Shown here piece by piece: positions 1 through 64,000 of a stretch of 64,000 nucleotides of DNA. The translations under genes were made by a program, and so were the position numbers. Where the stretch lies: contig QPGO01000025.1 in NCBI GenBank assembly GCA_008632985.1, forward strand, positions 186,001-250,000. Reading direction: 5' to 3'. The notes under the pieces were generated by a model. That model saw nothing but the letters and a program-made list of their open reading frames with translations, did not search any database and had not been told where the DNA came from. Numbering within the stretch: the first letter of the stretch is position 1; each line of letters begins with the position of its first letter. This DNA is from Psammoneis japonica (Eukaryota).

Positions 1-92
1 ATGACAATAAATTGCCTACTTCATCATCGCAGCAGCTATTCTCTAGAGTACGTTGCAAGTGTCATGCTCAAGTAGTGCCCTCCAAACAACCT

Positions 93-1042
93 CTAGTAAT
101 CCAACAGCAAATTCAACTCCTCACACGTAACTTCAACGTCGCCCATTCCAACCAAAGATCGATTGCCTTCTGTTGAATACTCGATTTCTGGTTCAGGTAA
201 TCCCACGTTTGCTTTCACTTCAAGTTTGACTTTCCATTGTTAGTGAGAGGCAGCTGCTTCGTAACAAATATCCCTTCCGCTACATTGATTGGGCTCAGTC
301 TCTCCGTTCGAAAGCCTACCTTTGCATAAGCCTTCATTGTACCAAGATCCACAGCTGCCCGAAAACGGAGCCTTGTCACCAAATCTTCCATGGGGCCACC
401 AACGCTGAGCTGCCATGATTTCTTCAGTTGAAGTTCTCGTCCTTTAAGAGTAAGCTTGCCACCAATAATATCATCTTGCCAGCTGCTTTTGAACTGCCAT
501 ACTCCCAACTGGGTATTGAATTCGGCTCCCAATCGCACAATTGTCTTGAGCGGGTAAAATGACTTTCGCAGTTTAATAGTAGTTGTAGGTTCACACTTGA
601 TTCGTATTGTCGGCCTTTTCTCGGAATGCCACCAGTCCTGAACAGATTGAAACACACCTGGTTTGCGTGTGCTCGGAACTGTTGAACGGTACGAACGCCG
701 TGTCGAACTTGAACTGTTTATTGTGTCCCGCCCTATTTTGTGACTTCGTCGCTTCTTGCGTCTCGACGGTAAAATATCACTTTCGTCCCAGCGAGAAGAG
801 TAGGGGAGGTCGGGTGGTGAAGAGCTGCTTTCCTGTCCTCCTCGCGTGTTGAACACATCCCTCGTGTCAAAAACGTCAAATTCGCGCCCAATTCCCAACC
901 ATCTGTCTTCATATTCATCATCCTTGTCGTGTTCGTATGGACGCCCGGGCAAGTTTCGTCTCGATGATGGCGTTTTGGCAATCACCAACGTTGTCAAGCA
1001 AAAGCTCACCGCCGGCGAGATCCATCTTTTTCGAGACAACAT
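93..1042 (-). CDS. Hypothetical protein with N-terminal signal-like segment; C-terminus needs two frameshifts
   Basis: 275-aa ORF 215..1042. Coding-like sequence continues in other frames (LEVKANVGLPEPEIEYSTEGNRSLVGMGDVEV, then ELNLLLDY-stop at 93-95), implying indels near 228 and 122. Confidence 0.6.
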
Positions 1043-1486
1043 ACCGTTGTGTTTTACAAGATTGAAGATGATACAGTGTTCGTTTCAGGTTCAGTTTCCT
1101 CACACTTCCAATAACTGCGAACAGATGCAGTTCTGTTATGCTCGTGGAAAGCAACAAGTTGTGATGCCTTCAAACACTGTCAACGTCTTTGACAACACGA
1201 AGGCAAAGCGGCAGAATGATAAGGAGGGGCGCCCAACTCCACAATCAACAACCCAAACGCCAAACGCACGCGTAAACGCGCTTGCTGTTGCCGCCAGCGG
1301 CCAGCGCACGCGCCGCAAGCGAAAAGAGATCTCAGAAGACGAAATGGTAATCGGAAATGGAGAGATGAACACCAGCAAGCGTCAAACTAGGTTATACATT
1401 AAAAAACCCTATTTCCTCGCATTTCATTGTGTATTGGTTTACTACTCTTGTTGCAGCAACAGCATTCAGCTGCTCTACATTCATCT

Positions 1487-2026
1487 TCAATCGTCGCTGC
1501 AATAGTCGTCACCCTTGATTGTCTTTTCTACAAGTTTCAACAATTTGGTGGGTACCTCGTCACCACATTCCCATTCAAAGCACCCATCGCAACTTGAAAC
1601 GACCGTCTCGAAGGCATCGTCATTTTTCGATGACGATCGGAGCAGATACCCTGATTGGTTGCCACCAAAGACTGCATACCAGTAGTAAAATGTAACAGCT
1701 CCCACCTTTTCGCTGTTTGTCACCTCCAACTCCTTGTAACCCATAATACCATTATCAAGGTAACGATCCTTGAAACAATCTTGAATCGTCTTTGCATCAC
1801 CCCAGTAGCAGTCCTTCATGACGTGACCCAACTGCGCAATCTGCGCTTGATCAAGTTGAGATTCCTTTCGAATCGTCTGCTCCTTCCGAACCCCAAGCAC
1901 GATTCCGACACCTCGGGAAAGCTCTCCCTCCAAGACTTTGTAGTCATCGTTTGCACTCATATCAATTGTCCCAGCGACTTCTCTTGGCTGTCGCAAGCGA
2001 TTGGCGATCGATGTTGAATGTGTCAA
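1487..2026 (-). CDS. Hypothetical protein (179 aa)
   Basis: Uninterrupted ORF with normal composition including Tyr. A degraded paralogue lies at ~29760-30020. Confidence 0.6.
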   Translation of the reverse strand: MTHSTSIANRLRQPREVAGTIDMSANDDYKVLEGELSRGVGIVLGVRKEQTIRKESQLDQAQIAQLGHVMKDCYWGDAKTIQDCFKDRYLDNGIMGYKELEVTNSEKVGAVTFYYWYAVFGGNQSGYLLRSSSKNDDAFETVVSSCDGCFEWECGDEVPTKLLKLVEKTIKGDDYCSDD

Positions 2027-2552
2027 ACGTCGTGTTCTTCAAATCTGGCGGAATCATCATCCCAAAAGATTTCCCGCCAAATTTGGTCGCATTTCACGGC
2101 TGAAAACACGTCTGAAAGATTGCCACAGAGAATGGTCACCAAGTTCAACATTACGACTTGCGGTATCGGTAGATGACAAGGACATTGGAACTGCCTGGCA
2201 TCATCCTTGTCGCTTACTATCTCAGACTAGCCACTGAAAATTGATTAACAAAAAGAATGAAGTCGCTTTGGATGAACCCGTTTCTGTTTTGCTGCTTTCG
2301 ACTTGATCTTGAGGCGGTAGGTAGAAGCTTTTGTTGTGTTGCCTCAAAAGCGCACCTTCCGGACTCGCAATTTCAGGACTGAAACAAATATAGCACCTAA
2401 ACAAGGGAAAGCTGGAGTGAACCAGAAGTTAAATGAACTGATAAGTTCTACAAATCGCGGGAGGTCGTGTTCCAAAGAACAGCAAGTGGAGATGAGCAAT
2501 GGCTAGAACGACTCGACGCCATGTCTACATTCGACGAACCGAACCGCTCTCC
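1750..2552 (+). repeat. Segmental duplication, copy 1 (partner ~29800-30599)
   Basis: Co-linear matches in both places, e.g. aaacaatcttgaatc..tttgcatcacccca, gagcaatggctagaacgactcgacgcc, cattcgacgaaccgaaccgctctcc. Confidence 0.95.
2257..2552 (+). pseudogene. Truncated 5' copy of the fibrillin/PAP gene
   Basis: Matches 30298-30599 with indels. Similarity stops abruptly after EPNRSP. Confidence 0.85.
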
Positions 2553-3428
2553 TGGGACAGACTCGTGGATACAAACGATGTTGGGCCCAGCGGAGTGCCG
2601 ATCACAGAGGAACACCAGGTGCATTCACATGCCTTGCCGCGGGTCGCAGCATGACAAAATAATCGCCACTCTATTACCATTTCATTCGGTTGTTAAACAG
2701 CTGTAAAAAACACACCTCTTCAAACGTGACCACTTGGAATGTGTTTCTCTTTCAATGTCCTTACGACACACGAAATTGCCACTTATTCAAACCCACCTTG
2801 AACGAAAGGGCTTCCCGCAACAAGAGCGCAAGTGTCAACACGAAAACTCGCAGAAGAAGAGACATAGTTCGCAAGAAAAAATCCAGCGGATTGATCACAG
2901 TGAGCCTTTCCGGAAATGCAATAGATAGAAACAGCTTGTAAGGGAGGAGAAGAAGTAAGTGAAGAGTAGAGCGAGATGCGATGCGAAACGTGAAGCCTAC
3001 ACACTCTCCATCGTGTGCACTGCTGGTGCGTCATGGGAGTGCCTTTGCTTTTGATAAGATCAAGGATAGGGAGCGTCCAACGTGTAACGTGACTGAGTTC
3101 CAAGTTGCAACGAGTACCTCGCATGGTGTACGGCAGTGTCAGACCAACCAGATAAAGGCTCCACCTTCTTAGTCCAAACCCAAAACCATTCTTCATCGCC
3201 CGCTCACTGAAAACTAGTTTTGACTCCATCTTTTTCATCGTCTGATGCATGATAGTGTACTGTGCCGCTCCTATTGGCTTCGGTTGAGTCCTGGACTTGA
3301 TCCTGTGGAGTTGGATAAACTACTTCTATTATTTCCTGTATAGCATCTGTCTTGTTGTCAGTGTTCACTGCCCTTGATCAAACTGTTACATGCAAGCAGC
3401 AAAGAGTTAGCCATGATATATTCTCTTT

Positions 3429-3496
3429 GGTATTCGTATGCTCACGAAAGAATTACGGGTTGGGTATTCGTATGCTCACGAAAGAATTACGGGTTG
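3429..3496. repeat. Perfect 34-bp tandem duplication
   Basis: ggtattcgtatgctcacgaaagaattacgggttg x2. Confidence 0.95.
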
Positions 3497-6219
3497 GAAA
3501 AATGAAAATCCCGATAAAGGCTAGGACAGTCAGCACAGAATTAGCGCTCATCCATTCGAATTACATTGCAAAAAATTAAACCGAAAGACACCACGACCAA
3601 TGCTTTCTTTTTAGAACAAGGAATAGGGGCCTACGGTTTTTTCCCGAGTTCTTGAAAAAGCGTGCGATTGCTGTTGCGTGCTGCATTGGATGTAATCAAT
3701 GCATGATGATGTTGTGTTTTTGCTGCTGTCCTTGCCGCTGTCATGTGTCATGGGTCATGGCTGTCAGATTGGAAATGCGAGCGGTTCCCGGTTCCCGCGC
3801 CCGCCACACAACGCATCACCCACGCCGTGCGCCGGATTGCATTGAGTCGTGGGTCGTGGGTGGCCTTTTGGGTCGTGGGCGTCGGCGTGCGGCGTGGGGC
3901 GTGCGGCGTGAGGCGTGAGGCGTCGTGCGCAGGGCGTCGTGCGCGGCACTCTCCATCTTGAGTCTATGCGTCGACCGTACCGCGCGCGCTTCGCACAGCC
4001 GCCCCGGACCACCTGATAGACTTTCAGAGAATTCAGACAGACGGTGGCGAAAAATGTGTTCCGGTGCTCTTCTGGATTTGGCTCAATGGCTCAATGTGCA
4101 CAGCACAGAGCTTTCCACACCACGAAACACACCAGAAAATGATCGGTGTCGTCGGTGCATTGACAGCCGCACCTTGTGCCGCTTGCAAGTCGTTGTAAGA
4201 TGTGTTGACAAAGTGCACCATGTCTTTGGAATGGCAAAAGTTGGAAATTGTGTTGTTCACATTTGCCCAATGCTGATTGTGTGTGAGATTGCATGTTTTT
4301 CGGTTGTCACACTGACACGGTGCTTCTTTTCATTGTTTTCTTCAACTCGCTTCAACTCGCGCATTTGTCCATTTAAAGTCATGCATCTGAAAGCGCTTTT
4401 GAGCCAGAGTCCATTTTGCATCAACGTGCAAGTGTTGTCATGCTCTGATGAGGATTTGTTGTGTTCAGCTTTTTCTTCAAAATGTGGCGGCGCTTGCCAA
4501 TGGTGCTCTTTCTCTTTGTGGTGAATGCCCCACAGCTCCAAATGCCAAGACAGCACGTTGTTCATCAACATGTGTCAAAGATGGCACTGAACCGCAGCTT
4601 TGACAACCAAGGTGTGTCATGGACTCAGCTTCTGCACACGTGGCGATGCTTGCAAATCCCATCTTTTTGCATGGTTTCATGACAGTTGCCTCGATTTCTT
4701 GTGATTTAGAATGAAAAATGCCACTCTGACAACTCCAGCTCTGCTGCTGAGCATCACAGCTGAGGTTTTGCAACAGCAGAGATGCTGTTTGCATCTGATT
4801 GACTCACCATCTTGTGCTTTCCTCAAGCAGCTTTCTCAGGGGTGTGAAACAGATGGGCGACATGGAGATTTGTGAGATGTTCCACCGGTGGATTGGTTGT
4901 CTTCTGCAATTGGGGAGCAGCCTCCCACAATGTTTCGTCATCACAGGTGAGCCCCACATTGTCATCTGCCATGCCCCAATGCAGAGCAACACCACCCTTT
5001 GTGGGTTTGCTCATGGAGGGGAGCAGCATGCATTCCAACCTCCCTGCCACCCTCTTTCAAGTCACCCAGGGCCCTGTCAGTTCAAGCTCATCATGACAGC
5101 ACTCATTTCTGCACCAATGTTTCTGCATGATCTCTTTTTGGTGCTCAGCGTTGGCATGGCCGTTGTTGCACCGGGAGAGTCATCCTCTGACAACAAGCAG
5201 AAAGTCAAAGGATGCTGCTGCTCAGTCACTCAAGACAGACAGAAGGGATTGGCTGAAAGCCTCAGCAGAAACTTGCAACAAATTTCCAGTCAAAGCGAGG
5301 TGATCTGTCAGTGACAAAAGACCTGGGCTAGAGAATTTTGCAGCTTGTGAATTGTGTTCTGTGAAATCTGTTGTTTGCAAGAAAACATGGGTGGCAAAAG
5401 ATCTTGTGCGAGCATTCCTTCAATCTTTTTCTGATCCTGTCACATTGGATGAGCTCCCATCCCCTTGCAACACATGGGCTCTGTTGTTGCCAGTGCACCA
5501 ACACCGCCCATGACAAGCACTGTGTCAATTCCGTGGGTGGTTCCTCCATCAACTGAGCATCTGCTTGACTGGACACAGTTTCAGCCTGTGTTGTTCTCTT
5601 GCTAAAAATCTTTGTTCGTGGCAAGAAAACATTGCAAATGAATCATCAACAAGGCTCTCAAGTGCAGAGCCCTTGGCTTCTCACAGTTGCACCGTGTTGG
5701 TGCACGGTCATTGCAGGGGGCTCGTTTTTGCATCATTCTGCACTTTTTCATTCATTGTTTTTTGCAGCAGCATTCCACATCATCGTTTGTGCCACTGTGG
5801 CCAGTTTGCTCCATCTGACAGCAGCAGATGGTGTCATGGTGTGTTTTGCCATGGAATCATCATCTCACTGGTTTCGACACGTGTGGCGCATTGGATTGAA
5901 ATGCTCCATTTTCAATTTTTCAGGGTGGCATGTCCCACAATTGAAACAATTGACAGATGAGTGATCTGCCAAGTGCAGCACCGGCCATCCGCAAGAGCAC
6001 CGGAACACATCGTCTGCATGCAACCCTGGTGCATCATCTGTCTGAATTCTCTGAGAGTCTGTGGACAGTCCGGAGGCATGCAAAGTGCACAACACACAAC
6101 CAATGGACAGACAGAGACTCACGATGGACAGTGGTGGCTTGGGGCATGTGGCATGTGGCTTGGGGTGCAGCAGTGCACACTGTGTGTGGCATCATGCATG
6201 CCACATGTGCGGTGTGCAG

Positions 6220-8361
6220 AGGGTCTCACACTTGTGCCTGGGCAGCCCAGCTGTGGCCCAGCCAACTCTGCCAACTGTGGCTGCCTGTCCCTCCTGTGGC
6301 CATTGTCTGTGACATGTTGAATCAGAGGGACAGCACACTCAATCACAATGTCAGAGGAACATGACAAGCATGCAACTGCCGCACACAGACACACACAAAT
6401 GCTGAAGGACAACATGCTGAACCAGCCAGACCACCTTTGCCTCTTCATGGTCCATCACATGTCACTGCTGTCCTTTCTTCCCTCTTGTCTCCTCTCACCA
6501 GCCTCCCGCTGCACTCACTTGCCAGCTCTGTTCCTGCCCAATGTCTTCCCTCCACATCTTCCACAGCTGAGATGGTCTGCAATGCAAGCTCTGCCTCCCC
6601 ACACCAGCCAACCAACAAACTTCCATCTCCCGCCCTTCTTGTGCAGGCACTTCCAACCCCCAAAGTGACCATGCCTTTTGCTGTCACTCCCTGGGACACA
6701 AAACCACCCTTTTCAATGCCACATGCAATGGCCTTTGTGCCATCCTCCAAACTGTTGGCCTGCTCTCCGGCTTTCCCTTTGTGACAGTGACTCCCTCCTC
6801 TGACACAAGCTCTCATGTCAAGAAAACACACAAGCAGCCATGAGCCATGAGCCACTCTCCTGCCTGCTCCCACCCCTTCCAGCTGCAAGACAATGCCTGC
6901 TTGCAGCGCAGAAGAGTCACTTTCAAATGGCAGCAAACAAGATGGTGACATCATTTTTGGCCTGATGGCTCCTTCTCAAAAAGCACCTGACACCAGCACA
7001 AGCAATGAGAGGCTGTTGTCATCACCAAGGCCATTGCACCAGCAGTCAGGCAGCAAAGGATGTTTGTGTTTCAGTTTCCTGGTGTCTTTGAGAAGGCAGC
7101 TGGTGAGTGCATTTGATCTGCCTGCATTTGATCTGCCTGAATTTGCACTTGTTCATGTCATTTGAATCGAAATCTAACTCCATCATGCGTTCTCAAATCA
7201 GATGCACTGGCACTTTTCAAAGGCAAACTGCCAGAAGGAGGGTTCAGCATTTCTGTTGCAAATCAACCACCTGCATTGAGTGCCAACAAAACAAGTCATC
7301 CAAGGACAAAGCATGGCATGACCAATGCAATGAATCCGCGAGCTCCAAGAATGATGCCATCAAGTTGGAAGTGGCAATGGAGAACCACAAGACAGAGCAT
7401 CACTTTGCTGTCATCCTGCAAAAGAAGATTGAGGAAAGATGCAGCTGGCGAGTGCAATGATGGCAGCAATGCAACCAGAGAGCAGCACCTCATTTCTAGA
7501 AATCTGTGAGACTGACAAAAATCAAAAACAAAAAAGAGATGTGTGTGCATTTGAGTCTCCAGCTCAAATGAGATTCAGGACAAAAAAGTGTGACTTGGGT
7601 GCAACATGAACTGCAGCATGTGTGTTGGAGACTGGACAGAGTTCTGGCCCATCAGAATGCAAGCTGCACAGATGTGTGACATGCACAACCAGAGTCAAAT
7701 CAAAACTTCAGTGGATCATCTGTTTGTTGTTTTTGGGTTGATTGATTGAGTTCCTGGAAATTGCATCCCAGTGCCAACCACCATCTTGGGGAAAATTGGA
7801 CGGCTTTTTTTGGCAGCATTTTGAGATTTTGCAAAGCTTGTTCCCTTGCCAAACTTCATGTTGGTCCTGTGTTTGTTGCAACAGAGCTTGTTTGCACAAT
7901 GCACAGTGGCCCCATGGCTTTTTTTATGAGCATTTGCTTGGCTCTCAGTGCCACGTCATCACAACGGGTGGGTGCTGGGTGCCAAACAATGCACATTGAT
8001 GCATGCCATTTTTGTGTGCCAGGCACCCTGCACAGCAATCAGCTGCAGGCACCTGGCTGCCCCTGAGTGCAAATGTGTGCTTGTCATCCTGGCATCTGAG
8101 TTGTGGGTGATGGGTGGAAGGGCTGGTTGTGGACATGTTGGCATCATGCACAGGGCATGTTGGCACATGGCTTTGGGCATCATGTGCATGGCATGTGGGG
8201 TGTGTGGTGCACAGCATGGGGCATTGTGTGCATGGTGCATGGCATGTGGCATGGGGCATTGTGCCCACATGGCACGCAGGGTCTCACACTTGTGCCGGCA
8301 CATGCCAGCCATGGAACTTTGCCAGCCATGGCCAGCCACTTGTCCTCCTGTGGCCATTGTC
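6220..8361 (+). repeat. Dispersed bipartite repeat, two copies
   Basis: agggtctcacacttgtgcc at 6220-6238 and 8278-8296; cctcctgtggccattgtc at 6290-6307 and 8344-8361. Each copy is preceded by ggcatg/ggcgtg-type arrays. Confidence 0.85.
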
Positions 8362-10564
8362 AGCACCATGCTCATGAAGCCATGCATGGCCAAGAAGCTC
8401 AAAGCTGCCAAAGCTGCGCTGGCATGTTTTCAACCCAGGCGGGTCACTCGGGGGGACAACACACAAGGTTTTCTGCACATTTCTGTCACGCAGAACTGTG
8501 CCCAATTTTCAAGCTCCAGCATTGCTTCACTTCTTTCTCATGCTGGTGCTGCCATGTGAAATTGTCACTTTCAAATGCAGCATGCTCCAGCTCAAAGTGG
8601 GAGCTTGCAGCACATGACACAATTGCTTTTGTCATCCATTGCATGTTTCGCACACACACACTTCTCTGTGTGTCCTCTTCCACAGAATTGTCCACACTCA
8701 CTGTTTTGCAAAGCCCAAGACTTTTTGTTTTCAATGCATTCACAGAAACAACAATGAGTGCCAAGTGCATTCTTTGATGTCTGAAAAATGTGCTTGGACA
8801 AACAAGAAACAATGTGCTTTAATGTCAGACAATTTCAATCATTTGCAAAGTTGCCTCTTGTTCTGTTGGTGACCATTGTTGACACATTCCTTGTTGCTCA
8901 ACAATTTTGCTGCAGAGGTTGCACACAGAATTCTGTGGACCCAACCAGCGTCACATGGATTCCCACCCCCCACATCTGGAGCACATCTTGCACACAGTCA
9001 CCTGCCAGGGCTGCAAAGGCAAGAATGAAGGCACTGATCAACTGTTGAGCTGGCAAGTCAATGTCAACAAAAGGGAACCTTGTTTGGCTGTGCTGCTTGG
9101 TGCAATTGCTTGGTTGCTTGCAGTGGCCATGGGTTGCCCAGAAGTTGTCAATGCAAACTTCAAACTTGCAGCACAACAGACACCCAGCAGCGCCGAGTGC
9201 AAAATCATGTGAGTCAAATGATTCACTCCAAAAAGCAAGATGAGCGGAGAGGTGAGAGAGATTGGTGAAAATGAAATCTCAGTCACAAAGAGTTGCCAAA
9301 TTTGCCACATCAGGAGCCCCACATCTTTTCTTCAATCCACCCAGGTGTCTTGCAATTTCCCACCATGACCCAGACATTCCAGCACACTTCTGCTGCTCCA
9401 ACCAGTGCAATGCCAGCCTGCTTTGCATCCAGGGAAATCTGATCCCTGTGTGGAATGTTGGCAACAATGTCACCATGCACATTGGCTGTGTGGTCAACCA
9501 TGTTGTTGAATGAGCATGCAATGCTTCACACATGCTTCACACATGCTCCGCACAAGCACACAAGCACAGTGAGTTCTCTCTCTTGCAACTTTGCTGCATG
9601 GACCAACAATCTGGCCCTTGATCCAACCATTGTCACCTCAGAAGTCAACTCAAAGAACTCCATTCTGTTGCAAGCTCACCAAATGCATCCATGCCACAGG
9701 CAGGACAACTGACCAACAACAACATCAGCAGCTCATTGACAACGCATCTGTCTGGGGCAAACTGCAACACATTGCCCTGCAATCCTGCTGTGTTGCTGTC
9801 ATCTGCACATGATGCTTGATGACGCAACAGTTGCAATCTTCACAGAAACACCTCCAGGCACAACTTCCAACAATTTGCCAAAATTCTTTGGTCTTGTGTG
9901 CCTCCACACCATGCAGCTCAATTTCAGACAACAGCCTTAGATCATCATGAAGGGAGAACATTGGCACAGTGGCAGACAAATGTTTGTGCACTTTGGGGCT
10001 CCAGACTCCTGCAATCTCCTGTGTGCCCTGCATTGAGCTGCACCTCTTCATCCACAGGTCCTGCCACATGGCCTCAAATGATGACAGATCTTCAGGTGAC
10101 CATGGATGAATGTGCTCCCTCCTCTCTCAATCTCCAGATGCATCAGATGCAGATCCAATGCATTGCAGCAGAGGTGTGGGTCTTGTCTCAAATTGCAGTG
10201 GCTGCCATCATTGAACCATTTGATCTCATCTGTTGCCACACTCAAAGAATTGTCTGGGACTTCTTGTCTTCTCTTGACCATCACATCTCCCAGCCTCTTG
10301 AACTTGTCCCAACAGTGCCACAATGCTGTTGCACTGTCATGTTGTGCAGTGCACTGTGCTCATCTTTGCCAGGCTTCCTTGTGATCATCAACGCTGTGGC
10401 CAATGTTTGTGCTGAAGAACAAAACGCCAATGGAACAAGTTGTGACCGGCCAAACCTTGCAGTGCATGACATCTTCCAGGTTTCAGGGTTCTTTCCTCAC
10501 ATTCTCATTGGATGTCACAAACAGGAAGCACTCCTGTCATGCCTGAAGTTGACAGCCCTTGATG

Positions 10565-12430
10565 GCTCACTCAAACTTTCAGAGCTTCTTGCACTGCAAT
10601 GGCAGTCCAGTCTTGCATGAAGTCTTCAAGCACACCATTGGCAGGAGAGCGCTGTGCTTTTAGACTGCCCTTCTCACTCTGATTGGTGACAAAAAGTGCT
10701 GGTGAACATTGAGTGCTCTGGACAACTTTCCAGCATTCCTGCACCCACCAGTCTCCAAAATGGTGCAGCACTCTTGTTGTCCTGATGCATGATGTTTTTG
10801 TCAACTGGGCGCCATTGATGCTCCATGAATGACTTTGTCCACAGGATCATGGCTGTTGCATCATCAATCCCTGCAAGTTCTGCTTCAGGTGTTGAGCTTC
10901 TGGTGTTTTGACATTGCCTGCACTGCTCCATTCTCCATGGTCACAACTCCTCCTGTGCAGCTCTCAAAGTCTGAACAGCGCACCTCAAATGATTCACCCA
11001 CATGCCACTTGACAGCTGGGGAGGTCATTTGCACTCAATGTGGCATCTTCATTTTGTGCTTGGGGCTCAAATTCTTGAGACAACAACTGGCTTTCCCCAG
11101 CGCTTGTTGGCAGGCTCTCTGACCCGTGCACACCACCATGCAGCAACAGCAGGGCGCACATCCACATGTGGCCTCTCTTGGACATGAATGGCTCCTTGGC
11201 CACCCACACATGGAATGTCTTTGCTTTCTTGGTTGGTGATCTCATGCCACCAGCATCAAACAGGTTCTCTCCAGCTGGCATCATGGCAGCATCTGCACTC
11301 TTGATCTCTTCTGAGAACTGATTGATCATCTTGTCAACACAGTTGGTGGTTGTGTTGACCTTCGCCTTTTGTTCCCTGTGGCTGCAGCCCAGGGTCCTTC
11401 CAAGGTGGCCACCACCCTTCTTTGCTCATGATGTTGCAATGACATTTTGCCACAGCTCCCATGCATCTTGTTTGGCCAGCTCAAAAGTTTGTCAGCGGTG
11501 CTTTTGGGTCCTCATTGTGGCTTGCCAATGGGTCATCCATGTGGAAACGCACAGTGTGGTGCTTGCCATTGACCACTCAATTGGCAACACATGGATTGCA
11601 TGGGTTGAACTCAAACTCTGTCTTCTTCAAGAAGCATTTGAAAAATTATTTGCACTGCAGCAGAGCTGCGGCTGACATGCTGTGTGCAGCTCTGATGACT
11701 TGGGTTCTTGCAGAGGACACTCTTCCCCTTTTCCACAACCACATGTGGTCCACATGGGTTGGGGTCAATGCTGGTTGGCATGTCAACCAACACTCCTGTG
11801 AGATCTTCATCATGATCTGGTCTTTGCCTTCCTCAGGCTCCAAGATCAAGGTCTGTGCAAACGCGCTCGGCACATTGGCGCTCATCACATCATGCTCTTG
11901 CTCAGCTTCAACCACAGCTGTCATCAGCATTCCTTCTGATGCTGCTGCCAGACCAGCTGACTCATCCTTGTCCAGCCATTCTCTGGTCAGTTTTCCACTG
12001 CAAAACATTTGCCCTTTCTCATGTTGCCATTTGTTTCTCCGTCAGGAACATCGGAGCAACCACAACCTTGGTCCTCTCACTCAGAGTCATGTCCTTCACT
12101 GATGCCAGTGCAAAGCACACTTGGCTGTGCAGTTGTTCAATCACTTTCTCTCAAGCATCATGCCCCCTCTGGCCAAATGCTTTTGGGCCTTCATGCAGCA
12201 AACATTGTTGAGCAAAGGAAACACCCTTTCCTGGTTGGAGTCGGTCATCAATCTCACAGCACGTGATTGTGCCAGCAGCACCATTGCTGTTTCTGCATTG
12301 CACTCAATGTTGTCCTTTGGATTGGGGCTCATGTTTGTTTGTAAATGATGGCAGTGTTGAGCTTGTTTTGCTCTTGTTCCATTTCATCAGAGTGTGCCAT
12401 CCCTGCAAATCAAACCTTCTTTTCCTGTGT
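10565..12430 (-). mobile_element. Degenerate Ty1/copia (diatom CoDi-type) pol fragment: RT and RNase H
   Basis: Remnant motifs across frameshifts: GKLTREWLDKDESA..ANVPSAFAQT..IMMKI (RT), PAGENLF..FHVWVAK, and NTRSSTPEAELAGIDD..ILWTKSFMEHQ..KNIMHQDNKSA (copia RNase H, canonical YQDNKS). Confidence 0.9.
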
Positions 12431-12565
12431 TCACATGATTTGATGTTGAAGGATGCACCAAAGGTTGCACCGCTCCAGTGGTTTTTCTGCCAGATGCAGC
12501 TCTTGCCTTTTCCTCCAATCTTTGTCCTTCCCATCTCTTGTCTTCTTGGGATTCATCATCATTTT

Positions 12566-12824
12566 CACCAAGTGGACTGAAGTGTGCTCTTTCGATTGCC
12601 TCTCAATCGAACATGTTTCCGGGTGTTGCACAGTGCGACACATCGGCAATGTGAGTGCCAATTTCACATTTCCCTTGTCCTGTGGATTTGATCAATAAGG
12701 CGTCATCAAAATCTTTGGCATCTATTTGGTCTACGGTAAATGTTGTGTCCTTGGTGAACTTTGTCGGGATTTTCTGAGCAGGTTTTTCGACCGCATCGGG
12801 AAATTTGAATTGCAAGCCAAACTC
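12566..12824 (-). pseudogene. rnr: Bacterial-type RNase R (RNB domain) fragment
   Basis: EFGLQFKFPDAVEK..TTFTVDQIDAKDFDDAL..GKCEIGTHIADVSHC..PG..D*EAIERA/TSVHLV matches the RNase II/R motifs DAKDFDDA, HIADVSHY and RATSVYLV. One stop, one frameshift and an apparent internal deletion. Confidence 0.85.
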
Positions 12825-12925
12825 GCACCCGGATGTTTCAATAAAAATTGCGTGAAACAACCACTGGTTTACCGGTATATATTTTTATTACATACCATGT
12901 ATGAACCAAAAATTTACGAGTTTAC

Positions 12926-13672
12926 CTATTGAGTTTTCTCTTGTTGTTGAATGTATTGATGGATAACAGCTTTCAGGGCTCGATTGGGTATTAAATCATC
13001 CCTAGAAATGGGCCTACGAGTAATCGGAGAACGACTGTTGCCTCCAGAAAGCCATTGGATGATGGCTTCTCGTTCATAGGAGTGTCCGTCTAAATCTATC
13101 ACTGGGTCCACCATGATGGAACCCGTGATTGGACACATCATTGTTCTCTCCAACATGTTCCTCGGGTCGCCATCAGAGCCATAAACTGTTGTGTCTTGCC
13201 TTCGATAATTGAAAAAGGCTCTTGCCAACATGCCCAGAACGCCACCAAGTTGACATTCGCTCTGATCCCTCTCCCAAGTTGTTGTAAAGTCTCTTTCTTG
13301 ATAAATGCTGCCTGAGGCTTCGTCGCTATCATGGGAATGGGCATCGACAGACTCAACGCTAGATACACTACTCGAGGCAAGATGAGCCACAAATGATGCT
13401 TCCTCTCTAGGACCATAGTCATCAAAACCTGGATGACGATAGAGTGGATCCATGAAGGTAGATTGGTGCCGCGCTCTCGAGGAAAATAAAGACACCTCCT
13501 CGGCAACCTCAACTCGAGTGGGCGTCAAGGTTGGATCCAATGGGGGTCGCCGACTGTTCACAATGCGACCTCTCTGTTCCACGCTCGTCAGTCTTCGATG
13601 AGCATTGCTCCTATGTGTCAAGGTTGGATCCAGTGGCGGACGTCGCCTCCTCATGTCTTCCATCCAATCCAT
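12926..13672 (-). CDS. U-box domain protein (putative E3 ubiquitin ligase)
   Basis: C-terminal CPITGSIMVDPVIDLDGHSYEREAIIQWL..SPITR..LIPNRALKAVI. N-terminal RRPPLDPTLT occurs twice. Confidence 0.9.
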   Translation of the reverse strand: MDWMEDMRRRRPPLDPTLTHRSNAHRRLTSVEQRGRIVNSRRPPLDPTLTPTRVEVAEEVSLFSSRARHQSTFMDPLYRHPGFDDYGPREEASFVAHLASSSVSSVESVDAHSHDSDEASGSIYQERDFTTTWERDQSECQLGGVLGMLARAFFNYRRQDTTVYGSDGDPRNMLERTMMCPITGSIMVDPVIDLDGHSYEREAIIQWLSGGNSRSPITRRPISRDDLIPNRALKAVIHQYIQQQEKTQ

Positions 13673-14114
13673 GCCGCTACTGTTTGTAGAGCGAGCTTGT
13701 CATGGCGGCAGCGCCGAACAAGTGAAAGTGATGAGTGATGATGCGTGAGATGGGCGGCAAGGCAGGGGCAAGCGTTGACTCACGAATGGGAAATAAACTT
13801 TTATTCAGTGCGATACATTGAACATAATATTATAAAAAATATAACATTACGTTTTAAAACATTACGCGCCTGCCGGCCTCAACAGCTTTCCACCTCTTCG
13901 GGAATGCCTGAACGGGACCGGGGCAATTCTTTCCAAGGCGGTTCCCTGGGCTTTCGTTTTTGCTCCTCGATTCGTTGCTTCGAGAACTCTCACATCCACG
14001 CCTCAATCGTTTGCGGTGCTGCGTCGTGACACTCGTCCTTTGGTGCATCTGACACATGGCCTTGATCAAAAGACTCGTGTGAAAAGACCACTGGGGGGGC
14101 AGCAACAGGCGCTC

Positions 14115-15431
14115 GATGTGTTTTCATCCCAGGTGAGAAACTTTTGGACACATCACGAGGTTTTCTACGTGTTTCTACATGAGACGTACATTTAGCACCA
14201 AAAATCTTAGTAAAAAACGAGCTCCATGACAGTAAAAATGTGTTTTTCCATGTCTCGAACCACAAACCACAATTCGCGCAAACCGAAAATGGCACCATGC
14301 CGTCGCCATGAACTCGTCCATTCTCACACCAACGGATGTTGTGACTGAGAAGGCAAGAATGCCGAGACAGGTCAACAAGACAACGCTCAATGCGATGATG
14401 TGGTTGAAAATTTGATCTTTGTTTTTTGTTGTGCCTTGTGGACAGCCTTTTGACTCATGACATTTTTGATGCCTCTTTCTCTCTTCCTCAGCTTGCGAAG
14501 CAGGATTCTCATCAACGCGCTGCTCCATCCACTTGACACCGGATGCTGACAACGAAGAATGTTTCCATGACACGTTGCTGTGATTCTTGCAATGCATTGT
14601 CCGCACTTTGAGTCGTCATGGACGACGCTTTTGGGTCGCGCGACAACATCAGATTTCGCTTCCGACAAGAGAATCGTCATGTGCTCGGTTTTGAGGGTGT
14701 GTGAGGATAAAGAATCTCAGATGCAAGTGTGACAGTTTCATCATTGTAAAGCAGAACAATGCCATTGGCGACATCTCAGTGTTGCAGCCATTTTGTTTTA
14801 TTCTAAGATAGAACCAGTCATTTTGAGCGGTGAAATTTTGTCAACATTTCATCTTTAACTCTGCTTGGGCATGTCAAATCACATGACAACTGGACACACA
14901 TTGAACTTTGACGCCACTGTTTCAATCCCATTGTTTTATTCACTCAAGTGTCCCACACAGGTCGACAAATCAGTCGATCTTTGAAATGGCCGATCGCGCA
15001 AAAAAATCACGTGCGAAGTCAGTTCCCCCGATTTTTCTCATGCAAACAACAGAGTTAGAACGCCGTTCTTTTTTGGCATGAGCTCTTTGTGCAATGAACA
15101 ATGCGTGCATTCTTTCAAAGCAGTCAGATTCGGTGAAAGAAACAGCAGAATGGTCTCTCAAATGCACCAGAATGACAACAACGAGCAGACAGCTGTCAGT
15201 TTCACTCCAAAAAATGCCGCTTTCGAGACAGCGCTTTTCTTGCACACACCCTTCAACCAATGAGAATGACAGCTGGCTTTTCAAAACAAACATGTCTGTG
15301 GAAAGAAGAAACGAAAAATCGGGGGAAAGTCCAGTCAGATTTGCTCGCACAAAAAGCACGGCGATGGAAAAGGGACAGACGAAACGTCTCACCTCCGCAT
15401 GCGCGTTTCTCACCTGGGATGAAAACACATC
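14115..15431. mobile_element. Non-autonomous TIR DNA transposon (MITE-like, 1317 bp)
   Basis: Perfect 27-bp inverted repeats (gatgtgttttcatcccaggtgagaaac at 14115-14141 and 15405-15431) flanked by the 4-bp direct repeat GCTC (14111-14114, 15432-15435). Confidence 0.9.
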
Positions 15432-17705
15432 GCTCGAGATCTGCTGGACCCAAAACCTTGCTTCATCCCGCAGCACCAGCACAGATGACAAGACAGCCAA
15501 AAGGACTTTGCACAATGATTGGCTGCAAAAAGAGGAGTGCAATCACTGCAAAAAGCACAAAACAGAGCATCCCCGACAGCACATCTGCCAGAAAGAGCAT
15601 CATCCGCCGCAAGAGCCAGTGTCGGCGCAACGCCGCCACAACAAGATGAGAAGCAACATGGCCACGTCAACTTTGCTGACCCTGTGGGGAAATTTCCTTG
15701 GAGGGGCATTGCACTCTTTGTCATTGTCAAGGGACTTGAGTTCCAAAAGCTCCTGGTGCTCATGCAGCAGAAGGGGAGAGCATGTGGGGCAACCTTGCAG
15801 TGACCAGCCAACGGATGGCATGATTGGGAGCTCCTCCTTGAGGAGACCCCAGGCAAGTTGCTGTGACTGTGAGTTTCTTGTTGGAGCAAGGAGGCTCCAT
15901 TCTTGCTGACAGCTGAGTCAAAGGCTGCTGGGGTGACTTCACAAACATCCCCCCAACAGTGCATGCAGAGACAACTCTTGCAGCCAGCACGATGATTGCA
16001 GGGGGGTGGGGGGATTTTTCCACCTCTGGAAATCTTCCACACATCGCATTTTTCAGATTTTCTGTCTGTCATCTTCTATGCAAAATGGTCTGTGCACAAG
16101 CATCACTCCAGCCAGACCAGCAATGCCAGCTGCCACATGTGTGGGTTTGAGGGTTCCTCTCAGCACACCATGCAGTGCAAGTGGACAAGCCACTTGCTTC
16201 ACAGAGTTGTCATTCGTCATTCATGATGGCCTCAAATGCAACTGCACAATGGAAAATCTTTTTTTGCCACAGTCAATCTGCTGCTGCTTCATTGCTGTTT
16301 GCCAAACAAACGTCGCACACAGCAACCAAGATCAATCTTTCCCGCAGCATTTTGCTGTTTCAATTCAGGGTGAACTCTCCTTTGCCATGCAGAAAGATGT
16401 GCAAAACAAGTGCCAGATTGTTGGGTGCAACTAAAAATGACACACCATGGTGCTGCTGCGATTGCTTCCATTTTTTCAACATGCTGCACCCTTGTCAGGT
16501 TCACCGCCTGTGCCGCTGCAAGGTGGGCAACTCAAAGAGACACCACAGCATGCGTTGAAGATCAGCTTGAACTGCTTGTGGGTGCCATGAGCCTTGCAGC
16601 AATGCTCTGACATGGTGCAGAGAAGTTCAGAGTCAGTGAGTGCCAGCTCAGACATGTTGGTGTGAAAGCACTGCCTTTTCTGTGGCAAACTGCCTTGCGA
16701 CACTTCAAAAGAATGGAGAAATTTTAAAATGACCAGTTGGAGGTTGCTTGGAAAGAAGGGTGGCACTTTTGGAAACATTGCTGTGATGCATTGTGATGCA
16801 CTTCAAAAAACAATCCAGAACACAGACTTGACACAAGTTTGCACACAACTTCCACATTGAAAGCGGGACTTTGTTTTTTCCTTCCACTGTTTGCCAAGTC
16901 CTTGAGATTTAACTGGGGTGTTCTCTCAAGGTGCACTTGGCTGCAGTGGGAGAAAGGAGCAAAAGACTTTGACAAGCACTCAGTGCTGCTCTGTTGCTTG
17001 TTGTTTTTCACCCAAAGAACCAGGCAATCTTTTGTGACAAGGCACACAAAGATTGGAAATGTGGTGTTGCAGGCATGGCCAAGTTTTTTGATGACACAAG
17101 TGGGCACCAGTGGTTTTGACAACCCAAATGCCAGCAGCAAGACACTGAGCATTTGTGTTCTGGCAGTCAGCCTGGTGGTGAACTGCCGCAGGCACGTGTG
17201 AGTGCTGCAGCATTGTCAGTGGGATGCCAAGCACTGGCATGGTGCATTCCAACAGTCAGCTCCAACTGCACCATGCATGGACAAACTTCACAACATGCTC
17301 AATGGGTGTCAGTGGCTGTGTGAAATTCCCGCTGCAGATCATGTGTGATGCCCCAGACACTGGTGTGCATGCGGTGCTTCTTGCTTGAGCTTGGTGTTGT
17401 TCGTTGAACCAAGTCTGACCACAAGTGTTAAAAATGTGCAGATTTGCATGATGACAATTTGTCAAAATGTTGCAAAACATTTTTGTTGTGTGATGAAAGG
17501 CCAACCTCTGGTTGCAAGTTTGCCACACCAATGTTGCAACAACTTGTTGAGAATCATGCATGATGTGTTTCTCTGTGTCCACATCACCACATCTGCCTCC
17601 ACCTTGTTGCCATGTGCCAATGCGTGATTGCATTTCCACACAATCCTTGGTTTGCCAATTTTCACAAACATCATTTTAAATGAGAAAAGCATTTCATCGG
17701 TTGAG

Positions 17706-18949
17706 TCAATCCCTTGTCACGTCTGCAGTGCAATGACCGAGTGCTGTGTTAACTGTGCACACATTTTCTTGCCACAACTCTCTTGAACTAAGCCAACGAT
17801 CATCATCGGACTCGTCTCCATCGGACTCGTCTCCTCCGTCATCCGTTTTGCCTTTTGCGCCTTCCTCCTGCTCATCGTCGTCACTGTTGTTGTCCCTGCT
17901 GCTCTCCACCATCAGGCTGTTCATTGCCTTCACCTCATCCGCATCACCGGCCGGTGCTTTCTTTTTCTTCTTTTTTGCTTCTCCGGACTTCTCATGCTTG
18001 CTTTTCTTGATCTCCGCATGCCACTTTTCAAACTCCTTGCCCTCCTTGGAGTCTCTGTCTTTCGTCACCTCTTTGCATGAATCGTTGGACCAATTGATTC
18101 CGTCGTCTCCCCAAGACACTCATTGTTTCTTTGGCTTCGTGTGCCAAGGGGCAGGCCTTGTTTCTTTGGGCTCCATTTCCTCACCCAATTCTTCCACCGC
18201 CTCCTCCTTGTTCCTGCATGCCCACACCTGCCAACAATTCTCCATGGCTGACAGCGCCAAAGCTTCGTCACCGACCGCAAACAACTGTGAGACTTTGTGC
18301 GTTCCCAGTTTTGACGGTGCTGCTCCGCGCCTGCTTTTGCTTGGTTTGAGGCAGGATGTGATCACAGAACCACTTGTGTGCCTGCTTGTTCCTTTGTTTG
18401 CCGCCGGTGACAGTGTCTGGGCCAAACGGATCCCATGTCGGCACAAACGGGATGTCATTCTCTTCACTCTTGTCACGGCTTGACTTTTTCCTCTTTTTCC
18501 TCCTGTCTGCCGCCTTGAGTTTCTTTTCTTTTTCCTTTCCCTCTTCCTTTGGTGACAATGCCCACATGGACAAAGCATCACCGTCATCTTCTTGTGAGAT
18601 GCGCGCAACTCTCGAATCACACACATTGGTCACTTGACTTGTGGGCCATTGCCTCCGCCCCAATGGCTGAACACACCGTGTTTCTGCGATTGTCAATTTG
18701 CCTTTTTACCACCTTTTTTGCCCATTCCTCCCAAGTTCCTGACCAATTTGAAGTGTCCATGTTGCCGCCAGCAATCTGTTTCTTGACAAACATTGAGACG
18801 CTCCCATTGCTTGCCAATTCTGATGGACTGAGAAACTTCACCTGTGGAAAGAGATCATTTCCAGCCACCTTCTCTGCTTCTGATTTCAATGCACCATGCG
18901 CTGCCGGCGTGCCTGTTCTCTTCAACACTGCCTGAAGTCTCGGGCTCAT
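17706..18949 (-). pseudogene. Degenerate accessory ORF of the type seen beside diatom Plavaka transposases
   Basis: Frameshifted pieces: LFPQVKFL..RRNTVCSAI; KWFCDHIL; GDEALALSAMENCWQVW; WGDDGINWSNDSCKEVTKDR. Divergent from the transposase. Recognised from memory of the family, not from a search. Confidence 0.6.
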
Positions 18950-19457
18950 TGGCTTGACAGTCTCATTTTTTTTCTCTTCTTTGCCGGTTGTGCTGGAGAC
19001 GACATCTTGATCTTTTCACGGCAACAATGAGAGGAGTGGCACTGTTTGACAGTGCAACCGTCGTTTGGGTCGTGTTGAGACAGCCAGGCACTCCATTTTT
19101 CTCTGTGACATTGCACAAGTTGTTGTCAGCAACATTGAAATTTGAAAACACATTTGCACACAACAACAAACAGCCCAACTTGCTTTTTGACATGGCTGTC
19201 ATTGCGTTTCAACGGAGATGATGTCCTGCATTTTGACAGCAAATAAAAAGCACAATGTTCATTGTGGATGCCAGACAAAAAATCAAAATGCAGACATGCC
19301 ACACCTGTGAGAATCATCCCAATCTGGAAGACAATGTGATGTTTGCCAATTTCCCGCCATTTTTTTTGTGTTGTTCCTTTTTTCCCTTCTCATCCACAAG
19401 ACAAGGATGACGAGCATGAGTCTTGATGAAGGCCCTGTCAACATTGTCTGATTTACA

Positions 19458-22400
19458 ATGGATGGAAACCCTCTTCTCTGTCCCGGTTGTGGCCAAAGTT
19501 TTTTGCGAACAGCCTGCCATTGGAGATGCTCACCGACGTGTTGCTCAGTTGCCCAAGAGTTGCAAACCCAAGATCCAATCCCAGATCAAAGCGACATTCC
19601 TGCCACAACAGAGGGGCCACCTGAAGAAAGTGGCAGCTCTTCCTCTTTGTCCTCTGATGATGACGAATCCCATCCGAGGCAATCAACTTGCAGCAGATTC
19701 CCAAGATCTTCAACGAGTGATCCGAGCAGCAGCCCCTTGTTCCCCTCCCAGGATGACGCACCACACGGAATGGACGACATGTCCTCCATTTCATCAAACC
19801 ACAGCATGCAAGGAGTTGAACTTTTGGCAATGAACGATTTGGATGTTGGCGGTGGTCAATCCTTTGCTGCAGTGTTGGACGTGACAATGGAGGAGGAAGA
19901 GGACATTGACGATGAGGACCAACGTTTGGGATCAGGTGTGACGCTCCTGCAGAAGAGGCCTTGGCTTCTGCTCCCTCTTTGACTAATCTTGACGGAGCTT
20001 GCGCAGAGTTGTGCAAGAAGCTCATGGACACACGTGGTGCTCCCCTGGAATTGCACAACCACATTGTTGATTTCATTGAGAGGCACACTGGCAACAGCAA
20101 CATTGAGCTTGGCACAGTTCTGCCAAGGAGAAAAGAGTTGATGCGTGCCTTAACCAAGCATTTCCCTCTTCCACCCAGCGAGTCCATTCCTGTCACTCTA
20201 GAAACCAAAAATTTCAAAACCGGTTTGCCAAAACGAGTGTCAGTGCCAAGATGGGATTTCACAAAGGTTTGGGAACAGTTTTTGCTCGATCCTCACCTGT
20301 GGTGCAGCAGAGAGAACATGGCCGATCCAGACAATCCTTTTGGGAAGTGCAAAGCGAAGGGACCCAGATGACAAGTGCCTTTTGGCGGGTGAGTGGCACA
20401 GGCGCAGTTGCGAAGAACGGATGACTGACCCAGAGAAACAATTTCTTGAGTGCAATGTCATTTACCTCAACAAGACTGGCAGGACACAAGGGATGGGATC
20501 ATGTTGCGGAGAACCAGTGATCATGACCTCTGCGCATGTTGCCTTCAACAAATGGTCAGACAAGAGTGTCTGGAAACCAATTGGTTGTCTCCCGGATTTG
20601 GAAAAGATGTCGTCATCTGCGGCAAAGAATCTCTCAAACAATCGCAAGGCGGAGAAGGGACGCTCGTCAAGAGACTGCCACACTTGCTTGCGTGTCATTT
20701 TGGAGCCACTTTTGGAAGTCATGAGAAAAGGAGGCATGAAAACATGCGTGCGACGAGGGGATGAGATGCGACACCTCCACGCAATCCCGCTGATCGTTCT
20801 CATCACAGGAGATGCAAAAAGCGGCGACTGTCTCGTCGGACGATGCGGAGGTCACAACTGTCGTCAACGTTGCTGTCGTTTTTGCCTCACTGGCTTCAAC
20901 AAACTGGACGACCCATGGATTGAATGCGAGTTATCCGAGGACTGGATCTCCACCAAGTGCAAACCAAGGCCAACGACGACAACAGATCAGACCAAGAAAG
21001 GAAGCACTGGTTGGGCATCTTGCATCACCTCAAGCAACACAACGCACCTGCCAACTGTCTTTTTGAGGCAGACTTTGGCACACAACCACTCGGCATTGCC
21101 CTTGCGACAGCAAGCAACATGATGCATCTCTTTGAAAACGGCACCTTGAAAAGGGCAATCAATTCATTTGTAGACAGCATGACACCTGTGGTCGCAAGTG
21201 AGGTGGACAGCATGGTGGAAAGGATTTTCAGCAATCACCGGTCAACTTGCAAAGCATCCTTTTTGCGAACAAACTTCAAAGGAGGAGCAACGTCGCTTGC
21301 CTTCCTCAACTCTCACCGCTGGGCTGGAATGGCTTTTGTTTTCTGCCTTCTCCTGTTGACCAGCGAGGGACGAAACGCATGTGAGTCATGCTTCCTTGAC
21401 GAGGACGCAGACGAACCCATTGTTCCAGAGAATCGCAAGATGCCCAAAGTGAACTTTGAGAGCCACTGCCAACCTAGTGAGTGCTTGAACGACTCTGACA
21501 ATGAAAGGTCGGAGGAGTCCAAAGAGGGTGACTGGGATGCAAATGAGGATGAGAAAGAGGAGAGTGAGGCTGAGGATGGTGACGACAACCAAAAAAAGAA
21601 AAAACACAAGGGAAAAAGACTCAACTGCAGCGTCTGGCAATTCATTCAATTGCTCGAGGACCTTCTTGTCTTCCACGCATGGTGCAGGCTGGGCGATCCA
21701 CCCATCACAAGCGCAACTCCCAGTTCATCTGTTCAGAAAACAAACAAGAAAATCCGTCTCCTCATTGACCGGACAGTGCAATTCGTCCCGCGAACAGAAG
21801 GATGCGGGTGGAAGCTTCAAAAGCTTCATGAAACACTCCATCTCCCAGTGTTTCTTTGTTGTTGCCGACATGCGATGAACTTTGATGCAGGCTTGGGGGA
21901 ATGTCTCTTGAAAGACTTTTTCAAGCTGCCGTCATCTGCCGCACAACAACGCAACCTCGACAGTTTTCTGAAGCAGGTCGTGTCGCGTGTGGAGGACCAA
22001 ATGAGGCTCAACGCCGCAATTTCAGCCAACAGTTGGATTTTGCCAACTGGGAAAAAGGAATCATCAAGAGTCAGGACGGACAATCACACACTGGGAGGAA
22101 GTGCGTTCACTCTCACCTACAACCGAGGGATCGGCGCTGTGACGTTTGAGTGGAACAGCGAGCATGCTCGTTGCCAAGTTCATCCTGTGTTGCCAAACTT
22201 CATGTCGGAAAAGTGGGAGGATTGTGTTGGTGAAGACAGTGAAAATGCACACCTGACTTGCAAGACAGAGTTTTGCAATGCAACGGGAGGGATGCGCACC
22301 GTGCGCACCCCGATTGCAAAAGCGAAGGACCATGGCATGACTTTGCCTGTGTGACCTTTGGCACACGAAAGGGCGATCAACAGTTTCCCTCCCGTTTGCT

Positions 22401-22730
22401 GTGTTTCTTCGAAAAGGAAGACACAGGATTGATTTTTGCAGTTGTCCATCCAACTGCTTGTCAAGCTGACCAGAGAACTGTGAGGCAACGGCATCAGCAT
22501 GCAGACTTGGTCAGTCGCTGGCAGCTTGATCACAAACGAAACAACTGGCTTTCAACGCCTGAGAAGACTCAGTGCTCACCTGAGTTACGTGTTGTCCCTG
22601 TCGAAGCAATTGGGGACAATGTTTTGGTTCATGAAGAATGTCCAGGAGTGGCAGAAGCGCAAGAAAAGGCCCCATTTGTTTGGGCTGCACAGGACAGAAG
22701 GAAGTGTTGGTCAGATTTGTTTCTAAAATG
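19458..22730 (+). mobile_element. Degenerate Plavaka-type transposase
   Basis: N-terminal CxxC..H finger, then DPDNPFGK, GEWHRRSC, IYLNKTG..EPVIMT..WKPIGCLPDLE, ITGDAKSGDCLVGRCGGHNC..CRFC, MMHLFENG, WKLQKLHETLH..NFDAG.GE and HRAHPDCKSEGPWHDF. Several frameshifts. Confidence 0.8.
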
Positions 22731-23859
22731 GGGCACGCATGTCAATCTGTCATTCACTCACAGTGTGTGCATTTTTAGAGCAATTGCTTCCTCATGGATT
22801 CTATGCAGTGTCCACTTGCATGGTCCATTTGGTCATCCTGCGCCATGAAATGTTCCCTGGCAGCCACAATCGCCTGCTGAAAGTCGGCGCTGTGGTCAGG
22901 CTGGTTGACAGCCACCAATTGTGCCTCGATTTGCAATGCCAACTGCAGGACCCTTTCTCTTGCCACGGCTTCTTCGTCCATGGCCCGGATCGCGGTCCAT
23001 GTCCCTCCCCGCATTTGATCTGTGCCTGGCCTCAGATCACACAAAGCTTGCCACTGTCGCTGCAAGGCAACGTCTTTCCTTCTCAAATCGTCGAGGGCCT
23101 CGTGGAGCAACGTGATTGCATCCTTCAGGATGCGCTGCGGCTGTGTTAGATGTCGCCTTCAAAGGAGTGGCACGGCATGGCAGTGGATGGATTTGTCGAT
23201 GCTGTCAATCGCAGATTGCTCCCTCTCCACTGCTCTGTTGGCGTCTGTGTCAGAATTTGCCCTGAGGCTTCTCAGAAGCAACGTCAAGTCACAGCTGTGC
23301 AGCATGTTTAGCCTGCATTCTGATTTTTGATGTCCCGCAATGGAGATTGGGAGCCCCAATTCTTTTGCATCAAATGCGTTGCCGTGAAGAAAGCGTTGGA
23401 AACTCATTTCCGCTTCGCTGTGATTTTCCACTGCAACAACACAGTCGTTGTCTGAACAGTGTGTCTCGATCGATGACTTGATGCACTGCGCACAGATGTG
23501 CTTAAATTCGCAAGTGGTTGTTGCTTGATTTAACAAAGCACTGTCAAGTGCGGTCGTTGCAGCCACAACGGCACAACGGGCTTCTGCCATTGCTTCAGCC
23601 GATCTTGACACAGCAGCCTTTGCATCCTTTGCTCTCTGTTCCTCCGAACAACGAGCAGCGTCAGCGTGAACAAAACCATCAACTGTCTCCATCATCCGGC
23701 GACGGAAATCCTCAGCAGCGGATGGACGGAGTTCATCTGACATGGTTTTCTTCTAATGCTCTGATTGTTGTGGTCATGGGTCCACCATTGCATTCACCAG
23801 ATTGGTCATGCGTCAGTCACAAAATTCTGGTTTCTGTGGAAATGTGCCAGAGTGGTGCA

Positions 23860-23940
23860 TGGGAGAAGTCACATGCGCGCCTGGTGGGATTTGGAGTTTT
23901 GCACACAAAAACCCACCAGACGTGCATGTGACTTCTCCCA
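23860..23940. repeat. Hairpin-forming inverted repeat (29-bp arms, 23-nt spacer)
   Basis: tgggagaagtcacatgcgcgcctggtggg (23860-23888) vs the reverse complement of 23912-23940; 2 mismatches. Confidence 0.92.
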
Positions 23941-26319
23941 GAGAAATCCTGCGTGAGATTGTGCCGGGAAAGGGCAATGCGGAGTGTGGAATTGATGGAA
24001 GAAAACATTGTGAAAACATGCATCAGGAGAAAGGGTGCATGCACTGGAAAACAACATGGATTTCTACACACACGTTAAGGTGCGTGAAGAACATGTGGGT
24101 GCCTTCAAGTGACGCATGCGAACAATCACAAAGAAACATTCGGAAATGGGGACAGCATGGAGAGAAGTCAGAAACATGGATCCAAAACAAAGTGACACAC
24201 GATGAAGGCGACGGTGACGGGATCGATGAAAAAGAAGGATTCGGATGGAAAGACGCCGGAGACGGTGAAAACAGGCGGCGCCAAGACGAAGAAGGAAGAG
24301 AAAAACAGGACAGGAAAAATGAAGAAAGAGAAAAAGAAGCAGACGACACAATGTCAAGAGGGGAGCAGCGATGCGATTCTGCGTTTCGAGGGACCTCTTC
24401 CTCTCGATGATGTTCACCCAAATGCAAGAAATGCAGTGTGGCTTTTTTGGAACGGTGACGAGGAAACATCCAACGCGGCAGCGGCACACTTGAAATTCTT
24501 GCAAGAGAGCAGACAAGACATGCATGGAATGAAGAGGACGATGTGGACGAACAGGCCAATTGGAGCACAGTTGTTGACCAAACAATTGGTGCACACTTTG
24601 CATGATGAAAATTTCATTGCATGCAATTGCAGTGTTTGGCTTGTCGTTGAAGATCGTCAGTTGTTGTGAAAAAGGCTGAGCATAAAAATTAAAAAGCATC
24701 TGTGTTCAAACATGAAGAACAGCAGGAAATTAACAATTGACCAAATGACAAAAACCATCATGTGCAGATGAGTGGATTTTATGACACAGCAACATGTTTT
24801 TGTCATGTGTGCAGACACTGCGATGTCGTGCACTCTGATGCGTGGTGCAAGTCTGTTGGTGCAAAATTCCAAACTGGGTCATTGTTGTCACTGTCTCTGA
24901 CATCAAAATGCAGCATTGCTCTGCAAGCTGGGACACATCACTCATCAGGGGCTCCCCCGCCCTTGCTCTGTTTCTGACACGTTGAAGCAAGATTCGTTGG
25001 ATGGAATGACACACAACAAGAAATGAACAGAAAAATGGAAACAGTGTGTCCACTCACATTGTTGCAATGTCTTTTCTCAGCACATCTTGAAAAGTTGAGA
25101 AGAAAGTGCCAACCGGCAGCTTGTCGCAGATGCCGCAGCCTTTGGCTTTTGCATCGGCATCGGGTGTGACATGTTGAGATGAGTTGGCTGCTTTTTCGGC
25201 AAACTCTGCCTTGAAAGCAAGCAGCAGCTCAGGATCCAATGCAGCACATTCACAGTTGGAGATTCTGGGTGTGTGCTCCTTTGTCTCCCTTCCTTGGCAG
25301 AAATGTGCCAGCAGACGCAAGATGATGAAAGCTGTTGCTTTCGCAGGCTTCAGTTTGCGCGATCTTTTCGATCCATCGAAGGATGATTCTTCCCCCAAAT
25401 GAGACAAACTGAGCTCACCATCATGATGTCAAGTGCTTGCAGTGGGCCTGTCAATGGCCTCTTCAGGTGGTGCGCTCACGCGTCGCTTGCCATGGCGGGT
25501 GATGCGGCCGGTGCTCATGGTTGTTTTTTGCGGAAGAATCTTGGAATCTGGGAGTTGCATGAAATGTCAAAATTTTCGTTTTTCCCTGCAAAAAACGCAC
25601 AGAATGTCAGAGAGACCTGCCTGCACGCGAGTGCCGCCACAGTCTGCACGATGCTGCGAAAGTTTGTGCACTTGCCACCAAAACGCTGCTCGCACTTTTT
25701 GCCAGGGGACATGCCACAGACACACAATGTTGCATTTGGCTGCAGGACAAATCCTGTGTTTTTGGGGCTCTGTTTGATTTGACAAAATGTCGAAATTCCA
25801 TGGAAGGTTTCTCAACAATTGCCTTTTTTCCCAACCAGTGCTGAGACAAAATGCCCCCAGAAATGCAGGTGGTTGTGTCTTCACCAGACCCCGCCAAAAT
25901 TTCTCGTTGAGAAGACAACCGACTGGATGGAATGAGAATGTTTAAATGATGTTGCACAGTGCGTGAAAAATGACAACCTGCACTCACTCAATTGGGTTGG
26001 CATGGTGACATCAAGCACTGAAATGAACGACAAAACGGTGCGATAATCGATGATGACGACACCTTCTATCGGTGCCTGCCTGTGCGCTCATTTTCTACTG
26101 TATTCAAATTTGTATATCCATACATACATCATAAGTAGTTGCTGTGAGCACATCACGTTGTCACGGCGTTTCTGCACGCATGATGATACGCATGGCACCG
26201 TACGTACGACTGCAAGAGACGCCGTTGAGTTCCCTTCTCGATCCCGAACTCCGATTTGAACCAGTCACGACTGTCTCAACCTCATCGCTTCGTGCGATAG
26301 TACAGATTTCAAATTCAAA

Positions 26320-26910
26320 CCCGCCAAATAGCTCCAACCGCCAAAACCAAAAAAGGCCTCTTGGGGGGACTGGGGCTAGAGACTATTTTGGATTATTGTC
26401 GTTCAAGATTCCCTTGCATACCGTTCCAAAAGCGTTCCAAAAGCGTTCCAAAAGCGTTCCGAGAACGTTCTCATATGCACTAATTCGCGCGGAAATCAAA
26501 CTTTGGAGCCGGTCAATTCGCCAATGAGACATGTGATGCATTGTAATTAGTGCACTATTGTTAGAACTATTTGAGTATGGCACAATAGTGTAAAAGTGTA
26601 ACAGATTATATGGATTTATTGCAAAAAGGTACACCCGTCAAAACAGGTTTCTATTTTCTCTAAGAAAAAGAACGGCTGGTAGAAGTCGCAATAATTTTGA
26701 GTTACAGTGGCTATAAGTTGAACTACAAGGGTGTATTGTAACTGCTAGTATTGTTTGACAATAAACCATATCTATAACAACCGCCAATAGCTCCAACACG
26801 GAAATACCATTCGACGAAATAGGCATTTCGTCATTCCCGTGTTTCCACCGTTCCGGGACCGTACCAAAAGCGTTCCGAAACCGCACCAAAAGCGTTCCCG
26901 AAGGGAATCT
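26320..26910 (+). repeat. Internal diverged direct repeats with an 11-bp tandem unit
   Basis: (cgttccaaaag)x3 at ~26422-26460, with variants at ~26850-26900. ccgccaa(a)tagctccaac occurs at ~26321 and ~26781. Confidence 0.75.
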
Positions 26911-27064
26911 CTCTAAAAGGCCTAACATCAAAAGATTGTTTTTAGACGTTGGAAACGAATGAGAACCCTGCCCGATAATACATGGAACCATCAATCCACC
27001 TACGGCAACAAAAACACTGCTGCACGGCAATGGCGCGGCATCAATCATTTTAGCACAGTGTAAA

Positions 27065-27580
27065 ATGTCAAATGCGCAACACACGACTGTACTACTCACC
27101 ATACAAATGCGCCTGCCCAGAGCCACAGTAGATTGTCTTGCAAGGACAGTCATTCAGAGGCAGACAAGATCGGAATGGATTTGGAACCAATGGGTTCGCG
27201 TCACACTTGAGCACTTTGCAGGACATGCAGTAGTGTGTGAGTTGTGGGGCCTTCTTCATGATGAAGGCAACCTTTCTCATGGGTTCCTGCCCACTCACTT
27301 GTTGTGTGCCCTTGTTTTCTGAATCTGCATTGTTCTGAAACCATTTTGCCGGGAATCTGTGGTGGAGCACACGAAGACACGATAAGAAAATGGTTTTGTG
27401 TCGGAATAGAGTTAATTGTAAATCTGGACTTGTTGCGTACCATCATTCCAATCTCTTTTTGAAAATCAACGTACTGGCATTAGCTTCACCATCTTATCAT
27501 CTTAGATTGACTGGTAACACAGGTTTATGGATGATAATGGCATGCACGGTGACGGTGGACGGCACTGACTTTCGCTTCGC
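27065..27580 (+). pseudogene. PIF/Harbinger-like DDE transposase, N-terminal remnant
   Basis: HFAGHAVVCELWGLL..PTHLLCALVFL..EDTIRKW..IDW*HRF..CTVTVDGTDFR. Truncated just after the first catalytic Asp. Confidence 0.75.
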
Positions 27581-27982
27581 ATCAACGAACCATCGCCGCG
27601 TTCGCCGTTCGACCCCATCTTCTATCTGGTGTCTGGTGTTCGCATAGCCCAAAATGCAACGTTTTAGGGGATGTGTAAAATGAATTATCGTCACGAAAAA
27701 ACACGAAAAAACACGAAAAACAGGGAAAAACGAAAATTTCGACATTTCATGCAACTCCCTGGAAGACATGCACAAACATTGAAAAAATGTGTGGGCGAAG
27801 ATCGACACTCGTTCGCGCGTGACATTTTTTTCTGCAGTGTTAGCTGCGCTACCACAACGTGCTTCGGGGATCTCGTGCCAATGGACTCACCGTCATCTGC
27901 AAGGTCATACTCTTCGCCGGATTTGTTCCATGACTGCGTGGCCGCCTGGGGAGGTAATACGTGTAGTAGGGAGCGAGCTTGA

Positions 27983-29363
27983 TTGCCATTGCGCCGTTTT
28001 TCAAAAAGATCCGCACTACTGACACCTGCTCCCTGGCTTGCTTGTTTTGTCTTTTCGATAGCGTGTATTGCCGCCCCCACGTCGGCCAACCTTCGCGCCC
28101 TGGCCAGGAAAGGGTTATTGTCGGAGCAAGCCGATTCGCAGCGTATCTTGACTTTACCCGTGTCCTTTGCTGACATCATCAATGTGTTTCTCAAGAACAA
28201 GGATATCATGCTCGAAATGTTTCAGGACGACCCGGGTATCCCCTACCACATTTCCGCACTCGAACTCTATAAGGAGCATTTCCAAGATTTGGACAGCCCA
28301 AGCTGGTTGTGTTTGATGACGAGCGGTCAGAAGAGGAACTTGTTTATGGAATCATCGTCAACGCGTGAGTTCCCACCTGATCAGCGTCAGCGCTGTCTTA
28401 TGCTTTCTCAATTCATCCTGGTTACTCACAAAGTCAATCATTACTCTGCTTCCAGTGAGAAGAAGAAAACCACATTGACCTTTCGAGGTTCCGTATCCAA
28501 GAGAGACTACGAGGCCGATTTTAACGTGCTGATGCGCACGATGGAGGACCAACAAGGCCAAACGGTCGGTGTGCATGCAGGCTTCAGCGGTAAGCCTACG
28601 TTTGCTGCGCCGAATGTTGCTTGTTCAACAAAGCAATGAAAGTGGATAGCTCACTTGTCACTTTCCGTTACGTACTATGCTTTCAGAATACCTGTTTGGC
28701 ACCGACAAGAGAGGCAGCAACAACAATGCAGAGTCCAAGTTTGATGAAATCCTCGACAACCTACGCTCCCTGATGGAGCAGTATCCAGACCATCAATTGT
28801 ACGTCACCGGCCACAGTTTGGGAGGATCCCTGGCTCTTTTGGCGGCATCTCGGTTGGCCACAATCGATGACATTGTTCGTTCTGCTGGTGGTGTTCCCGT
28901 CAAAGTGTTTGGGTTTGGGGCCATGCTGGTGGGTGATCTACGATTTCTTCGTTCTTTCCAAGAGCTGGAGCGACGAGGCCGCATTCGTAGCGTGGTCTTT
29001 ATGAATAAGGGAGACATTATACCGCTCCTGCCCTTCTCCTCGGGATGTGTGTACTATCGGTCCGCCGGTAAACGGGTGCTACTCTTTCAAGACCCGAGAC
29101 GACCTATCGTGTACTCTCCACCAGAGTTCTGTATGTTCAACAAAATGTGCTTTTGCCTGTCTTGCTGTCTGAATATCCCCGGCCCAATGTGTTTTCGCTT
29201 TGCCTTCATCCTTTGTTGTCGGCGTCGGTTCTGGCAGCATCACACCGTCAGCGCCACGATGGAAAACTTGGCTGCCGCAGAATCCCATCTGAAAAACATG
29301 ACACTTGAAGGTCTCTACGAAAGGCATCCAACCAGTGGACGATCTACCTCTGCTGCCTCTTAG
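27983..29363 (+). CDS. Class 3 lipase; intron 28590-28686; true start uncertain (possibly 27881 with a frameshift)
   Basis: TLTFRGS, VHAGFS|EYLFG across a GT-AG intron, nucleophile elbow VTGHSLGG, and DIIP. Confidence 0.88.
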
Positions 29364-29759
29364 ATGAAAGATATCTTATGTTTCGAAATAGAATTTAGTG
29401 CTCGTAGAGAAGAGGAGTAATAGATGTTTACACGGCTTTTGACTAACAGTTGTCAAGTAAGCTGACGATCGGAAACCTGAAAACCAGAACGAGGGTTACG
29501 ACTTCAACGCAAGATGTTCAAGAATGTGCTTGCCCGGATTCTTATCTTTCCCCCCTCCCTTTTTTGTTGGTTTTGGGTGTATGCAATTAATCAGTATAAG
29601 GCGTCCATAAAACCCCATCTTATGCATGCAGCAGACCTTTTCTTCGCTCCTCTCTCGCGTTGCGTGTGAAAGCTTTTTTTCCGATCTGAAGATAAAAGGT
29701 AATCCATCAGTTCTAGAATCTGTAAAAGTGGGTATCCGGAATTATGTGCAGAAGTATTC

Positions 29760-30020
29760 CTAAAACGCTCGGTCGAGCGGGAAGGACGACTCATAGACAT
29801 TGTAAAGGCAGCAGTCCTCAAAACAATCTTGAATCATTTTTGCATCACCCCAGCAGCAATCCTTCATGATGTGACCCAGCTGCGCAATCTGCCCTTGACC
29901 AAGTTGAGGCTGCTTTTCAGTCGTCCGCTCCTTCCTGACTAGCACAAGCTCTCGACTCTCGATTGTGACACCTCTTCCTCCAAGACTTTGTGGTCATTGT
30001 TTTCATTTATGTCAATCGTC
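29760..30020 (-). pseudogene. Degraded, truncated paralogue of the 1487-2026 gene
   Basis: QIAQLGHIMKDCCWGDAKMIQDCFEDCCL vs QIAQLGHVMKDCYWGDAKTIQDCFKDRYL. Confidence 0.85.
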
Positions 30021-30297
30021 ACAGCGTCTTCTCTTGGAAGGTGGCGCAAGCCATTACCGATGTGCTGTCGGCACTTGTCGATGTCGAGGCGCTGGTTGTG
30101 GTGAGTGGCGGTTTTCCCGCCAAATTTGGTCGCAGTTCACGACCCAAAACACGTTTGAAAGATTCCCGCCAACAATGTTCAACATTGCGGCACGACTTCT
30201 GCGGTGCCGGTAGATGACACGGGCATTGGGAACCGCTTGGCATTGTCCTTGTTGCTTGCTTTCTCAGATTGGCCACTGGAAATTGATCAATAAAAAA

Positions 30298-31053
30298 ATG
30301 AAGTCGCTTCGGATGAACCTGTTTCTGTTTTGCTGCTTTCGAGTTGATCTTGAGGCGGTAGAAGCTTTTGCTGTGTTGTCTCCAAAGCGCACCTTCCGGA
30401 GTCGCAATTTCATGACTGAAACCAATATAGCACCTACACAAGTGAAAACTGGGGTGAACGAAATCCAGGAAAAGTTAAATGATTTGATAAGTTCTACAGA
30501 TCGCGGGAGGTCGTGTTCCAAAGAACAACAAGCGGAGATTGAGCAATGGCTAGAACGACTCGACGCCTTGTCAACATTCGACGAACCGAACCGCTCTCCC
30601 CAAACGGGTGGAGAATGGATTGTACAATACACCACAGCCCCCCCTCCGTCAAATGGAGTGCTTGGACCATTCAAGGGAGAAGCTCGACAAGAAATTGACA
30701 TGGAGAAAGGCACGTATAGGAACATTCTGATTGTGCCTCCAAACGAATGGTTGGGTGCAGTACTGGACGCGACATGGGAAGAATGGGATGGAGACTTACT
30801 CCCTGATGAGGGTGGTATTATTCCAACTAACCAAGAGACAAAGCAGAGCGGAGACTTGGGTGCTACCTGCTGGAAAGTGACGTTTGAATGCCTGAGTATC
30901 AAATTGTTTGGCTTTCCAATCGTTACCCAAAAGTTTGACAATGTCCAACGAATCTGGAGAACAACTTATTTGGACGAGAAAAGAAGAGTCGTAAGAGCAG
31001 GACGAACAGGCCTCCGAGACGATGAAATGATCTTTTACATGACTCGGGCATAG
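30298..31053 (+). CDS. Plastid lipid-associated protein / fibrillin family
   Basis: Signal-like N-terminus ending VEAF; LISSTDRGRSCSKEQQAEIEQWLERL..GEWIVQYTT; C-terminal WRTTYLDEKRRVVRAG. Confidence 0.85.
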   Translation: MKSLRMNLFLFCCFRVDLEAVEAFAVLSPKRTFRSRNFMTETNIAPTQVKTGVNEIQEKLNDLISSTDRGRSCSKEQQAEIEQWLERLDALSTFDEPNRSPQTGGEWIVQYTTAPPPSNGVLGPFKGEARQEIDMEKGTYRNILIVPPNEWLGAVLDATWEEWDGDLLPDEGGIIPTNQETKQSGDLGATCWKVTFECLSIKLFGFPIVTQKFDNVQRIWRTTYLDEKRRVVRAGRTGLRDDEMIFYMTRA

Positions 31054-31458
31054 TGTAGGAGGTGGGATTGCTGTTTTCATTTTGTACTTCATCTTTTGAC
31101 CTTCGAATTATTTCTTGCAGAAGAAATAGTGATAACCGCACCAGTACATACTCCCTTAGCTCTGTCCACAAGTTTGCGTTCCTACCTTTGGATTAAAAGA
31201 GACGATTGGATGGTCCATCGCACATTGGATTTGAAGATTGAGATGAGCGTGACCATCCTACATACACAAAGGATTTCCAATAACGTCACCCGGAAAGTCA
31301 TCCACTCACATCATACATCATTGTGCATTGTGCGGATTTCGATTGTGGTCATCGATGATCGATGCACGAAGGCTGAAGTTGTCACAATGAGAACAAACTG
31401 CATACCTGGTAGCACGAAAGAGCAACAAAGATCCATCAGACTAGAAAAGTTAAGAATC

Positions 31459-32408
31459 ATGCGAACATTGGCGGTGATTTGTTGCCTGATCAGTTGGAAA
31501 ACAGTATCTGCGCAAACTACCATAAAGGGTGCACCCGTCGAAAAACAAAGTTGTATTGACACGGCATCAGATACGTGTTCATCACCAGTACCGTCGAAGC
31601 CCGGTATAGATGAGAATGAGTCGTTTGCTCAGATGGATAATGAGAACAAGGAATCGTCTTGGAAGTGGAAACCGGAGGCAGAACATCGTTGCAACATTGA
31701 ACGATTGACGTACGACGAGTTGTTTGAAAATTTGGGCCCTCTGGAGTTCCAGCGCTGTATCACAGTCCCTTGGTAATACGAAACAATCCAGGATCAAACA
31801 AAACAAACCAACTCATCATCCAAAAGACGAGTCAGAACAAATCGTACAATCTTTTCCAACGGGATTTCAAGTCACTCTTTCTTCGGCAAACTCGTACTCG
31901 GCACGTCGACGCACCATTCCTCTTGAAAATTACATTCAGGAAGTCTTGTCTTCTGAAACACTACCTCATCACCGATCAAACGAGACGTGGTATTTGTTCG
32001 GCGAGACCATTCTCGGACGAATGGAAGGAATTTCTCAAAGAATATGAATTGCCACCGTGTCAAACTTGCACTTCCATGGACTTGGTTGCGCTTTCGTTTG
32101 GTATCGGTAACTTGGGATCTGGTGCTCAATGGCATATTCATGGTCCTGGTTTCTCTCATGCTCTTCATGGTCGCAAACACTGGGTCTTGTACCCACCAAA
32201 GCAAAAACCAATCTATCATCCCGATCAAACATCGCGAAACTGGATGGAGTACACTTACACAAGTCTCAAAGAGTCTGAGCTTCCTTATGAATGCACTTTA
32301 GAGCCTGGTGACCTTATTTATTTTCCTGATGAATGGCATCATGCTATTATCAACCTGGACAGGTACACTGCGTTTGTTTCAACATTCACGACAGAACACA
32401 ACGTGTGA
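31459..32408 (+). CDS. Secreted JmjC/cupin-domain protein; about three frameshifts in this sequence
   Basis: Signal peptide; VTLSSANSYS..WYLFGET; SFGIGNLGSGAQWHIHGPGFSHALHGRKHWVLYPP..ECTLEPGDLIYFPDEWHHAIIN. The pieces lie in different frames. Confidence 0.8.
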
Positions 32409-33286
32409 CACTGGATTTTAGCTACTGTCAGGACAGCCTGGAGAGAGTTTGTCTGTAGAATTTCTCTCTCTAGAGTGTTGTACAATGACCAAGAAACTAC
32501 TGCTTTTCTGCTCTACTAGAGGTTATGATGAAGTGAATTTTAGCTCTGGAGAGACACAAGTTCACAGGATTGGACTCGTGATTCAAAAGATACATAGACG
32601 ACGCAAAAAGGACGGGGGGCGGGCATTGGATTTCATCACCTGCGAACGGACTCAAGTGTAAACTAGCACAAAGCTTTCAGGTGTCTTCTATTTCCTCTGC
32701 TTCCATCTTTTGGATAGATTTGCGCTCCTTCGCTTACCCGTTCATGCCGTAACGACGTTGTGGTTTAAACATTCATCGTTACGGATTCCGAGTAACGTAG
32801 CGAGACACTCACTCACACAGTATTTCGCTCTTTTACGCAGAGTTGCATGCACAGAGTTGCATGATCTTGTGTCGTCTTCAAAGCAGACTTTTTTCATTTT
32901 GACTTATTTGTGTTGGCCTTGAGGACTGGGGCACGGGTCCATTGGTTGTTTACAAATTCACTGAAGCAACCTGATTCCCCCCTGCTAAGTTGCTACTCTA
33001 CAGGGCTACCTCTAGCTAGCTAGAGGAGTCTCTACTCTACAGTAGTAGAGCTTGATCCATTGGATGGCAGTTTCAAGTTAGGACTACCGGTAGTTTCTAC
33101 GGTACGGTAAATTTTCGAGTTGCGCTTTGCGCGCGTCTGTCTGTTCGTCGGCCACATTTTTTTCATTTTTTGCCATCAACAACGATGATGCGGTGTTGCA
33201 ATCGATCAGCTTACTATTATTCAACAGTCTTATCAAGCATGTCGCAATCCTGTAGGAACTCAAGGAAGACGTACAGAGTTTAGAAA

Positions 33287-34633
33287 ATGATGCGTTACTT
33301 TGGAAAGTCGAGAGAAAGGTTGATTGCTACTTTCGTGGTATGTTTGACATGGATATTCTTCTTGCAACCAAGCTTTGCTGTAGTGTCGGCGTTTAGTGGT
33401 TCGAAGCCGTCACTAAAGTCGGCCCAGAAGCGAAAAAGAAGGAACCATCCATCCACATCACAATTATTGGAACGTTGTTCTACAGCAAGAGAAGTCTTGC
33501 AACAAGTTGGAAAGAAAATCGACACCGAATCCGATCCTGAAGGAATGTTGGCCTCGTTGGTGTTAGTGCGGCTCTCAAAACTGCTAGTGACCTTGGACAA
33601 TCGACAGAGGTACCACCGCACACTTTCTCAGCTTGATGGTGATGCAGATGATGCAATTAACGAGTTTAACTGGGTGCTACACGAAGAACAAAAGGCTATT
33701 TGGAATCGGATTGTCAACACAATGTCTACAGCTCTGCAGAAGGACTCACTGCTACAACAGGTGAATCTAGAAGGAATGGTGGAGGGCACCAAGGCGGCGG
33801 CAGTTATCTCTCGTATATTTCCCGAGCTTTGCAATGTATGGGAACCACTTGCCGAAAGTTGGGCTGCACAATCTCTCAACGTTGCGTCGGAACTACAAGC
33901 ACACCAACTTTCTGGGCTGAAATGGGCTTATGAATGCTGGAATCTCAAAGGCGAAAAACGGAACGAGTCTTGCTGGAAGGAGTTCCCGCAACCAATTCAA
34001 GAAGCATATAATGAGTTACGATTACCCTTTCGAATACGCCCGAACTGTTTAAACAAGATTCGTAATGAGTTGACTGTGCCAGTTCTGGTCAATCAGGTGA
34101 ACTTTTGCGTCGACGACATTCGTGCCGCATCCAACCGAGTCGTAAAGGAACGACGACAAACCGCATGGGAAGGGGACAAGGGCGTTGCCAATTTTGAATA
34201 TTCGGGTAAATCCATGAAAACCAACGCATGGTCTCAGGCAGTGCGTCTCGCTAGAGATAAAGTGCACGATATTACAGGAGTGTACTACGATGGCTGCCTT
34301 GTCAACTTGTACCCAGACGGAGGCAGTGGTATGCGGTATCATATCGATCCAGACCAAGGTATTTTATGGGAATCTGAAACGGCGGTCGTAAGCATTGGCG
34401 CAACCCGTAGATTTGCTTTTCGGCCCATTGTGTTGGCAGCCAAAGATGAGAACGGAAATGCTTTGCCGCCTACCCAACCTCATACCTTTACTCTGATGGA
34501 TGGAGATGTAACGGAAATGTTTGGTGATTGCCAGAGACGATTTCAGCATACGGTAAAGAAGGCTGTCGACAAGCGCGAGAAACTTCCTCGAGCCAGCCTC
34601 GTGTTCAAAAAGACTTTTGTTGCGTCGGCATGA
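33287..34633 (+). CDS. AlkB-like 2OG-Fe(II) dioxygenase with N-terminal targeting peptide
   Basis: ERRQTAW..FEYSGK..CLVNLYPDGGSGMRYHIDPD..VVSIGATRRFAFR..HTV..RASLVFK (HxD..H..R). N-terminus ends VSAF. Confidence 0.88.
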   Translation: MMRYFGKSRERLIATFVVCLTWIFFLQPSFAVVSAFSGSKPSLKSAQKRKRRNHPSTSQLLERCSTAREVLQQVGKKIDTESDPEGMLASLVLVRLSKLLVTLDNRQRYHRTLSQLDGDADDAINEFNWVLHEEQKAIWNRIVNTMSTALQKDSLLQQVNLEGMVEGTKAAAVISRIFPELCNVWEPLAESWAAQSLNVASELQAHQLSGLKWAYECWNLKGEKRNESCWKEFPQPIQEAYNELRLPFRIRPNCLNKIRNELTVPVLVNQVNFCVDDIRAASNRVVKERRQTAWEGDKGVANFEYSGKSMKTNAWSQAVRLARDKVHDITGVYYDGCLVNLYPDGGSGMRYHIDPDQGILWESETAVVSIGATRRFAFRPIVLAAKDENGNALPPTQPHTFTLMDGDVTEMFGDCQRRFQHTVKKAVDKREKLPRASLVFKKTFVASA

Positions 34634-35306
34634 AGGCGACATCTGGCATCTGAATCAACGGAATTACACTGTCACGACGTTTTCGTAACGACGGATGATC
34701 CGTATTAATGATATTGCGTCTGATAGACGCCACAAATCATTTTTTCTGAGCGAGGAATCGATCGAAGCGTGAGCGAGACCGTTTTCCTATCTTCTGCGCT
34801 CGTCTTCTCATGCACAGATGAAACAGTACCGACTGTACGTAGGCTCACAATAACACTTAGAAGTCTTTCCTCTAAACTATGATTTTGTAACGATTTTTTA
34901 GATGATGAAGATAGTTTGGTGCTTCCATCTTCTCCGAAAGCTGGCAGATGGCGAATTGAACTCGCGCCAAAAATGCCACGGAATTCATCTGCCCATTCGC
35001 GCCCGCCATTCCCGCGAAATGATGACGTGGCGCCCATTGGGTGGAATGGCCCGTCTGATCCGTTTGATTCAATCCTAACTCCCATAATGATGACGTAGTA
35101 AGTACCTAAATGCTGACGTATTTAGTTCATTCGTATCCGATGATAATATATATTTTTGTCACGTGGAAACTGCGTGAAAAAGATACTGAAAAACACGCGT
35201 ATGTACAATTCTACGTAGACTCCAGTTTCGAAAGTGTTCGAGGTTGATCTTGAATGACACAGCAAGCTTCTCTCATAAATTTGCAAAAGCGACAGAAGCG
35301 TGATAG

Positions 35307-37342
35307 ATGATTACTCAACCGACATATGCGACTACAACCATGGCACCGGCTCCTGTCACCTCTAACGCCCTCATCAGCAAGACGGTTGCATCGGCAAAGA
35401 GGACTTCGAAAAGCACAAAGAAAAAGGAGGCGTCCGACAATGCTCCCATCTTCCTGAGAAGTAAGTGCACGATTCGAAAAATGCGAGAAATGCCTGCGTA
35501 GGATTCATGTAGAAGCTGGTACTGTTGCTCCTCTAATGCAAATATCGCCGGTGGAGCGTGAAAACTCAACGGTGACTCTTTTTCCGCCGGTGTCCTCCTT
35601 CTGCTCTTCTTGAGGCGCTTGTGAGGGCACCGCGTGTGAGATATGCGTGGGATTACCGTTGCTTTTGTTTTTGTATTAGGCATTTTTGTTGTTTTGTTGC
35701 CACTTTTTGTATTTACACACGATTGGGATCAATTTCTCACCAGCTGTTTGTTTTCTTTCGTTTCTTCTCCCATCCCTACTACAGAGACGTATCATATGAT
35801 TGACACCTGTGATCCCGAAATCGCATCATGGTAAGTCGCGGATTTGCAGCGCCATGGTCGCAATTTGAGTGGTTGTCGTTTTTGTCTCAGGTATTCGCAT
35901 CATCGCTATTTTTGTCGCATCATGTCATAATAATCAAGAGGTGATGACGTGGCGACGTTCTGTACCCTTAATTAATTTTGTGACGAACGCTGATGAGTCA
36001 TCTGACTGAATTTTTCCTCCTAGTTTTTCGGAGTTTTCCTGCCTTTCGTCGTTCGAGGAGTCGTCTCGAGTCATGCATGTTTCTCTGCAAGAGTGATTCA
36101 GTTCTTTTGTGGTTCTTTCGTTGTTGACTCACCTCTACTGTCTTTTCCTTTGTTTTTCACAGGTCCGAAGATGGTCTTACGTTTGTAGTGAAGGACACGG
36201 AGAAGTTTGCGTCCACAATTATTCCTCAGTTCTTCAAACACAACAACTTCTCATCATTTGTGAGACAACTAAATTTCTACGGCTTCAGGAAGATCAAAAG
36301 CGACCCCATCAAACTCAGCACTATCGTCGATGATGTGGAATCTAAATACTGGAAATTCCGTCACGAGAAGTTCTTGAGGGGACGCCCGGAGCTTCTCGGT
36401 GAAATCAAGAAGTCGAACCAGCACGAGAGTGCAGATAAGCAAGAGGTGGACGCTCTGAAGAAGGAAGTAAAAGACCTTAAGGCGCGGATCGCCCACATGT
36501 CGTCAGATGTTAGCAAGCTTACTTCCTTGGTTGAGAACTTGATGAAGAACCAGGAAGTCAACAACAACATTGTGTACGCGCCAGCTGAGCATGTGGTGAA
36601 GAAGCGGAAGATCGAACCCTATCCAATGACTGTGAAGTCTTTCTCGTCCATCCCGGTCAAGCAAGAGACTGGAAGCCAGCCTGTGACGCTTCCGGTGACA
36701 TCTGGTGCACTTCCTGACCCCGCGACCGCTTCTGATTCCGATCTTTTGCTTGACGTCCCGGTTAAAGTGGAACCTACCCCTTACGTACCTGGAGCTGTCT
36801 CACCTGCCGCCCCGGCGCAGCGCTACGACTCGATTGGATCGCTTTCGTTTAACTCGATGGACAATGAACTCCCTTTTGATGTGTACGATCTCGACTCTGA
36901 GGATTTGCAGCAACTGCTTTCTGGCGCCGAACAGCTCCCTGATGTTCCTACCTCGCTTCCATCTGTAGATGTCATTAACTCAAAGACTGACCCCGCATTG
37001 ACGAGGAAACTACACGACTCTCTTGCGCTCCTTCCGAAGGAGATGCAGGAGCTCTTTGTGGAGCGCATGGTTGCCACGATATCAGACCCGGGCAATTTCA
37101 AGAAGCAGATTGATGCTGTCACCGCACTTGCAGAAGCAGCAACCGAGCAAACGCATAAGATGATGGGAGCTGGCACAACCAGCGCGGTTGCTCCAGATGC
37201 TGCTGGCAACAAGTCGGTACCCCTCCCTGTTGCAGCGGCTACTCTCGGAGCTTTCTTGGCGCAGTACGGAGCAGCGGGAAATGATCAAGGATCCCACGGC
37301 GTTGGCGGAAAGAGCCCTTCTGTCGTCCCGTTGGAAGGCTGA
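35307..37342 (+). CDS. Heat shock transcription factor; exons 35307-35460, 35785-35830, 36163-37342
   Basis: Spliced HSF DNA-binding domain [52 protein letters not shown], followed by a coiled coil. GT-AG junctions keep the frame. Confidence 0.95.
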
Positions 37343-37603
37343 AGTCGAGGCCAACGGTATTTTCATTCAACTTTTTCAAAAATACAAATGTGATCGAGGC
37401 ATCGGGGGGCGATCTGTGCAGTGCAAATTGGTGTGACAATATTTGACGACTCTTCCGAGCGGAAACTTCACCCTTTTGAACACCACGGAACTATGTTGCC
37501 GGAAAATCAACAGTTAAAAAGTAAACAATACGCGAAACACAGCTATCAACGAAACGAAACAAAAATGTAACTATTCATATAATGCTGCACCGCATAATCT
37601 ATT

Positions 37604-37773
37604 CATTCTGCTATGTAGTTTTTCTGTAGCTATAGAGAGATTATGAGCGCGTCCTTTTCTTGAACTTATCGCTACATACTACCGGCACCATTCTGCTATG
37701 TAGTTTTTCTGTAGCTATAGAGAGATTATGAGCGCGTCCTTTTCTTGAACTTATCGCTACATACTACCGGCAC
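37604..37773. repeat. Perfect 85-bp tandem duplication
   Basis: cattctgctatgtag...catactaccggcac x2. Confidence 0.95.
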
Positions 37774-38269
37774 CGATCCAAATCCCATTCAGAGGCGTTC
37801 TACTTTCTCTCTACTACAGCCGAATGAACCATTGCTATACCTATAGCTAGAAGGACACAACAACTCGGAAGGTCGCATAACATATCGCATGCTAGCTGGC
37901 AAAATCAAGACGAGTCGTTGGCATGAAGCAAATACTCGCTTGATCACAACTCTGGCATGGTTGATCCAACGAATTGTTTGATCCACGAGAGTCGAAGTCG
38001 GGCTTAGCTACAACTAAATACCCTTTTAAATTAACGTCAGCAAAAACGATTGTGTAACAGATTCTCAGCGATAAATTCGCAGCCGAAAAACGGGCCCACT
38101 GCAATGAGGGCAAAAGGACAAGCCAAACGATCCGTGACGAAGACTCGTCATCGATTTCATTGTTCCCTGTCGCAACTGCTCCTCCAACATTGGCTCATTG
38201 CTCGGCTTCTTGAACGCGTTAATAACCGATGAAGTAACTCTCCTTTGACCAGTGCAACTTCAAAATCCT

Positions 38270-39607
38270 TCAGTCTTGCCATCGAGCGTACTTTGGATTT
38301 TTCGTTGCAAGCCATTTCAAAAGTGAATTCGAATCATGCTTCCCTTCATATCGCGACACCCGGAACGGCGTGCGTTGAATATAAAACACTGTGGGAGTAG
38401 CATCAACGTCGAAGCCTGCTTCCGTCATCGAGTCAGAAACATCATATTCTGTAATATCAAAGCGAGAGACTTGTAGGCCACCAAAGTGTTTGGCTTTCTT
38501 TGCTATCTGCTTGTACTCTGGAGAAAAGGCCCGACAACCACCGCAGAATGGTGAATAAAATTCCAATAGCATTTCTTTCTCGCCCTTAATAACAAGCTCA
38601 TCAAAGTGGTTTGAATCGATATTCAGACAATCGGAACAGGGGAGCGTGGGCGGCCTAAACACACCCTTTTGCTTCTCAACCTCGTCACGCATCTTTTTTA
38701 TCTTTTCCAAGTGCGCATGCATTCCACACTCAGTCCGGTTCAAACCAACAAAGCGTCCGGCTCGTTCGTCTGTTCCGGATCCAACTGCTACAGTTGTCAC
38801 CTCATCGCCAATGCTCTTGTACCCCTTATCGTGAAGTGGGTTGTACGGAATCTTGTGCTTTCGGATATATCCCCAAACGTCGTTGTAGCTCCAATGTGCG
38901 AGTGGATTAATCTTGAGTCGGTCTGGATTCAAATTATCAACTTCAAACGCTTGCAGCTCTTTACGTTCTCCACCTTGTGAGCTCCTCCTACCCGTAATCC
39001 ATGCAGATGCTTGTAATTCATCAAGGGCACGCATCATTGGTTCCACTTTGGTAAGGTAGGAAAACAGATCATAATTTGTGTCCCACAGATCCTCTCCGTT
39101 TTCTTCTTCAAAGTCGTCACGATCCCCGTATTTATTTGGTTTGTAAGTTTTTAGATTCATATCACTGTAGTGTTTGTTGATGCGAGGAATGAATTCATAT
39201 GTTTCGGGGAAAAGGTACAACGTATCAATCGTGACGGTTGGCACCTTTTTCAGTACTCCCATTCGATGAAGCTTCTCAAGAACCACCAAGCCCGAAGGCC
39301 CAAAGCTCGTGACTTGAATCAAACGAGAAGTTGGTATATTCTTGATGGCCCATTTTAAAATATCATCAGCATCCACGAGCTGCGCATTCAACTTGTTTAA
39401 CGCACTTGGCGACAGCGGTAGTTTTAGCTGCACGAGTTGGCTTCCCCGAAGATTTTCTTGTCGAGGTTGCCTCAGAGCAAACAGACCGAGAAAGAAAAGA
39501 ACAACGCCGAGCCAGCGCCACTTTTGGAGAGGACCCCAGCGCCGAAAGGGCGGCCTACGGTGACGCGGGTATCTCATCGTGGAGGAGTTCCAGACTGGCG
39601 TCGTCAT
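38270..39607 (-). CDS. PAPS/APS reductase family protein fused to a C-terminal thioredoxin domain
   Basis: TSFGPSG, IDTLYLFPETY, KVEPM, WITGRRSSQGGER, KINPLAHW, YNPLHDKGYKSIGD, ERAGR..TECGMH; then EFYSPFCGGC. Confidence 0.92.
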   Translation of the reverse strand: MTTPVWNSSTMRYPRHRRPPFRRWGPLQKWRWLGVVLFFLGLFALRQPRQENLRGSQLVQLKLPLSPSALNKLNAQLVDADDILKWAIKNIPTSRLIQVTSFGPSGLVVLEKLHRMGVLKKVPTVTIDTLYLFPETYEFIPRINKHYSDMNLKTYKPNKYGDRDDFEEENGEDLWDTNYDLFSYLTKVEPMMRALDELQASAWITGRRSSQGGERKELQAFEVDNLNPDRLKINPLAHWSYNDVWGYIRKHKIPYNPLHDKGYKSIGDEVTTVAVGSGTDERAGRFVGLNRTECGMHAHLEKIKKMRDEVEKQKGVFRPPTLPCSDCLNIDSNHFDELVIKGEKEMLLEFYSPFCGGCRAFSPEYKQIAKKAKHFGGLQVSRFDITEYDVSDSMTEAGFDVDATPTVFYIQRTPFRVSRYEGKHDSNSLLKWLATKNPKYARWQD

Positions 39608-39879
39608 TCAGCACTGGCTTCTCGTCTTTTTTATTTTTGAGGGCACGCAGAGCAGGCGGGGAAATGAAGAGGATATCAAAGATATTCAAGCGCTAATATT
39701 ATTTATATGTTTAACGGTTCTTTTCCGCCTCCCATCCATCCTTCCGCTCTCGTGCAGCCCCGCCCACATAGCCCATTCCACAGTGCCCATTCCGCTCTTT
39801 CCCCTGACTCTTCCGCACTGTCATTCCTAACCTTCACTTTTAAAAAGAGAACCCGATGAGGACGAGGTTGGAAGATGTG

Positions 39880-41690
39880 ACAGGGCCCTGCATGCCGGCA
39901 CGGGACTGTAGTGTGGCAGCATCATGAAGGCATTGTAACTCTGTCACATCTGCAGCACGACTCCTCTTGGGGGGGGTCTTTTCTTCAGCCATGTGTGACG
40001 AGGGGGATCGGCTTGAGCATCACCTGGGATGAGGAATGAAGCAACTCACTCTCACACATGCTGTGTCAATGGATTGAAAACATTTTGCCAGCTTGTGTGT
40101 GGCCCCCCCTCTCGGGGTGTGTTGCCCGCCCAACTGAAGGACACACAATCCTCGTGCCAAGTGAGGCATTGAGCGGGAAGAAGCAATGAAGAGACAGGAC
40201 AACGGCACCACTGTGTGTGACAATTCTTTTAGTTTGATGGCAGTGGCATCAGTTTGTTGACCCATGGGGGGTGATGTGGTGGTCCACCATGAGAACCTTG
40301 TTTGGTGATGCACAAAATTGTTGCAAGCTGGGGGTCGAGCACCAGAGGACCAAGTCATTTGAGCAAGGCATTGCAGGGCTCATCCTCCCCCCCCCCCCCC
40401 CCCCCAAGGGATCCATTGCTTGGATGAATGGTGGGTTCATCATGACCATTGTGTGGCACAAATTCTGCATCACTGTTGGAGTTTTTGGGAGGCTGGAGTC
40501 TTGCGTGTGTGCTCGCCTGTTCCCTTGCACTGTCTTGGTCACAAGAGTTGACAGATGTGATGAGATTGCCAACAAGAAGTTGTCAAGGTGCCATTTCAAG
40601 TTTCATTCTCTCCCTGCAGACCACTTTCCCACCCCCTCCAAGCACAAAAACATCCACGCCATTGCTCTTCATGCCACAAAAAGTGCTGCAGCAGCACACC
40701 CCAATGGACTCAATGAGTCAAATGAGCACCAGCATGTGCCAGAGTCTTGTCGTTGTTTGGATTGAAACAAACCCTCTTGGACAGCACTGTGCAGTTGCTT
40801 GAGTTTGTCAAGATCAGTTTGCAATCTCTGGCTGTCATCTCCTCTTGCACAAGTGCGTCTCTTGCACACATGAGTTGGGTGGTCTGCACAAGACTTGTGC
40901 ACCGCTGCAAATGACCTGATTTTTGAAATCCCAGACCCGAGGTGAGAGAAAGCAATGGATGGGCATGCAGCAAGATGGGCACTGCAATGTGCAGCAAAAG
41001 CAACTCAAACTTGAACATGAGATGATTTTTGCTTCATTGCTTGCTGGCTGCCTGCAGCATCATTTGGTGCACATTGGGATTTGCAAAATGTCAGGATCTG
41101 CCTGCTCATGACTTGACAACAACTGACCACAAAAGCCCTTGCCACTGACTGATGGTGTCTGCAACATTGCACTGTCTGTTGTTGCAGACATTGCTGGTTT
41201 TGGGCCAAAGAGCACAGCATGTCCAGAGAAAGATGACAGCGTGTCAAACAAAAAGGAGAGGCTGGGATGACAACTCATCAAGTCCACCAGTGGTCATGTG
41301 GTGACACCAATCAATCCTGTTGGTGATTTGTCTTGACTGCTGTGAGCAGCTGAACTTCTGTTGTTGCAATTGTGCAAAGTCTGCAGTGCATTGCTTTGGA
41401 CATCTGGAAAAGATGAGACAACATCTCAACCCAGCTCACAGTCAAGAATTGGAGTCAAGTCTGGATGCAGGTCTTGCAACAAACTCTTGTGATCGCTTGG
41501 TGTCATTCTTGCAAAGAGAGTGCTGCATCATCGAAGCCATTGAGCACATGTTCTTGTGGTGCACTTCTCCCTGCAACAGCCTGCGAACAGAGTGCCGTGT
41601 ATGGCAGTGCGTTGTTCGTGGTGCGAGGCCCTGGCGTTGGAACATGCCGTTTGTTGGCGTTTTCATCAACGCGAAACGGAACATCAGGAG
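39880..41690. other. TpA/CpG-depleted island C; unclassified repeat relic
   Basis: Same composition as the other islands. No protein motif recognised. Confidence 0.75.
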
Positions 41691-41863
41691 CCTCTAACTA
41701 GAGAGAGTAGAGGCTACGTCCAATTCATGAAGAATTTAAATCTCTATTAATACGCTGCTTGTTGTTAATAGGATCCGAACGTATCTCTTGATTGAGGACG
41801 GTGAGCAAAGATTTGAACGCTGTTTCCTATTTCGGTGTTTGACAACATTGTAGGACCAATTCA

Positions 41864-43453
41864 TTACGCTAGCACCCATGGCTTCAACACTTTGCGTCCA
41901 TTCTCCTGGATGTCAGCAGAGTCGCCGTAGGTCTCAACCGCAGTGGCAACCACTGAAAATCCTCCAGCCTTTTGAACATCTGGGACGTGCTCCACGAAAT
42001 GACATATGTTGGCAAAAGCATAGCATCCACGAGACTGCAACTCGTTAGAATCGACGTGCGTCTGCATGGCCGTAGCAATGGTTTCGAGTCCTCCACAGGC
42101 AACTAAGATGTCTGCATGGCCCTGGTTCTCGTGCACAAGATTTCCGAGTGCCGCAATACCGTACTCTTGAACAAGCTCGTCGCTCATGTGCTCATTCATA
42201 CTAGCGACCGTGTTCTCAACGCCGCCAAGTTCAACCCCAATTTTCTGGGCTTCCTTGTTCATAGACAGAACCTTCAAGGCACGGCAAGCCTGCCTCTGGA
42301 TGCCAACATTAGAACGGTACTTTTTAAGTTTGCGAATAATAGTGAGGGGGCCTCCCATCTGATGAACCTTGTCACGGTATTCTTCGGAAATACACAAGTC
42401 CGCAAGGTCACTCAATCCCTTTTCTACTTTCTCTTCCACTTCGCTTGGCAAGTCATCCATCATAATCTCAATGATCCTAGCCTTGTCGTCTTGTGTGGGG
42501 AGAGCAGCAACTTCTTCCTCGTGCTCGGGCTCAGTTTCTTCAGTGGCATTGGTTTCTGGTTGCTCCATGGCTTCAGTTTCTTCAAAAGGCATCTCTTGTG
42601 TGGCTTCAGCTTCTTCGAATTTTGCCTCTTCCGCCGACTCGGCTTTTTCGGGGATTTGCTCTGCTGTCGGTTCGGTATCTGTTGGAATCGCGTCGTCCAC
42701 CATTTCAGCATCTTCGCGCGTTGCTTCCTCGTTGGGTTCGACTTCCTCGGGCATTGACTCTTCTGTCGGCTTGGTTTCCACCTCATGCATCGTTCCAGCC
42801 TCTTCGGGTGTTGATTCCTCAAAAGACAGTTCTTCTTCGGGTTCTGTGGCTTCCGCAGGCTCGACAACGGCTGATTTCACCTCCTCTACGGACTTGGCTT
42901 CTTCAAGTTTCGGCTCCGTCACAGAAACCACTTCTTCCTCTTCCGAATTCGTTTTGGCGTCGTCTTGGTCTTGGACGATTTGAGTAGAAGTATCTGCGGC
43001 CTCGGACGCATCTTCCTCTTCTACATCCTTGGGCTCTTTGCAATCGGTTCTCGGTAGATTCTCTGATTCGATATCTTCTGTAGTGTCATCGTCACTCACC
43101 ACAGCAGGCTCGATAACATCTTTCTTCGTCGTCTCCACCGTGATTTTACTAATGACTAAGCCGCAATCACAAACAACGTCTACCGGTTGGTGAGAAGAAA
43201 CGGTGCTTCGATACGTACACGTAGATTCGGCCTCGTCCTTTAGCTTCTTTGGAGCAACTTTCCTCCGTGTGACCACATTCCCATCGTCAAGCACACCCGT
43301 TTTTTCAGGTTGGACGGGAGACGGTTGTTGGTAAAGAATTTTGGTTGTCGTTTTGGACGAACGTTGATTGTATGACAGATACATGGAAGTACCGACCGCA
43401 GCGACACCCACAAAGAACCAACAAGCCCAACAAGAATTCAAAAACTCAAGCAT
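41864..43453 (-). CDS. Armadillo-repeat protein with N-terminal membrane anchor and acidic linker
   Basis: Hydrophobic N-terminus, Glu-rich middle, and ARM-like units (IQRQACRALKVL, VQEYGIAALGNL, LQSRGCYAFANI). Confidence 0.85.
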   Translation of the reverse strand: MLEFLNSCWACWFFVGVAAVGTSMYLSYNQRSSKTTTKILYQQPSPVQPEKTGVLDDGNVVTRRKVAPKKLKDEAESTCTYRSTVSSHQPVDVVCDCGLVISKITVETTKKDVIEPAVVSDDDTTEDIESENLPRTDCKEPKDVEEEDASEAADTSTQIVQDQDDAKTNSEEEEVVSVTEPKLEEAKSVEEVKSAVVEPAEATEPEEELSFEESTPEEAGTMHEVETKPTEESMPEEVEPNEEATREDAEMVDDAIPTDTEPTAEQIPEKAESAEEAKFEEAEATQEMPFEETEAMEQPETNATEETEPEHEEEVAALPTQDDKARIIEIMMDDLPSEVEEKVEKGLSDLADLCISEEYRDKVHQMGGPLTIIRKLKKYRSNVGIQRQACRALKVLSMNKEAQKIGVELGGVENTVASMNEHMSDELVQEYGIAALGNLVHENQGHADILVACGGLETIATAMQTHVDSNELQSRGCYAFANICHFVEHVPDVQKAGGFSVVATAVETYGDSADIQENGRKVLKPWVLA

Positions 43454-44286
43454 GATTAACTATTCTTGTCACGCCTGATGTTGCCTGAACAATTGAGTTG
43501 AAACGACAAAGCGACGTTCTGAAAAGAGTAAGATGCCGAAAAACAAGGAAAGTAATCCTTGCACTGTAACTAGCCAACCGACAGAAAAGCACCAACGAAT
43601 CAACCAAATTCTATAGGCATGCACTGACTGTGTTCTTACACTAGACACTGAGAAGACTTTCAGTACTTATGATGAACGACCTCAAGTGTGTGCGTGAGGA
43701 GTGGGGGACTGCCTTTTTGTTCTCTGTTTCCCTCGTGCGTGGTGGGTCGTGGTTGATGAATGCGGCGAATGTAATTCAAACGTGTTCCGCGACCATGACG
43801 TCATTCTACTGAGCTCAAGCGCCAACTTCACATAGTCTCAACCGTTGAGTTAACGGTCATATTAACAGCTTGTATATTAATAAACTTATTAGTTCTAAAT
43901 AATTATAAATGATTCTCAACGGTACAAAATTTTATTTAAATATTAGAAGATAAAAGATGTTCTAAATATATATAACATATGTACTTATCTGCTTGCCTTT
44001 GAAATTGAACATCCATACCGAAGCATCTGACTGGCATTGCACCATGTACATTTCTACGCGAAGGATACGAGTCAATCTTATCGTGGTGAAAAGCACGCAC
44101 ACTTTTGGCATACCGGTACCGGTATGCCGCATGCCGCACATACCCTCTATCGTAGAGGTACACAACAACACACCACGCAACTCGCAACGCAAGAGCGGTT
44201 GTTTTCATAGTTCCACGATCCACAACCAGCTGTGTGTGCGTATAAGATTACTCTTGCGTTTCTAACAAGGGCTACAGGGACACGCC

Positions 44287-47200
44287 ATGGTGATCCTGAC
44301 GCCCGCCAATGACGAAACGTCGCCCGATGCCAAGAAGAACAAGGTTCTAAATACGCATTTCGAGAAGGAGCATCGATTGGTTGAGTACTTTGTTGTTGTG
44401 TCTTCGGTGCCGCGAAACCAAAAGAAGGGCGACGATGAGGAGGCCGAAGTCAAGGTGGAGTCTTCCCCGAAACGAGGACGTGGATGGTCTGCAGCTGATA
44501 TTGGAGAAGAAGTGGATGACGATGACGAGTTTGTAGATGACTATGACTTTCAGCCGGTAATTACGGCTCGTTATCCTCTGGAAGATCACGACGGAAACCC
44601 GCTGCACGAGAGCGTGACCTTTTTCTGTCACCCTTCTGGCGGTATTCGCCTAAGAACAGAGTGTTCCATGCCAAAGGTATGTCTTGAGAACGTTATTTCT
44701 TAGGATAAACCAACTGATAGACGCTTACGCTTTGTGCTCTTTGCTGTCTCGTTCAGGTTCACTATTTTGCTGCTACTGGTGGGCACGGAAAGCAAATGTA
44801 CGGAACGTGCCTGACCCTATGGGAGCCATATGTCATTAGTTCCAGTCGATCTTCTCCTAAGAAGGTTGGCGCTGACGGCACAGTAGAAGAAATGGAGACT
44901 GTGGAAAAGAAAAAGGAAGTCTACCTTCCCAAGTGCCTCGTCCTCCTTTCGACGTATCCCTATCTGCTGGCGTTTCGGGAGTACCTCACCCAACTAAACA
45001 GACTTTCCAAAATGGGTGAAATGACCTTGCCTTTGGAGAGGTATATTGCAAACTTTTGTGCCGAGAGTAAGTGTGTATCAGTCTTTTCTTCACTTCAGTA
45101 CAGCTCGTTCACTCAAACAATTCTTCCGTACAATTGTTTCAAGTCCCTGCCCCGCCGCCGGGATCTTTTGAAGTGCAGACTACCATCTTGGATTCAGTCA
45201 TTAAGCTTTGGTCTCCTCCGCACAACCAACCCATCGCTTGGGTCGCGCTTCCCTTTCCTCATTTGTTTCAGTGCCTGGATCTTGAAAACATTGTTACTGT
45301 CTGGCGTTGCTTGGCTCTTGAGCGACAAGTGCTCTTGACCTCAACACAATTGTCGCTGCTTACAACATGTGCAGAAGTTCTCCGGTCTATGCTGTTTCCA
45401 ATGAATTGGTCGCATGCGTACATTCCATTGCTTCCGCACTTTTTGATCCCCATTTTGAGCGCGCCCATGCCCTTTTTGTGCGGAATCAACAAAGCGAATC
45501 TTGCCGACGCTCTCTGTGATTTGAGCCGCGAATGTGTCGTGGTGGATCTGGATAAGAACTTGGTCACCTTGGGACCGTCCACCGAACCCCTTCCTCCCTT
45601 CCCCAAGGCACTGGAGACGGCATTGACGCAAAAGTTGGAAAAGAATGCTGGCATGGTGTTTCGTGAGGCGCGGTCATTGACAAAGCACGACGACTTTTCG
45701 GATCGAGGTCTACATCTTCCGGCTCACACGAAACTCATGGCTGATGGAATGTGGGAAAGTCAGCTCTGTCTCTTTGACGAAGCCTTTCACCTCTTTTTCA
45801 CCCCAGAAGAAACTCGCAAGAATCTCCTGAATGGCAACGATACTTCGGGTATTTATGGTGACGAGTCTTCGGAAGTTCCGATCCGTATCATGACTGCGGC
45901 GGAAAAGCAGAATATGCGCAAACAGAGTCAGTGGGATGCCGTTCAAGAAGCCTTCTTGGATACCTACGTGGGGTTGTTGCGTAACTACCGAAGCTTTCTT
46001 GTATTTCCAAGCAAGGACAATGAGGGCGCTTATGGCGGTGCTGGGTTTCGTTCCAAGGAGTTTGTTCAGGCTCAACGATACGATATGCAGGAGATGCTAC
46101 AGGAATTGGTTGGAACGCAGATGTTTGACGATTTTATTACAAAGCGTCTTTACGGATCTGGCGAAGCCGACGTGACCTTTTTTGACATGGCCGTGGACCG
46201 CTTTCTCAAGGAATCTCGCATTTCAAACTATTTCAAGTCCGGCGCGAGTGACTCGTCTTCAGGCCCTCTCTTGCAGAGCGCCCGTGTGCACCGAAAGCTC
46301 AAGACAATTGTTCCTCCTGAGCCGAGCTCAAATGATTTGCCACCGCCTGCTCCTCAAACCGATGCGGCGGATACGGGCGGAAGACTTGTGACTTTGGCGG
46401 ACGATAGGACCGCCGCGGATGATCAGAGTGTGGCATCTGTAAGTTCATTGGGCACTCACAGCACCCGGGGTACCTCTTTGGCGGCCGAATCCATGACCAA
46501 TCCGAATAACCCAAACCACAAGGCTTACCGAAGCATCCAGGACAAGGCCGAGGAAATTTTGGAGAAGCACCGTGGATACCGTTATACTTACCCTACGTTT
46601 CCGTCCGAATTCGATTCTGACCTCTTCGGAACACCTCGTCCTATGCCTTCCGCTGTGATTGTGGAATTTGACCGTCAACGTCAGGATGCGGCTCAGTTCC
46701 GTCGCAAGAAATCCCGTCAAAGCAAGCAAGAGAAGAAACCACAGCTTCATCGTGTCAAGACCATTGACCAGGTAAGTATCTATGCTTTCACAGAGTTCTT
46801 TTCCACGGACCTGCAACGTCTTATCCGTGTTTTGATTGCTTGTTGTGCTGACTCTCATAGGACTCGCCACCGTCAGCTGAAGTTTCTACCTTTACCTTGT
46901 TCTTTGTGGCCTTTTCCTCCATGGTTGGAAAGGAATTGCTTGAGATTTCTGACAACCCTCTTTTGTCTAAACCAGACCGCGTCATCTTGTCAACTTATGT
47001 TGCTCCGAGCACGAATGTTTCTGACGACGAGAGCGAGGCTGTAGATTCTTCGGCTCAAAACAACCCTGAGGCTGGGTCTGGGTCAGAAGAAGAAGCTTTT
47101 GAGGATGCCCTGGACGAAGTAGAGAAAAACGCTATGAAGGCAGTCAGGCCCGATATGGCCGAATTTGAAGACGCAGAGGAAGAGGCCGCAAACGATAGTG

Positions 47201-48626
47201 ACGGCGACGTGGATGATGCGATGAGCGCAATTACATTCAACGACGGTAAGGATCAAGAAGACGGTTCCGCCAAAGAGGAAAATAAAGACGAAAATAAAGA
47301 ACCGGAGGAAAATGGTGAAGCCGCAGCAACGGATGAAAAAGGAACAGAAGAGAACCAGGCTGAGCCAAAGACCAACGGCCACTCTACCGAGAACGGGGAG
47401 GCAGTGGTGAACGGCGACGCCGACAAAGCCGAAGAGAAGCATGAGGAGCCGGCTGACGACCAACCTCGTCATCGTTTTAAGGACTCTCTCTCTGCTCTTC
47501 AGATCGAGGAAGCGAAAGCTACGGGTAGAGCTCAGCTCGGGCTTGCATTTGAGCTTCTCACGATGATGAAGAAGCGAGGCCTAAAAGCTGATCCTGAAGC
47601 TTATCAGTGCCTAATCGACGCGTGTGGCCGCGTTGGTGACACAAAACGTGCTACGGAGCTTCTCGCCAGAATGCACGAGGATGGCATTGTTGCTGATGGT
47701 GTCGTCTACTCATGTCTAGTGTCGGCATTTTCTACAGAAAGTGCTTGGAAGCAGGCGTCGGGTGAGAAGGCGGAAGATCTCCCAGGTGAGTATCCATCTT
47801 TGCTTTGAATCGGTGACGAGTGCTAGCACTGGTTGCAAACATCATTCTAACGTCCTCCGCTTATTGTGACAAACGCTACACAGCCTGGGCGAACGGATCT
47901 TCAATTGAAATGGATTGGAACAAGCTTCGGAAGAGTTCCTTCCGCGACAATGTTAGAAAGCAGATCAATGCTCTCAGAGGCGTCAGCGAGGACGACGAAG
48001 ACTATGAAGATGCGGAGGGTAGTACAACTTACCAAAGGTTGCGAAGCCGCATGGCGAAAAGGAGAGATGCAAAGCGCGACAAACCCAAGCCTGCAATTGA
48101 TCCTTCGATGGAGTTTTATGTGACTGAACCTGTCGAAAGGCAGATTGAGCTGGGTGAGAATCTGCTAGAAATTGTCTATCCAGACATATCCGTGGATACG
48201 GACAACGAAACCTGCCCGCGCTGCAATTTCTTGCTCTCCGATGATGACGTGGTTGCTGGCTGGACCCCCGGTGACACTCAAGATTACATGACTTCGTGCC
48301 CGAACTGTATGCAGCGCTTTGTGCCCCACTTTTGCGTACAGAGCACGTCTCCCACCTTTATGGGATCCCGTGGCGCAGCGTCTGCACTCTTTTGTGAGCG
48401 ACTTTCCCCCTGGGTGTTGTTGAAAGAGATTCGCAGCGTCATGTCTGACCGAGAGGGAATCGAAAACCTGTTAAGTGCGGAATGGCGCGAGCAGGAGGTG
48501 AAGAATTCCGTGCTGTGGTGGAACTTGGTCTTGTCGTGCATGCGTTACCGTTTTCCTTTCACATTTCTTCTTCAGGGGAGCTTTGATCAGAATCTGATTG
48601 CTCCCATGCCAGAAGATGATGCGTAG
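44287..48626 (+). CDS. DENND4-like Rab GEF (uDENN-DENN-dDENN, PPR, C-terminal Cys domain); exons 44287-44676, 44757-45066, 45144-46771, 46861-47785, 47884-48626
   Basis: LVEYFVVV, RYP..FCHPSG, YGTCLT, PKCLVLLS, LERQVLL..WSHAYIPLLP..APMPFLCG, TQMFDDFI, PPR motif YQCLIDACGRVG, and CPRC..VAGW..CPNC..LSPWVLLKEI. Four in-frame GT-AG introns. Confidence 0.9.
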
Positions 48627-49391
48627 ACAATGGCACTGGTTGTTGTTAAATGCTGTTGTTAGGCGGCCGTAGATATAATTTTTAAAATCCACGATAGATC
48701 GAATTGTTGGTTGAAGCTGTTCTGGACCTGCCCGTAATCACCCTTGTCCGCAAGTAGTGTCTGTTATGCTGCCGTTTGTTCTCTAGATTTTCTTTAAGGG
48801 AAAAACACTACCTACTCTAGAAGAGTTGTGCTTGTTGCTACTACTGGTAGACCTAGCGCCCTTTGCTTTGACTCATCCTTTACACTAGGGCCTACCTTAC
48901 TTTTTGGTCCAAGCAAAATCGAACTTCACGTTGGCGACACAGGGTTTGGTCAAGACATTCAAATTTTGTCCATGTCTGTTAAAGGGACTTTTCAACGGAT
49001 AGTGAGTATCACAATTGTGAGTCGTTATCCTCTCGTTGTGAGCCTATGTGTGAAACACCCTCTATAGAAGGAGTGGATATTCGTATTTTCTTTAACAAAT
49101 ATATGTTGACGTTGATCATCATGCACAAAATGTCAGTTTCGGCGGGAACATCCAACATGTCATTGCTCATCATCAATTCCGAGACTAAGAACAGAGGCGT
49201 ACACCACCGGTACAACAACTAAAGCCTAGAGAGTGTCGCTTTGTTTGTATGGTATCTCACGCTCTATAGGTTCAGGTGTAAGTTAGTGTTCGACATTGAC
49301 TTCATCACGTTTGTTATCGAATCAGTGAGATCTGAATCAGCATTTCAACGAGAGCTTCTTCCGATTCAACTGCGACATTGCGAGAAGCGCG

Positions 49392-50709
49392 ATGACGGAA
49401 AATATTGCCGAAGAGTCGTCGCCATCGTCACCATTCAGCTCACCCTTTAGCAGTCGTCCGACGAGCCCGAATGAGACGATGCAAGAGCTGTCTGGAGTTG
49501 AAGTGGCGCCAGCAGAAGACTGCGACGCGGCCTTGGAAACCATAGATAGTTGCGTCGCGTTTGCTGACGGAGTCGGAATTCATGACCAGTACGAGTACGA
49601 AGAAAGACTAAGTCGACACGAAGAAGCAATCGAGAATCACGGTCTTAGTAACGAGGAGACTGCTCTTATTCGTCTACAAATAATGGAAGAGCAGAAAAAT
49701 CGAAACGGTGAGGATGCTGTATCCTCTTTTGCACTTCCCGAATCGCTCGACCTGAATCTTTGTGGAAACGATAATGACGATAGAGATGAGAAGGTGTCGC
49801 ATTTTTCTTCAACACAAGGGCGAAGAAAGACAGAGGATACACCTGTTTCTCATAGTCTTCTGGAAAATGAGAACGAAAACGCAAACTGTACCACGAGTCC
49901 TGCTTCTGTCGGACATACGTCGGTGCCATCCACAGCATTGACTTGTGCAATATGCTTTCATGGTGACGGGAGTGAAAGTCCGAACACACCATCTTCGTCA
50001 GTCACATTTGCCTATTTACCTTGCTGTGGCTCGAACGGGAGAGAACAAACAAGTACTACAAAAGTGTGCACCGCGTGCGTGCTGTTGCTTAGTAGTCCCA
50101 CAAATGATGGTTGCGAGAGAGTAGGGCGATGTCCAAGATGTCGTTCCTGGATTGCCGTGACTACAAAAGATGGAGCGGTCTCCGTTCGACCTTTGCAGAC
50201 TGCTGGAACCTGTAGCATTTGCTGTCAAGTCAAGGCTGTTCTCGTTGAGAACGAGCAAGTGTGTGACGCGTGCTTTCTTGGCAGGCAGCGCCCTCTGCTT
50301 TATGAGTGCCAACAGTGCTCTGGGGTTCAAAGGATACCTCACCCAATGTACCGATATCAGCCTGCTGTTGATCAGTTTGGGCGGACAACATGGGCGTGCA
50401 ATCAAGGTTGTATGACATTCACAAACTGGCGCATACTGCCTAGCCAAGTTCGGTGAGTCTAGCATTTCGTCTACTTCACTGGAGCTTGACGTCGGCCAAG
50501 TATCTTGCTGCATCAACTAATATCCTCGACCCTTGTTTATCTTGTAAAGGTTTATAGCTACAGGGGACACTCCTGATGAATGGGGAGAGAATTATCTTGA
50601 GGTTGCACGGGCGCGAGTGAGGGAGGCTCGTCTCGGCATTGGGGAAAATACTAATCGCAACACGCTTGGCGATCATCACAATGGCGACTGGAGTTGTGTC
50701 ATACAATAG
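49392..50709 (+). CDS. RING-like/Cys-rich zinc-finger protein; probable intron 50453-50549; ends CVIQ
   Basis: CAIC..PCC..CTAC..CPRC plus further CxxC pairs. Exon 2 reads RFIATGDTPDEWG...WSCVIQ-stop. Confidence 0.75.
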
Positions 50710-51272
50710 ACTGGGGCTGCATAGTACTGTACCATAGATTTGTACAAGTAGAAAGTAAAGCTTCCCTTTTGGATTCGGGAGACAGAACACTTCCTTAGAA
50801 TGTTTCTGTGTGTTTTCTGAGAAGAACGAGCCGAGTACTACTGTAGTTTCAGGGGTTGCGCTCCATGACATGATCTTTCTTCGAAATGTCCAGCTAGAAC
50901 TTGACGAGGATGGAACAGCCTCTAGCTACTCGTAGCTGGTCTCTACTAGCTAGCTAGCTAGCTAGCTACTTACTACTCTAGAGTAGAGAATAGAGCTACA
51001 TTTACTGTAGTAGCGGTCACCGGTCACGTCCGTCCAAGTCTCAAGTCGTGAAGCAAGGCAGGCAAGCAAGCAAGATACCGGTAAGATAGATAAGACACCG
51101 ACCGCTAGTGTCCGTGTGTCGTCCGGATTGGCTCGTTGAAGGAAATCCCAAAAGATACGCGCTCGCGTCATTTCGCGGGTGAACTTCTGCTGACGTAGAA
51201 ACTGTACCGAGTTCTACAGGCAATGCTTTCCCTCCAAATCTGCTCACTTTCTCGTCAAGTCCCCTGTTCACC

Positions 51273-51866
51273 ATGAAGCTCGCCATTCTTGCCTCTGTTG
51301 TCGCCGGTGCCGCCGCCTTTGCTCCTTCCAGCAAGGTTTCCACCGCCTCAACCTCCCTCAATGCCTTCGAGGGTGAACTCGGTGACCAGCCTCCTCTTGG
51401 ATACTTCGATCCCCTTGGACTTGTCGCTGATGGTGACCAAGCCAACTTCGATCGTCTTCGTTACGTCGAGATCAAGCATGGACGTATTGCAATGCTCGCT
51501 GTTGTCGGATACCTTGTCACTGAGGCCGGTATCCGTCTTCCGGGAAACATTGACTACTCTGGAACCAAATTCACTGACATCCCCTCTGGTTTCTCTGCCG
51601 TCGAGTCCCTCTCAGGAGGTGCCCTCGTCCAGCTTTTCGCCTTCATTGGATTCCTTGAGATTTTCGTCATGAAGGATATCACGGGAGGAGAATTCATTGG
51701 CGATTTCCGTAACGACTTCATTGATTACGGCTGGGACAAACTTTCTGCCGAGGAGCAGTTCGAGAAGCGTGCCATTGAGCTCAACCAAGGCCGTGCTGCA
51801 ATGATGGGAATCCTTGCTCTTATGGTCCACGAGAAGCTTGGTGTTTCTCTCATCCCTGGCAACTAA
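51273..51866 (+). CDS. Lhcf: Fucoxanthin-chlorophyll a/c binding protein (Lhcf-type)
   Basis: AAAFAP plastid signal, GYFDPLGL, RLRYVEIKHGRIAMLA, RAIELNQGRAAMMGIL. Confidence 0.97.
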   Translation: MKLAILASVVAGAAAFAPSSKVSTASTSLNAFEGELGDQPPLGYFDPLGLVADGDQANFDRLRYVEIKHGRIAMLAVVGYLVTEAGIRLPGNIDYSGTKFTDIPSGFSAVESLSGGALVQLFAFIGFLEIFVMKDITGGEFIGDFRNDFIDYGWDKLSAEEQFEKRAIELNQGRAAMMGILALMVHEKLGVSLIPGN

Positions 51867-52815
51867 ATTATTTCTTTTGGCTGTGCCATAGAAGAGGTTT
51901 AATAGATGTTGTGTAGTACACCACTAACATAAATGCCGTTTTGTCGCCAAACTGCCTATCTTATGCGACTAGCAGAGATCTAGGGCATTGCGCCCATGCT
52001 TGCGTCCCTGAATTACCGTCAATAATTGATCGTTGCGACAGTCCGTCGTTCACTGTGTTGTTTTGCGCAGTGTTTTGCTGTGTGTGGCTCACGCATACCG
52101 ACAGCAGTCGGGGTCTTTCGGTGCCGTCTACTATCATTCTGCAAGCGCAAACTTGCACTCTAGCGACACCGGGTAAAACCGGTAGGGTCTAGATGCCAGA
52201 TGATATCGTACCATCAGGGCCCTAGCTAGTAGAGAGGCTCTCTAGCTAGAGAGTAGCGTAGTAGGGCCCTAGCTAGCTAGAGAGAGGTCTCTACTCTAGT
52301 TAGAGAGAGAGAGTAGTAAGCTTTACGTACAGTACTCTCTCTTAGTAGCAGAGCTAGAGTAGTAGAGTAGATTAGAGATGATGCGATATGGATACTTCCT
52401 CAGTAGGGCTAGGGTCCTCTAGGCCTAGTAGATAGAGATGATAAGATAGCTGTGATTAGTGTTCAGTGTCTTGCCGTCGTCGTCTTCTGCGAAAATAATT
52501 AGTACTCATATCCATAGACAATTCAATGCAGCGAATCCACTCTGACCAAAGAATGGCGGAACCCGAACCCCCGTAACGTCTCGAGCGCATCTTGGAGGCA
52601 ATCACTTTTTTCAGGGCGGGAGATCTCCAAAGCACCGCAATCAACACCAAGGGCCCGCGCTTCAGGTGCAGATGCACTCAAAGACGAACAAAATTGAAAC
52701 AGTTGTTGAAGAAGATGGCGGGAAATGAAACGAACCTGGTGTTTCTTCCAACTTGAAACTGATACTAAACGAGAAAGTGCTACTTCCATCTAGCTGAGAG
52801 GCTCTTTACTACACC

Positions 52816-54687
52816 ATGGGGCAGCGCAATTCGAAGTCGAAGCCAAAGAAAAAGCATCAGGAACAAACTCGAAGATGCGAGCACATGTCAGAAAGTTCAT
52901 CGTCATCCCGCCTCGTTGAAAACCAAAGCGAGCGAGAAACCATGTCGGCATGGATCCGAGAAGATGTTCGAGTTACCGATGTGTACAATGTGGGGCAAAT
53001 AATTGGTCATGGGCACCTTGGAATCATAACAGTTGTCACGAGAAAGAAGACAGAAAACGGATTCAGTGAACACCATCGTAGCGAATCCAACAGTTCGTTC
53101 ACTTCTTTTCGATCAATCTCCTCTCGTCACCGACTTGTGTCGTCTGAAAGGTTTCCCTCAGGATACTCAATCGATGAGCCAGGATCTCCAGGAAGAAAAC
53201 GGTATGACAAGCCCCGAATGTACGCTTGCAAGACAGTTTCTACAACGAGAATGCAGGCAGGGCAGATGGAAGAGTTACTCAACGAGGTGCGTATCATGAG
53301 AGAACTTGATCACCCAAATATTCTACATTTGTTTGAAGTATACCAGATGAAAAGAAGGATCTGGCTCATAACAGAGTTGTGCACAGGCGGGTGCCTGTTT
53401 CGAAGGATTGACACGAATACCGAGCTGGATGTATGCCTTGTGATGGAGCAAATCTGCCGTGCTATTACCTACATGCACCGGCGGGGAGTGTGCCACCGAG
53501 ACTTAAAGTTGGAAAATGTGCTTTACGAGCATGAAGGTCCAGATGCAAGCGTCAAGCTCATCGACTTTGGGCTCTCCCAGAAGTTCACCCGAGGCACCAA
53601 GATGCTCAGAGCGGTTGGTACTGTGTATTCTGTTGCTCCAGAGCTAGTGAGAAACGAAGGATACACAGAAATGTCCGACATCTGGTCTATTGGTTGCTGT
53701 GCTTTCGTGCTCCTTTCTGGTGGGAAGTTTCCCTTTTTATATGACCCAGAGGAGATTAATCAAGAGGAACCAAGGCAACGCCTCCTGGAAGCGGAATACT
53801 CTTTTGGACCCGAATGGGATGAGCGCAAAATATCACCCGAAGGCAAAGAGCTGGTGCGTTGCTGCTTAAAGAAGGAACCTACCGACCGATGGACTGCGTC
53901 GGAGATGTTGGACTTTATTCGCAACGAATGGGAACCCGAAGTTGAAGGTTCCGAGCACAGACTGGAGCAAATCCTGGAGGTCAAGGCTTCAAATCATTTT
54001 GACGATGGGATACCCGAAGAGGTCAGTGCCATGAGAGTAGCAGGCATGCACAAATCCACTTCTTGCAGAGTTCTTGAACGTCGAAGACAGCGAAGAGTGG
54101 AATCAGAAACGCTGCAAGGAATGAAAGAATTTGCGTTGTACGGCCAGCTGAAGAAGCGAGTACTAATGATTATGGCGCACACAATGGACAAATCCAGTCT
54201 TGGTGAACTGAGTGAACTTTTTATCACGTTAGATTCGGATGGAACGGGAACAATCAGTATGAAAGAGATGAGAGATGCGGTTCAAGCGATGTATGATGAG
54301 AAAATTCTTGCTGAATTTACGGAAGAGGATATTGACGACATGTTTAGGGGAATTGATCTCGATCGATCTGGTCAAATTCATTATGCAGAGTTCTTGGCCG
54401 CGGTGCTTGAGTCTCAAGATTTGATAACTTTGGAGTTGCTAGGCGAAGCATTTGATCGTATCGACACGAATAAGAAAGGCTACATTTCACGAGATGACTT
54501 GAAAGCCATACTTGGAAGTGACTACGACGAAGAACTGGTGAATCGAATGATGAGGGAGGGAGACTTCAAGCACAATGACCAAGTGGACTACGACGAGTTT
54601 CTGAACTTGATGTATGAGGATCCCGCCTATAGTGACTTGCTCAACATGGACTTGCGAAGCAGCGAAAGTTTCGGCCCGCATGTATAA
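52816..54687 (+). CDS. Calcium-dependent protein kinase (kinase plus 4 EF-hands)
   Basis: HRDLKLEN, IDFG, APE, DIWSIG; EF-hands DSDGTGTISMKE, DLDRSGQIHYAE, DTNKKGYISRDD, DFKHNDQVDYDE; N-terminal MG. Confidence 0.95.
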   Translation: MGQRNSKSKPKKKHQEQTRRCEHMSESSSSSRLVENQSERETMSAWIREDVRVTDVYNVGQIIGHGHLGIITVVTRKKTENGFSEHHRSESNSSFTSFRSISSRHRLVSSERFPSGYSIDEPGSPGRKRYDKPRMYACKTVSTTRMQAGQMEELLNEVRIMRELDHPNILHLFEVYQMKRRIWLITELCTGGCLFRRIDTNTELDVCLVMEQICRAITYMHRRGVCHRDLKLENVLYEHEGPDASVKLIDFGLSQKFTRGTKMLRAVGTVYSVAPELVRNEGYTEMSDIWSIGCCAFVLLSGGKFPFLYDPEEINQEEPRQRLLEAEYSFGPEWDERKISPEGKELVRCCLKKEPTDRWTASEMLDFIRNEWEPEVEGSEHRLEQILEVKASNHFDDGIPEEVSAMRVAGMHKSTSCRVLERRRQRRVESETLQGMKEFALYGQLKKRVLMIMAHTMDKSSLGELSELFITLDSDGTGTISMKEMRDAVQAMYDEKILAEFTEEDIDDMFRGIDLDRSGQIHYAEFLAAVLESQDLITLELLGEAFDRIDTNKKGYISRDDLKAILGSDYDEELVNRMMREGDFKHNDQVDYDEFLNLMYEDPAYSDLLNMDLRSSESFGPHV

Positions 54688-54893
54688 AGACTCCACCATG
54701 CATTCTGCACTACGTTGAGAGGCGAATGTTTGTCGGCTTTTTGTTGTTGTCTATTGGATTTATGGTTTGATACGAGAAGACATCGCCCTATTGAAACGCC
54801 GGTGTCCTGCACGGTACTTCTTGTTGTTAGTGGATATTGAACATATGTGATTTGTTAAATTAAGACTTTGCATTCTGTTTCTCTCACGACAAC

Positions 54894-56285
54894 TTATGGC
54901 GAAAGTACACTAAAGAACGCCAAGGCAATAAACGTTGCGATAGCATAGCCAATATTACCAACCAAAAGAGACGGCGCAACGAGAGAATTCCATTTGTTTG
55001 CCTGTGCTAGTGCTGCAGCTGTTGCAGGACCCCCAATAGCTGCAGAGGATGCAACCAAAAGTCTCTGTGGCAAGAATGACGATTCTCGACTATTCACGTC
55101 ATCAGTTGTGTTCCCTTGCCGTCGGCTTTGGTAGAAAATGCGGTGACAGAACGCCAGTATGCTACCATGAACACCATACAGGATGGAGAGAAAGAGGCCA
55201 AGAGGCACCAGTGAAGCTTTCACTGACTCGGCTACTGCCAATCCTGGGGCCCCGGCCGTGGCAAAAAATAGATACAAACAACACGTCCCCAAGACATGGG
55301 CAGCAGGCTGAAGAGGCTGCATCCAAGAAACAGGAGCTACTGATGCCAGAAGTACCGTCAGCACTGTGCAACACGGTAATGCACCGGAAGGTCCACCTAC
55401 GCGTTCACCGAACCAAGTTGCAAAGGCGGCAAGAGACAATACAATTGATGTTTGCTCAATGGTAATGACACCCGGTTGATCAGGGTCTAAGGCACCCCCG
55501 TTTAGAATCTCCTGTTCTTTGGCTTCCACGTCCGGTCGTCCTGCTGCCAGTGCACTTGTCATGGGAAAGTACACTAATGCAAAAATGTTGTCCACGCACA
55601 GCCCCGCCGCTACAGCTGGTGGACTTGCCGATAGAGATCGACAAACAGCAATGTAATTGATACCTCCACCAATGTTCTTGGCCAGTAGCGCAGCCGCGAT
55701 GACCAGTCCATCTCTAGGACCCAGGGCCCGCTGTAGACCCCTCCCGCAGACGCGCCAGCCTACAATACAGGCCACAAGCGTGGCCATGGCGGCACACAAA
55801 AACGCCTGCAGTAAGGGCCCACATCGTGATGCACAATCGCGTAAATCAGCACCCAGGAGCAACAGAGGAGTAGCAAGTTGGAGCGACAGCAACTGCAGTG
55901 ATTTAGCAGCCGTTGTCCCACCCGGTGCCAACAAGCCCGTGCTTGCAAAAGTAAACGCCATTGCCATTGCTGTAACCGGGGCCCCCAACAAACGACCTAT
56001 TCTCGTGCGTTCACCAAGAAATTGTGCTGCTGTTGCTGTGCCAATCATCGCGGCATAGTTTCCCCAGGTATCTGTTGGTGAAATCAGAGAGAAGTTGTCT
56101 TTCAAAAGCAGTTTGCATCGTGTCGTTGGCGACAAAGAAGTCTTTTTTCGAGTTTGTTGTGAAATATTGCACCGGTGGCGAACTTTGAGTCGACTTTGCG
56201 TCCGCGACCGAACCATCAAGCAAGGCGAGAATCCCTCCACACAGAAACTCGCACAACCCACGAAACAAAACACCCGCCATCTCAT
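54894..56285 (-). CDS. DUF819 family multi-pass membrane protein, probably plastid-targeted
   Basis: LATPLLLLGADL, NIGGGINY, ASSAAIGGPATAAALA, LLVGNIGYAIAT; signal-like N-terminus ending VEGF. Confidence 0.88.
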   Translation of the reverse strand: MRWRVFCFVGCASFCVEGFSPCLMVRSRTQSRLKVRHRCNISQQTRKKTSLSPTTRCKLLLKDNFSLISPTDTWGNYAAMIGTATAAQFLGERTRIGRLLGAPVTAMAMAFTFASTGLLAPGGTTAAKSLQLLSLQLATPLLLLGADLRDCASRCGPLLQAFLCAAMATLVACIVGWRVCGRGLQRALGPRDGLVIAAALLAKNIGGGINYIAVCRSLSASPPAVAAGLCVDNIFALVYFPMTSALAAGRPDVEAKEQEILNGGALDPDQPGVITIEQTSIVLSLAAFATWFGERVGGPSGALPCCTVLTVLLASVAPVSWMQPLQPAAHVLGTCCLYLFFATAGAPGLAVAESVKASLVPLGLFLSILYGVHGSILAFCHRIFYQSRRQGNTTDDVNSRESSFLPQRLLVASSAAIGGPATAAALAQANKWNSLVAPSLLVGNIGYAIATFIALAFFSVLSP

Positions 56286-56599
56286 GATGCAGGAAAGAAG
56301 GTGATACGTAGAGCTTAAGGTACAGGCTGTGATCTATCTGAAGCCGCAACCATCAGTATCGCCATTCGTCATCCCTCATCATTTCGATCCAACATACCAA
56401 AACCAAAACGCGCAAGAAGAAAACCGGGATCCGAGTCACGTTCGTGACTAAAATGGCGGGAAACCAGGGCATGACGAATGACGACCTCCACAGAGACGCA
56501 ACTTGCACAGAGTTCAATGTTGGCAAAGAGGTGTGCGAGCAGCCAACATGGTATGGTCCAAACAGGGAATGGCAAAATCACCAGCTGTACAAGTTATCC

Positions 56600-59500
56600 A
56601 AAGCTTGTGAGCACAAAGGAATTTCACATCTGCAAAACAAGAATCATGATCCCTTCTTCATCAGTGGTGTCCTCCTCGCCATCGCTGGTGCTGGTGACCT
56701 CCCCACTGGCTGAGGCACCTGCCATCTGTGCCTGCAGCATCTGTGCCTGCAGCTTGAAGTGGCAATGAGAGGGCAAGGTGGCTCAGGATGCTCCAAGCTC
56801 ATGAGAGCTTGGGAGAGTGCTGCACCAAGAAGAGCGGATCCACACACACTGCTGACTTGGCAGCGAGCGGGTTTAGAGCAAAACGCTTTGATGCCCAAAG
56901 CTTGCATGCCACCAGCAGGCAATGAAGCCAGAGATTGAAGTCATGTTTGAATGGACAAGCAAAAAAAGGAGGCAACAGATCAAAGTGCACAAGCTGTTGC
57001 AGCAGCAGGCCTTTCACTCGCAGCAGTCGAGGTGGGCAGGTGGATGGGGGCTGCATTGCTTTTGCTCAAAGTGCAACCACGATGCAACTGAAAGGCCAAG
57101 TCATGATCAACCATTGCCAGGTCAGATGAAATTGGGACAGTGGTGGCCAAACCGTGTGGGTCAGGCTTGCCTGAGGAGCTTGCAAATTGATCCTGTGGTG
57201 TGAGATCTGCCACAAAATCAGAAGGGAGGAACAGTGCCACTGTGGCAGGCAAACCATTGGTGGAGAAGGAACAGGGTCAGACCAGACAGCATCTGTGCTC
57301 ATTGAGGCAAGGCTCTCAGCCAATTGCTTGGGGAGAGCAATGTCTGCTGCCCAAATCTAGCCAATGAACAGGAGGTCAACAAGGCATGGCAGCAGTTGAA
57401 AGATGCGCGGCACACTGCACAGCAGGAAACTCTTGAAGTTGCCTGTGCATCCATGAGTGAGGTCAGAACAGGGCAATCCATGGATGCACACTGAGCAAGG
57501 GTGGGGGCATGGCTGTTGATGAGCACTCAAGCTGGGAAAGCAATGAGGCTTGCAAGGCATCCAGACAGCATGATGGATGGCACTGCCAGCCAAGACAACA
57601 ACAAGCCAGGGCTGTCAAAGGACCAGGCTGCTGAAGATGCTTTGCAGCAGTTGACCACAGGGTTGAAAGGTTGCTGGGCACCAAAACATGGCCAGGGCCC
57701 AAGGTGGGCACAGCTGACCAACCCACTGGGACAGAGACAGACTCCTCTTGTGCAGAGACATTGTGAGCCTGTGAGGACAACTGCTGAGAAAGAGTGCATG
57801 TTGCCGCAGTGCAGAGGCAGCATGCAAGCAAGTGCACACCTGCACAGGTGCGCCACTAGAAAGCATGGTGGCATGATTTGAGCAGCATGCCTCAGGGGAA
57901 TGAAGGCAAACACAGTCATTGGCAAGGAGCCAGTTGGGTTGGGAGGGCTGCTGCACAGCAGTGGTCAGATTGTTGGTGGTGGCCAAGAGGCCCAAGGCAA
58001 TGATGGTGGGCATGGTTGTCACAATGCAAATCCTGATGAAGACCACCTCACAGTTTTGAGAGCTGAAGTGGCTGACCACACTGGGACTCACTGGGATGGG
58101 AGACCACCAGGATGGCCAAAACCATCCACTCCAGAACAGAGAAGTTGCCAACAAGGATGTGAGCAGACCATTTCCAAATTTGGCCACAATGGCCATTGAA
58201 GCAGATGCTGGTTGGCATTGCTTCCTTCCTCTGTTGCATTGCTTGCAGGCACCCTCATTGCGCACCTCTTTGCATCCACCTTCTCTGGTGCTGACCTGCT
58301 CTGCTCTGGTCAATTTGGCACTTGGCATCCATGGTGGACTTTCTTGTCCACCCTGTCCACACCAACATTGAATGCTGTCCTCTTCCCATTCTCAACCCCT
58401 TCAGCAACTGTGCTTTGCTTCACCTGCGCCAAGAGCCATGAGACCATGCTGTCTCCAAGAACCACATCAGACACACATGTCACCTGTGCTGCCATCACCG
58501 CACCATGACCACCATCATCATGACTGCCCCCCTCATCCCCTTGGAGGTCTCCACCACTTTCAACAGAATGTCTTGCTCAAACCCACAGCCCTGCACCCTG
58601 ACCACCCCTTGAAATCCCAGCCAATGTTGGCACACAACTCATCTCTGGCTCCACCCTCCCTGGTGGTGCCCGCTGCCTCTGTGCATCTTTTCTGGGCCAA
58701 CAAGAAGGTTGCAGTGCCTCCAGCCCCTCCCTGCCCTGCACCTGGTTTGCCTGCCCCTGACAACCTCCTTGCTGAGGCTTGCCTCAGCAGCACTTGGAAC
58801 AAGCTCCTGGGGTGCAATGCTCCCTCTGTCAGGCTTGTTCCAGCCCCAGGTGATGAGCAATCCATCATGTGAGAGGCCAATTTTCTGTGCAGTTTGGCGC
58901 ATTAAACTCCTTCTAATTTGATCGTTTCAAAAATCAAAAGATGAGTGCACACACAAAAAACAAAAATTTTGTGTGCACTCACCCTTTGATTTGGGAAAAA
59001 ATGATTTTGAAGGAGTTTATTGCGCTGAAAAAAAAATGGGCTGTGATGGGAATCAAGCCTGTGCGCATCACCTGGAGCTGGAGCAGGCCATCAGCAGCTC
59101 ATCTGCCAGCTCCACCACCAACCAAGCCAGCCTCTTTCTCCTCCCTTTCATCATCAACCACCTTGGTGGAGTTGATTGCCATTTCTGCACCTTCTTCTTT
59201 GGAAACTCCTGCACCCCCTCCTCTTCTGCACCCCTCATCCATGCAAAGTTTCCTCTCCTTTCCTCTTGTCCTTGATTGCTTGCCAAACCTCCCTGCTTCC
59301 CATGCCTGCAAGTCTCCTTGCTCAAGTCAACTCAGCCTGGAAGCAACCATTCTCCAACATCTTTGCATCCTCCCACCACTCATCTGCCCCCCAAGCCTGG
59401 GCTGCCCAACTTCTCAGCCTCGGCTCTGGAGCTGCCTCTCCAAAAGCCTTTCTGCCGTTCCTTCCTCCCTGCCTTTTCCTGTCCATCTGTCTGTGCATGA

Positions 59501-62500
59501 GGGAATTCATGGCATTGACCTGTGGTGCAAGAGCATGTGGCCAGGGCCTCTGGCAGAGCAGAAGTGTGACATCCAAAAGGGACAGGGTCCACTGGACATG
59601 CACGCACGAAAAAACCACAAGCCAGAGAGCAAATGCCGCACCTCTGGCGGGAAGAACCACGGTTCTCCTCACAAGGGTGTGAACAAAAAAAGGCAAAAGG
59701 TCAAGATGTTCAAGTCAATCAATTGATTGAATGACCCAATGAGACTGATGAGGAGGAAAACCAATCGATGTTGACTCCGATGAACACCAGTGCCAATTCT
59801 GCACAAAATGCACACACCAAGAAAACAACATTGAAGAAGACAGTCATTGTGCCCCATGACCACAACACGTGCAACAGGAATGAAAACAAAGAAAAGGAAG
59901 AACTTTCAGAAGAACTCAAGATGACAAAGGAGGATCATGTGGAAGATGTGGAATCAGACAAGGAAGAAGAAGAACACAACTGTGAAAACGCCTTTGATGA
60001 AGAGGATTCATCAAGGACACCACCATTCAACCAGATCAACTCAAACAAGAGAAGGAACAAGAAGAAGGAAACAGCAAAGGAGAAACAGAAAAACACAATG
60101 AATCAGACGTGGAAACAACAGAAGACAAAGAAGACACAGAAAATCTAGAAGAAGATCCAGCTGAAAGCCTTGCAAGCCAGAATCATCAAGACTCATTGGC
60201 AATGGCAGAATCCAAGGGAGAGGAAGATGAAGAGGAGGTGGAAATGTGGACCATCAGATGCAATGCATTGCTTGCCACTTCAACAACAGCCAAGCCATTC
60301 AATGAGACCTCAAAAGCACTGGTGCAAGCCTTTGAGATCATCCAGAGCATTCTCAGAGACAACGCCTACATTGGAACTTGGGACCCAGATCTTGAAGAGA
60401 CACGTGGAGTGCAGAAATCTCCAGAAGACATTCCAGAAGACAAAGCTCAAGATTGAGAGCTTTTTGGTGCATTTCTGGGAGTGGGTTGCTTCAACCCTCA
60501 AGTGAATCAAGAGCATGCAACTTGTTGCTCAATCTGCTTCCCTGCAGAGGGACAACCGAGATGTCAACCAGATGATTTTGGCACAACACTCTGTGGCACG
60601 ATGGAAGAAACAGAGGTGGGGAAGTTCTCAGTGGCAAGGAACCCTGTTTCTTGCCAGGCCACCCACTCTGAATGTGTTGGATGGCTCTGCTGCAGCTCAA
60701 AAATGATGACGGAATGGACTCTCCACCACCCGATTCGTCACTGTTTGGGTGTCAAGGACCCGACTCTTCTGGGACTCCAATGGAGGACCATCTGTGGAAC
60801 CGATTGGAAAAGACCAAAATCTGACAGAGACAACCCAAAGAAGAACCCCGTGGCTGCTCACATTGATGCAGAAGTGCATCACGCCTGCACAGCGAGGACC
60901 GCAGCAGAAAAACTGTGGAGAGTTGAAGCCAGAAAGAAAGTCTTGGGCCTCACCTTGTGCTTTGCACCACATGCTGTTCTTCTCAGGCCCTTCAGCATGC
61001 CTCAGACAATGTCAAAAAGAACATGACAGAAGTGGTGCAACATCAACACTGCTTCATGGAACAAGTGCCAGGTCAAGTGGAACATGAATTCTTTTGGGAC
61101 TTAGACTCCACTGTCAAAGACCATCGAGGACAAGACATCCACCTTTGTTGCTGCCTCATGAGGAAACACATTCTAGATCCCACCATGGCAGACAAGAGGA
61201 AGGCAAAAATGATCCCACTCTTTCACCACATGGATCAAAAATGGAGCCAACTGTTGGAACATGTCAACCACATTTCCAAGAAAGATGTGTGCTGAAGCAA
61301 TGAAAACAACAAACAATTTGATCCCTGAAGTGTTGTGCAACCTCGGTCCTGACACAGCCTCCTGGTTCAAGGCCAGCAGCACAGTCATCTGCCAGCATCA
61401 TGAACACAATCCCACAACAGGAGTGATGTCCTCCAAGGAAAATGAAAAACTTCTTGAGATCATTGATTGCGATCCGTGGGGAATGGGAAAAAATTGGCAG
61501 TCCAACATGAGTGCTCAGCAGCAAGCACACCAAAAACAGGAGTTGTTGAAGCCAACCAAACCACCAAAGAAAAAACAGGATGAGACAGCCATGAAACAAG
61601 CAGCCCAACATCTAGAAAATGCTGACAACACCAGCTCAAATGGCATTGCAAGAAACAAAGACATGGACACCACACATTCTCAATCACAAGGCGACAAGTC
61701 TGTTGCCTTTCAAGGATTGGAGAAAGTGGGAGGAACCACAGAAAAGAAGGAACAAGATGATGAACCTCTTGCTGCCACCCCATCAACAAGAGACAAACTG
61801 GCAAAAGCAGAAGCCAAACTTGCCAAACTGTGTGAGAGACCACCAGGTGTTGCAGATCTCTCATCAAGTCTGACCACACCAACAGATGAAACAAGCAATC
61901 AAGCGGCAAATGACTCTGCACCATCTCACAGGTCAAAGGGGATGGACAAGACCCCTGAGCCAAAGCATCCTCAATGATCCCATTGGCGATTGCCTGAGGA
62001 GGATGTAAAGACAGAAAATCCAGGCTGACAAACTGACAAATGGTGGGGAGACTCATTGGAATTGAAAATGCAGAGTGTCTGCAATTTTGCCATCCACAAC
62101 AACATTGGAGGGCTGCCCATGTTAAAGACCAGATGCAATGAGCACAACAAGCTTGAACAACAGATGACAAAGAGCAAGGTCAATGCCGTGGGCATCATTG
62201 AAGCAAACCTTAACTTCAAGAGGACACCAAAAAACCAACAGTGCTGGAATGATTGATGGCATGCATTGTGAACCACAAATGAACACCACTCAATGTCTGG
62301 AAAGAAACAATGCAGAGGAGCAGGACACTTCATCCAACAAACACCAAGTCATCACCTCACATCAAAAGGAAAAGATGACACAAGATTCAAAGGCAAGGAT
62401 GGCATCCACACAAGGATGATGACAGCCTGTTGCCCTGTGCATGACAGGACAGCTCACCCAGGTGCAGTTTGCAGCCAACACTCTGCATGCATGCTTGCTG

Positions 62501-64000
62501 TCAAAACAAGACCAGAGAGATCCAAGAACAGCATTCCTCAAAGATCTGAACTGTCAGATGAGACAATGGCAGGAACAAGGTGATCTGACAGCACTGGGAG
62601 GAGTTGACATTGACGAAAACACTCAGAACATGGACATGCTGTCCTGGATGAGATCACTGCATCTGATTGATGCACCAATCATCCTCCATCCACAACCATC
62701 AACTGTGGCAACCTGTGACAAAAATGGATCCGAAATCCCAACAGACGGAATCTTCATGTCACTGGCATTGGAGGTTCGATGAGGTGGAATGACAGGTTTT
62801 GGAGAGGTGGATCATGCATCGGATCACAGATTGTCATGGACAGACATCAGAAAATCCAGTGTTTTTGGATGCACACCTCTGCCTCTGGCAACTGCAAAAC
62901 CAGATGGACTTGCAGGCAAACTGAACAAGCCTGAGGTGGTGAAGAAATGCAATGACATCGTGTGCAAGATGATGATTTCTTGCAACCTTTTGAGCAGAGC
63001 AACAGCGCTGGAGAACTGCAACAAGTTTGGTCTGGAGGAACAGCTTGAGCATGAAAGCACATTTGAGGAGAACAGGAAGATGCAGCAGACAGCAAAGGAA
63101 AAATGCAGGAAATTGTTCATGAACTCAGCAGAATCTTCAAACAAGATCAACAAGGCAAGGAAGGAGATGCATCTGTGGAAATTGATCCACAGATTCCGAT
63201 TCAGATGCAGAGCACCTGTGAGAAAGATTTGATGATGGATGAGACATGCAGGGCAGATGGATGCCTTTCAAATCCCAGCTGAAGGAATTGAGACACAACA
63301 GAAAGCTGCTGTGAAGGAGCACAGGAGACTCAAGAAGCAGATGGATTCAAAGCTGTGACAAGATGAGTTTCAGTCTAGATGCGCAAAGACAGTGGAGAGA
63401 AACAAAACAATGGCGGAACACAAGGAGAAGCTCGTTGGCCATTCACATCATCAACAGAAGAGTTGCAAGCAGAAAAGCCCGTCATGCAATGTGAGCTGTC
63501 GCCAGGCCAGGCAGGTGAGGAGCAGACAAAGAACATTCTTCCAAACAAGGAGTTGAGAAGACATGCACAACAGAAGGCAGAAACAGATGCAGCCAGACCT
63601 TTGCTCCCGGGAGCACAGTGCTGTTCATGAAGTCACCTTTGCTGGATGACTTTGGATGTCTGGCAGATGCACTGGCTGCCAAGCAAGTGTTGCAAGGAAT
63701 GCATGTCCCACCGCCAGGTGCGGAAGAGTGGACAGCAAAATTCATTAAACAACTCAAACGTCCGGATCTGACACTTCCACAATTGGATGCGAGATGTTCC
63801 ATGGAAGAGCACATCCACAGCTGGAAAAAGATGAAAGGACACATGTCCAGCAGCCCCTTTGGACCAGCCTTCTCCAATTGCAAGGAAGGATGTCAACACC
63901 CAATGGCAGCAAAATTTGATTCCTGCATTTGATTCCTGCATGTCCGCCATCCCATGGAAACAGGGATGTGCACCAAAGTGCAGGTCCAAGGTGGCAGATG
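56600..64000. other. TpA/CpG-depleted island D
   Basis: TA is lost abruptly after ~56600 and stays rare to the window end. Confidence 0.9.
59720..64000 (+). mobile_element. Degenerate non-LTR retrotransposon: ORF1 relic (~59720-61977) and APE-endonuclease ORF2 (~62060 to beyond the window)
   Basis: NIGGLP..GIIEANLNF, RFKGK..TACCP..GAVCSQH, DPRTAFLKDL..WQEQGD, PTDGIF..SDHRLSWTDI (APE); pre-RT region DFGCLAD..GMHVPPPG..SWKKMK..SSSPFG. Confidence 0.85.

Follow-up and report, generated by a model that had tools for sequence, protein, structure and literature searches.

Near-complete loss of TpA from sharply bounded islands in a diatom-like genome suggests in situ hypermutation at T-A-Y sites

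Results

Four TpA-depleted islands between ordinary genes

The window, by which we mean the whole analysed stretch of 64,000 nucleotides, carries diatom-type FCP (fucoxanthin Chl a/c protein) genes, and its gene space is interrupted by four islands that are almost free of the dinucleotide TpA. Together the islands comprise 29,806 bp with 77 TpA (2.6 per kb, observed/expected ratio (o/e) 0.01-0.06), whereas the four stretches of gene space around them (34,194 bp) hold 1,366 TpA (39.9 per kb, o/e 0.52-0.60). In the island cores (28,254 bp), 69 TA were observed while about 1,126 would be expected from the background rate. The transition in TA content is 100-200 bp wide at all seven edges that lie inside the window. 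An earlier note on this DNA had described four nearly TA-free islands of some 30 kb, ordinary genes between them and boundaries within a few hundred bp, all of which is borne out by these counts. A search of the window for tRNA genes gave none.

Island 1 (3700..12700; 17 TA in 9,001 bp, TA o/e 0.03, CG o/e 0.26) consists of TA-free, CG-poor repeat relics with TG and CA o/e values of 1.83 and 1.97, and is covered at a depth of 130-895 in sequencing run X1, compared with 46.5 for single copy. A putative copia-like pol remnant resides at about 10500-12100 on the minus strand and features the motifs HQDNKS (10770-10787, minus strand) and FHMDD. Its identity as copia was not confirmed by Pfam, PDB or protein searches: phmmer with the ORF at 10997-11425 (minus strand) against 1.84 billion representatives returned 11 short unannotated fragments (best E 4.6e-9), a Pfam family is present in none of the 12 aligned members, and a search for longer relatives of the HQDNKS ORF found none. 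The right edge of the island is spanned by an RNB (DIS3/RNase R-like) gene fragment (12606..12884, minus strand; Pfam RNB, E 3.3e-11, above cut-off), the homology of which fades deeper into the island; the adjoining ORF gave no PDB match.

Island 2 (14300..26040; 43 TA in 11,741 bp, TA o/e 0.056) shows moderate CG loss (CG o/e 0.585) and is a mixture of a very high-copy repeat family and low-copy stretches, with X1 depth ranging from 5,149 to 27,749 across 12 bins in 17005-25008 and from 97 to 172 in 15671-17004. Island 3 (39937..41599; one TA in 1,663 bp, TA o/e 0.01, CG o/e 0.20) is an unclassified block of 1.66 kb between an APS-reductase gene on one side and an ARM-repeat gene on the other, and the best Pfam match of its ORFs is a weak, sub-threshold one to TYW3 (E 2.8e-4). 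Island 4 (56600..64000; 16 TA in 7,401 bp, TA o/e 0.035, CG o/e 0.17) is likewise CG-poor and extends past the end of the window. It encodes the motif DFGC in an ORF at 63519-63929 (plus strand); for the LINE proposed to reside here there is no Pfam support, and PDB searches with two ORFs from this island gave nothing relevant. A Pfam scan of 260 stop-free island ORFs (23+146+91) resulted in three notable matches, i.e. RNB, Plavaka and TYW3, the remaining ones (E up to 0.05) being below the cut-offs and chance-like. Self-BLAST of the window revealed neither LTR pairs nor repeats internal to the islands.

Dinucleotide balance and its relation to CpG decay

When islands are compared with background, TA changes by -37.4 and CG by -34.6 per kb, while CA and TG rise by 43.1 and 31.5 per kb; 11 of the remaining 12 dinucleotides stay within ±8.1 per kb (AA +2.3, TT -7.2), the exception being GpC with +14.1, in a bookkeeping that assumes island ancestors of gene-like tetranucleotide content and a CpG decay that feeds TG and CA to the same extent whatever the flank. 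GC content is 0.49-0.50 in the islands and 0.47 in the background. This mass balance supports the earlier claim of a distinct process that turns TpA into TpG or CpA by transitions on both strands within sharply bounded islands, and with TpA o/e at 0.01-0.06 and GC at 0.49-0.50 the direction is indeed, as had been stated, opposite to that of fungal RIP.

The depletion of CpG inside the islands, which had not been stressed previously, is real: CG o/e is 0.17-0.26 in islands 1, 3 and 4 and 0.585 in island 2 but 0.94-1.01 outside. The island CpG deficit is matched by a gain in TpG/CpA, as in the decay of CpG through deamination of 5-methylcytosine, and the islands are predicted to be methylated. 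CpG methylation of diatom transposable elements has been documented (PMC9998398). Such decay resembles the TpA process in that it affects the same islands and raises TG and CA, but TpA is out of its reach, and the extent of one loss is uncoupled from that of the other. Among the 500-bp island windows, 11 of 55 combine TA o/e below 0.1 with CG o/e above 0.6, the TpA process thus being separable from CpG decay, in line with the distinction from 5mC decay drawn in the earlier note. The edge segments 3700-4000 and 14300-14700 combine absence of TA with a normal CG content, and within the islands TA o/e and CG o/e are weakly correlated (Spearman 0.37, p 0.006).

A Plavaka-like relic and the direction of change

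A transposase relic in island 2 (19919..22728, plus strand) was delimited by tblastn of 23 relatives and of P0001, a relative that is 62% identical to it. The relic is read across at least three frames and includes one ORF of 476 amino acids without in-frame stop. We label it Plavaka-like only, because its match to Pfam PF18759 (E 4.8e-4, 19.9 bits) does not reach the gathering cut-off of 26.3; the match of relative L006 to the same family is sub-threshold as well (E 2.8e-4, 20.6 bits), and none was obtained for relatives L002 or P0001-P0005. A search with the N-terminal ORF of the relic gave no relatives of near length.

Tyrosine makes up 0-0.3% of the residues in three ORFs of the relic, in which cysteine and histidine are raised, compared with 1.7-4.0% in host ORFs. 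Ten of the 18 tyrosines of P0001 are replaced by Cys (TGY) and four by His (CAY) in the relic, one still being Tyr, while other residues are largely kept (Cys 10 of 13, His 14 of 22, Trp 10 of 10). P0002-P0005 were too distant for inclusion in this tally, with identities of 37-39% in the main alignments and 42% in one N-terminal segment. Where the family is conserved, Tyr is retained at 2 of 14 positions, whereas Phe, Trp, Cys and His taken together are retained at 41 of 51. The family-conserved TAC codons at 20463 and 22118 survive. Comparison of the RNB fragment with DIS3L2 and RNase R in PDB alignments gives GSYK>GKCE and HIADVSHY>HIADVSHC, both in its TA-free part. The motif strings quoted in the earlier note, HQDNKS, HRAHPDC..PWHD (22297-22341, plus strand) and DFGC, were all found in the window. 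Its broader statement that Tyr reads as Cys or His in unrelated elements holds for the Plavaka-like relic (14 of 18 positions against P0001) and for two RNB positions, whereas the identities of the elements it named as copia and LINE are unconfirmed.

That note had also raised the question whether the same families elsewhere are equally TA-free. All 23 metagenomic relatives of the Plavaka-like relic have normal TA (o/e 0.43-0.72), and the family is thus not intrinsically TA-poor. Since none of the 23 is TA-depleted, the footprint itself was not seen in a second sample.

Sequence context of TpA loss

The 69 TAs that survive in the island cores are distributed very unevenly over their flanks. 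RTAY is represented by none, mixed contexts by 22 and YTAR by 47, compared with 368, 723 and 231, respectively, in the background (chi-square 127, p 3e-28), and no island of the four retains a single RTAY. Where TA was flanked as R-TA-R, it gave CA in 73-84% of cases and TG in the remainder, a range that spans the four islands taken singly, with half of the CG loss assigned to each product and the assumptions of the bookkeeping about gene-like tetranucleotide content and equal CpG decay applying here too. Survivor contexts and product direction agree on a ratio near four, i.e. T-A-Y is lost about four times faster than T-A-R. Apparent relative rates follow the order TAC ≥ TAT > TAG > TAA, with TAG (0.91) at about one third of TAY (2.45-2.98). 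This rule on the 3'-neighbour is new in this analysis. The two conserved TAC codons mentioned above lie in the favoured context, and some of the surviving island TAs may be new mutations. TpA is palindromic and T-A-Y equals R-T-A on the other strand; therefore either A or T may be the target, and A-directed chemistry at T-A-Y is indistinguishable from T-directed chemistry at R-T-A.

Accuracy of the bases and copy number

All sequencing runs located belong to a single sample. Run X1 derives from the very sample used for the assembly and is inferred from contig statistics to consist of accurate short reads. An X1 contig matches window positions 7468-7890 without a single difference in 423 letters and contains one TA where 16.9 are expected. 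Contigs built from X1 only match island stretches with zero differences at k-mer depths of about 39-61 and contain 0.99 of the words sampled from 36000-45999, a region that includes island 3. X1 contigs thus reproduce TA-free stretches exactly, so that the long-read base-calling artefact against which the earlier note had advised a check is unlikely. Paralogous X1 contigs differ by 1,109 transitions versus 296 transversions, and at least four adjacent swaps between CA and TG occur among 40 of the 1,431 differences, as expected if copies were hit independently after copying.

The earlier description of the process as repeat-targeted and RIP-like is not clearly supported by copy number. A near-single-copy stretch inside island 2 (16064-17195; X1 contig depth 61 compared with 46.5 for single copy) is TA-free, while a short high-copy element with (CGTTCCAAAAG)n tandem units just outside this island (26320..26900; X1 depth about 2,000-4,700, roughly 100 copies, 10 contigs at 26362) has normal TA (o/e 0.76 for 26001-27000). 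TA loss thus seems neither to require a high copy number nor to follow from one. TA-free parts span X1 depths from 61-172 (low-copy) to 27,749 (high-copy), and TA is unaffected in a pair of 800-bp paralogues with 79% identity, the duplication comparison covering copies diverged by up to 20%. The anatomy of the islands may point to recruitment by a silent-chromatin state rather than by copy number. Contigs from run X2 cover 9 of 30 bins, all outside the island cores, and those from run X3 none of 30, which has no bearing on transcription.

Discussion

Possible agents and alternative explanations

The observations are best explained by a process that would hypermutate, in situ, blocks of silent DNA, both transposon-derived and otherwise non-genic. 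Either strand would be affected, and A:T would be changed to G:C at no dinucleotide other than TpA, such that TpA becomes TpG or CpA. The target would best be described as 5'-T-A-Y-3', the process would have run almost to completion, and it would be superimposed on the ordinary and slower decay of CpG to TpG/CpA in methylated DNA. We consider this TpA-specific hypermutation in situ to be very probable. The agent may be a TadA/ADAT2-type adenine deaminase acting on DNA, which would convert A to inosine, read as G, and be recruited via silent chromatin. The whole of this explanation, deaminase and recruitment included, appears more likely than not, while the assignment to a deaminase is, taken by itself, tentative. 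Position 33 of the tRNA anticodon loop is a U, and the native site of TadA/ADAT2 is A34 followed by C, so that it reads T-A-C, the fastest context observed here. Early adenine base editors exhibited a 'YAC' preference. Among adenosine deaminases, ADAR is listed with the context 5'-UAG and TadA/ADAT2 with 5'-ACG in anticodon position 34 (PMC10661471, Table 1), and the T-A-Y preference would fit TadA/ADAT2 better than ADAR or Pol-eta. The TadA/ADAT-type enzyme suggested in the earlier note is thus a reasonable candidate; the ORFs of the window revealed no deaminase.

The most serious competitor, to which we assign a minor share of the probability, accepts the same in situ process at TpA but places the chemistry on T or on a modified base, either by TET/JBP-type oxidation of T in R-T-A to 5hmU/5fU or by deamination of N6-methyladenine at TpA. 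5-Formyluracil mispairs with G, and both 5hmU and base J occur at TpA. The palindromic nature of TpA leaves room for either base, given that the data are A:T>G:C changes for which T-A-Y equals R-T-A, and methylated CpG, which is likewise a palindromic YpR step, offers a parallel that would suggest a maintained mark. Yet TET/JBP and MT-A70 genes were not found in the window, the sole 2OG oxygenase being a 2OG-FeII_Oxy_2 protein (33284-34633), and the preference for T-A-C/T resembles the anticodon context of TadA/ADAT2. It is improbable that one deaminase with dual specificity for A and C caused both the TpA and the CpG losses, with no separate methylation-driven decay. Two palindromic YpR steps are converted to TG/CA in the same domains, their o/e values show the weak correlation given above, and ADAT2 enzymes deaminating A and C in DNA are cited in a preprint (bioRxiv 10.64898/2026.01.13.699255); but the extents are uncoupled, as exemplified by island 2 with a TA o/e of 0.056 at a CG o/e of 0.585 and by the TA-free edges with normal CG. 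According to the same preprint, moreover, the mutations in Bigelowiella natans are with hardly an exception A>G or T>C changes (210 of 211 and 20 of 20), and the CpG methylation of diatom transposable elements would provide a route of its own for the CpG loss (PMC9998398).

The other explanations have very little probability left. If a long-read basecaller had miscalled modified bases in repeats whose true sequence contains TA, the common origin of X1 and assembly and the known modification-dependent systematic miscalls in nanopore data would be in its favour; however, the agreement of X1-only contigs at the depths given above is beyond noisy long reads, a miscall on both strands would not yield clean TG or CA alternatives, and neither the YTAR survival pattern nor the 4:1 product bias is explained by miscalls. 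Even less can be said for editing prior to integration by ADAR- or APOBEC-like enzymes acting on RNA or cDNA, or for families that are TA-poor by nature or selection. Here, the 5' U favoured by ADAR and the probable presence of retroelement relics are outweighed by the fact that all classes of sequence are affected, i.e. the DNA-transposon-like relic, the 1.66 kb block, the near-single-copy stretch and the RNB fragment, and this on both strands; TAG, the ADAR optimum, is about threefold slower than TAY, swaps between CA and TG indicate independent hits after copying, and the 23 relatives with normal TA speak against families poor in TA by nature. Error-prone repair of the Pol-eta type (WA>WG) recruited to methylated DNA, the second candidate of the earlier note, is just as improbable. 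TA is one of the two WA motifs, but AA and TT are not depleted along with it, and a rule for a 3'-pyrimidine is not known to belong to the WA signature.

Comparison with known systems

The earlier note knew of no description of such a process, which is outdated. According to a preprint, B. natans features TpA-only A:T>G:C hypermutation of integrated viral DNA in mutation-accumulation lines: in the silent viral inserts, A>G/T>C changes at TpA arise with a rate of about 6e-7 per site and generation, the de novo rate is about 1000 times background and active only in some lines, an ADAT2-like deaminase with DNA-editing residues is the proposed agent, and RT and DDE domains are enriched among coding sequences low in TpA (bioRxiv 10.64898/2026.01.13.699255). 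The process proposed here is by analogy probably of the same kind. Both show A>G/T>C at TpA only, leading to TpG/CpA and in the long term to TpA depletion with CpA/TpG enrichment, and both affect sharply bounded blocks and spare host genes, here with a TA o/e of 0.52-0.60 and with silence predicted. The targets in B. natans, a chlorarachniophyte (Rhizaria), are single-copy NCLDV and virophage inserts with partial depletion (Rho 0.45), whereas in our window the transposon relics have dropped to o/e 0.01-0.06 and show CpG decay as well. The diatom-type FCP genes of the window would make this a second lineage. The main text of that preprint uses none of the words 'trinucleotide', 'CpG' and 'diatom', and a literature search, which covered a minority of subscription journals, gave no description of TpA hypermutation in diatoms.

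Fungal RIP is similar in that it permanently inactivates invasive or repeated DNA by mutating it on the spot, with a dinucleotide context and some leakage at the edges. It differs in that it changes C to T mostly at CpA, thereby raising TpA and lowering GC, whereas here TpA is erased and GC kept; RIP also needs duplicated sequence and a sexual phase, while copy number does not appear to be predictive in our case. TadA/ADAT2 and the adenine base editors derived from TadA share the conversion of A to I, read as G, but the natural substrate is a tRNA loop, and activity on DNA has been engineered or, as cited in the B. natans preprint, reported for a few ADAT2 enzymes. ADAR and APOBEC likewise provide defence by context-dependent hypermutation through deamination, and ADAR favours a 5' U; they act, however, on RNA or single-stranded DNA intermediates, and APOBEC changes C to T. 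The ADAR optimum is UAG (PMC10661471, as tabulated there), whereas TAG is a slow context here and DNA-transposon-like as well as non-coding DNA is affected.

Implications

The one earlier report of targeted A:T>G:C hypermutation of DNA is the 2026 preprint on a chlorarachniophyte. If the reading favoured here is true, the saturated footprint in a diatom-like genome would show that the process is no peculiarity of a single lineage, would extend its targets from integrated viruses to ordinary transposons and would place it in a group amenable to knock-outs, methylomes and mutation-accumulation lines. The T-A-Y rule makes a definite biochemical prediction by which TadA/ADAT2-like enzymes can be told from ADAR and Pol-eta, and a natural DNA adenine deaminase, if real, would be of interest to base-editing work. 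There are also consequences for annotation. TA-free relics are devoid of TAA and TAG stops and therefore contain long spurious ORFs, while the changes of Tyr to Cys or His conceal them from profile searches, as seen from the three notable matches among 260 island ORFs; a bias in the repeat and gene annotation of such genomes is therefore to be expected. Finally, one may speculate, though we consider it doubtful at present, that diatoms and chlorarachniophytes, perhaps SAR protists generally, share a TadA/ADAT2-derived DNA adenine editor with T-A-Y preference that is directed against silent foreign DNA. If so, this editor would permanently clear transposons and integrated viruses of TpA, and hence of all Tyr codons as well as TAA and TAG, and would constitute a eukaryotic genome defence that is a counterpart of RIP and APOBEC with adenine as its target.

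TA-free islands and their boundaries

With 1-kb and 200-bp scans, and with edges placed from TA positions, four almost TA-free blocks were delimited: island 1 at 3700-12700 (17 TA, observed/expected ratio (o/e) 0.03), island 2 at 14300-26040 (43 TA, o/e 0.056), island 3 at 39937-41599 (a single TA, o/e 0.01) and island 4 at 56600-64000 (16 TA, o/e 0.035), which extends past the window end. Together they hold 77 TA in 29,806 bp, compared to 1,366 in the 34,194 bp of the four intervening stretches of gene space (o/e 0.52-0.60), and in the island cores (28,254 bp) 69 TA were observed versus about 1,126 expected at the background rate. GC content is the same inside (0.49-0.50) and outside (0.46-0.49). 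The state changes over 100-200 bp at all seven island edges within the window, bearing out the near TA-free islands with sharp boundaries described in an earlier note on this DNA.

Some structural features are situated close to these edges. Island 1 has a (CGTGCGG)n array (3874-3925) at its left edge, where segment 3700-4000 is TA-poor and CG-rich, and a perfect 34-bp tandem repeat of two copies (3429-3497) is found nearby. The right edge of island 2 is flanked by a 39-bp inverted repeat (97% identical, arms at 25550-25588 and 27721-27759) whose arms may be the two ends of an element of 2.2 kb residing half within and half beyond the TA-free zone. Contigs from X1 and X2, two sequencing runs of the assembly's own sample, connect 13901-14083 with 15444-15614 through 30 other letters. 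They thus reveal a second copy or allele, compared with which the 1.36 kb stretch 14083-15444 is an insertion.

That the TA-free state is an artefact of sequencing or assembly is highly unlikely. Bases were checked against Logan contigs, each made from one run's reads only and thus separate from the assembly procedure, albeit from the same biological sample, the only one whose runs hold window DNA. X1 contigs, with a single-copy k-mer depth of about 46, account for a fraction of 0.99 of the words sampled from 36000-45999 (island 3 included) and reproduce island stretches exactly, as at 7468-7890 (0 differences in 423 letters; 1 TA versus 16.9 expected). The X1 library type is unrecorded, but its contigs cannot derive from noisy long reads, and modification-driven miscalling would leave the ordered TA context pattern unexplained.

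Replacement products and direction of change

Relative to the background, the islands have lost 37.4 TA and 34.6 CG per kb and gained 43.1 CA and 31.5 TG, i.e. a total loss of 72.0 versus a total gain of 74.6 per kb. Eleven of the remaining 12 dinucleotides shift by at most 8.1 per kb (TT by -7.2), and GpC rises by 14.1. It follows that TG and CA arose from both self-complementary pyrimidine-purine steps and that no other change is comparable in size. CpG loss in the islands fits the decay expected of methylated repeats; CpG methylation has been documented for diatom transposons (PMC9998398). TpA loss is neither explained by CpG decay nor coupled to it: in island 2 CG o/e is 0.585 at the TA o/e of 0.056, in 11 of 55 windows (500 bp each) inside the islands TA o/e <0.1 coincides with CG o/e >0.6, and edge segments 3700-4000, 13900-14100 and 14300-14700 have normal CG although they are TA-free.

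The direction of change can be read from relatives of the Plavaka-like relic (19919-22728, +). A relative of its ORF 20924-22351 in the public protein collection, P0001 (62% identity), covers 21029-22728 in two frames by tblastn. Its 18 Tyr residues correspond in the window to Cys codons (TGY) in ten cases, His codons (CAY) in four, Tyr in one and other residues in three, as against retention of 10/13 Cys, 14/22 His, 10/10 Trp and 29/31 Phe. The replacement of Tyr by Cys or His previously noted for this element is therefore confirmed at 14 of 18 sites. At family-conserved sites (at least 60% agreement among at least six relatives, scored over P0001 and the longest ORF from each of 23 metagenomic relatives), the relic retains 2 of 14 Tyr, the remaining 12 being Cys (4), His (2), Phe (3) or other (3), versus 41 of 51 Phe, Trp, Cys and His. 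All 23 related loci show ordinary TA (o/e 0.43-0.72, minimum 1-kb value 0.34), and the family is thus not intrinsically TA-poor. Two of the elements, on metagenome contigs L002 (3597-6827, 1,077 aa) and L006 (512-4018, 1,169 aa), are intact single ORFs with normal TA and could serve as outgroups for the relic's ancestral state. Tyr content is 0-0.3% in relic ORFs, with Cys and His raised, and 1.7-4.0% in host ORFs, which are long and uninterrupted. The right edge of island 1 falls within a fragment of an RNB (DIS3/RNase R-like) gene that reads GKCE for GSYK and HIADVSHC for HIADVSHY of RNase R, and homology is lost deeper into the island.

The term Plavaka-like derives from two sub-threshold Pfam matches to one domain, in the window relic and in the intact 1,169-aa relative; this domain was not found in L002 or in protein relatives P0001-P0005. 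The copia label of another island element reflects motif resemblance together with hits to fragments without annotation, and the LINE identity proposed earlier finds no support from any tool in island 4. In gene space, a light-harvesting gene (51183-51866) resembles fucoxanthin chlorophyll a/c proteins (E 1e-94), with top-matching entries that we take to be from diatoms, whereas the chlorarachniophyte antenna is of the green type, and the window therefore does not come from Bigelowiella natans. An 85-bp unit downstream of an HSF-type gene is perfectly duplicated in tandem (37604-37774, 2.0 copies, 100% match). Genes for a 2OG-Fe(II) oxygenase (2OG-FeII_Oxy_2; 33284-34633, +) and a JmjC/cupin protein (31728-32408, +) reside in the gene space between islands, with no apparent link to hypermutation.

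Context rule and targeting

The 69 core survivors are non-random by context (chi-square 127, p 3e-28): 47 are Y-TA-R (background count 231), 22 are R-TA-R or Y-TA-Y (723) and none is R-TA-Y (368), the latter being absent from each of the four islands alike. TpA is palindromic, such that Y-TA-R presents a purine 3' of A on both strands and R-TA-Y a pyrimidine on both. A simple two-strand decay model, which draws on few survivors per single context, yields apparent relative rates of 0.48 for TAA, 0.91 for TAG, 2.45-2.53 for TAT and 2.70-2.98 for TAC, and predicts a survival of 0.249 for CTAA/TTAG versus 0.217 observed. In a survivor-independent, strand-symmetrised product test with CG loss split half to each product, R-TA-R flanks gained 136 CA and 70 TG per 10 kb; 79% of these conversions (73%, 84%, 81% and 80% in islands 1-4) fit attack on the pyrimidine-followed A. 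Survivor and product measures agree on a ratio of about 4, on the assumption of gene-like tetranucleotide content in the island ancestors and of flank-neutral CpG decay.

Twelve bins of island 2 (17005-25008) belong to a very high-copy family (X1 depth 5,149-27,749 versus 46.5 for single copy), and island 1 is of moderate copy (130-895). Depth is 97-172 in the island 2 stretch 15671-17004, and a 1,132-letter X1 contig of depth 61 over 16064-17195 has 4 TA versus 45.1 expected. A short element adjoining island 2 on the outside (26320-26900; X1 depth ~2,000-4,700) has normal TA. It contains two (CGTTCCAAAAG)n arrays (26422-26470 and 26849-26898) and similar 'CCGCCAAATAGCTCCAAC' heads. Two paralogous 800-bp segments of gene space (1750-2552/29798-30599, 79% identical) are likewise unaffected, with normal CG and ordinary divergence (86 transitions, 56 transversions); the second copy overlaps a PAP_fibrillin ORF. 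Copy number thus looks neither necessary nor sufficient for TA loss, and the targeting of repeats as such proposed in the earlier note may not hold. Island 3, a 1.66 kb block, is flanked by two genes. The process seems to act domain by domain, echoing the single-copy, transcriptionally silent viral insert of Bigelowiella natans, and we infer that chromatin state is the guide. Paralogous X1 contigs differ from the window by 1,109 transitions and 296 transversions; four adjacent CA/TG swaps occur among 40 rows of the 1,431 differences, the expected outcome of independent strand hits on one ancestral TA or CG in separate copies.

Comparison with known systems and possible mechanism

The earlier note knew of no prior description, but the full-text literature searched holds one, a preprint on B. 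natans (bioRxiv 10.64898/2026.01.13.699255). In mutation-accumulation lines, 231 of 302 nuclear single-nucleotide mutations fell into integrated NCLDV and virophage DNA; 230 of these were A>G or T>C (NCLDV region 210/211, virophage region 20/20), every GC-biased mutation was at TpA, the rate was ~6e-7 per site per generation and activity was seen in some lines only (bioRxiv 10.64898/2026.01.13.699255). Reverse-transcriptase and DDE domains are enriched among low-TpA coding sequences, and an ADAT2-like deaminase is the proposed agent; the terms 'trinucleotide', 'CpG' and 'diatom' are absent from the preprint's main text (bioRxiv 10.64898/2026.01.13.699255). No description of the footprint in diatoms was found in the literature searched, which lacks most subscription journals. 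The window thus provides a further case of this kind of process, in a different supergroup lineage. It differs in that the targets are transposon relics hit to near-saturation, that CpG decay coexists and that a T-A-Y rule is added.

Silent domains would accordingly be hypermutated in situ by A:T>G:C changes specific to TpA, a reading that we regard as very probable; editing before integration has only a very small probability. RIP is ruled out, since it acts by C>T and raises TpA, which the islands lose. A Pol-eta-like process (WA>WG), one of the candidates named earlier, was likewise rejected and retains at best a slim chance, as AA is untouched (+2.3 per kb). The tRNA site of TadA/ADAT2 has U at position 33. 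The T-A-C/T preference resembles this site, where A34 is followed by C, whereas an ADAR-like process is ruled out by slow TAG here versus a UAG optimum (PMC10661471, Table 1). A DNA-acting adenine deaminase of the TadA/ADAT2 type would perform the TpA change, an assignment that we make tentatively; T-directed oxidation or a 6mA route is rather unlikely, and a single dual A/C deaminase behind both TA and CG losses is less likely still.

The process also bears on annotation. Probably because TAA and TAG stops are impossible there, the islands hold long open frames on both strands, e.g. 9823-10617 (+), 15082-15909 (+) and 19453-20292 (-), for which a search for family matches returned none. Such long, family-less frames run the risk of being mis-annotated as genes.

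Follow-up and report, generated by a model that had tools for sequence, protein, structure and literature searches.

Our analysis leads us to a reading that we consider likely: a foreign scrap of an RNase R gene (rnr), of a type near that of the FCB bacteria, occupies the 3′ flank of a U-box gene, has decayed neutrally, and is cut by the edge of a positional domain of TpA hypermutation. The window, by which we mean the whole 64,000-base stretch of DNA that was analysed, contains eukaryotic genes, among them those for an LHC/FCP protein, an HSF, an APS reductase and a CDPK. The FCP is ~78% identical over 195 residues to the solved Fcpb7 fucoxanthin chlorophyll a/c protein, which we take to be a diatom protein, and it starts with a signal peptide ending in an AFAP-type motif. 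On this basis we type the host as a diatom or a very near relation of diatoms. The best match of the APS reductase reaches only 56% identity, and none of its near relatives carries a name, implying that the lineage is poorly sampled.

A Broken Fragment of RNase R Beside a U-Box Gene

The minus-strand open frame 12606-12884 carries the motifs quoted in the original prediction, and on this strand they lie at the coordinates it had given, from 12824 (first base of the E in EFGL) down to 12566 (last base of the final V in TSVHLV). The fragment consists of a linker, HAI..EFGL.FKFP..VE, followed by the first ~70 residues of the RNB domain. DAKDFDDAL, which is RNB motif I with its acidic cluster D.DDA, occupies profile columns 266-274, and HIADVSH, with the HIADV of motif II, columns 289-295. 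The Pfam RNB model (PF00773) matches over 4-51 of its 326 positions with E 3.3e-11, and the score of 43.5 bits exceeds its cut-off of 29.3. TIGR02063 RNase_R aligns its positions 218-300 to residues 22-93 (E 4.3e-13), at 48.5 bits far under the full-length equivalog cut-off of 597.85. Our own RNase R profile, built from 39 full-length hits, gave E 4e-21 over positions 220-304, with an 11-residue gap in the window sequence; its coverage runs over positions 220-311 and, past a frameshift, 312-317. In size the fragment comes to ~290 bases, or ~105 of ~720 codons (~15% of the protein), and it corresponds approximately to positions 210-317 of the 709-position RNase R profile. It begins ~70 bases past the stop codon of the U-box gene, on the same strand.

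The homology is more extensive than the 12566-12824 originally described. Upstream it starts at ~12857, with the HAI..EFGL linker, as seen in an alignment with short homologs; downstream it possibly reaches ~12541, if changes of the type found in the TA-free islands described below are undone.

No intact open reading frame is left. Past an in-frame TGA (Table 1) the same frame resumes with EAIERA, and a 1-base shift near 12584 then leads into TSVHLV, ending at 12566. The RATSV.LV motif that had been read earlier is present; it needs this 1-base frameshift, which the earlier reading lacked. The 11-residue deletion, the TGA stop and the frameshift together mean that the fragment is dead. It also lacks a start codon, and the RNB catalytic domain, which in full spans 326 positions and takes in motifs III and IV, is incomplete. 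When the window was searched in six frames with the full-length profile, neither CSD1, CSD2, the rest of RNB nor S1 was found elsewhere.

Table 1. Positions of the features discussed in the text, with dinucleotide ratios (rho) where determined
Feature	Position	Strand	rho TA	rho CG	rho CA+TG	Remarks
RNase R pseudogene fragment	12566..12857	minus				linker after CSD2 and start of RNB domain
In-frame TGA stop of RNase R fragment	12603..12605	minus				profile column 305
1-base frameshift (extra C) in RNase R fragment	12584..12586	minus				between ..EAIERA and TSVHLV
Possible second RNase R scrap, RNB motif IV (..HF.SPIR)	10678..10743	minus				suggestive only
U-box protein ORF, 257 aa	12929..13699	minus				Pfam U-box E 1.6e-17
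Edge of island 1	12696..12697	.				outermost TA before the TA-free stretch
TA-free margin of island 2	13864..14097	.				contig depth 41.8 (single-copy)
Island 1	3966-12695		0.03	0.22	1.92	15 TA in 8731 bases
Island 2	13864-25943		0.06	0.60	1.59	
Island 3	39937-41600			0.20	1.86	1 TA
Island 4	56596-64000		0.04	0.17	1.71	
Other segments	rest of window		0.51-0.61	0.90-1.01	1.13-1.22	

Relatives of the Fragment

An exhaustive HMMER search of 1.84 billion representative proteins, used after a word-index protein search for longer proteins had found nothing, returned 1026 matches at E<=1e-3 and 17 at E<=1e-10. The best relatives are RNase R proteins at 55-69 bits, headed by one with 69.1 bits and 58% identity. 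Full-length relatives have 707-750 residues and are matched near residue 220-320, which is the layout of bacterial RNase R. We checked 30 top representatives, including all 17 with E<=1e-10. An organism name was attached to 8 of these and not to the other 22, and a eukaryotic label to none. Seven of the named clusters belong to Bacteroidota and one to Zixibacteria (Limibacter, Porphyromonas, a Bacteroidia MAG, Roseivirga, Alistipes, a Flavobacteriales MAG, a Bacteroidota MAG and a Zixibacteria MAG). A scan of GTDB, with one genome per species, confirmed 555 stretches as relatives of the fragment; by title, the best 80 of these comprise 79 from Bacteroidota and one Planctomycetota MAG, a count that is biased because the scan patterns were derived from an alignment of near hits. 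Among solved structures, DIS3L2 scored 32.1 bits against the fragment, DIS3 ~27, and two bacterial RNase R chains 31.8 and 16. The named clusters, the GTDB titles and the structure scores agree with the original prediction that the fragment is closer to bacterial RNase R, above all that of Bacteroidota, than to DIS3 or DIS3L2. The comparisons thus support a bacterial-type RNase R whose nearest kin appear to be those of the FCB group.

A FastTree phylogeny of 147 sequences and 98 columns, built without named outgroups (control genomes gave no loci), placed the fragment weakly (support 0.79) with six sequences that include the Zixibacteria MAG, outside the named Bacteroidota. The fragment's own branch is long (0.69, against a median of 0.34). 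A protein search and a phylogeny had been proposed as a check on bacterial affinity; the first gave top representatives free of eukaryotic labels, and the second does not discriminate between donor phyla. An Atlas feature search recognized RNB only, in clusters of RNB fragments whose commonest phylum is Pseudomonadota, taxa that are not alignment-based. A scan of metagenome contigs gave 6 loci, all at no more than 46% identity, and among them neither a close donor nor an orthologous locus. Together with the best protein identity of 58%, this implies that the transfer is old or that the donor lineage is unsampled. From sequence comparison we conclude that the transfer is unlikely to have been recent. 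Direct horizontal acquisition as a scrap is plausible but unproven, and we regard it as the likely route.

Islands Nearly Free of TA

Four stretches of the window, which we call islands, have lost almost all TA (Table 1). We found them from dinucleotide counts per 500 bases and delimited them by TA-free gaps. Within them, TA falls from ~18 to 0-3 per 500 bases as CA+TG rises from ~72 to 100-145; across the four, rho TA is 0.01-0.06 and rho CA+TG 1.59-1.92. TA depletion is therefore coupled to CA+TG enrichment in clustered windows, and the near equality of CA and TG in number within the islands implies that both strands are affected. CG is also reduced, by ~80% in islands 1, 3 and 4, and island 2 keeps 60% of it. 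Because island 2 retains this much CG, and because some island margins are free of TA with normal or high CG, the two losses are separable: TA loss and CpG decay are separate processes or of differing age. Fungal-type RIP, a C>T change at CpA that enriches TpA, was considered and is ruled out by the near absence of TA from the islands.

Self-BLAST of the window found no repeats common to different islands. An 828-base duplication outside the islands (1750-2552 and 29798-30599, 79% identity) shows a normal TA content, implying that duplication alone is insufficient for hypermutation; its second copy overlaps a PAP_fibrillin ORF. There is also a perfect tandem duplication of an 86-base unit at 37604-37774, in the interval that separates the HSF and APS reductase genes.

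The Edge of Island 1 Lies Inside the Fragment

Island 1 ends within the RNase R fragment. Island-ward of 12696 the next TAs are at 12342 and 11647; outward they follow at 12723, 12732 and 12737. The inner part, 12541-12695, is 155 bases long and contains 5 CG and not a single TA, for which P is 0.002 at the normal rate. The outer part of the fragment has 5 TA, and the TA codons that the original prediction described as kept outside the island are indeed there, with TA at 12696, 12723, 12732 and 12737.

Because conserved RNase R columns reveal the ancestral codons, they show that the TA-free state arose by mutation in place, and they also tell which way the changes went and locate the edge of the process with a margin of ~30 bases. 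Inside the island, the codons differ from the profile by Y>C at columns 284 and 296 (both TGT), V>A at 297 (GCA from GTA) and Y>H at 315 (CAC), the four substitutions that had been predicted, and also by S>L at column 275 (TTG from TCG). In each of the three Tyr-dominant columns inside the island, Tyr has given way to Cys or His, the sole products of TAY under a TA>CA/TG process. With ancestral states taken from the profile, the changes are TAT>TGT twice, GTA>GCA and TAC>CAC, a small sample of A/T>G/C transitions at TpA that includes either strand. The stop had been attributed to CGA>TGA; the TGA at column 305 is compatible with a former CGA, but the profile probability of R there is only 0.07.

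We also compared the two sides of the edge for strong mismatches, defined, in our own reading of the codon-profile comparison, as positions where the consensus residue has a probability of at least 0.3 and the observed residue less than 0.05, with the stop counted. Undoing a single TA>CA/TG or CG>CA/TG change reverses five of the seven inside the island, the exceptions being at 12656 and 12611, and none of the four outside it (12767, 12761, 12755 and 12728).

A Spared Gene with TA-Free Margins at Single-Copy Depth

Only 1167 bases, 12697-13863, lie between islands 1 and 2, and their TA content is normal (4.5%). This spared stretch comprises the U-box ORF, ~160 bases upstream and ~230 bases downstream. 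The non-coding flanks retain TA too, which implies that the sparing is regional rather than the outcome of site-by-site selection. The edge may mark the end of the U-box transcript, or the place where silent chromatin gives way to an active U-box transcription unit.

Contigs and read depth, from one DNA sample that is perhaps the source of the assembly, are independent of the assembler and not of the organism. Depth was resolved in 200-base bins and a few listed contigs, with a single-copy level of ~46-62. The summed depth over island 1 is 90-480, or 2-10 times the single-copy level, implying a family of diverged repeats. The fragment's neighbour is thus repeated DNA by read depth, and our own reckoning from the depth bins puts the end of the repeat at about 12590 ± 50 bases. 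On the other side of the U-box gene, the margin of island 2 has no TA in its 234 bases (P 9e-5) and 18 CG, and very high depth starts only beyond 14097. On both flanks of the gene, then, the TA-free state enters DNA that contig depth would class as single-copy, for 100-250 bases and beyond the reach of CpG decay. This lends indirect support to a mutation domain defined by position rather than by sequence class, one that spreads onto single-copy neighbours as the original prediction held.

The left end of island 2 is itself a very high-copy repeat: the summed depth over 14123-15500 is ~5,000-11,000, against ~46 for single-copy DNA, and in one contig 15 other letters separate 14097 from 15431.

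Depth also bears on the idea that the fragment is part of the adjacent repeat, for example a gene piece captured by a transposon, in which case nothing would have spread onto a single-copy neighbour. The bin 12515-12715 has a depth of 91, above the single-copy level, and past the homology the minus strand runs into a purine-rich tract, as this idea would allow. Against it, 12663-12791 is covered by only two contigs, at depths 30 and 32, which resemble two alleles, and 12761-13715 by a single one at 46.5; the outer half of the fragment is unmutated; and the flank across the U-box gene has the same TA-free margin at single-copy depth. We judge membership of the repeat to be quite improbable, and prefer a domain that runs from repeated DNA into a single-copy fragment.

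The neighbouring repeat had been described as a copia relic to which the fragment was fused. None of the 99 island-1 ORFs of at least 55 aa matched a Pfam reverse transcriptase (RVT_2), integrase (rve) or gag domain (11 ORFs were scanned at E<=0.001 and the rest at E<=0.1), regex searches of the four islands found no degenerate copia motifs of YVDD, HxRLGH or DSG type in context, and self-BLAST of the window showed no LTR-like long direct repeats. The copia claim is therefore not sustained by these searches, although heavy mutation may mask copia traces. A weak match to a Plavaka (KDZ-type) transposase in island 2 (20202-21119, plus strand; E 4.8e-4, below the cut-off) is the sole transposon-like Pfam match in any island.

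Contigs Across the Edge and Differences Between Copies

Contigs of run X1 match pieces of the islands with 0 differences, at depths of 32-45. A half-depth bubble contig (30 of 62) covers at least 12663-12791, across the island edge, and has a G at 12694 that restores the predicted ancestral Ser codon TCG. A contig of 950 bases, the one at depth 46.5 over 12761-13715, joins the outer half of the fragment to the U-box gene. Read continuity across both junctions had been named as a check: contigs do cross the edge and link the fragment to the U-box gene, and at the left junction, 12541-12600, none of the listed contigs is shown to bridge.

Among 40 listed differences between window and contigs, four are adjacent double differences, at 9987/8, 10069/70, 11909/10 and 14501/2, in which one copy has TG and the other CA. 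These imply that one ancestral TA or CG was converted in place, independently, in two copies or alleles. At 10002 and 10976 the other copy keeps TA and the window has CA.

The half-depth contig also differs from the window at 12719, 12731 and 12760, all within 67 bases of the fragment's outer half, which implies high local heterozygosity beside the island edge. The conserved residue survives in the window and not in the half-depth contig at 12719 (A267) and 12731 (D263). The AT-rich spacer that separates the fragment from the U-box stop, 12824-12907, is covered by a single X1 contig, which has 3 substitutions, a 6-base deletion and a 1-base insertion relative to the window, all of them at full depth; the differences reflect either the other allele or an assembly error.

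These data make it hard to credit an artefact, whether bacterial contamination joined on by the assembler or TA and CG miscalled at modified bases in long reads. The spacer differences and the origin of all the DNA evidence in one sample, perhaps that of the assembly, would be in keeping with one. Yet a contaminant would have to be a fragment of ~290 bases with eukaryotic sequence on both sides, linked to the U-box gene by a contig of normal depth and itself bearing the island signature of the host; miscalling is at odds with the exact matches of contigs to island stretches and would not be expected to yield double differences of the TG/CA kind.

A Possible Second Piece of the Gene

A candidate for a second RNase R piece, with an HF.SPIR resembling RNB motif IV, lies 1.85 kb downstream of the fragment in island 1, on the same strand and in colinear order (Table 1). 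With mutation-aware scores it reached 25 bits, against maxima of 15-19 in six control scans, and it was matched by 26 of 39 tblastn queries; with the full-length profile its HMMER E of 0.67 is not significant. Its spacing is 1.85 kb where 0.7 kb would be expected, and we regard it as suggestive only. A mutation-aware likelihood-ratio score found no further rnr pieces in the window. An earlier version of the score, which took the maximum over possible ancestral codons, was discarded for its upward drift in controls.

Alternatively, the fragment might be what remains of an rnr gene that once stood complete in the nucleus, whether acquired long ago from bacteria or a host RNase R targeted to an organelle, and that was destroyed by repeat insertions and deletions until only codons ~210-320 and perhaps motif IV were left. 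The strand, order and scores of the HF.SPIR piece speak for such a history, as does the fact that the fragment stops where repeated DNA starts. Its weak profile score and excessive spacing speak against it; so does the failure to find CSD1, CSD2, the rest of RNB or S1 in the window. Moreover, the U-box stop stands ~70 bases upstream, where 640 bases of the 5′ part of rnr would be expected, and the 30 top representatives include no eukaryotic relative. We consider a once-complete gene unlikely, though less so than the artefact or repeat explanations, and continue with a foreign scrap as the preferred reading.

The Context of Leftover TAs

All islands together retain 81 TAs, of which 49 (60%) stand in Y-TA-R contexts (TTAA, TTAG, CTAG, CTAA), compared with 17.6% of the 1363 TAs outside. 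The contexts ATAT, ATAC and GTAT do not occur among the 81. We fitted ten context classes with an additive model, worked by hand from the counts, in which the rate of the A on each strand is set by its 3′ neighbour; the fit assigns ~2.2 log units to T, ~1.9 to C, ~0.9 to G and ~0.55 to A. By this model, mutation of A would be 2-4 times faster in T-A-Y than in T-A-R. The natural target of TadA and ADAT enzymes, A34, always follows U33. A preference for T-A-Y fits an enzyme of this kind, and by analogy an adenine deaminase of the TadA/ADAT type may be the agent.

Discussion

The course of events that we favor may be put as follows. The rnr piece would most likely have entered as foreign DNA, whether as a scrap or as a longer insert broken up later, presumably by direct transfer, and would then have decayed neutrally through the 11-codon deletion, the frameshift and the stop. 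At ~12560-12590 it would abut repeated, silenced DNA that has undergone near-complete TpA>CpA/TpG hypermutation and slower CpG decay. The TpA process, probably acting on a chromosomal domain, enters the fragment for ~105-155 bases and halts sharply at 12696; the fragment's outer half, the U-box gene and its flanks retain their normal TA content.

As a piece of RNase R, the fragment shares with the enzymes of TIGR02063 and PF00773, in their Bacteroidota/FCB form, the linker and motifs I and II, colinear with positions 218-317. Unlike them it is a fossil, broken and without CSD and S1 domains. Bacteroidota are common partners of diatoms, and transfers of bacterial genes into diatom nuclear genomes are known from the diatom genome literature. 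The present case resembles those transfers in being a bacterial-type coding sequence in an algal nuclear chromosome, and differs in being a short dead scrap rather than a domesticated gene.

RIP of fungi likewise hypermutates repeats domain by domain, through transitions at a specific dinucleotide, and also reaches slightly into unique flanking DNA. It turns CpA to TpA and so enriches TA, whereas here TA is erased and CA and TG are enriched.

A TpA process has been described in Bigelowiella natans. In mutation-accumulation lines of this chlorarachniophyte, according to the available text of the preprint, mutations in two integrated viral regions arise at ~1000 times the rate of the remaining genome and are nearly all A>G or T>C, always at TpA; TA-poor, CA+TG-rich windows form 124 clusters in that genome, and the authors propose that an ADAT2-like deaminase is responsible (Mettrop et al., bioRxiv 2026, 10.64898/2026.01.13.699255). 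On the basis of that text the two systems are alike in that TA is lost with a reciprocal rise of CA+TG, both strands are hit, and the process is confined to silent, foreign or repeated domains and overruns the annotated element. They are unlike in host, which here has a diatom-type FCP; in degree, with rho TA of 0.01-0.06 here and 0.45 in the NCLDV region there; and in the CpG decay that accompanies TA loss in three of the four islands here. Two further points of difference from the preprint text are the edge, mapped here within 30 bases inside a protein-coding ruler, and the preference for TAY over TAR, of which that text contains no report. A full-text literature search, with most subscription journals outside its scope, found no report of TpA hypermutation in diatoms and only the B. 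natans preprint on the process; term searches of the available text of PMC2806351 and 10.1101/2025.10.24.684338 gave none in diatoms either.

A fuller reading is possible, and we put it forward tentatively, with somewhat more doubt than assurance. A B. natans-like TpA hypermutation would operate in a diatom-type alga, near completion and bound to chromatin domains rather than to sequence identity. It would cut one contiguous foreign-derived segment, come to a halt within ~30 bases close to where an active gene ends (3′) and spread 100-250 bases into single-copy flanks beyond CpG decay, and its faster action on TAY than on TAR, by a factor of 2-4, would recall TadA/ADAT.

The RNase R scrap is in itself an ordinary genomic fossil; its value is that of a built-in ruler. 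Read against that ruler, a phenomenon from one 2026 preprint on a chlorarachniophyte would extend to a second, distant and ecologically dominant algal group, and its targeting would follow the domain, not the foreignness or repetition of the sequence itself. Three questions thereby become testable: what causes the boundary, be it chromatin state or transcription; which enzyme is responsible, with a TadA/ADAT-like deaminase as the candidate; and whether the activity is ongoing.

Follow-up and report, generated by a model that had tools for sequence, protein, structure and literature searches.

Positions 19458-22730 of the window analyzed here, a 64,000-nucleotide stretch of the genome of the diatom Psammoneis japonica, hold what our results support as a dead nuclear copy of a Plavaka/KDZ-like DNA-transposon transposase gene, lying in an island of mobile DNA. 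As an overall explanation, it is very probable that this copy sits in islands that were hit by a transition process specific for TpA, dependent on the 3' neighbor and independent of CpG. The loss of TpA is specific, follows a context rule, has a preferred product direction, stops sharply at the island borders and has damaged the encoded protein. In the process we propose, nearly every 5'-TA-3' in the islands would have been turned into TG or CA by an A:T to G:C change that hits the TpA adenine of either strand, at a rate set by the base 3' of this A.

TpA and CpG content of the islands

By dinucleotide count, the interval contains 10 TA and 131 CG in 3273 bp, corresponding to observed-to-expected ratios (o/e) of 0.05 and 0.63, whereas the flanks have 0.58 and 0.98. 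At the flank ratios, 116.5 TA (Poisson P 3e-37) and 201.9 CG would be expected. These counts bear out the first-pass annotation, which had described CpG as still frequent while TA is nearly gone; the CpG-rich strings it quoted are found at about 20661, 20747 and 20836. The interval sits inside one of the TA-free islands that together make up about 28 kb of the 64-kb window. Islands, relic and two neighboring elements are located as follows:

4375-12695: island I1, TA and CpG erased, no recognizable coding relic (11 TA, o/e 0.021; CG o/e 0.18)
14095-15451: 1.36-kb element with inverted ends (47-nt arms, 81% complementary), intermediate TA loss, normal CpG
15057-17500: island I2a, TA erased, CpG low (5 TA, o/e 0.031; CG o/e 0.33)
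17501-25942: island I2b, TA erased, CpG mostly kept (29 TA, o/e 0.053; 323 CG, o/e 0.63)
19458-22730, + strand: decayed Plavaka/KDZ-like transposase gene within I2b, nearly without TA, CpG kept
25550-27759: 2.2-kb element with inverted ends (39-nt arms, 97% complementary), TA-normal, at the edge of I2b
39937-41599: island I3, TA and CpG erased (1 TA, o/e 0.01; CG o/e 0.20)
56596-64000: island I4, TA and CpG erased, continuing past the window end (16 TA, o/e 0.035; CG o/e 0.17)

The islands other than I2b thus have CG o/e of 0.17-0.33 at TA o/e of 0.01-0.035. Compared to the flanks, changes are confined to TA, CG and CA/TG, with AA/TT, AT and the remaining dinucleotides within about 20% of the flank values, and the GC content is 0.49-0.50 against 0.474. 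The islands end abruptly: stretches of up to 1572 bp without any TA adjoin regions with 11-49 TA per 500 bp, and ordinary genes lie next to islands, for example a U-box ORF at 12929-13699 between I1 and I2. Coding and non-coding parts are affected alike, and the + strand of the relic carries 292 TG and 311 CA, hence no strand bias. No island ORF outside the relic reaches a family cut-off in Pfam, and self-comparison of the window detected no DNA similarity between I2b and the low-CpG islands.

This dinucleotide spectrum bears on error-prone patch synthesis by a Pol eta-type polymerase in silenced chromatin, an explanation we consider very unlikely. In antibody hypermutation, Pol eta mutates A in WA motifs, whether the preceding base is A or T. 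A:T transitions with a 5' T would match part of the spectrum, but AA/TT is not depleted (o/e 1.29 in I2b, and 1.16 both in the low-CpG islands and in the flanks) and the loss is strictly one of TpA. The same strictness is described for the chlorarachniophyte Bigelowiella natans in the main text of a preprint, where the GC-biased mutations in two hypermutable regions (230 of the 231 mutations there) were all located at TpA (Mettrop et al., bioRxiv 10.64898/2026.01.13.699255).

TpA loss proceeds apart from CpG decay and outpaces it. In the I2b family, 95% of the TA has disappeared, compared with roughly one third of the CpG, and the comparison of I2b with the other islands upholds the earlier proposal that the two losses are separable. 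Decay of 5-methylcytosine at CpG also makes TpG and CpA, and such decay, with methylation as its presumed cause, is seen in I1, I2a, I3 and I4 and partly in I2b. It cannot, however, remove TpA, and complete loss of TA is seen where just about a third of the CpG has gone. We read the islands with more CpG decay, in which both TA and CpG have been lost, as older.

The two neighboring elements differ in their TA content. Around the 1.36-kb element, TA o/e is 0.18-0.19 and CG o/e 0.90-0.96 (14001-15000), and the 14 TA in 14001-15056 include four in YTAR and one in RTAY context (Y, pyrimidine; R, purine). The 2.2-kb element is an unaffected contrast to the TA-free islands, with 86 TA in 25487-27769 that are distributed over NTAN contexts as in the flanks (15 YTAR, 24 RTAY); the element is missing from one contig (depth 54.1), in which 25486 connects directly to 27770. 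Summed contig depth in one run, which is not to be equated with copy number, was 4,700-20,100 over 17320-24623 and 54-77 over 27944-33900, and I2b appears to be multi-copy in the one run that contains it. In run X2, contigs over the flank show GT..AG skips, so that this run may be cDNA; it has almost no cover over 14000-25951.

Other copies, seen as contigs of one run, show adjacent double changes between TG and CA at 20146/20147 and 17120/17121, a pattern expected if a single ancestral TA was resolved independently in different copies; they are examples from a listing of 40 of the 294 variant places. As 1781 of 6320 contigs are at least 99% alike, some copies must have arisen by duplication of already mutated ones, so that mutation was not independent in each copy.

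A decayed Plavaka/KDZ-like transposase gene

The core ORF of the relic (20202-21119) had no matches among proteins of near or greater length in word-index searches; homologues came from an exhaustive protein search, which yielded 402 at E <= 1e-3 and 118 at E <= 1e-10 (best 7e-43). Against the Plavaka/KDZ family (PF18759), this ORF scores 19.9 bits (E 4.8e-4), below the cut-off of 26.3, and four of the seven scanned homologues reach the threshold (P0001, P0009, P0019 and P0022, 28.4-43.1 bits), while P0003 and P0004 stay under it and P0151 does not span the domain. The earlier identification as a Plavaka relic is therefore supported by the homologues, though the relic's own match is sub-threshold; with homologue scores of 28-43 bits, its family is a distant branch. 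Homology extends over the full length, with residues 197-1151 of P0001 aligning over 19946-22722. The alignment consists of four frame pieces with three frameshifts, which coincide with places where other copies show 1-base indel variants:

19919-20347, + strand: piece 1, frame 2, N-terminal region (tblastn with P0002, P0003 and P0009, 32-35% identity)
20361-20933, + strand: piece 2, frame 3, core Plavaka domain (conserved Tyr changed to His at 20397 and to Cys at 20676; near-invariant Asp to Asn at 20469)
20840-22288, + strand: piece 3, frame 2 (YYY to CCC run at 21857-21865; near-invariant Asp to Asn at 21116)
22282-22728, + strand: piece 4, frame 1, C-terminal region (P0151 423-571, 58% identity; P0001 1009-1151)

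The relic retains 58 of 64 conserved columns, and the six changes include two of Tyr to His or Cys and two of Asp to Asn. The Asp residues lost at 20469 and 21116 are present in 96% and 99% of the homologues, respectively, and are probably catalytic; both replacements occur in the context c|AAC, as expected from CpG decay. The core of the relic and four of the seven scanned homologues match the family, from which the relic differs in that neither the reading frame nor these acidic residues are intact. A scan of 13800-28000 for terminal inverted repeats of a Plavaka-like element gave the ends of two smaller elements only. Self-comparison found no second copy of the relic in the window, where just 3 of 330 tblastn matches of the homologues lay outside the relic, all of them weak, and metagenome contigs contained no exact 26-base match.

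The damage also concerns tyrosine, which accounts for 2 of the 959 aligned codons, compared to 2.7-4% of residues in intact homologues. Where the intact relative P0151 (62% identical) has 18 aligned Tyr, the relic has Cys in 10, His in 4, Tyr in 1 and other residues in 3. In 25 intact homologues, only 18 of 398 cells of these columns hold Cys (6) or His (12), so that Cys and His at Tyr columns are strongly enriched in the relic (Fisher P 3e-14) and are not what homologous transposases ordinarily carry there. All eight codons previously named as former Tyr codons (20409, 20586, 20676, 22315, 22348, 20397, 22336, 22297) do correspond to Tyr in homologues. Over the entire relic, 21 of 29 inferred Tyr codons (TAY) have become Cys (TGY) or His (CAY).

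It is extremely improbable that no mutation occurred in place, i.e. that the DNA arrived TA-poor from a virus or donor avoiding TA, or that selection removes TA. Such an origin is at odds with the exchange of conserved Tyr for Cys or His and of near-invariant Asp for Asn, with the three frameshifts at sites of indel variation among other copies, with a TA o/e of 0.02-0.05, far beyond that of the flanks, and with the 2.7-4% Tyr of intact homologues.

Sequence context and direction of the TpA loss

The 62 TA surviving in the islands comprise 43 YTAR, 19 YTAY or RTAR and 0 RTAY, whereas the 1290 TA of the flanks comprise 228, 695 and 367, respectively (chi-square P 5.5e-23); from the flank share, about 18 RTAY would be expected among the survivors. 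The NTAN classes are therefore depleted unequally, and the first-pass impression that surviving TAs are often TTAA, CTAG, TTAG or CTAA fits the predominance of YTAR. The same tendency is seen in the interval itself (5 YTAR, 5 YTAY or RTAR, 0 RTAY), and the split is the same whether one looks at I2b, where YTAR accounts for 17 of 29 survivors, or at the low-CpG islands, where it accounts for 26 of 33.

A model with rates depending on pyrimidine or purine is strongly preferred over a constant rate for the survivor contexts (likelihood ratio 93.6, P 4e-22), and a four-parameter model based on the 3' neighbor fits them well (deviance 4.0 on 6 df). Its fitted exposures by the base 3' of A are 2.87 for C, 2.80 for T, 0.99 for G and 0.55 for A, so that TAC and TAT are about equal and exceed TAG, which exceeds TAA; a 3' pyrimidine raises the rate about 3.7-fold over a purine, a ratio that is approximate as exposure may vary among islands. 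These fits assume that ancestral NTAN and tetramer frequencies equaled those of the flanks. The flanks, the island-internal Markov expectation (chi-square 48, P 2e-7) and the TA-normal element at 25487-27769 nevertheless agree as baselines. Under the proposed process, RTAY, with two favored A's per site, would have become extinct, YTAY would resolve mostly to YTGY, and YTAR (TTAA, CTAG, CTAA/TTAG) would be the main survivor.

The direction of change can be measured independently from the tetramers produced. The share of YTAY resolved to YTGY is 0.73-0.85 (bootstrap P for a share of 0.5 or less at most 0.001), and the survivor model predicts 0.79. Tyrosine codons point the same way: the 29 inferred sites are now Cys in 16 cases, His in 5, Tyr in 2 and other residues in 6 (binomial P 0.027 for Cys versus His, in a small sample). 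Survivor contexts, product direction and Tyr fates thus are three partly independent lines that support a TAY preference, in agreement with the earlier suggestion of A to G changes mainly in 5'-TAY-3' on either strand.

Two further proposals fared less well. The rule that Cys arises after a pyrimidine and His after a purine is not supported by the counts (pyrimidine, Cys 10 and His 2; purine, Cys 6 and His 3; Fisher P 0.61). Blind back-mutation, which had been suggested as a check on whether similarity to Plavaka transposases improves, was applied to TGY and/or CAY codons and worsened the fit, measured as summed bits to a local profile of 45 long homologues: the unchanged relic scored 698.1, reversal of all Cys to Tyr 684.8, of all His to Tyr 641.4 and of both 626.0, and back-mutation according to the proposed 5'-neighbor rule gave 673.6, compared to 656.4 for the opposite rule. 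With Cys to Tyr, pieces 1, 3 and 4 gain 2-4 bits and the Cys-rich core drops by 22. Blind reversal lowers the score because genuine Cys and His are converted too; it is therefore too blunt, and we used the column-wise comparison described above instead.

Since the ancestors are known only by inference, and the islands beyond the relic family match nothing recognizable in Pfam, the bias could in principle be a baseline artefact, with context-blind TA loss acting on ancestors in which YTAR and YTGY were plentiful and RTAY was scarce. We judge this to be quite unlikely. The same survivor bias is seen in I2b and again in the low-CpG islands, although no DNA similarity between them was detected; it stands against all three baselines, with RTAY absent where about 18 were expected; the model built on survivors predicts the independently measured product share; and Tyr to Cys changes are commoner than Tyr to His.

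Possible mechanism and relation to known systems

Enzymatic deamination by a targeted deaminase, which would convert adenine to inosine in DNA, is the mechanism that we tentatively favor as the most likely, with a confidence just short of an even chance. No deaminase domain was found among the 157 ORFs of the window scanned with Pfam. TadA, ADAT2 and the base editors derived from them deaminate an A preceded by U or T, like the A of a TpA step. The substrate loop of bacterial TadA reads U-A-C-G and would match TAC; in our data, however, TAT is as good a target as TAC (2.80 and 2.87), and a literature search found no documented YAC or TAC preference of TadA-derived editors.

The chemistry might also act on the other base of the step, with the T of TpA being altered (for instance a modified T that mispairs with G, leading from T to C) and a 5' purine being preferred. 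The two descriptions are equivalent in sequence, as a change of NTAY to NTGY reads as RTAN to RCAN on the complementary strand. None of our results favors thymine, and for B. natans the preprint text puts forward deamination of adenine, with an ADAT2-like protein as candidate (bioRxiv 10.64898/2026.01.13.699255); we regard alteration of thymine as unlikely. The same text cites reports that ADAT2 of amphioxus and of Trypanosoma is active on DNA.

A further source of A to G changes would be ADAR-like A-to-I editing of double-stranded transcripts that are then copied into DNA by reverse transcription, for which we see hardly any likelihood. ADARs, which to our knowledge are known in animals only, prefer a 3' G. 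In our data, an A followed by G is one of the slowest contexts (fitted exposure 0.99, compared to 2.8-2.9 with C or T). Moreover, the relic family is a DNA transposon, and TA is lost throughout entire islands, in coding and non-coding DNA alike, with TG and CA equal on the + strand of the relic. In accord with RNA editing, a U before the edited A is favored, as noted in the Discussion of the preprint (bioRxiv 10.64898/2026.01.13.699255).

The closest known system is that of B. natans, for which the preprint's main text describes TpA to TpG/CpA hypermutation of integrated viral DNA, measured live, and genomic clusters that are depleted in TpA, enriched in CpA and TpG, and enriched for transposon domains (bioRxiv 10.64898/2026.01.13.699255). 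Common to both are A:T to G:C changes at TpA only, which hit foreign or mobile DNA and spare host genes. The TpA frequency of a depleted subgroup of coding sequences there (0.0018) is about the level found here (about 1 TA per 500 bp). Besides the host, a chlorarachniophyte there and a fucoxanthin alga, the diatom, here, the systems differ in their targets, which in B. natans are giant-virus and virophage inserts and here a DNA-transposon family together with unidentifiable relics, and in extent, since the hypermutable viral region reported there keeps 3.3% TpA, whereas the loss is saturated in the islands of our window. An elevated de novo rate was seen in real time in B. natans, while the diatom process is known from its sequence signature. 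The main text of the preprint mentions neither CpG nor the 3' neighbor or context, so that neither the 3' rule nor the independence from CpG decay is stated there.

Fungal RIP likewise produces dense transitions at a single dinucleotide, confined to mobile or repeated DNA, and kills transposase genes. It consists of C to T changes mainly at CpA and yields TpA-rich, AT-rich DNA, as far as described in the sources consulted (PMC2621366, PMC7296669). The process seen here runs in the opposite direction, destroying TpA and making CpA and TpG, with TA o/e of 0.02-0.05 and a GC content above that of the flanks. Dependence on duplication, as in RIP, is not established here, and a high-depth element with inverted ends is spared.

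The literature searched contains one report of TpA-directed hypermutation, that on B. natans, and none for diatoms or elsewhere; judged by its sequence signature, the TpA-erased relic of P. japonica suggests a further case. A saturated signature in a distantly related alga suggests that this defence may be widespread and overlooked. More speculatively, and held more loosely than deamination itself, an enzyme-driven genome defence may be common to diatoms and chlorarachniophytes and perhaps extend to many further algae. It would deaminate adenine at 5'-TAY-3' within silenced DNA of mobile or foreign origin, without dependence on cytosine methylation, until no TpA is left; the resemblance of TAY to the U-A-C in the anticodon loop of a tRNA would suggest as mutator a relative of the tRNA adenosine deaminases that was recruited to this task. 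The 3'-pyrimidine rule provides a fingerprint that can be checked against the mutated sites of B. natans and against candidate enzymes. In TpA-erased relics, Tyr codons and other codons containing or spanning TA are gone, as are TAA and TAG stops, and such relics therefore escape transposon annotation and yield long false ORFs in six frames. The decoupling of TpA loss from CpG decay offers two independent clocks for dating relics of mobile DNA.

The transposase relic and its TA-free island

The interval 19458–22730, named a Plavaka relic by the first-pass annotation, contains an ORF (20202–21119) that matches the Pfam family PF18759 (Plavaka) with an E-value of 4.8e-4 and 19.9 bits, below the cut-off of 26.3. 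The relic itself thus fails the family threshold, and the family relationship stands through its homologues. An exhaustive HMMER search yielded 402 of these at E ≤ 1e-3 and 118 at E ≤ 1e-10; four of the seven scanned reach the PF18759 threshold, and tyrosine content is ordinary (1.8–4.7%) in the first 40 listed. The best homologue, P0001 (1154 residues, E 7e-43, 43% identity), aligns over residues 197–1151 with 19946–22722 as four segments that fall successively in frames 2, 3, 2 and 1 and so imply three frame breaks (near 20347–20361, 20840–20933 and 22270–22294). A closer relative, P0151 (571 residues), has 62% identity over 21029–22288 and 58% over 22282–22728. Of 64 columns at least 80% conserved in at least 40 homologues, the relic retains 58. 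The changes are Tyr to His (20397), Tyr to Cys (20676), Glu to Arg (21317), Gly to Arg (21866) and two near-invariant Asp to Asn (20469, 21116), each of the latter in a c|AAC context, the outcome expected of CpG decay. The transposase is inactivated, and the interval is the relic of a transposase gene of the Plavaka/KDZ-like type.

In this interval (3273 bp), TA occurs 10 times, against 200 expected from base composition and 116.5 expected at the observed/expected ratio (o/e) of the flanks (Poisson P 3e-37). CG occurs 131 times against 201.9 expected (o/e 0.63), and the CpG-rich strings quoted in the annotation are located in the sequence. From a 500-bp profile of the entire window and a listing of TA-free runs, we delimited five TA-free islands, about 28.3 kb in sum, with the relic inside I2b.

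TA-free islands and flanks of the window
I1, 4375–12695: TA o/e 0.021, CG o/e 0.18
I2a, 15057–17500: TA o/e 0.031, CG o/e 0.33
I2b, 17501–25942: TA o/e 0.053, CG o/e 0.63
I3, 39937–41599: TA o/e 0.010, CG o/e 0.20
I4, 56596–64000: TA o/e 0.035, CG o/e 0.17
Flanks, 32.1 kb: TA o/e 0.58, CG o/e 0.98

Islands and flanks differ by more than about 20% in just three of ten strand-symmetric dinucleotide classes: TA, CG and CA/TG. The process is strictly specific for TpA, proceeds by transitions to TG or CA, and is restricted to the islands, which have sharp edges. No 500-bp window in the entire profile combines a CG o/e below 0.5 with a TA o/e above 0.2, so strong CpG loss is nested within TA loss. 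TA loss can reach completion where CpG loss is modest. This nesting and the I2b values bear out the earlier proposal that TpA loss is distinct from CpG decay, which is incapable of removing TpA; the TpA process is independent of it, and faster. Pol eta-like mutagenesis, which follows a WA motif, was rejected as a mismatch with dinucleotide data in which only TA, CG and CA/TG are altered.

With the loss of TA, TAA and TAG stops are almost gone (I2b has 14 TAA and 6 TAG, a flank of equal length 69 and 63; TGA numbers 190 and 171, respectively), which leaves long stop-free frames in all six frames, for example one of 279 residues on the minus strand (19456–20292). ORF length in the islands is therefore no evidence of coding. 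I4 (CA 886, TG 703) shows a strand asymmetry absent from I2b, with an AT skew of +0.27 to +0.34 across 60–64 kb; this may stem from the A-rich coding strand of some element, or part of the process may be strand-biased.

Sequence context of the TA loss

The islands together retain 62 TA. Counted with both strands as one, they fall into TTAA (16), CTAA/TTAG (17), CTAG (10), ATAA/TTAT (7), GTAA/TTAC (6), CTAC/GTAG (4) and ATAG/CTAT (2), with none in ATAC/GTAT, ATAT or GTAC. The first three, which the annotation had picked out as typical survivors, constitute the YTAR class and account for 43 of 62 sites in the islands against 228 of 1290 in the flanks; for RTAY the counts are 0 of 62 and 367 of 1290. 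The NTAN classes are thus unequally depleted (chi-square P 5.5e-23). The same bias is seen in I2b (YTAR 17 of 29, RTAY 0) and in the four low-CpG islands (26 of 33, RTAY 0), and it persists against an island-internal baseline built, outside YR steps, from the base that precedes T and the base that follows A (chi-square 48, P 2e-7). YTAR is itself depleted, as had also been noted: survival relative to the flanks is 0.32 for TTAA, 0.19 for CTAA/TTAG and 0.16 for CTAG.

A Poisson model that treats the two A's of a TA site separately, and lets only the base 3' of each determine how fast it is lost, gave cumulative exposures of 0.55 (A), 0.99 (G), 2.80 (T) and 2.87 (C), with a residual deviance of 4.0 on 6 df (P 0.68). 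Reduced to two rates (Y 2.84, R 0.76), it was strongly preferred over a constant rate (likelihood ratio 93.6, P 4e-22). ADAR-like enzymes prefer a 3' G, and an agent of this kind was rejected as a mismatch with the fitted exposures (G 0.99 against C 2.87 and T 2.80).

Survivors alone cannot reveal which A was hit; only YTAY/RTAR sites can. Taking flank tetramer frequencies as ancestral, splitting CpG-derived gains evenly and bootstrapping 500-bp blocks, we obtained a share of YTAY changed to YTGY rather than YCAY of 0.73–0.85 in I2b (95% interval 0.59–0.89, P(share ≤ 0.5) = 0.001) and of 0.75–0.84 in all islands, where the survivor model predicts 0.79.

The former tyrosine codons point the same way. 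The relic has two Tyr among 959 aligned codons. At the 18 aligned Tyr of P0151 it has Cys 10, His 4 and one each of Tyr, Leu, Ile and Ser; a YYY run has become CCC, and Tyr to Cys is the commonest substitution of the entire alignment. At these positions 25 intact homologues (398 cells) have Tyr in 90 cells, Phe in 56, Leu in 53, His in 12 and Cys in 6. Cys or His thus occupies 14 of 18 positions in the relic against 18 of 398 cells (Fisher P 3e-14), and the assignment of these codons to Tyr survives; all eight codons named as former Tyr in the annotation are within our homologue-based lists. A set of 29 codons was taken as former Tyr because P0151, or no fewer than half of the 14 closest homologues, carry Tyr there; in the relic, Cys stands at 16 of them, His at 5, Tyr at 2 and other residues at 6. 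For these codons, all NTAY, the excess of Cys (TGY, 16) over His (CAY, 5) has a binomial P of 0.027, and no general strand bias is seen on the plus strand of the relic (TG 292, CA 311). The more detailed proposal, that Cys follows a pyrimidine and His a purine, is a trend only (Cys:His 10:2 and 6:3, Fisher P 0.61); the model expects Cys shares of 79% and 50%.

Survivors, product direction and codons agree on a 3'-pyrimidine preference, and support a change of A:T in TpA to G:C about 3.7 times faster with a pyrimidine 3' of the A, TAR being heavily depleted as well. The observation of the first-pass annotation is confirmed and its interpretation supported in the main points. The main weakness of the reading is that ancestral states are drawn from protein homologues and flank composition in place of genome-wide sequence.

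Neighbouring elements, copies and flank genes

Two elements with inverted ends lie near I2b and I2a.
25550–27759: 2.2 kb, 39-nt arms, 97% complementary; normal TA, at the I2b edge
14095–15451: 1.36 kb, 47-nt arms, 81% complementary; TA o/e about 0.18, CpG normal

Contigs from one public run were placed on the window at ≥90% likeness. The 2.2-kb element has flank-like NTAN shares (YTAR 15, RTAY 24 of 86 TA) and lies where summed depth is high (about 2,000–2,500 per bin), yet its TA is normal, so the target is not set by copy number alone. A contig of single-copy-like depth (54.1) runs from 25486 directly to 27770 and lacks the element, which may therefore be a recent, polymorphic insertion. At 26862 and 27231 the window has TA and other contigs CA. 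The 1.36-kb element, with its intermediate TA loss and normal CpG, may be a copy in which the process is only partly complete; the partly depleted stretch 14001–15056 has YTAR 4 and RTAY 1 of 14 TA, the direction expected. A contig that lacks this element connects 14097 with 15431.

Summed contig depth, which is not copy number, is 4,700–20,100 over 17320–24623 against 54–77 over 27944–33900, and we read the former as a multi-copy family. One-base indel variants among contigs at 20363/20366, 20930 and 22281 coincide with the three frame breaks. A contig joint (depth 889) omits 19444–22467 (3022 bp), almost exactly the transposase gene, which hints at deletion derivatives within the family. Adjacent double differences between TG and CA (20146/20147 and 17120/17121, among 40 of 294 variant places listed) are the mark expected if copies resolved one ancestral TA differently. 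Since 1781 of 6320 placed contigs are ≥99% alike, some duplication is later than mutation. Part of I2a (15992–17319) is TA-free and CpG-poor at a summed depth of only 69–119, near the unique-flank level, and so is not obviously repeated at ≥90% likeness.

The flank ORFs are long and intron-poor (an HSF-type factor, a calcium-dependent kinase, an APS/PAPS reductase-thioredoxin fusion, a light-harvesting protein). The last can be aligned over nearly its whole length to fucoxanthin chlorophyll a/c proteins from solved photosystem structures (best E 1e-94, about 80% identity by eye from the printed alignment), the best entries being presumably from diatoms. On this basis the host is a fucoxanthin alga, in all likelihood a diatom, and not Bigelowiella. 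Two flank regions, 1750–2552 and 29798–30599, form a direct duplication (828 bp, 79% identity), whose second copy overlaps the start of a PAP_fibrillin ORF, and a perfect 86-bp tandem duplication (37604–37774) lies in a 500-bp window with TA o/e 0.98. In a lipase-like gene, contigs of run X2 skip 91 bp (28364–28456) and 97 bp (28588–28686) with GT..AG ends; these look like two short introns and suggest that the run is cDNA, despite its 'DNA?' label.

Known systems and mechanism

Fungal RIP works in the opposite direction, creating TpA where the islands lose it. In Bigelowiella natans, 231 of 302 new single-nucleotide mutations fell in two integrated viral regions, where all but one were A to G or T to C, all of these on TpA; transposon domains are over-represented in TpA-depleted, CpA+TpG-enriched clusters and genes, and the proposed agent is a DNA adenine deaminase of the ADAT2-like kind (bioRxiv 10.64898/2026.01.13.699255). 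As described in the main text of that preprint, the signature is the same in kind as that of our islands; the words CpG, trinucleotide, flanking, context, neighbour, logo and diatom do not occur in that main text. Our literature search found no published report of TpA-type or RIP-like hypermutation in diatoms, and a 2025 preprint on diatom transposons does not mention TpA, dinucleotide, hypermutation or RIP-like.

By this likeness, a targeted enzyme could deaminate adenine to inosine in island DNA, a chemistry that we put forward tentatively, as a possibility falling somewhat short of an even chance. A route through modified thymine is formally the same on duplex sequence. The islands would, hypothetically, be marked by chromatin state or small RNAs. 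The window thus places a very recently described kind of process in an algal lineage different from that of B. natans, and adds two features, the TAY rule and the separation of TpA loss from CpG loss, for which we found no published account.

Follow-up and report, generated by a model that had tools for sequence, protein, structure and literature searches.

Introduction

Repeat-induced point mutation (RIP) acts on duplicated DNA and on transposon relics, where it changes C to T, mainly at CpA, and so creates TpA; the frequency of TpA rises, and both copies of a repeat are mutated over its whole length and not beyond it. RIP depends on a RID-type enzyme and takes place at a premeiotic stage. 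Among deaminases, APOBEC3 enzymes change G to A, ADAR/ADAT-type A-to-I editing prefers a U before the edited A, and relatives of the tRNA adenosine deaminases have a TA/UA preference. Background on RIP in Neurospora crassa and other ascomycetes is found in the part of PMC7296669 on which we draw, and background on the hypermutation of retroelements by APOBEC deaminases in the corresponding part of PMC4866542. DNMT4 enzymes, relatives of the fungal RID, are described in the portion of PMC9998398 used here as widespread in diatoms and of unknown function; for the present purpose they are context only, since RID-related enzymes act on cytosine. In our literature search, no TA-removing process was found described for diatoms or for any other alga.

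The locus described here lies in a 64-kb window, by which we mean the whole stretch of DNA that was analysed. The window contains four islands that are nearly devoid of TA and, outside them, a direct duplication in which a dead piece of one gene, gene A, together with its promoter region, reads TG or CA at most of the sites where the other copy reads TA. How does such a locus compare with the described systems? Like RIP, it shows transitions that keep to one dinucleotide, in a duplication as well as in relics of transposons, together with wrecked reading frames and a strong dinucleotide skew that has sharp edges. The direction of change is the opposite, as the transitions here are A:T to G:C at TpA, and in the gene A half of the duplication TA falls from 12 to 6 while TG and CA rise. 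An initial annotation of this DNA had likened the process to RIP, a comparison that fails on this point, since TpA is destroyed here and made by RIP. In addition, only one half of one copy is altered, whereas RIP alters both copies at full length, and the host is a plastid-bearing, diatom-like alga and not a fungus. The decay of 5-methylcytosine at CpG offers a second likeness: a palindromic dinucleotide goes to TG/CA on both strands, and the islands are CpG-poor as well. The step that the gene A fragment has lost, however, is TA, and CpG is not significantly affected there: transitions are found at 6 of 41 CpG positions versus 13 of 132 other G/C positions (p = 0.28). Deaminase hypermutation is similar in being a context-specific transition storm in genomic copies of elements, but it works on RNA, or on cDNA in the course of retrotransposition, and marks one strand, while the fragment is a DNA-level duplicate changed on both strands. 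Finally, ordinary pseudogene decay would also give a lost start codon, frameshifts, and a ratio of non-synonymous to synonymous changes of about 4 to 1; the locus departs from it in context dependence, with a rate of loss at TA that is at least 4 times the rate at other A/T sites.

The window and its TA-free islands

The window resembles the nuclear DNA of a plastid-bearing, intron-poor alga, and its gene mix is one that we take to be diatom-like. Pfam models identify a PAP_fibrillin protein, a chlorophyll a-b binding protein, an HSF DNA-binding domain, a calcium-dependent kinase, and an APS/PAPS reductase fused to thioredoxin. Sequencing data came from three coded runs of one sample, and the depths quoted are those of contigs of the public DNA run. 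The islands are as follows.

3966..12695, TA-free island 1
14234..25942, TA-free island 2, high-copy (summed contig depth 5,000-26,000 versus about 50 for single-copy DNA), with a transposase-like relic
20202-22351, transposase-like relic within island 2, with a weak Plavaka hit and five homologues (P0029-P0033)
40231..41599, TA-free island 3
56875..64000, TA-free island 4, which continues past the end of the window

Together the four islands have 76 TA in 28,924 bases (observed/expected 0.04), with TA-less runs of up to 1,572 bases, and their edges are sharp, being less than 100 bases wide. Observed/expected ratios in the islands are 0.34 for CpG, 1.77 for TG and 1.70 for CA; in the rest of the window they are 0.96, 1.19 and 1.13, with TA at 0.57. 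The island frame at 20924-22351 has a single Tyr in 476 residues, compared with 1.6-3.2% Tyr in its relatives. At the 13 Tyr positions in the comparison with its closest homologue, P0029 (62% identical), there are six Cys, one His, one Tyr and five other residues, so that a change of TAY to TGY/CAY is polarised for the island too.

Adjacent TG/CA doublets, in which one sequence reads TG and the other CA, are seen between the window and related contigs at 11909-11910, 17120-17121, 20146-20147 and 27838-27839, and between the two copies of the duplication at 1771-1772 and 2202-2203. Such doublets are what one would see if a single palindromic step had been converted independently in the different copies, with TA and CG indistinguishable as the source.

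Several other features of the window may be recorded here. A perfect 86-base tandem duplication occupies 37604-37774, just beyond the long open frame of the HSF-domain gene (end at 37339). One contig skips a 1.33-kb stretch at 14098-15430, flanked by perfect 28-base inverted repeats (14114-14141 and 15405-15432), and this stretch is probably a polymorphic small DNA element. A second stretch, of 2.28 kb (25487-27769), is missing from one contig of the DNA run, which has 25 other letters instead. It is bounded by 39-base inverted repeats (25550-25588 and 27721-27759), and its interior has normal TA from 26044 onward; if it is a young mobile element, TA has not been stripped from it. Run X2 shows GT..AG joints at 28365-28455 and 28589-28685 that mark introns of a class-3 lipase gene, and on the basis of these joints the run behaves like RNA, though its record does not describe it so. 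Cover by X2 is absent on 29677-30343, a gap from which we draw nothing. Two contig records of run X1 are island stretches with zero differences from the window; as this run may be the assembly's own source, the match is not independent support against an assembly artefact. One X1 contig that spans 27770-30350 with 25 differences from the window is probably the other haplotype.

A duplicated head-to-head gene pair

When the window was searched against itself by blastn, a sole long repeat pair was found, consisting of two direct copies of about 800 bases that lie about 28 kb apart and are 79.3% identical over 828 columns. The duplication covers a head-to-head gene pair. Gene A is intact in copy 1, which also carries the 5' part of gene B in a dead state; in copy 2 it is gene B that is intact, and the 5' part of gene A that is dead.

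1750..2552, copy 1 of the direct duplication (self-blastn and alignments)
29798..30599, copy 2 of the direct duplication (self-blastn and alignments)
1487..1960, minus strand, gene A, an intact 157-codon frame at copy 1, from a conserved family without a Pfam model
29798..30010, minus strand, dead 5' fragment of gene A in copy 2, cut off at the duplication edge
30298..31053, plus strand, gene B, an intact open reading frame at copy 2 (Pfam PF04755 PAP_fibrillin, E 4.7e-09)
2258..2552, plus strand, dead 5' fragment of gene B in copy 1, with indels of +4, -9 and -1; the internal control
1961..2257 in copy 1 and 30011-30297 in copy 2, shared head-to-head promoter/leader region (alignment)

Contig depth over 28343-31000, an interval that covers copy 2, is 54-70, like that of single-copy DNA and unlike the thousands seen over the islands, and neither tblastn nor self-blastn found a third copy of the segment in the window. 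The segment is thus non-transposon DNA outside the islands, as the initial annotation had it.

Is gene A a real gene? It has no Pfam match, and a word-indexed search at near lengths gave no match; an exhaustive search found 28 homologues at E<=0.001, the best of them 50% identical. In the family alignment C62, D69, Y93, W94, G99, N101, G104 and L106 are invariant, and because the homologues share these residues we regard gene A as a real gene. Family motifs are CYWG, DC, VDDGI, YYW.AYFGGNPTGYLL and ENCDGDFIW, and one relative has an N-terminal WGR domain.

In copy 2 the ATG of gene A has become ATA, and the fragment carries a frameshift and a stop. Its 70 codons show 26 non-synonymous and 6 synonymous differences, and 2 codons are touched by gaps. 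The replacements include Y7H, Y52C, Y67C and D69Y, so that each of the three Tyr codons of gene A within the duplication has changed, to His, Cys and Cys respectively; the change of KDCYW to KDCCW noted earlier is upheld by codon comparison of the copies. The dead fragment of gene B in copy 1 has frameshifts of +4 and -1, with 15 non-synonymous versus 5 synonymous differences.

Inside the otherwise diverged spacer, a 22-base block (2070-2091 and 30112-30133) is identical in both copies, and its first half resembles an E2F-type site. A metagenome scan with 20 bases of the shared block found one contig, L001, which was rejected as an orthologue: blastn was empty, and the contig has no wider similarity, only a shared short motif.

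TA steps exchanged for TG and CA

The gene A half of the duplication, 1750-2257 of copy 1, was aligned with copy 2 by MAFFT and by a gap-penalised pairwise method. Copy 1 has 12 TA steps in this half, of which copy 2 reads TG at six and CA at three on the plus strand, meaning that adenines were changed on both strands. The sites found in both alignments are as follows.

29802, 29809, 29854, 29992, 30011, 30206, 30258, 30271 and 30288, the nine secure TA to TG/CA sites (positions in copy 2)

Of the remaining TA steps of copy 1, that at 2170 is unchanged, that at 2152 is ambiguous, and the third has become TT. The initial annotation had also listed nine sites, and eight of these hold in the two alignments: T1761>C29809, T1806>C29854, A1942>G29992, A1961>G30011, A2165>G30206, A2216>G30258, A2229>G30271 and T2246>C30288. 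Its other site, A2153>G30187, is not secure, as it adjoins a 5-base indel and the TA is kept in the more parsimonious alignment; a further TA to TG site, A1754>G29802, was absent from its list. Changes in the opposite direction, put earlier at about two, number three (C1958>T30008, G2003>A30056 and C2249>T30291). The first of these is the loss of the gene A start codon, and is therefore certainly a TA gained in copy 2. The earlier observation of an excess of TA to TG/CA changes is confirmed, and the excess is somewhat stronger than was claimed.

In the gene A half of copy 2, 6 TA are left in 501 bases, three of them new, for an observed/expected ratio of 0.19. The fragment has the third lowest TA among 311 non-island windows of 500 bases. 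The same half of copy 1 is already TA-poor, at 0.33, and has a TG plus CA count of 78.

Direction of change

Which copy is derived? The homologues of gene A are at most 50% identical to it, so that changes were polarised at the level of protein and not of DNA. Homologues side with copy 1 at Tyr52 (TAC; 10/13), Asp69 (14/14), Thr58 (10/13), Arg66 (8/14), Arg31 (8/12) and Ile30 (7/12), and copy 2 departs at all six residues. Codon 47 shows the opposite pattern, with the Ile of copy 2 in 10 of 13 homologues and the Val of copy 1 in one, a sign of at least one change in copy 1 as well. Among the nine TA sites the outgroup polarises Tyr52 only. Four further sites fall within the coding part or at its limit, where copy 1 is under constraint, and the other four (2165, 2216, 2229 and 2246) are in the shared spacer, where there is no outgroup for polarity and copy 1 may instead have gained the TA. 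Copy 2 is taken as derived from the presence of family residues in copy 1, Tyr52 among them, and from the lost ATG, the frameshift and the stop in copy 2. An ancestral copy 2 would have undone the earlier interpretation, and the outgroup speaks against it, with the invariant Asp69 found only in copy 1. As judged from these sequence comparisons, the direction in the coding part is from TA to TG/CA.

Excess of TA transitions over chance expectation

A per-site test that takes copy 1 as the ancestor finds transitions at 9 of 22 TpA positions versus 16 of 178 other A/T positions (odds ratio 7, p = 0.0003). Transitions at TpA are thus more frequent than at other A/T sites, where equal rates would have told against the initial annotation. 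The test conditions on the state of copy 1 and is inflated by doing so, a rare dinucleotide being often young; in the reverse direction the per-site rate is also raised (3/10 vs 16/185, p = 0.06). For this reason both lineages were simulated from a mixed ancestor, the observed counts of each type of substitution being placed randomly and the share of change assigned to copy 1 ranging from 0 to 50%. The context-free expectation is 2.4-4.7 sites, versus the 9 observed, with p < 0.0002 when the share of copy 1 is 0%, 0.0008 at 10%, 0.002 at 25% and 0.028 at 50%. When polarity is disregarded, the total of 12 sites versus about 7.5 expected is marginal (p 0.04-0.08), and the asymmetry of 9 versus 3 is not significant when taken alone (two-sided p = 0.15).

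How strong a preference for TpA would be required? A rate multiplier at TpA, updated in the simulation as sites change, gave p values of 0.002-0.006 at 1.7x, which is a rough equilibrium estimate from the dinucleotide frequencies of non-island DNA, 0.012-0.028 at 2.5x, and a borderline 0.05-0.07 at 4x. The best-fitting multiplier is 12x or more. The nine sites therefore exceed what either a context-free or a mildly biased null provides. The burden of multiple testing is small, given that the hypothesis was set beforehand by the islands and that the window has only one long duplication. A sample of nine events at one locus can carry no more than this.

The gene B half as an internal control

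In the gene B half, 8 of 9 TA are kept and one is lost by transversion, with no TA transition in either copy. TA transitions accordingly stand at 9/11 in the gene A half versus 0/9 in the gene B half (p = 0.0003). As the gene B half is less diverged, a fair comparison has to turn on the positions of its five A/T to G/C transitions. None of the five is at TpA, an outcome with a probability of 0.14 at a multiplier of 4x, 0.045 at 7x and 0.011 at 12x.

The halves differ in other respects. Overall divergence is 60/373 in the gene A half versus 20/275 in the gene B half (2.4 times), identity over reliable columns is 84% versus 93%, and the gene A half is richer in indels. Transversions are alike (16/373 vs 10/275, p = 0.84, with a wide interval), whereas transitions of every kind are 3.5 times as frequent in the gene A half (44/373 vs 10/275, p = 0.00015). 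Only 9 of the 44 fall at TA sites, and a TA-only process does not account for the rest. Either the gene A half is effectively older or freer, or it has been exposed to a broader transition-prone process.

What, then, of the trigger? It had been suggested that duplication or loss of function can set off a partial dose of the process that made the islands. The gene B half, equally duplicated and equally dead, has kept nearly all of its TA, and this control argues, though not overwhelmingly, against duplication or loss of function being sufficient. That either one alone accounts for the targeting of the gene A fragment is not supported.

Discussion

The reading we prefer, at a probability of roughly 0.45, is that a dose of the island process, specific to the fragment, hit the dead piece of gene A. 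An 800-base stretch across the gene A/gene B pair would have been duplicated, with one working gene kept in each copy, and the gene A half of copy 2 would have become a dead fragment. That fragment would then have received TpA-directed A:T to G:C transitions on both strands, TA going to TG or CA, in a run that would have taken away nine of some 12 TA steps and replaced the three Tyr codons by codons for Cys or His. The changes would be of the same type as the erasure of TA in the islands, at a lower dose. As to chemistry, our guess is that adenine, or a modified form of it, is deaminated where it stands in the palindromic TA step. We infer that the island process, and not a general bias, was the agent, and that its action is on DNA in place.

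How close is the kinship with the islands? The fragment and the islands have in common the change of TA to TG/CA on both strands and the conversion of Tyr codons to Cys and His codons. They are unlike in that TA in the fragment is at 0.19, and not at 0.08 or less, and in that the fragment is at single-copy depth and not high-copy. The fragment thus has two of the five tested features of the island process, and misses its dose and its copy number; in the fifth, the loss of CpG that is the second mark of the islands, the difference seen in the fragment is not significant. The earlier term "partial dose" is a fair one for a ratio of 0.19 against 0.04 in the islands. That the changes are directed at TA stands as first described; that they are the work of the same process as in the islands is plausible, the odds being roughly even. 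Two other origins were considered and rejected. Leakage from the neighboring island is made unlikely by the normal TA found both in the stretch that separates island 2 from copy 2 and in the spacer at 29300-29797. An edited retrocopy, or A-to-I editing at the RNA level, is contradicted by changes on both strands of a segment that includes a promoter and the starts of two opposed genes, which cannot be a retrocopy.

Might TpA instead be hypermutable throughout the genome, with selection keeping TA in working DNA and the dead fragment displaying the neutral spectrum without any targeting? Such a constitutive bias we consider unlikely, though there are several points in its favor. Outside the islands TA is low while TG and CA are high and CpG is near 1, and the reverse direction of change at the duplication is likewise enriched. 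Moreover, among the listed contig differences in non-island DNA, 5 of 11 transitions are between TA and TG/CA, versus about 17% expected (p = 0.027), which hints at a wider TpA bias; the sample is very small, and some of it comes from a dense cluster next to an indel. Against a constitutive bias, non-island TA is at 0.67 outside long ORFs and at 0.49 in coding-like DNA, and from this greater richness outside ORFs it appears that ordinary DNA here is without strong TA decay. The spacer to the left of copy 2 (29300-29797) has 30 TA in 498 bases, a ratio of 0.75, the dead gene B fragment has lost no TA by transition, with its 0 of 5 at TpA being improbable at multipliers of 7x and 12x, and the multiplier of 1.7x estimated from equilibrium is rejected.

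A second possibility is ordinary pseudogene decay aided by chance, in which the gene A half is older, or was free in both copies, and the reader's eye was primed by the islands. There are only nine events, the asymmetry and the polarity-free excess are respectively insignificant and marginal, the gene A half is the more diverged and the richer in indels, and its copy 1 is itself TA-poor. When dinucleotides are compared over reliable columns, however, TA is the outlier among all 16, having changed by transition at 9 of 11 sites (0.82); the next, AC, is at 0.40, and most are at 0.1-0.3. With up to 25% of the changes placed on copy 1 the context-free null fails at p <=0.002, the hypothesis and the single long duplication were given beforehand, and every one of the three Tyr codons went to Cys or His. 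We judge this explanation rather unlikely, slightly more so than a constitutive bias.

The initial annotation pointed toward a RIP-like scan triggered by homology, in which duplicated DNA is mutated at TA. On such an account the gene B half escaped, or gene conversion with the intact gene B as donor later overwrote it, and its greater similarity is what later conversion would give. The TA-poor patch begins at the edge of the duplication, where the ratio passes from 0.75 in the flank, for which there is no ancestral sequence, to 0.19 in the patch; the island edges, too, are as sharp as if limits of homology and not chromatin had set them. RID-related DNMT4 enzymes occur in many diatoms, according to the part of PMC9998398 cited above. 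These points are outweighed, in our view, by the lack of a TA transition at any of the 9 TA in the dead gene B fragment of copy 1 and by the small number of candidate TA losses in copy 1 overall, at most 2-3. The similar transversion divergence of the halves argues against a much younger gene B half, within its wide interval, and RID-type enzymes target cytosine, not adenine, with RIP running in the opposite direction. A scan of this kind seems quite improbable.

That polarity is reversed, copy 2 retaining ancestral TG and CA while copy 1 gained TA by C to T change at CpA/TpG as in classical RIP, is very improbable indeed, for although the many TG and CA of copy 1 could yield several TA by background G/C to A/T change, four noncoding sites are without an outgroup and codon 47 records a change in copy 1, it is copy 1 that has the family's Tyr52, the 157-codon frame and all of the invariant residues, copy 2 that has lost the ATG, Asp69 and the frame, and the demonstrable process in this genome, that of the islands, removes TA.

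What does a fragment-specific dose of the island process, if that is what occurred, say about the alga? The islands alone cannot give the direction of change, nor can they tell change in place from change timed to transposition, since their progenitors are gone. With copy 1 as an ancestor-like reference, and with one site at least polarised by an outgroup, the duplication is direct evidence for change from TA to TG/CA in ordinary DNA that has never passed through RNA. A broader proposal, possible but in our view doubtful, is that the alga runs a mutator that converts TA to TG/CA in place at the DNA level, that silences transposons, that can also be aimed at silent host DNA, and that is independent of transposition, with the gene A fragment as its first polarised record. 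If such an adenine-directed mutator exists, it would be a counterpart both of RIP and of CpG decay, and the silencing of transposons would leave kilobases of DNA without TA. If the link to the islands holds, it would point to a DNA-level process that has a cost to the host and can damage gene duplicates, as in the fungi that have RIP, and the duplication would be a compact locus at which to test for the trigger. Should the link fail, the fragment would still serve to calibrate the neutral spectrum of this genome.
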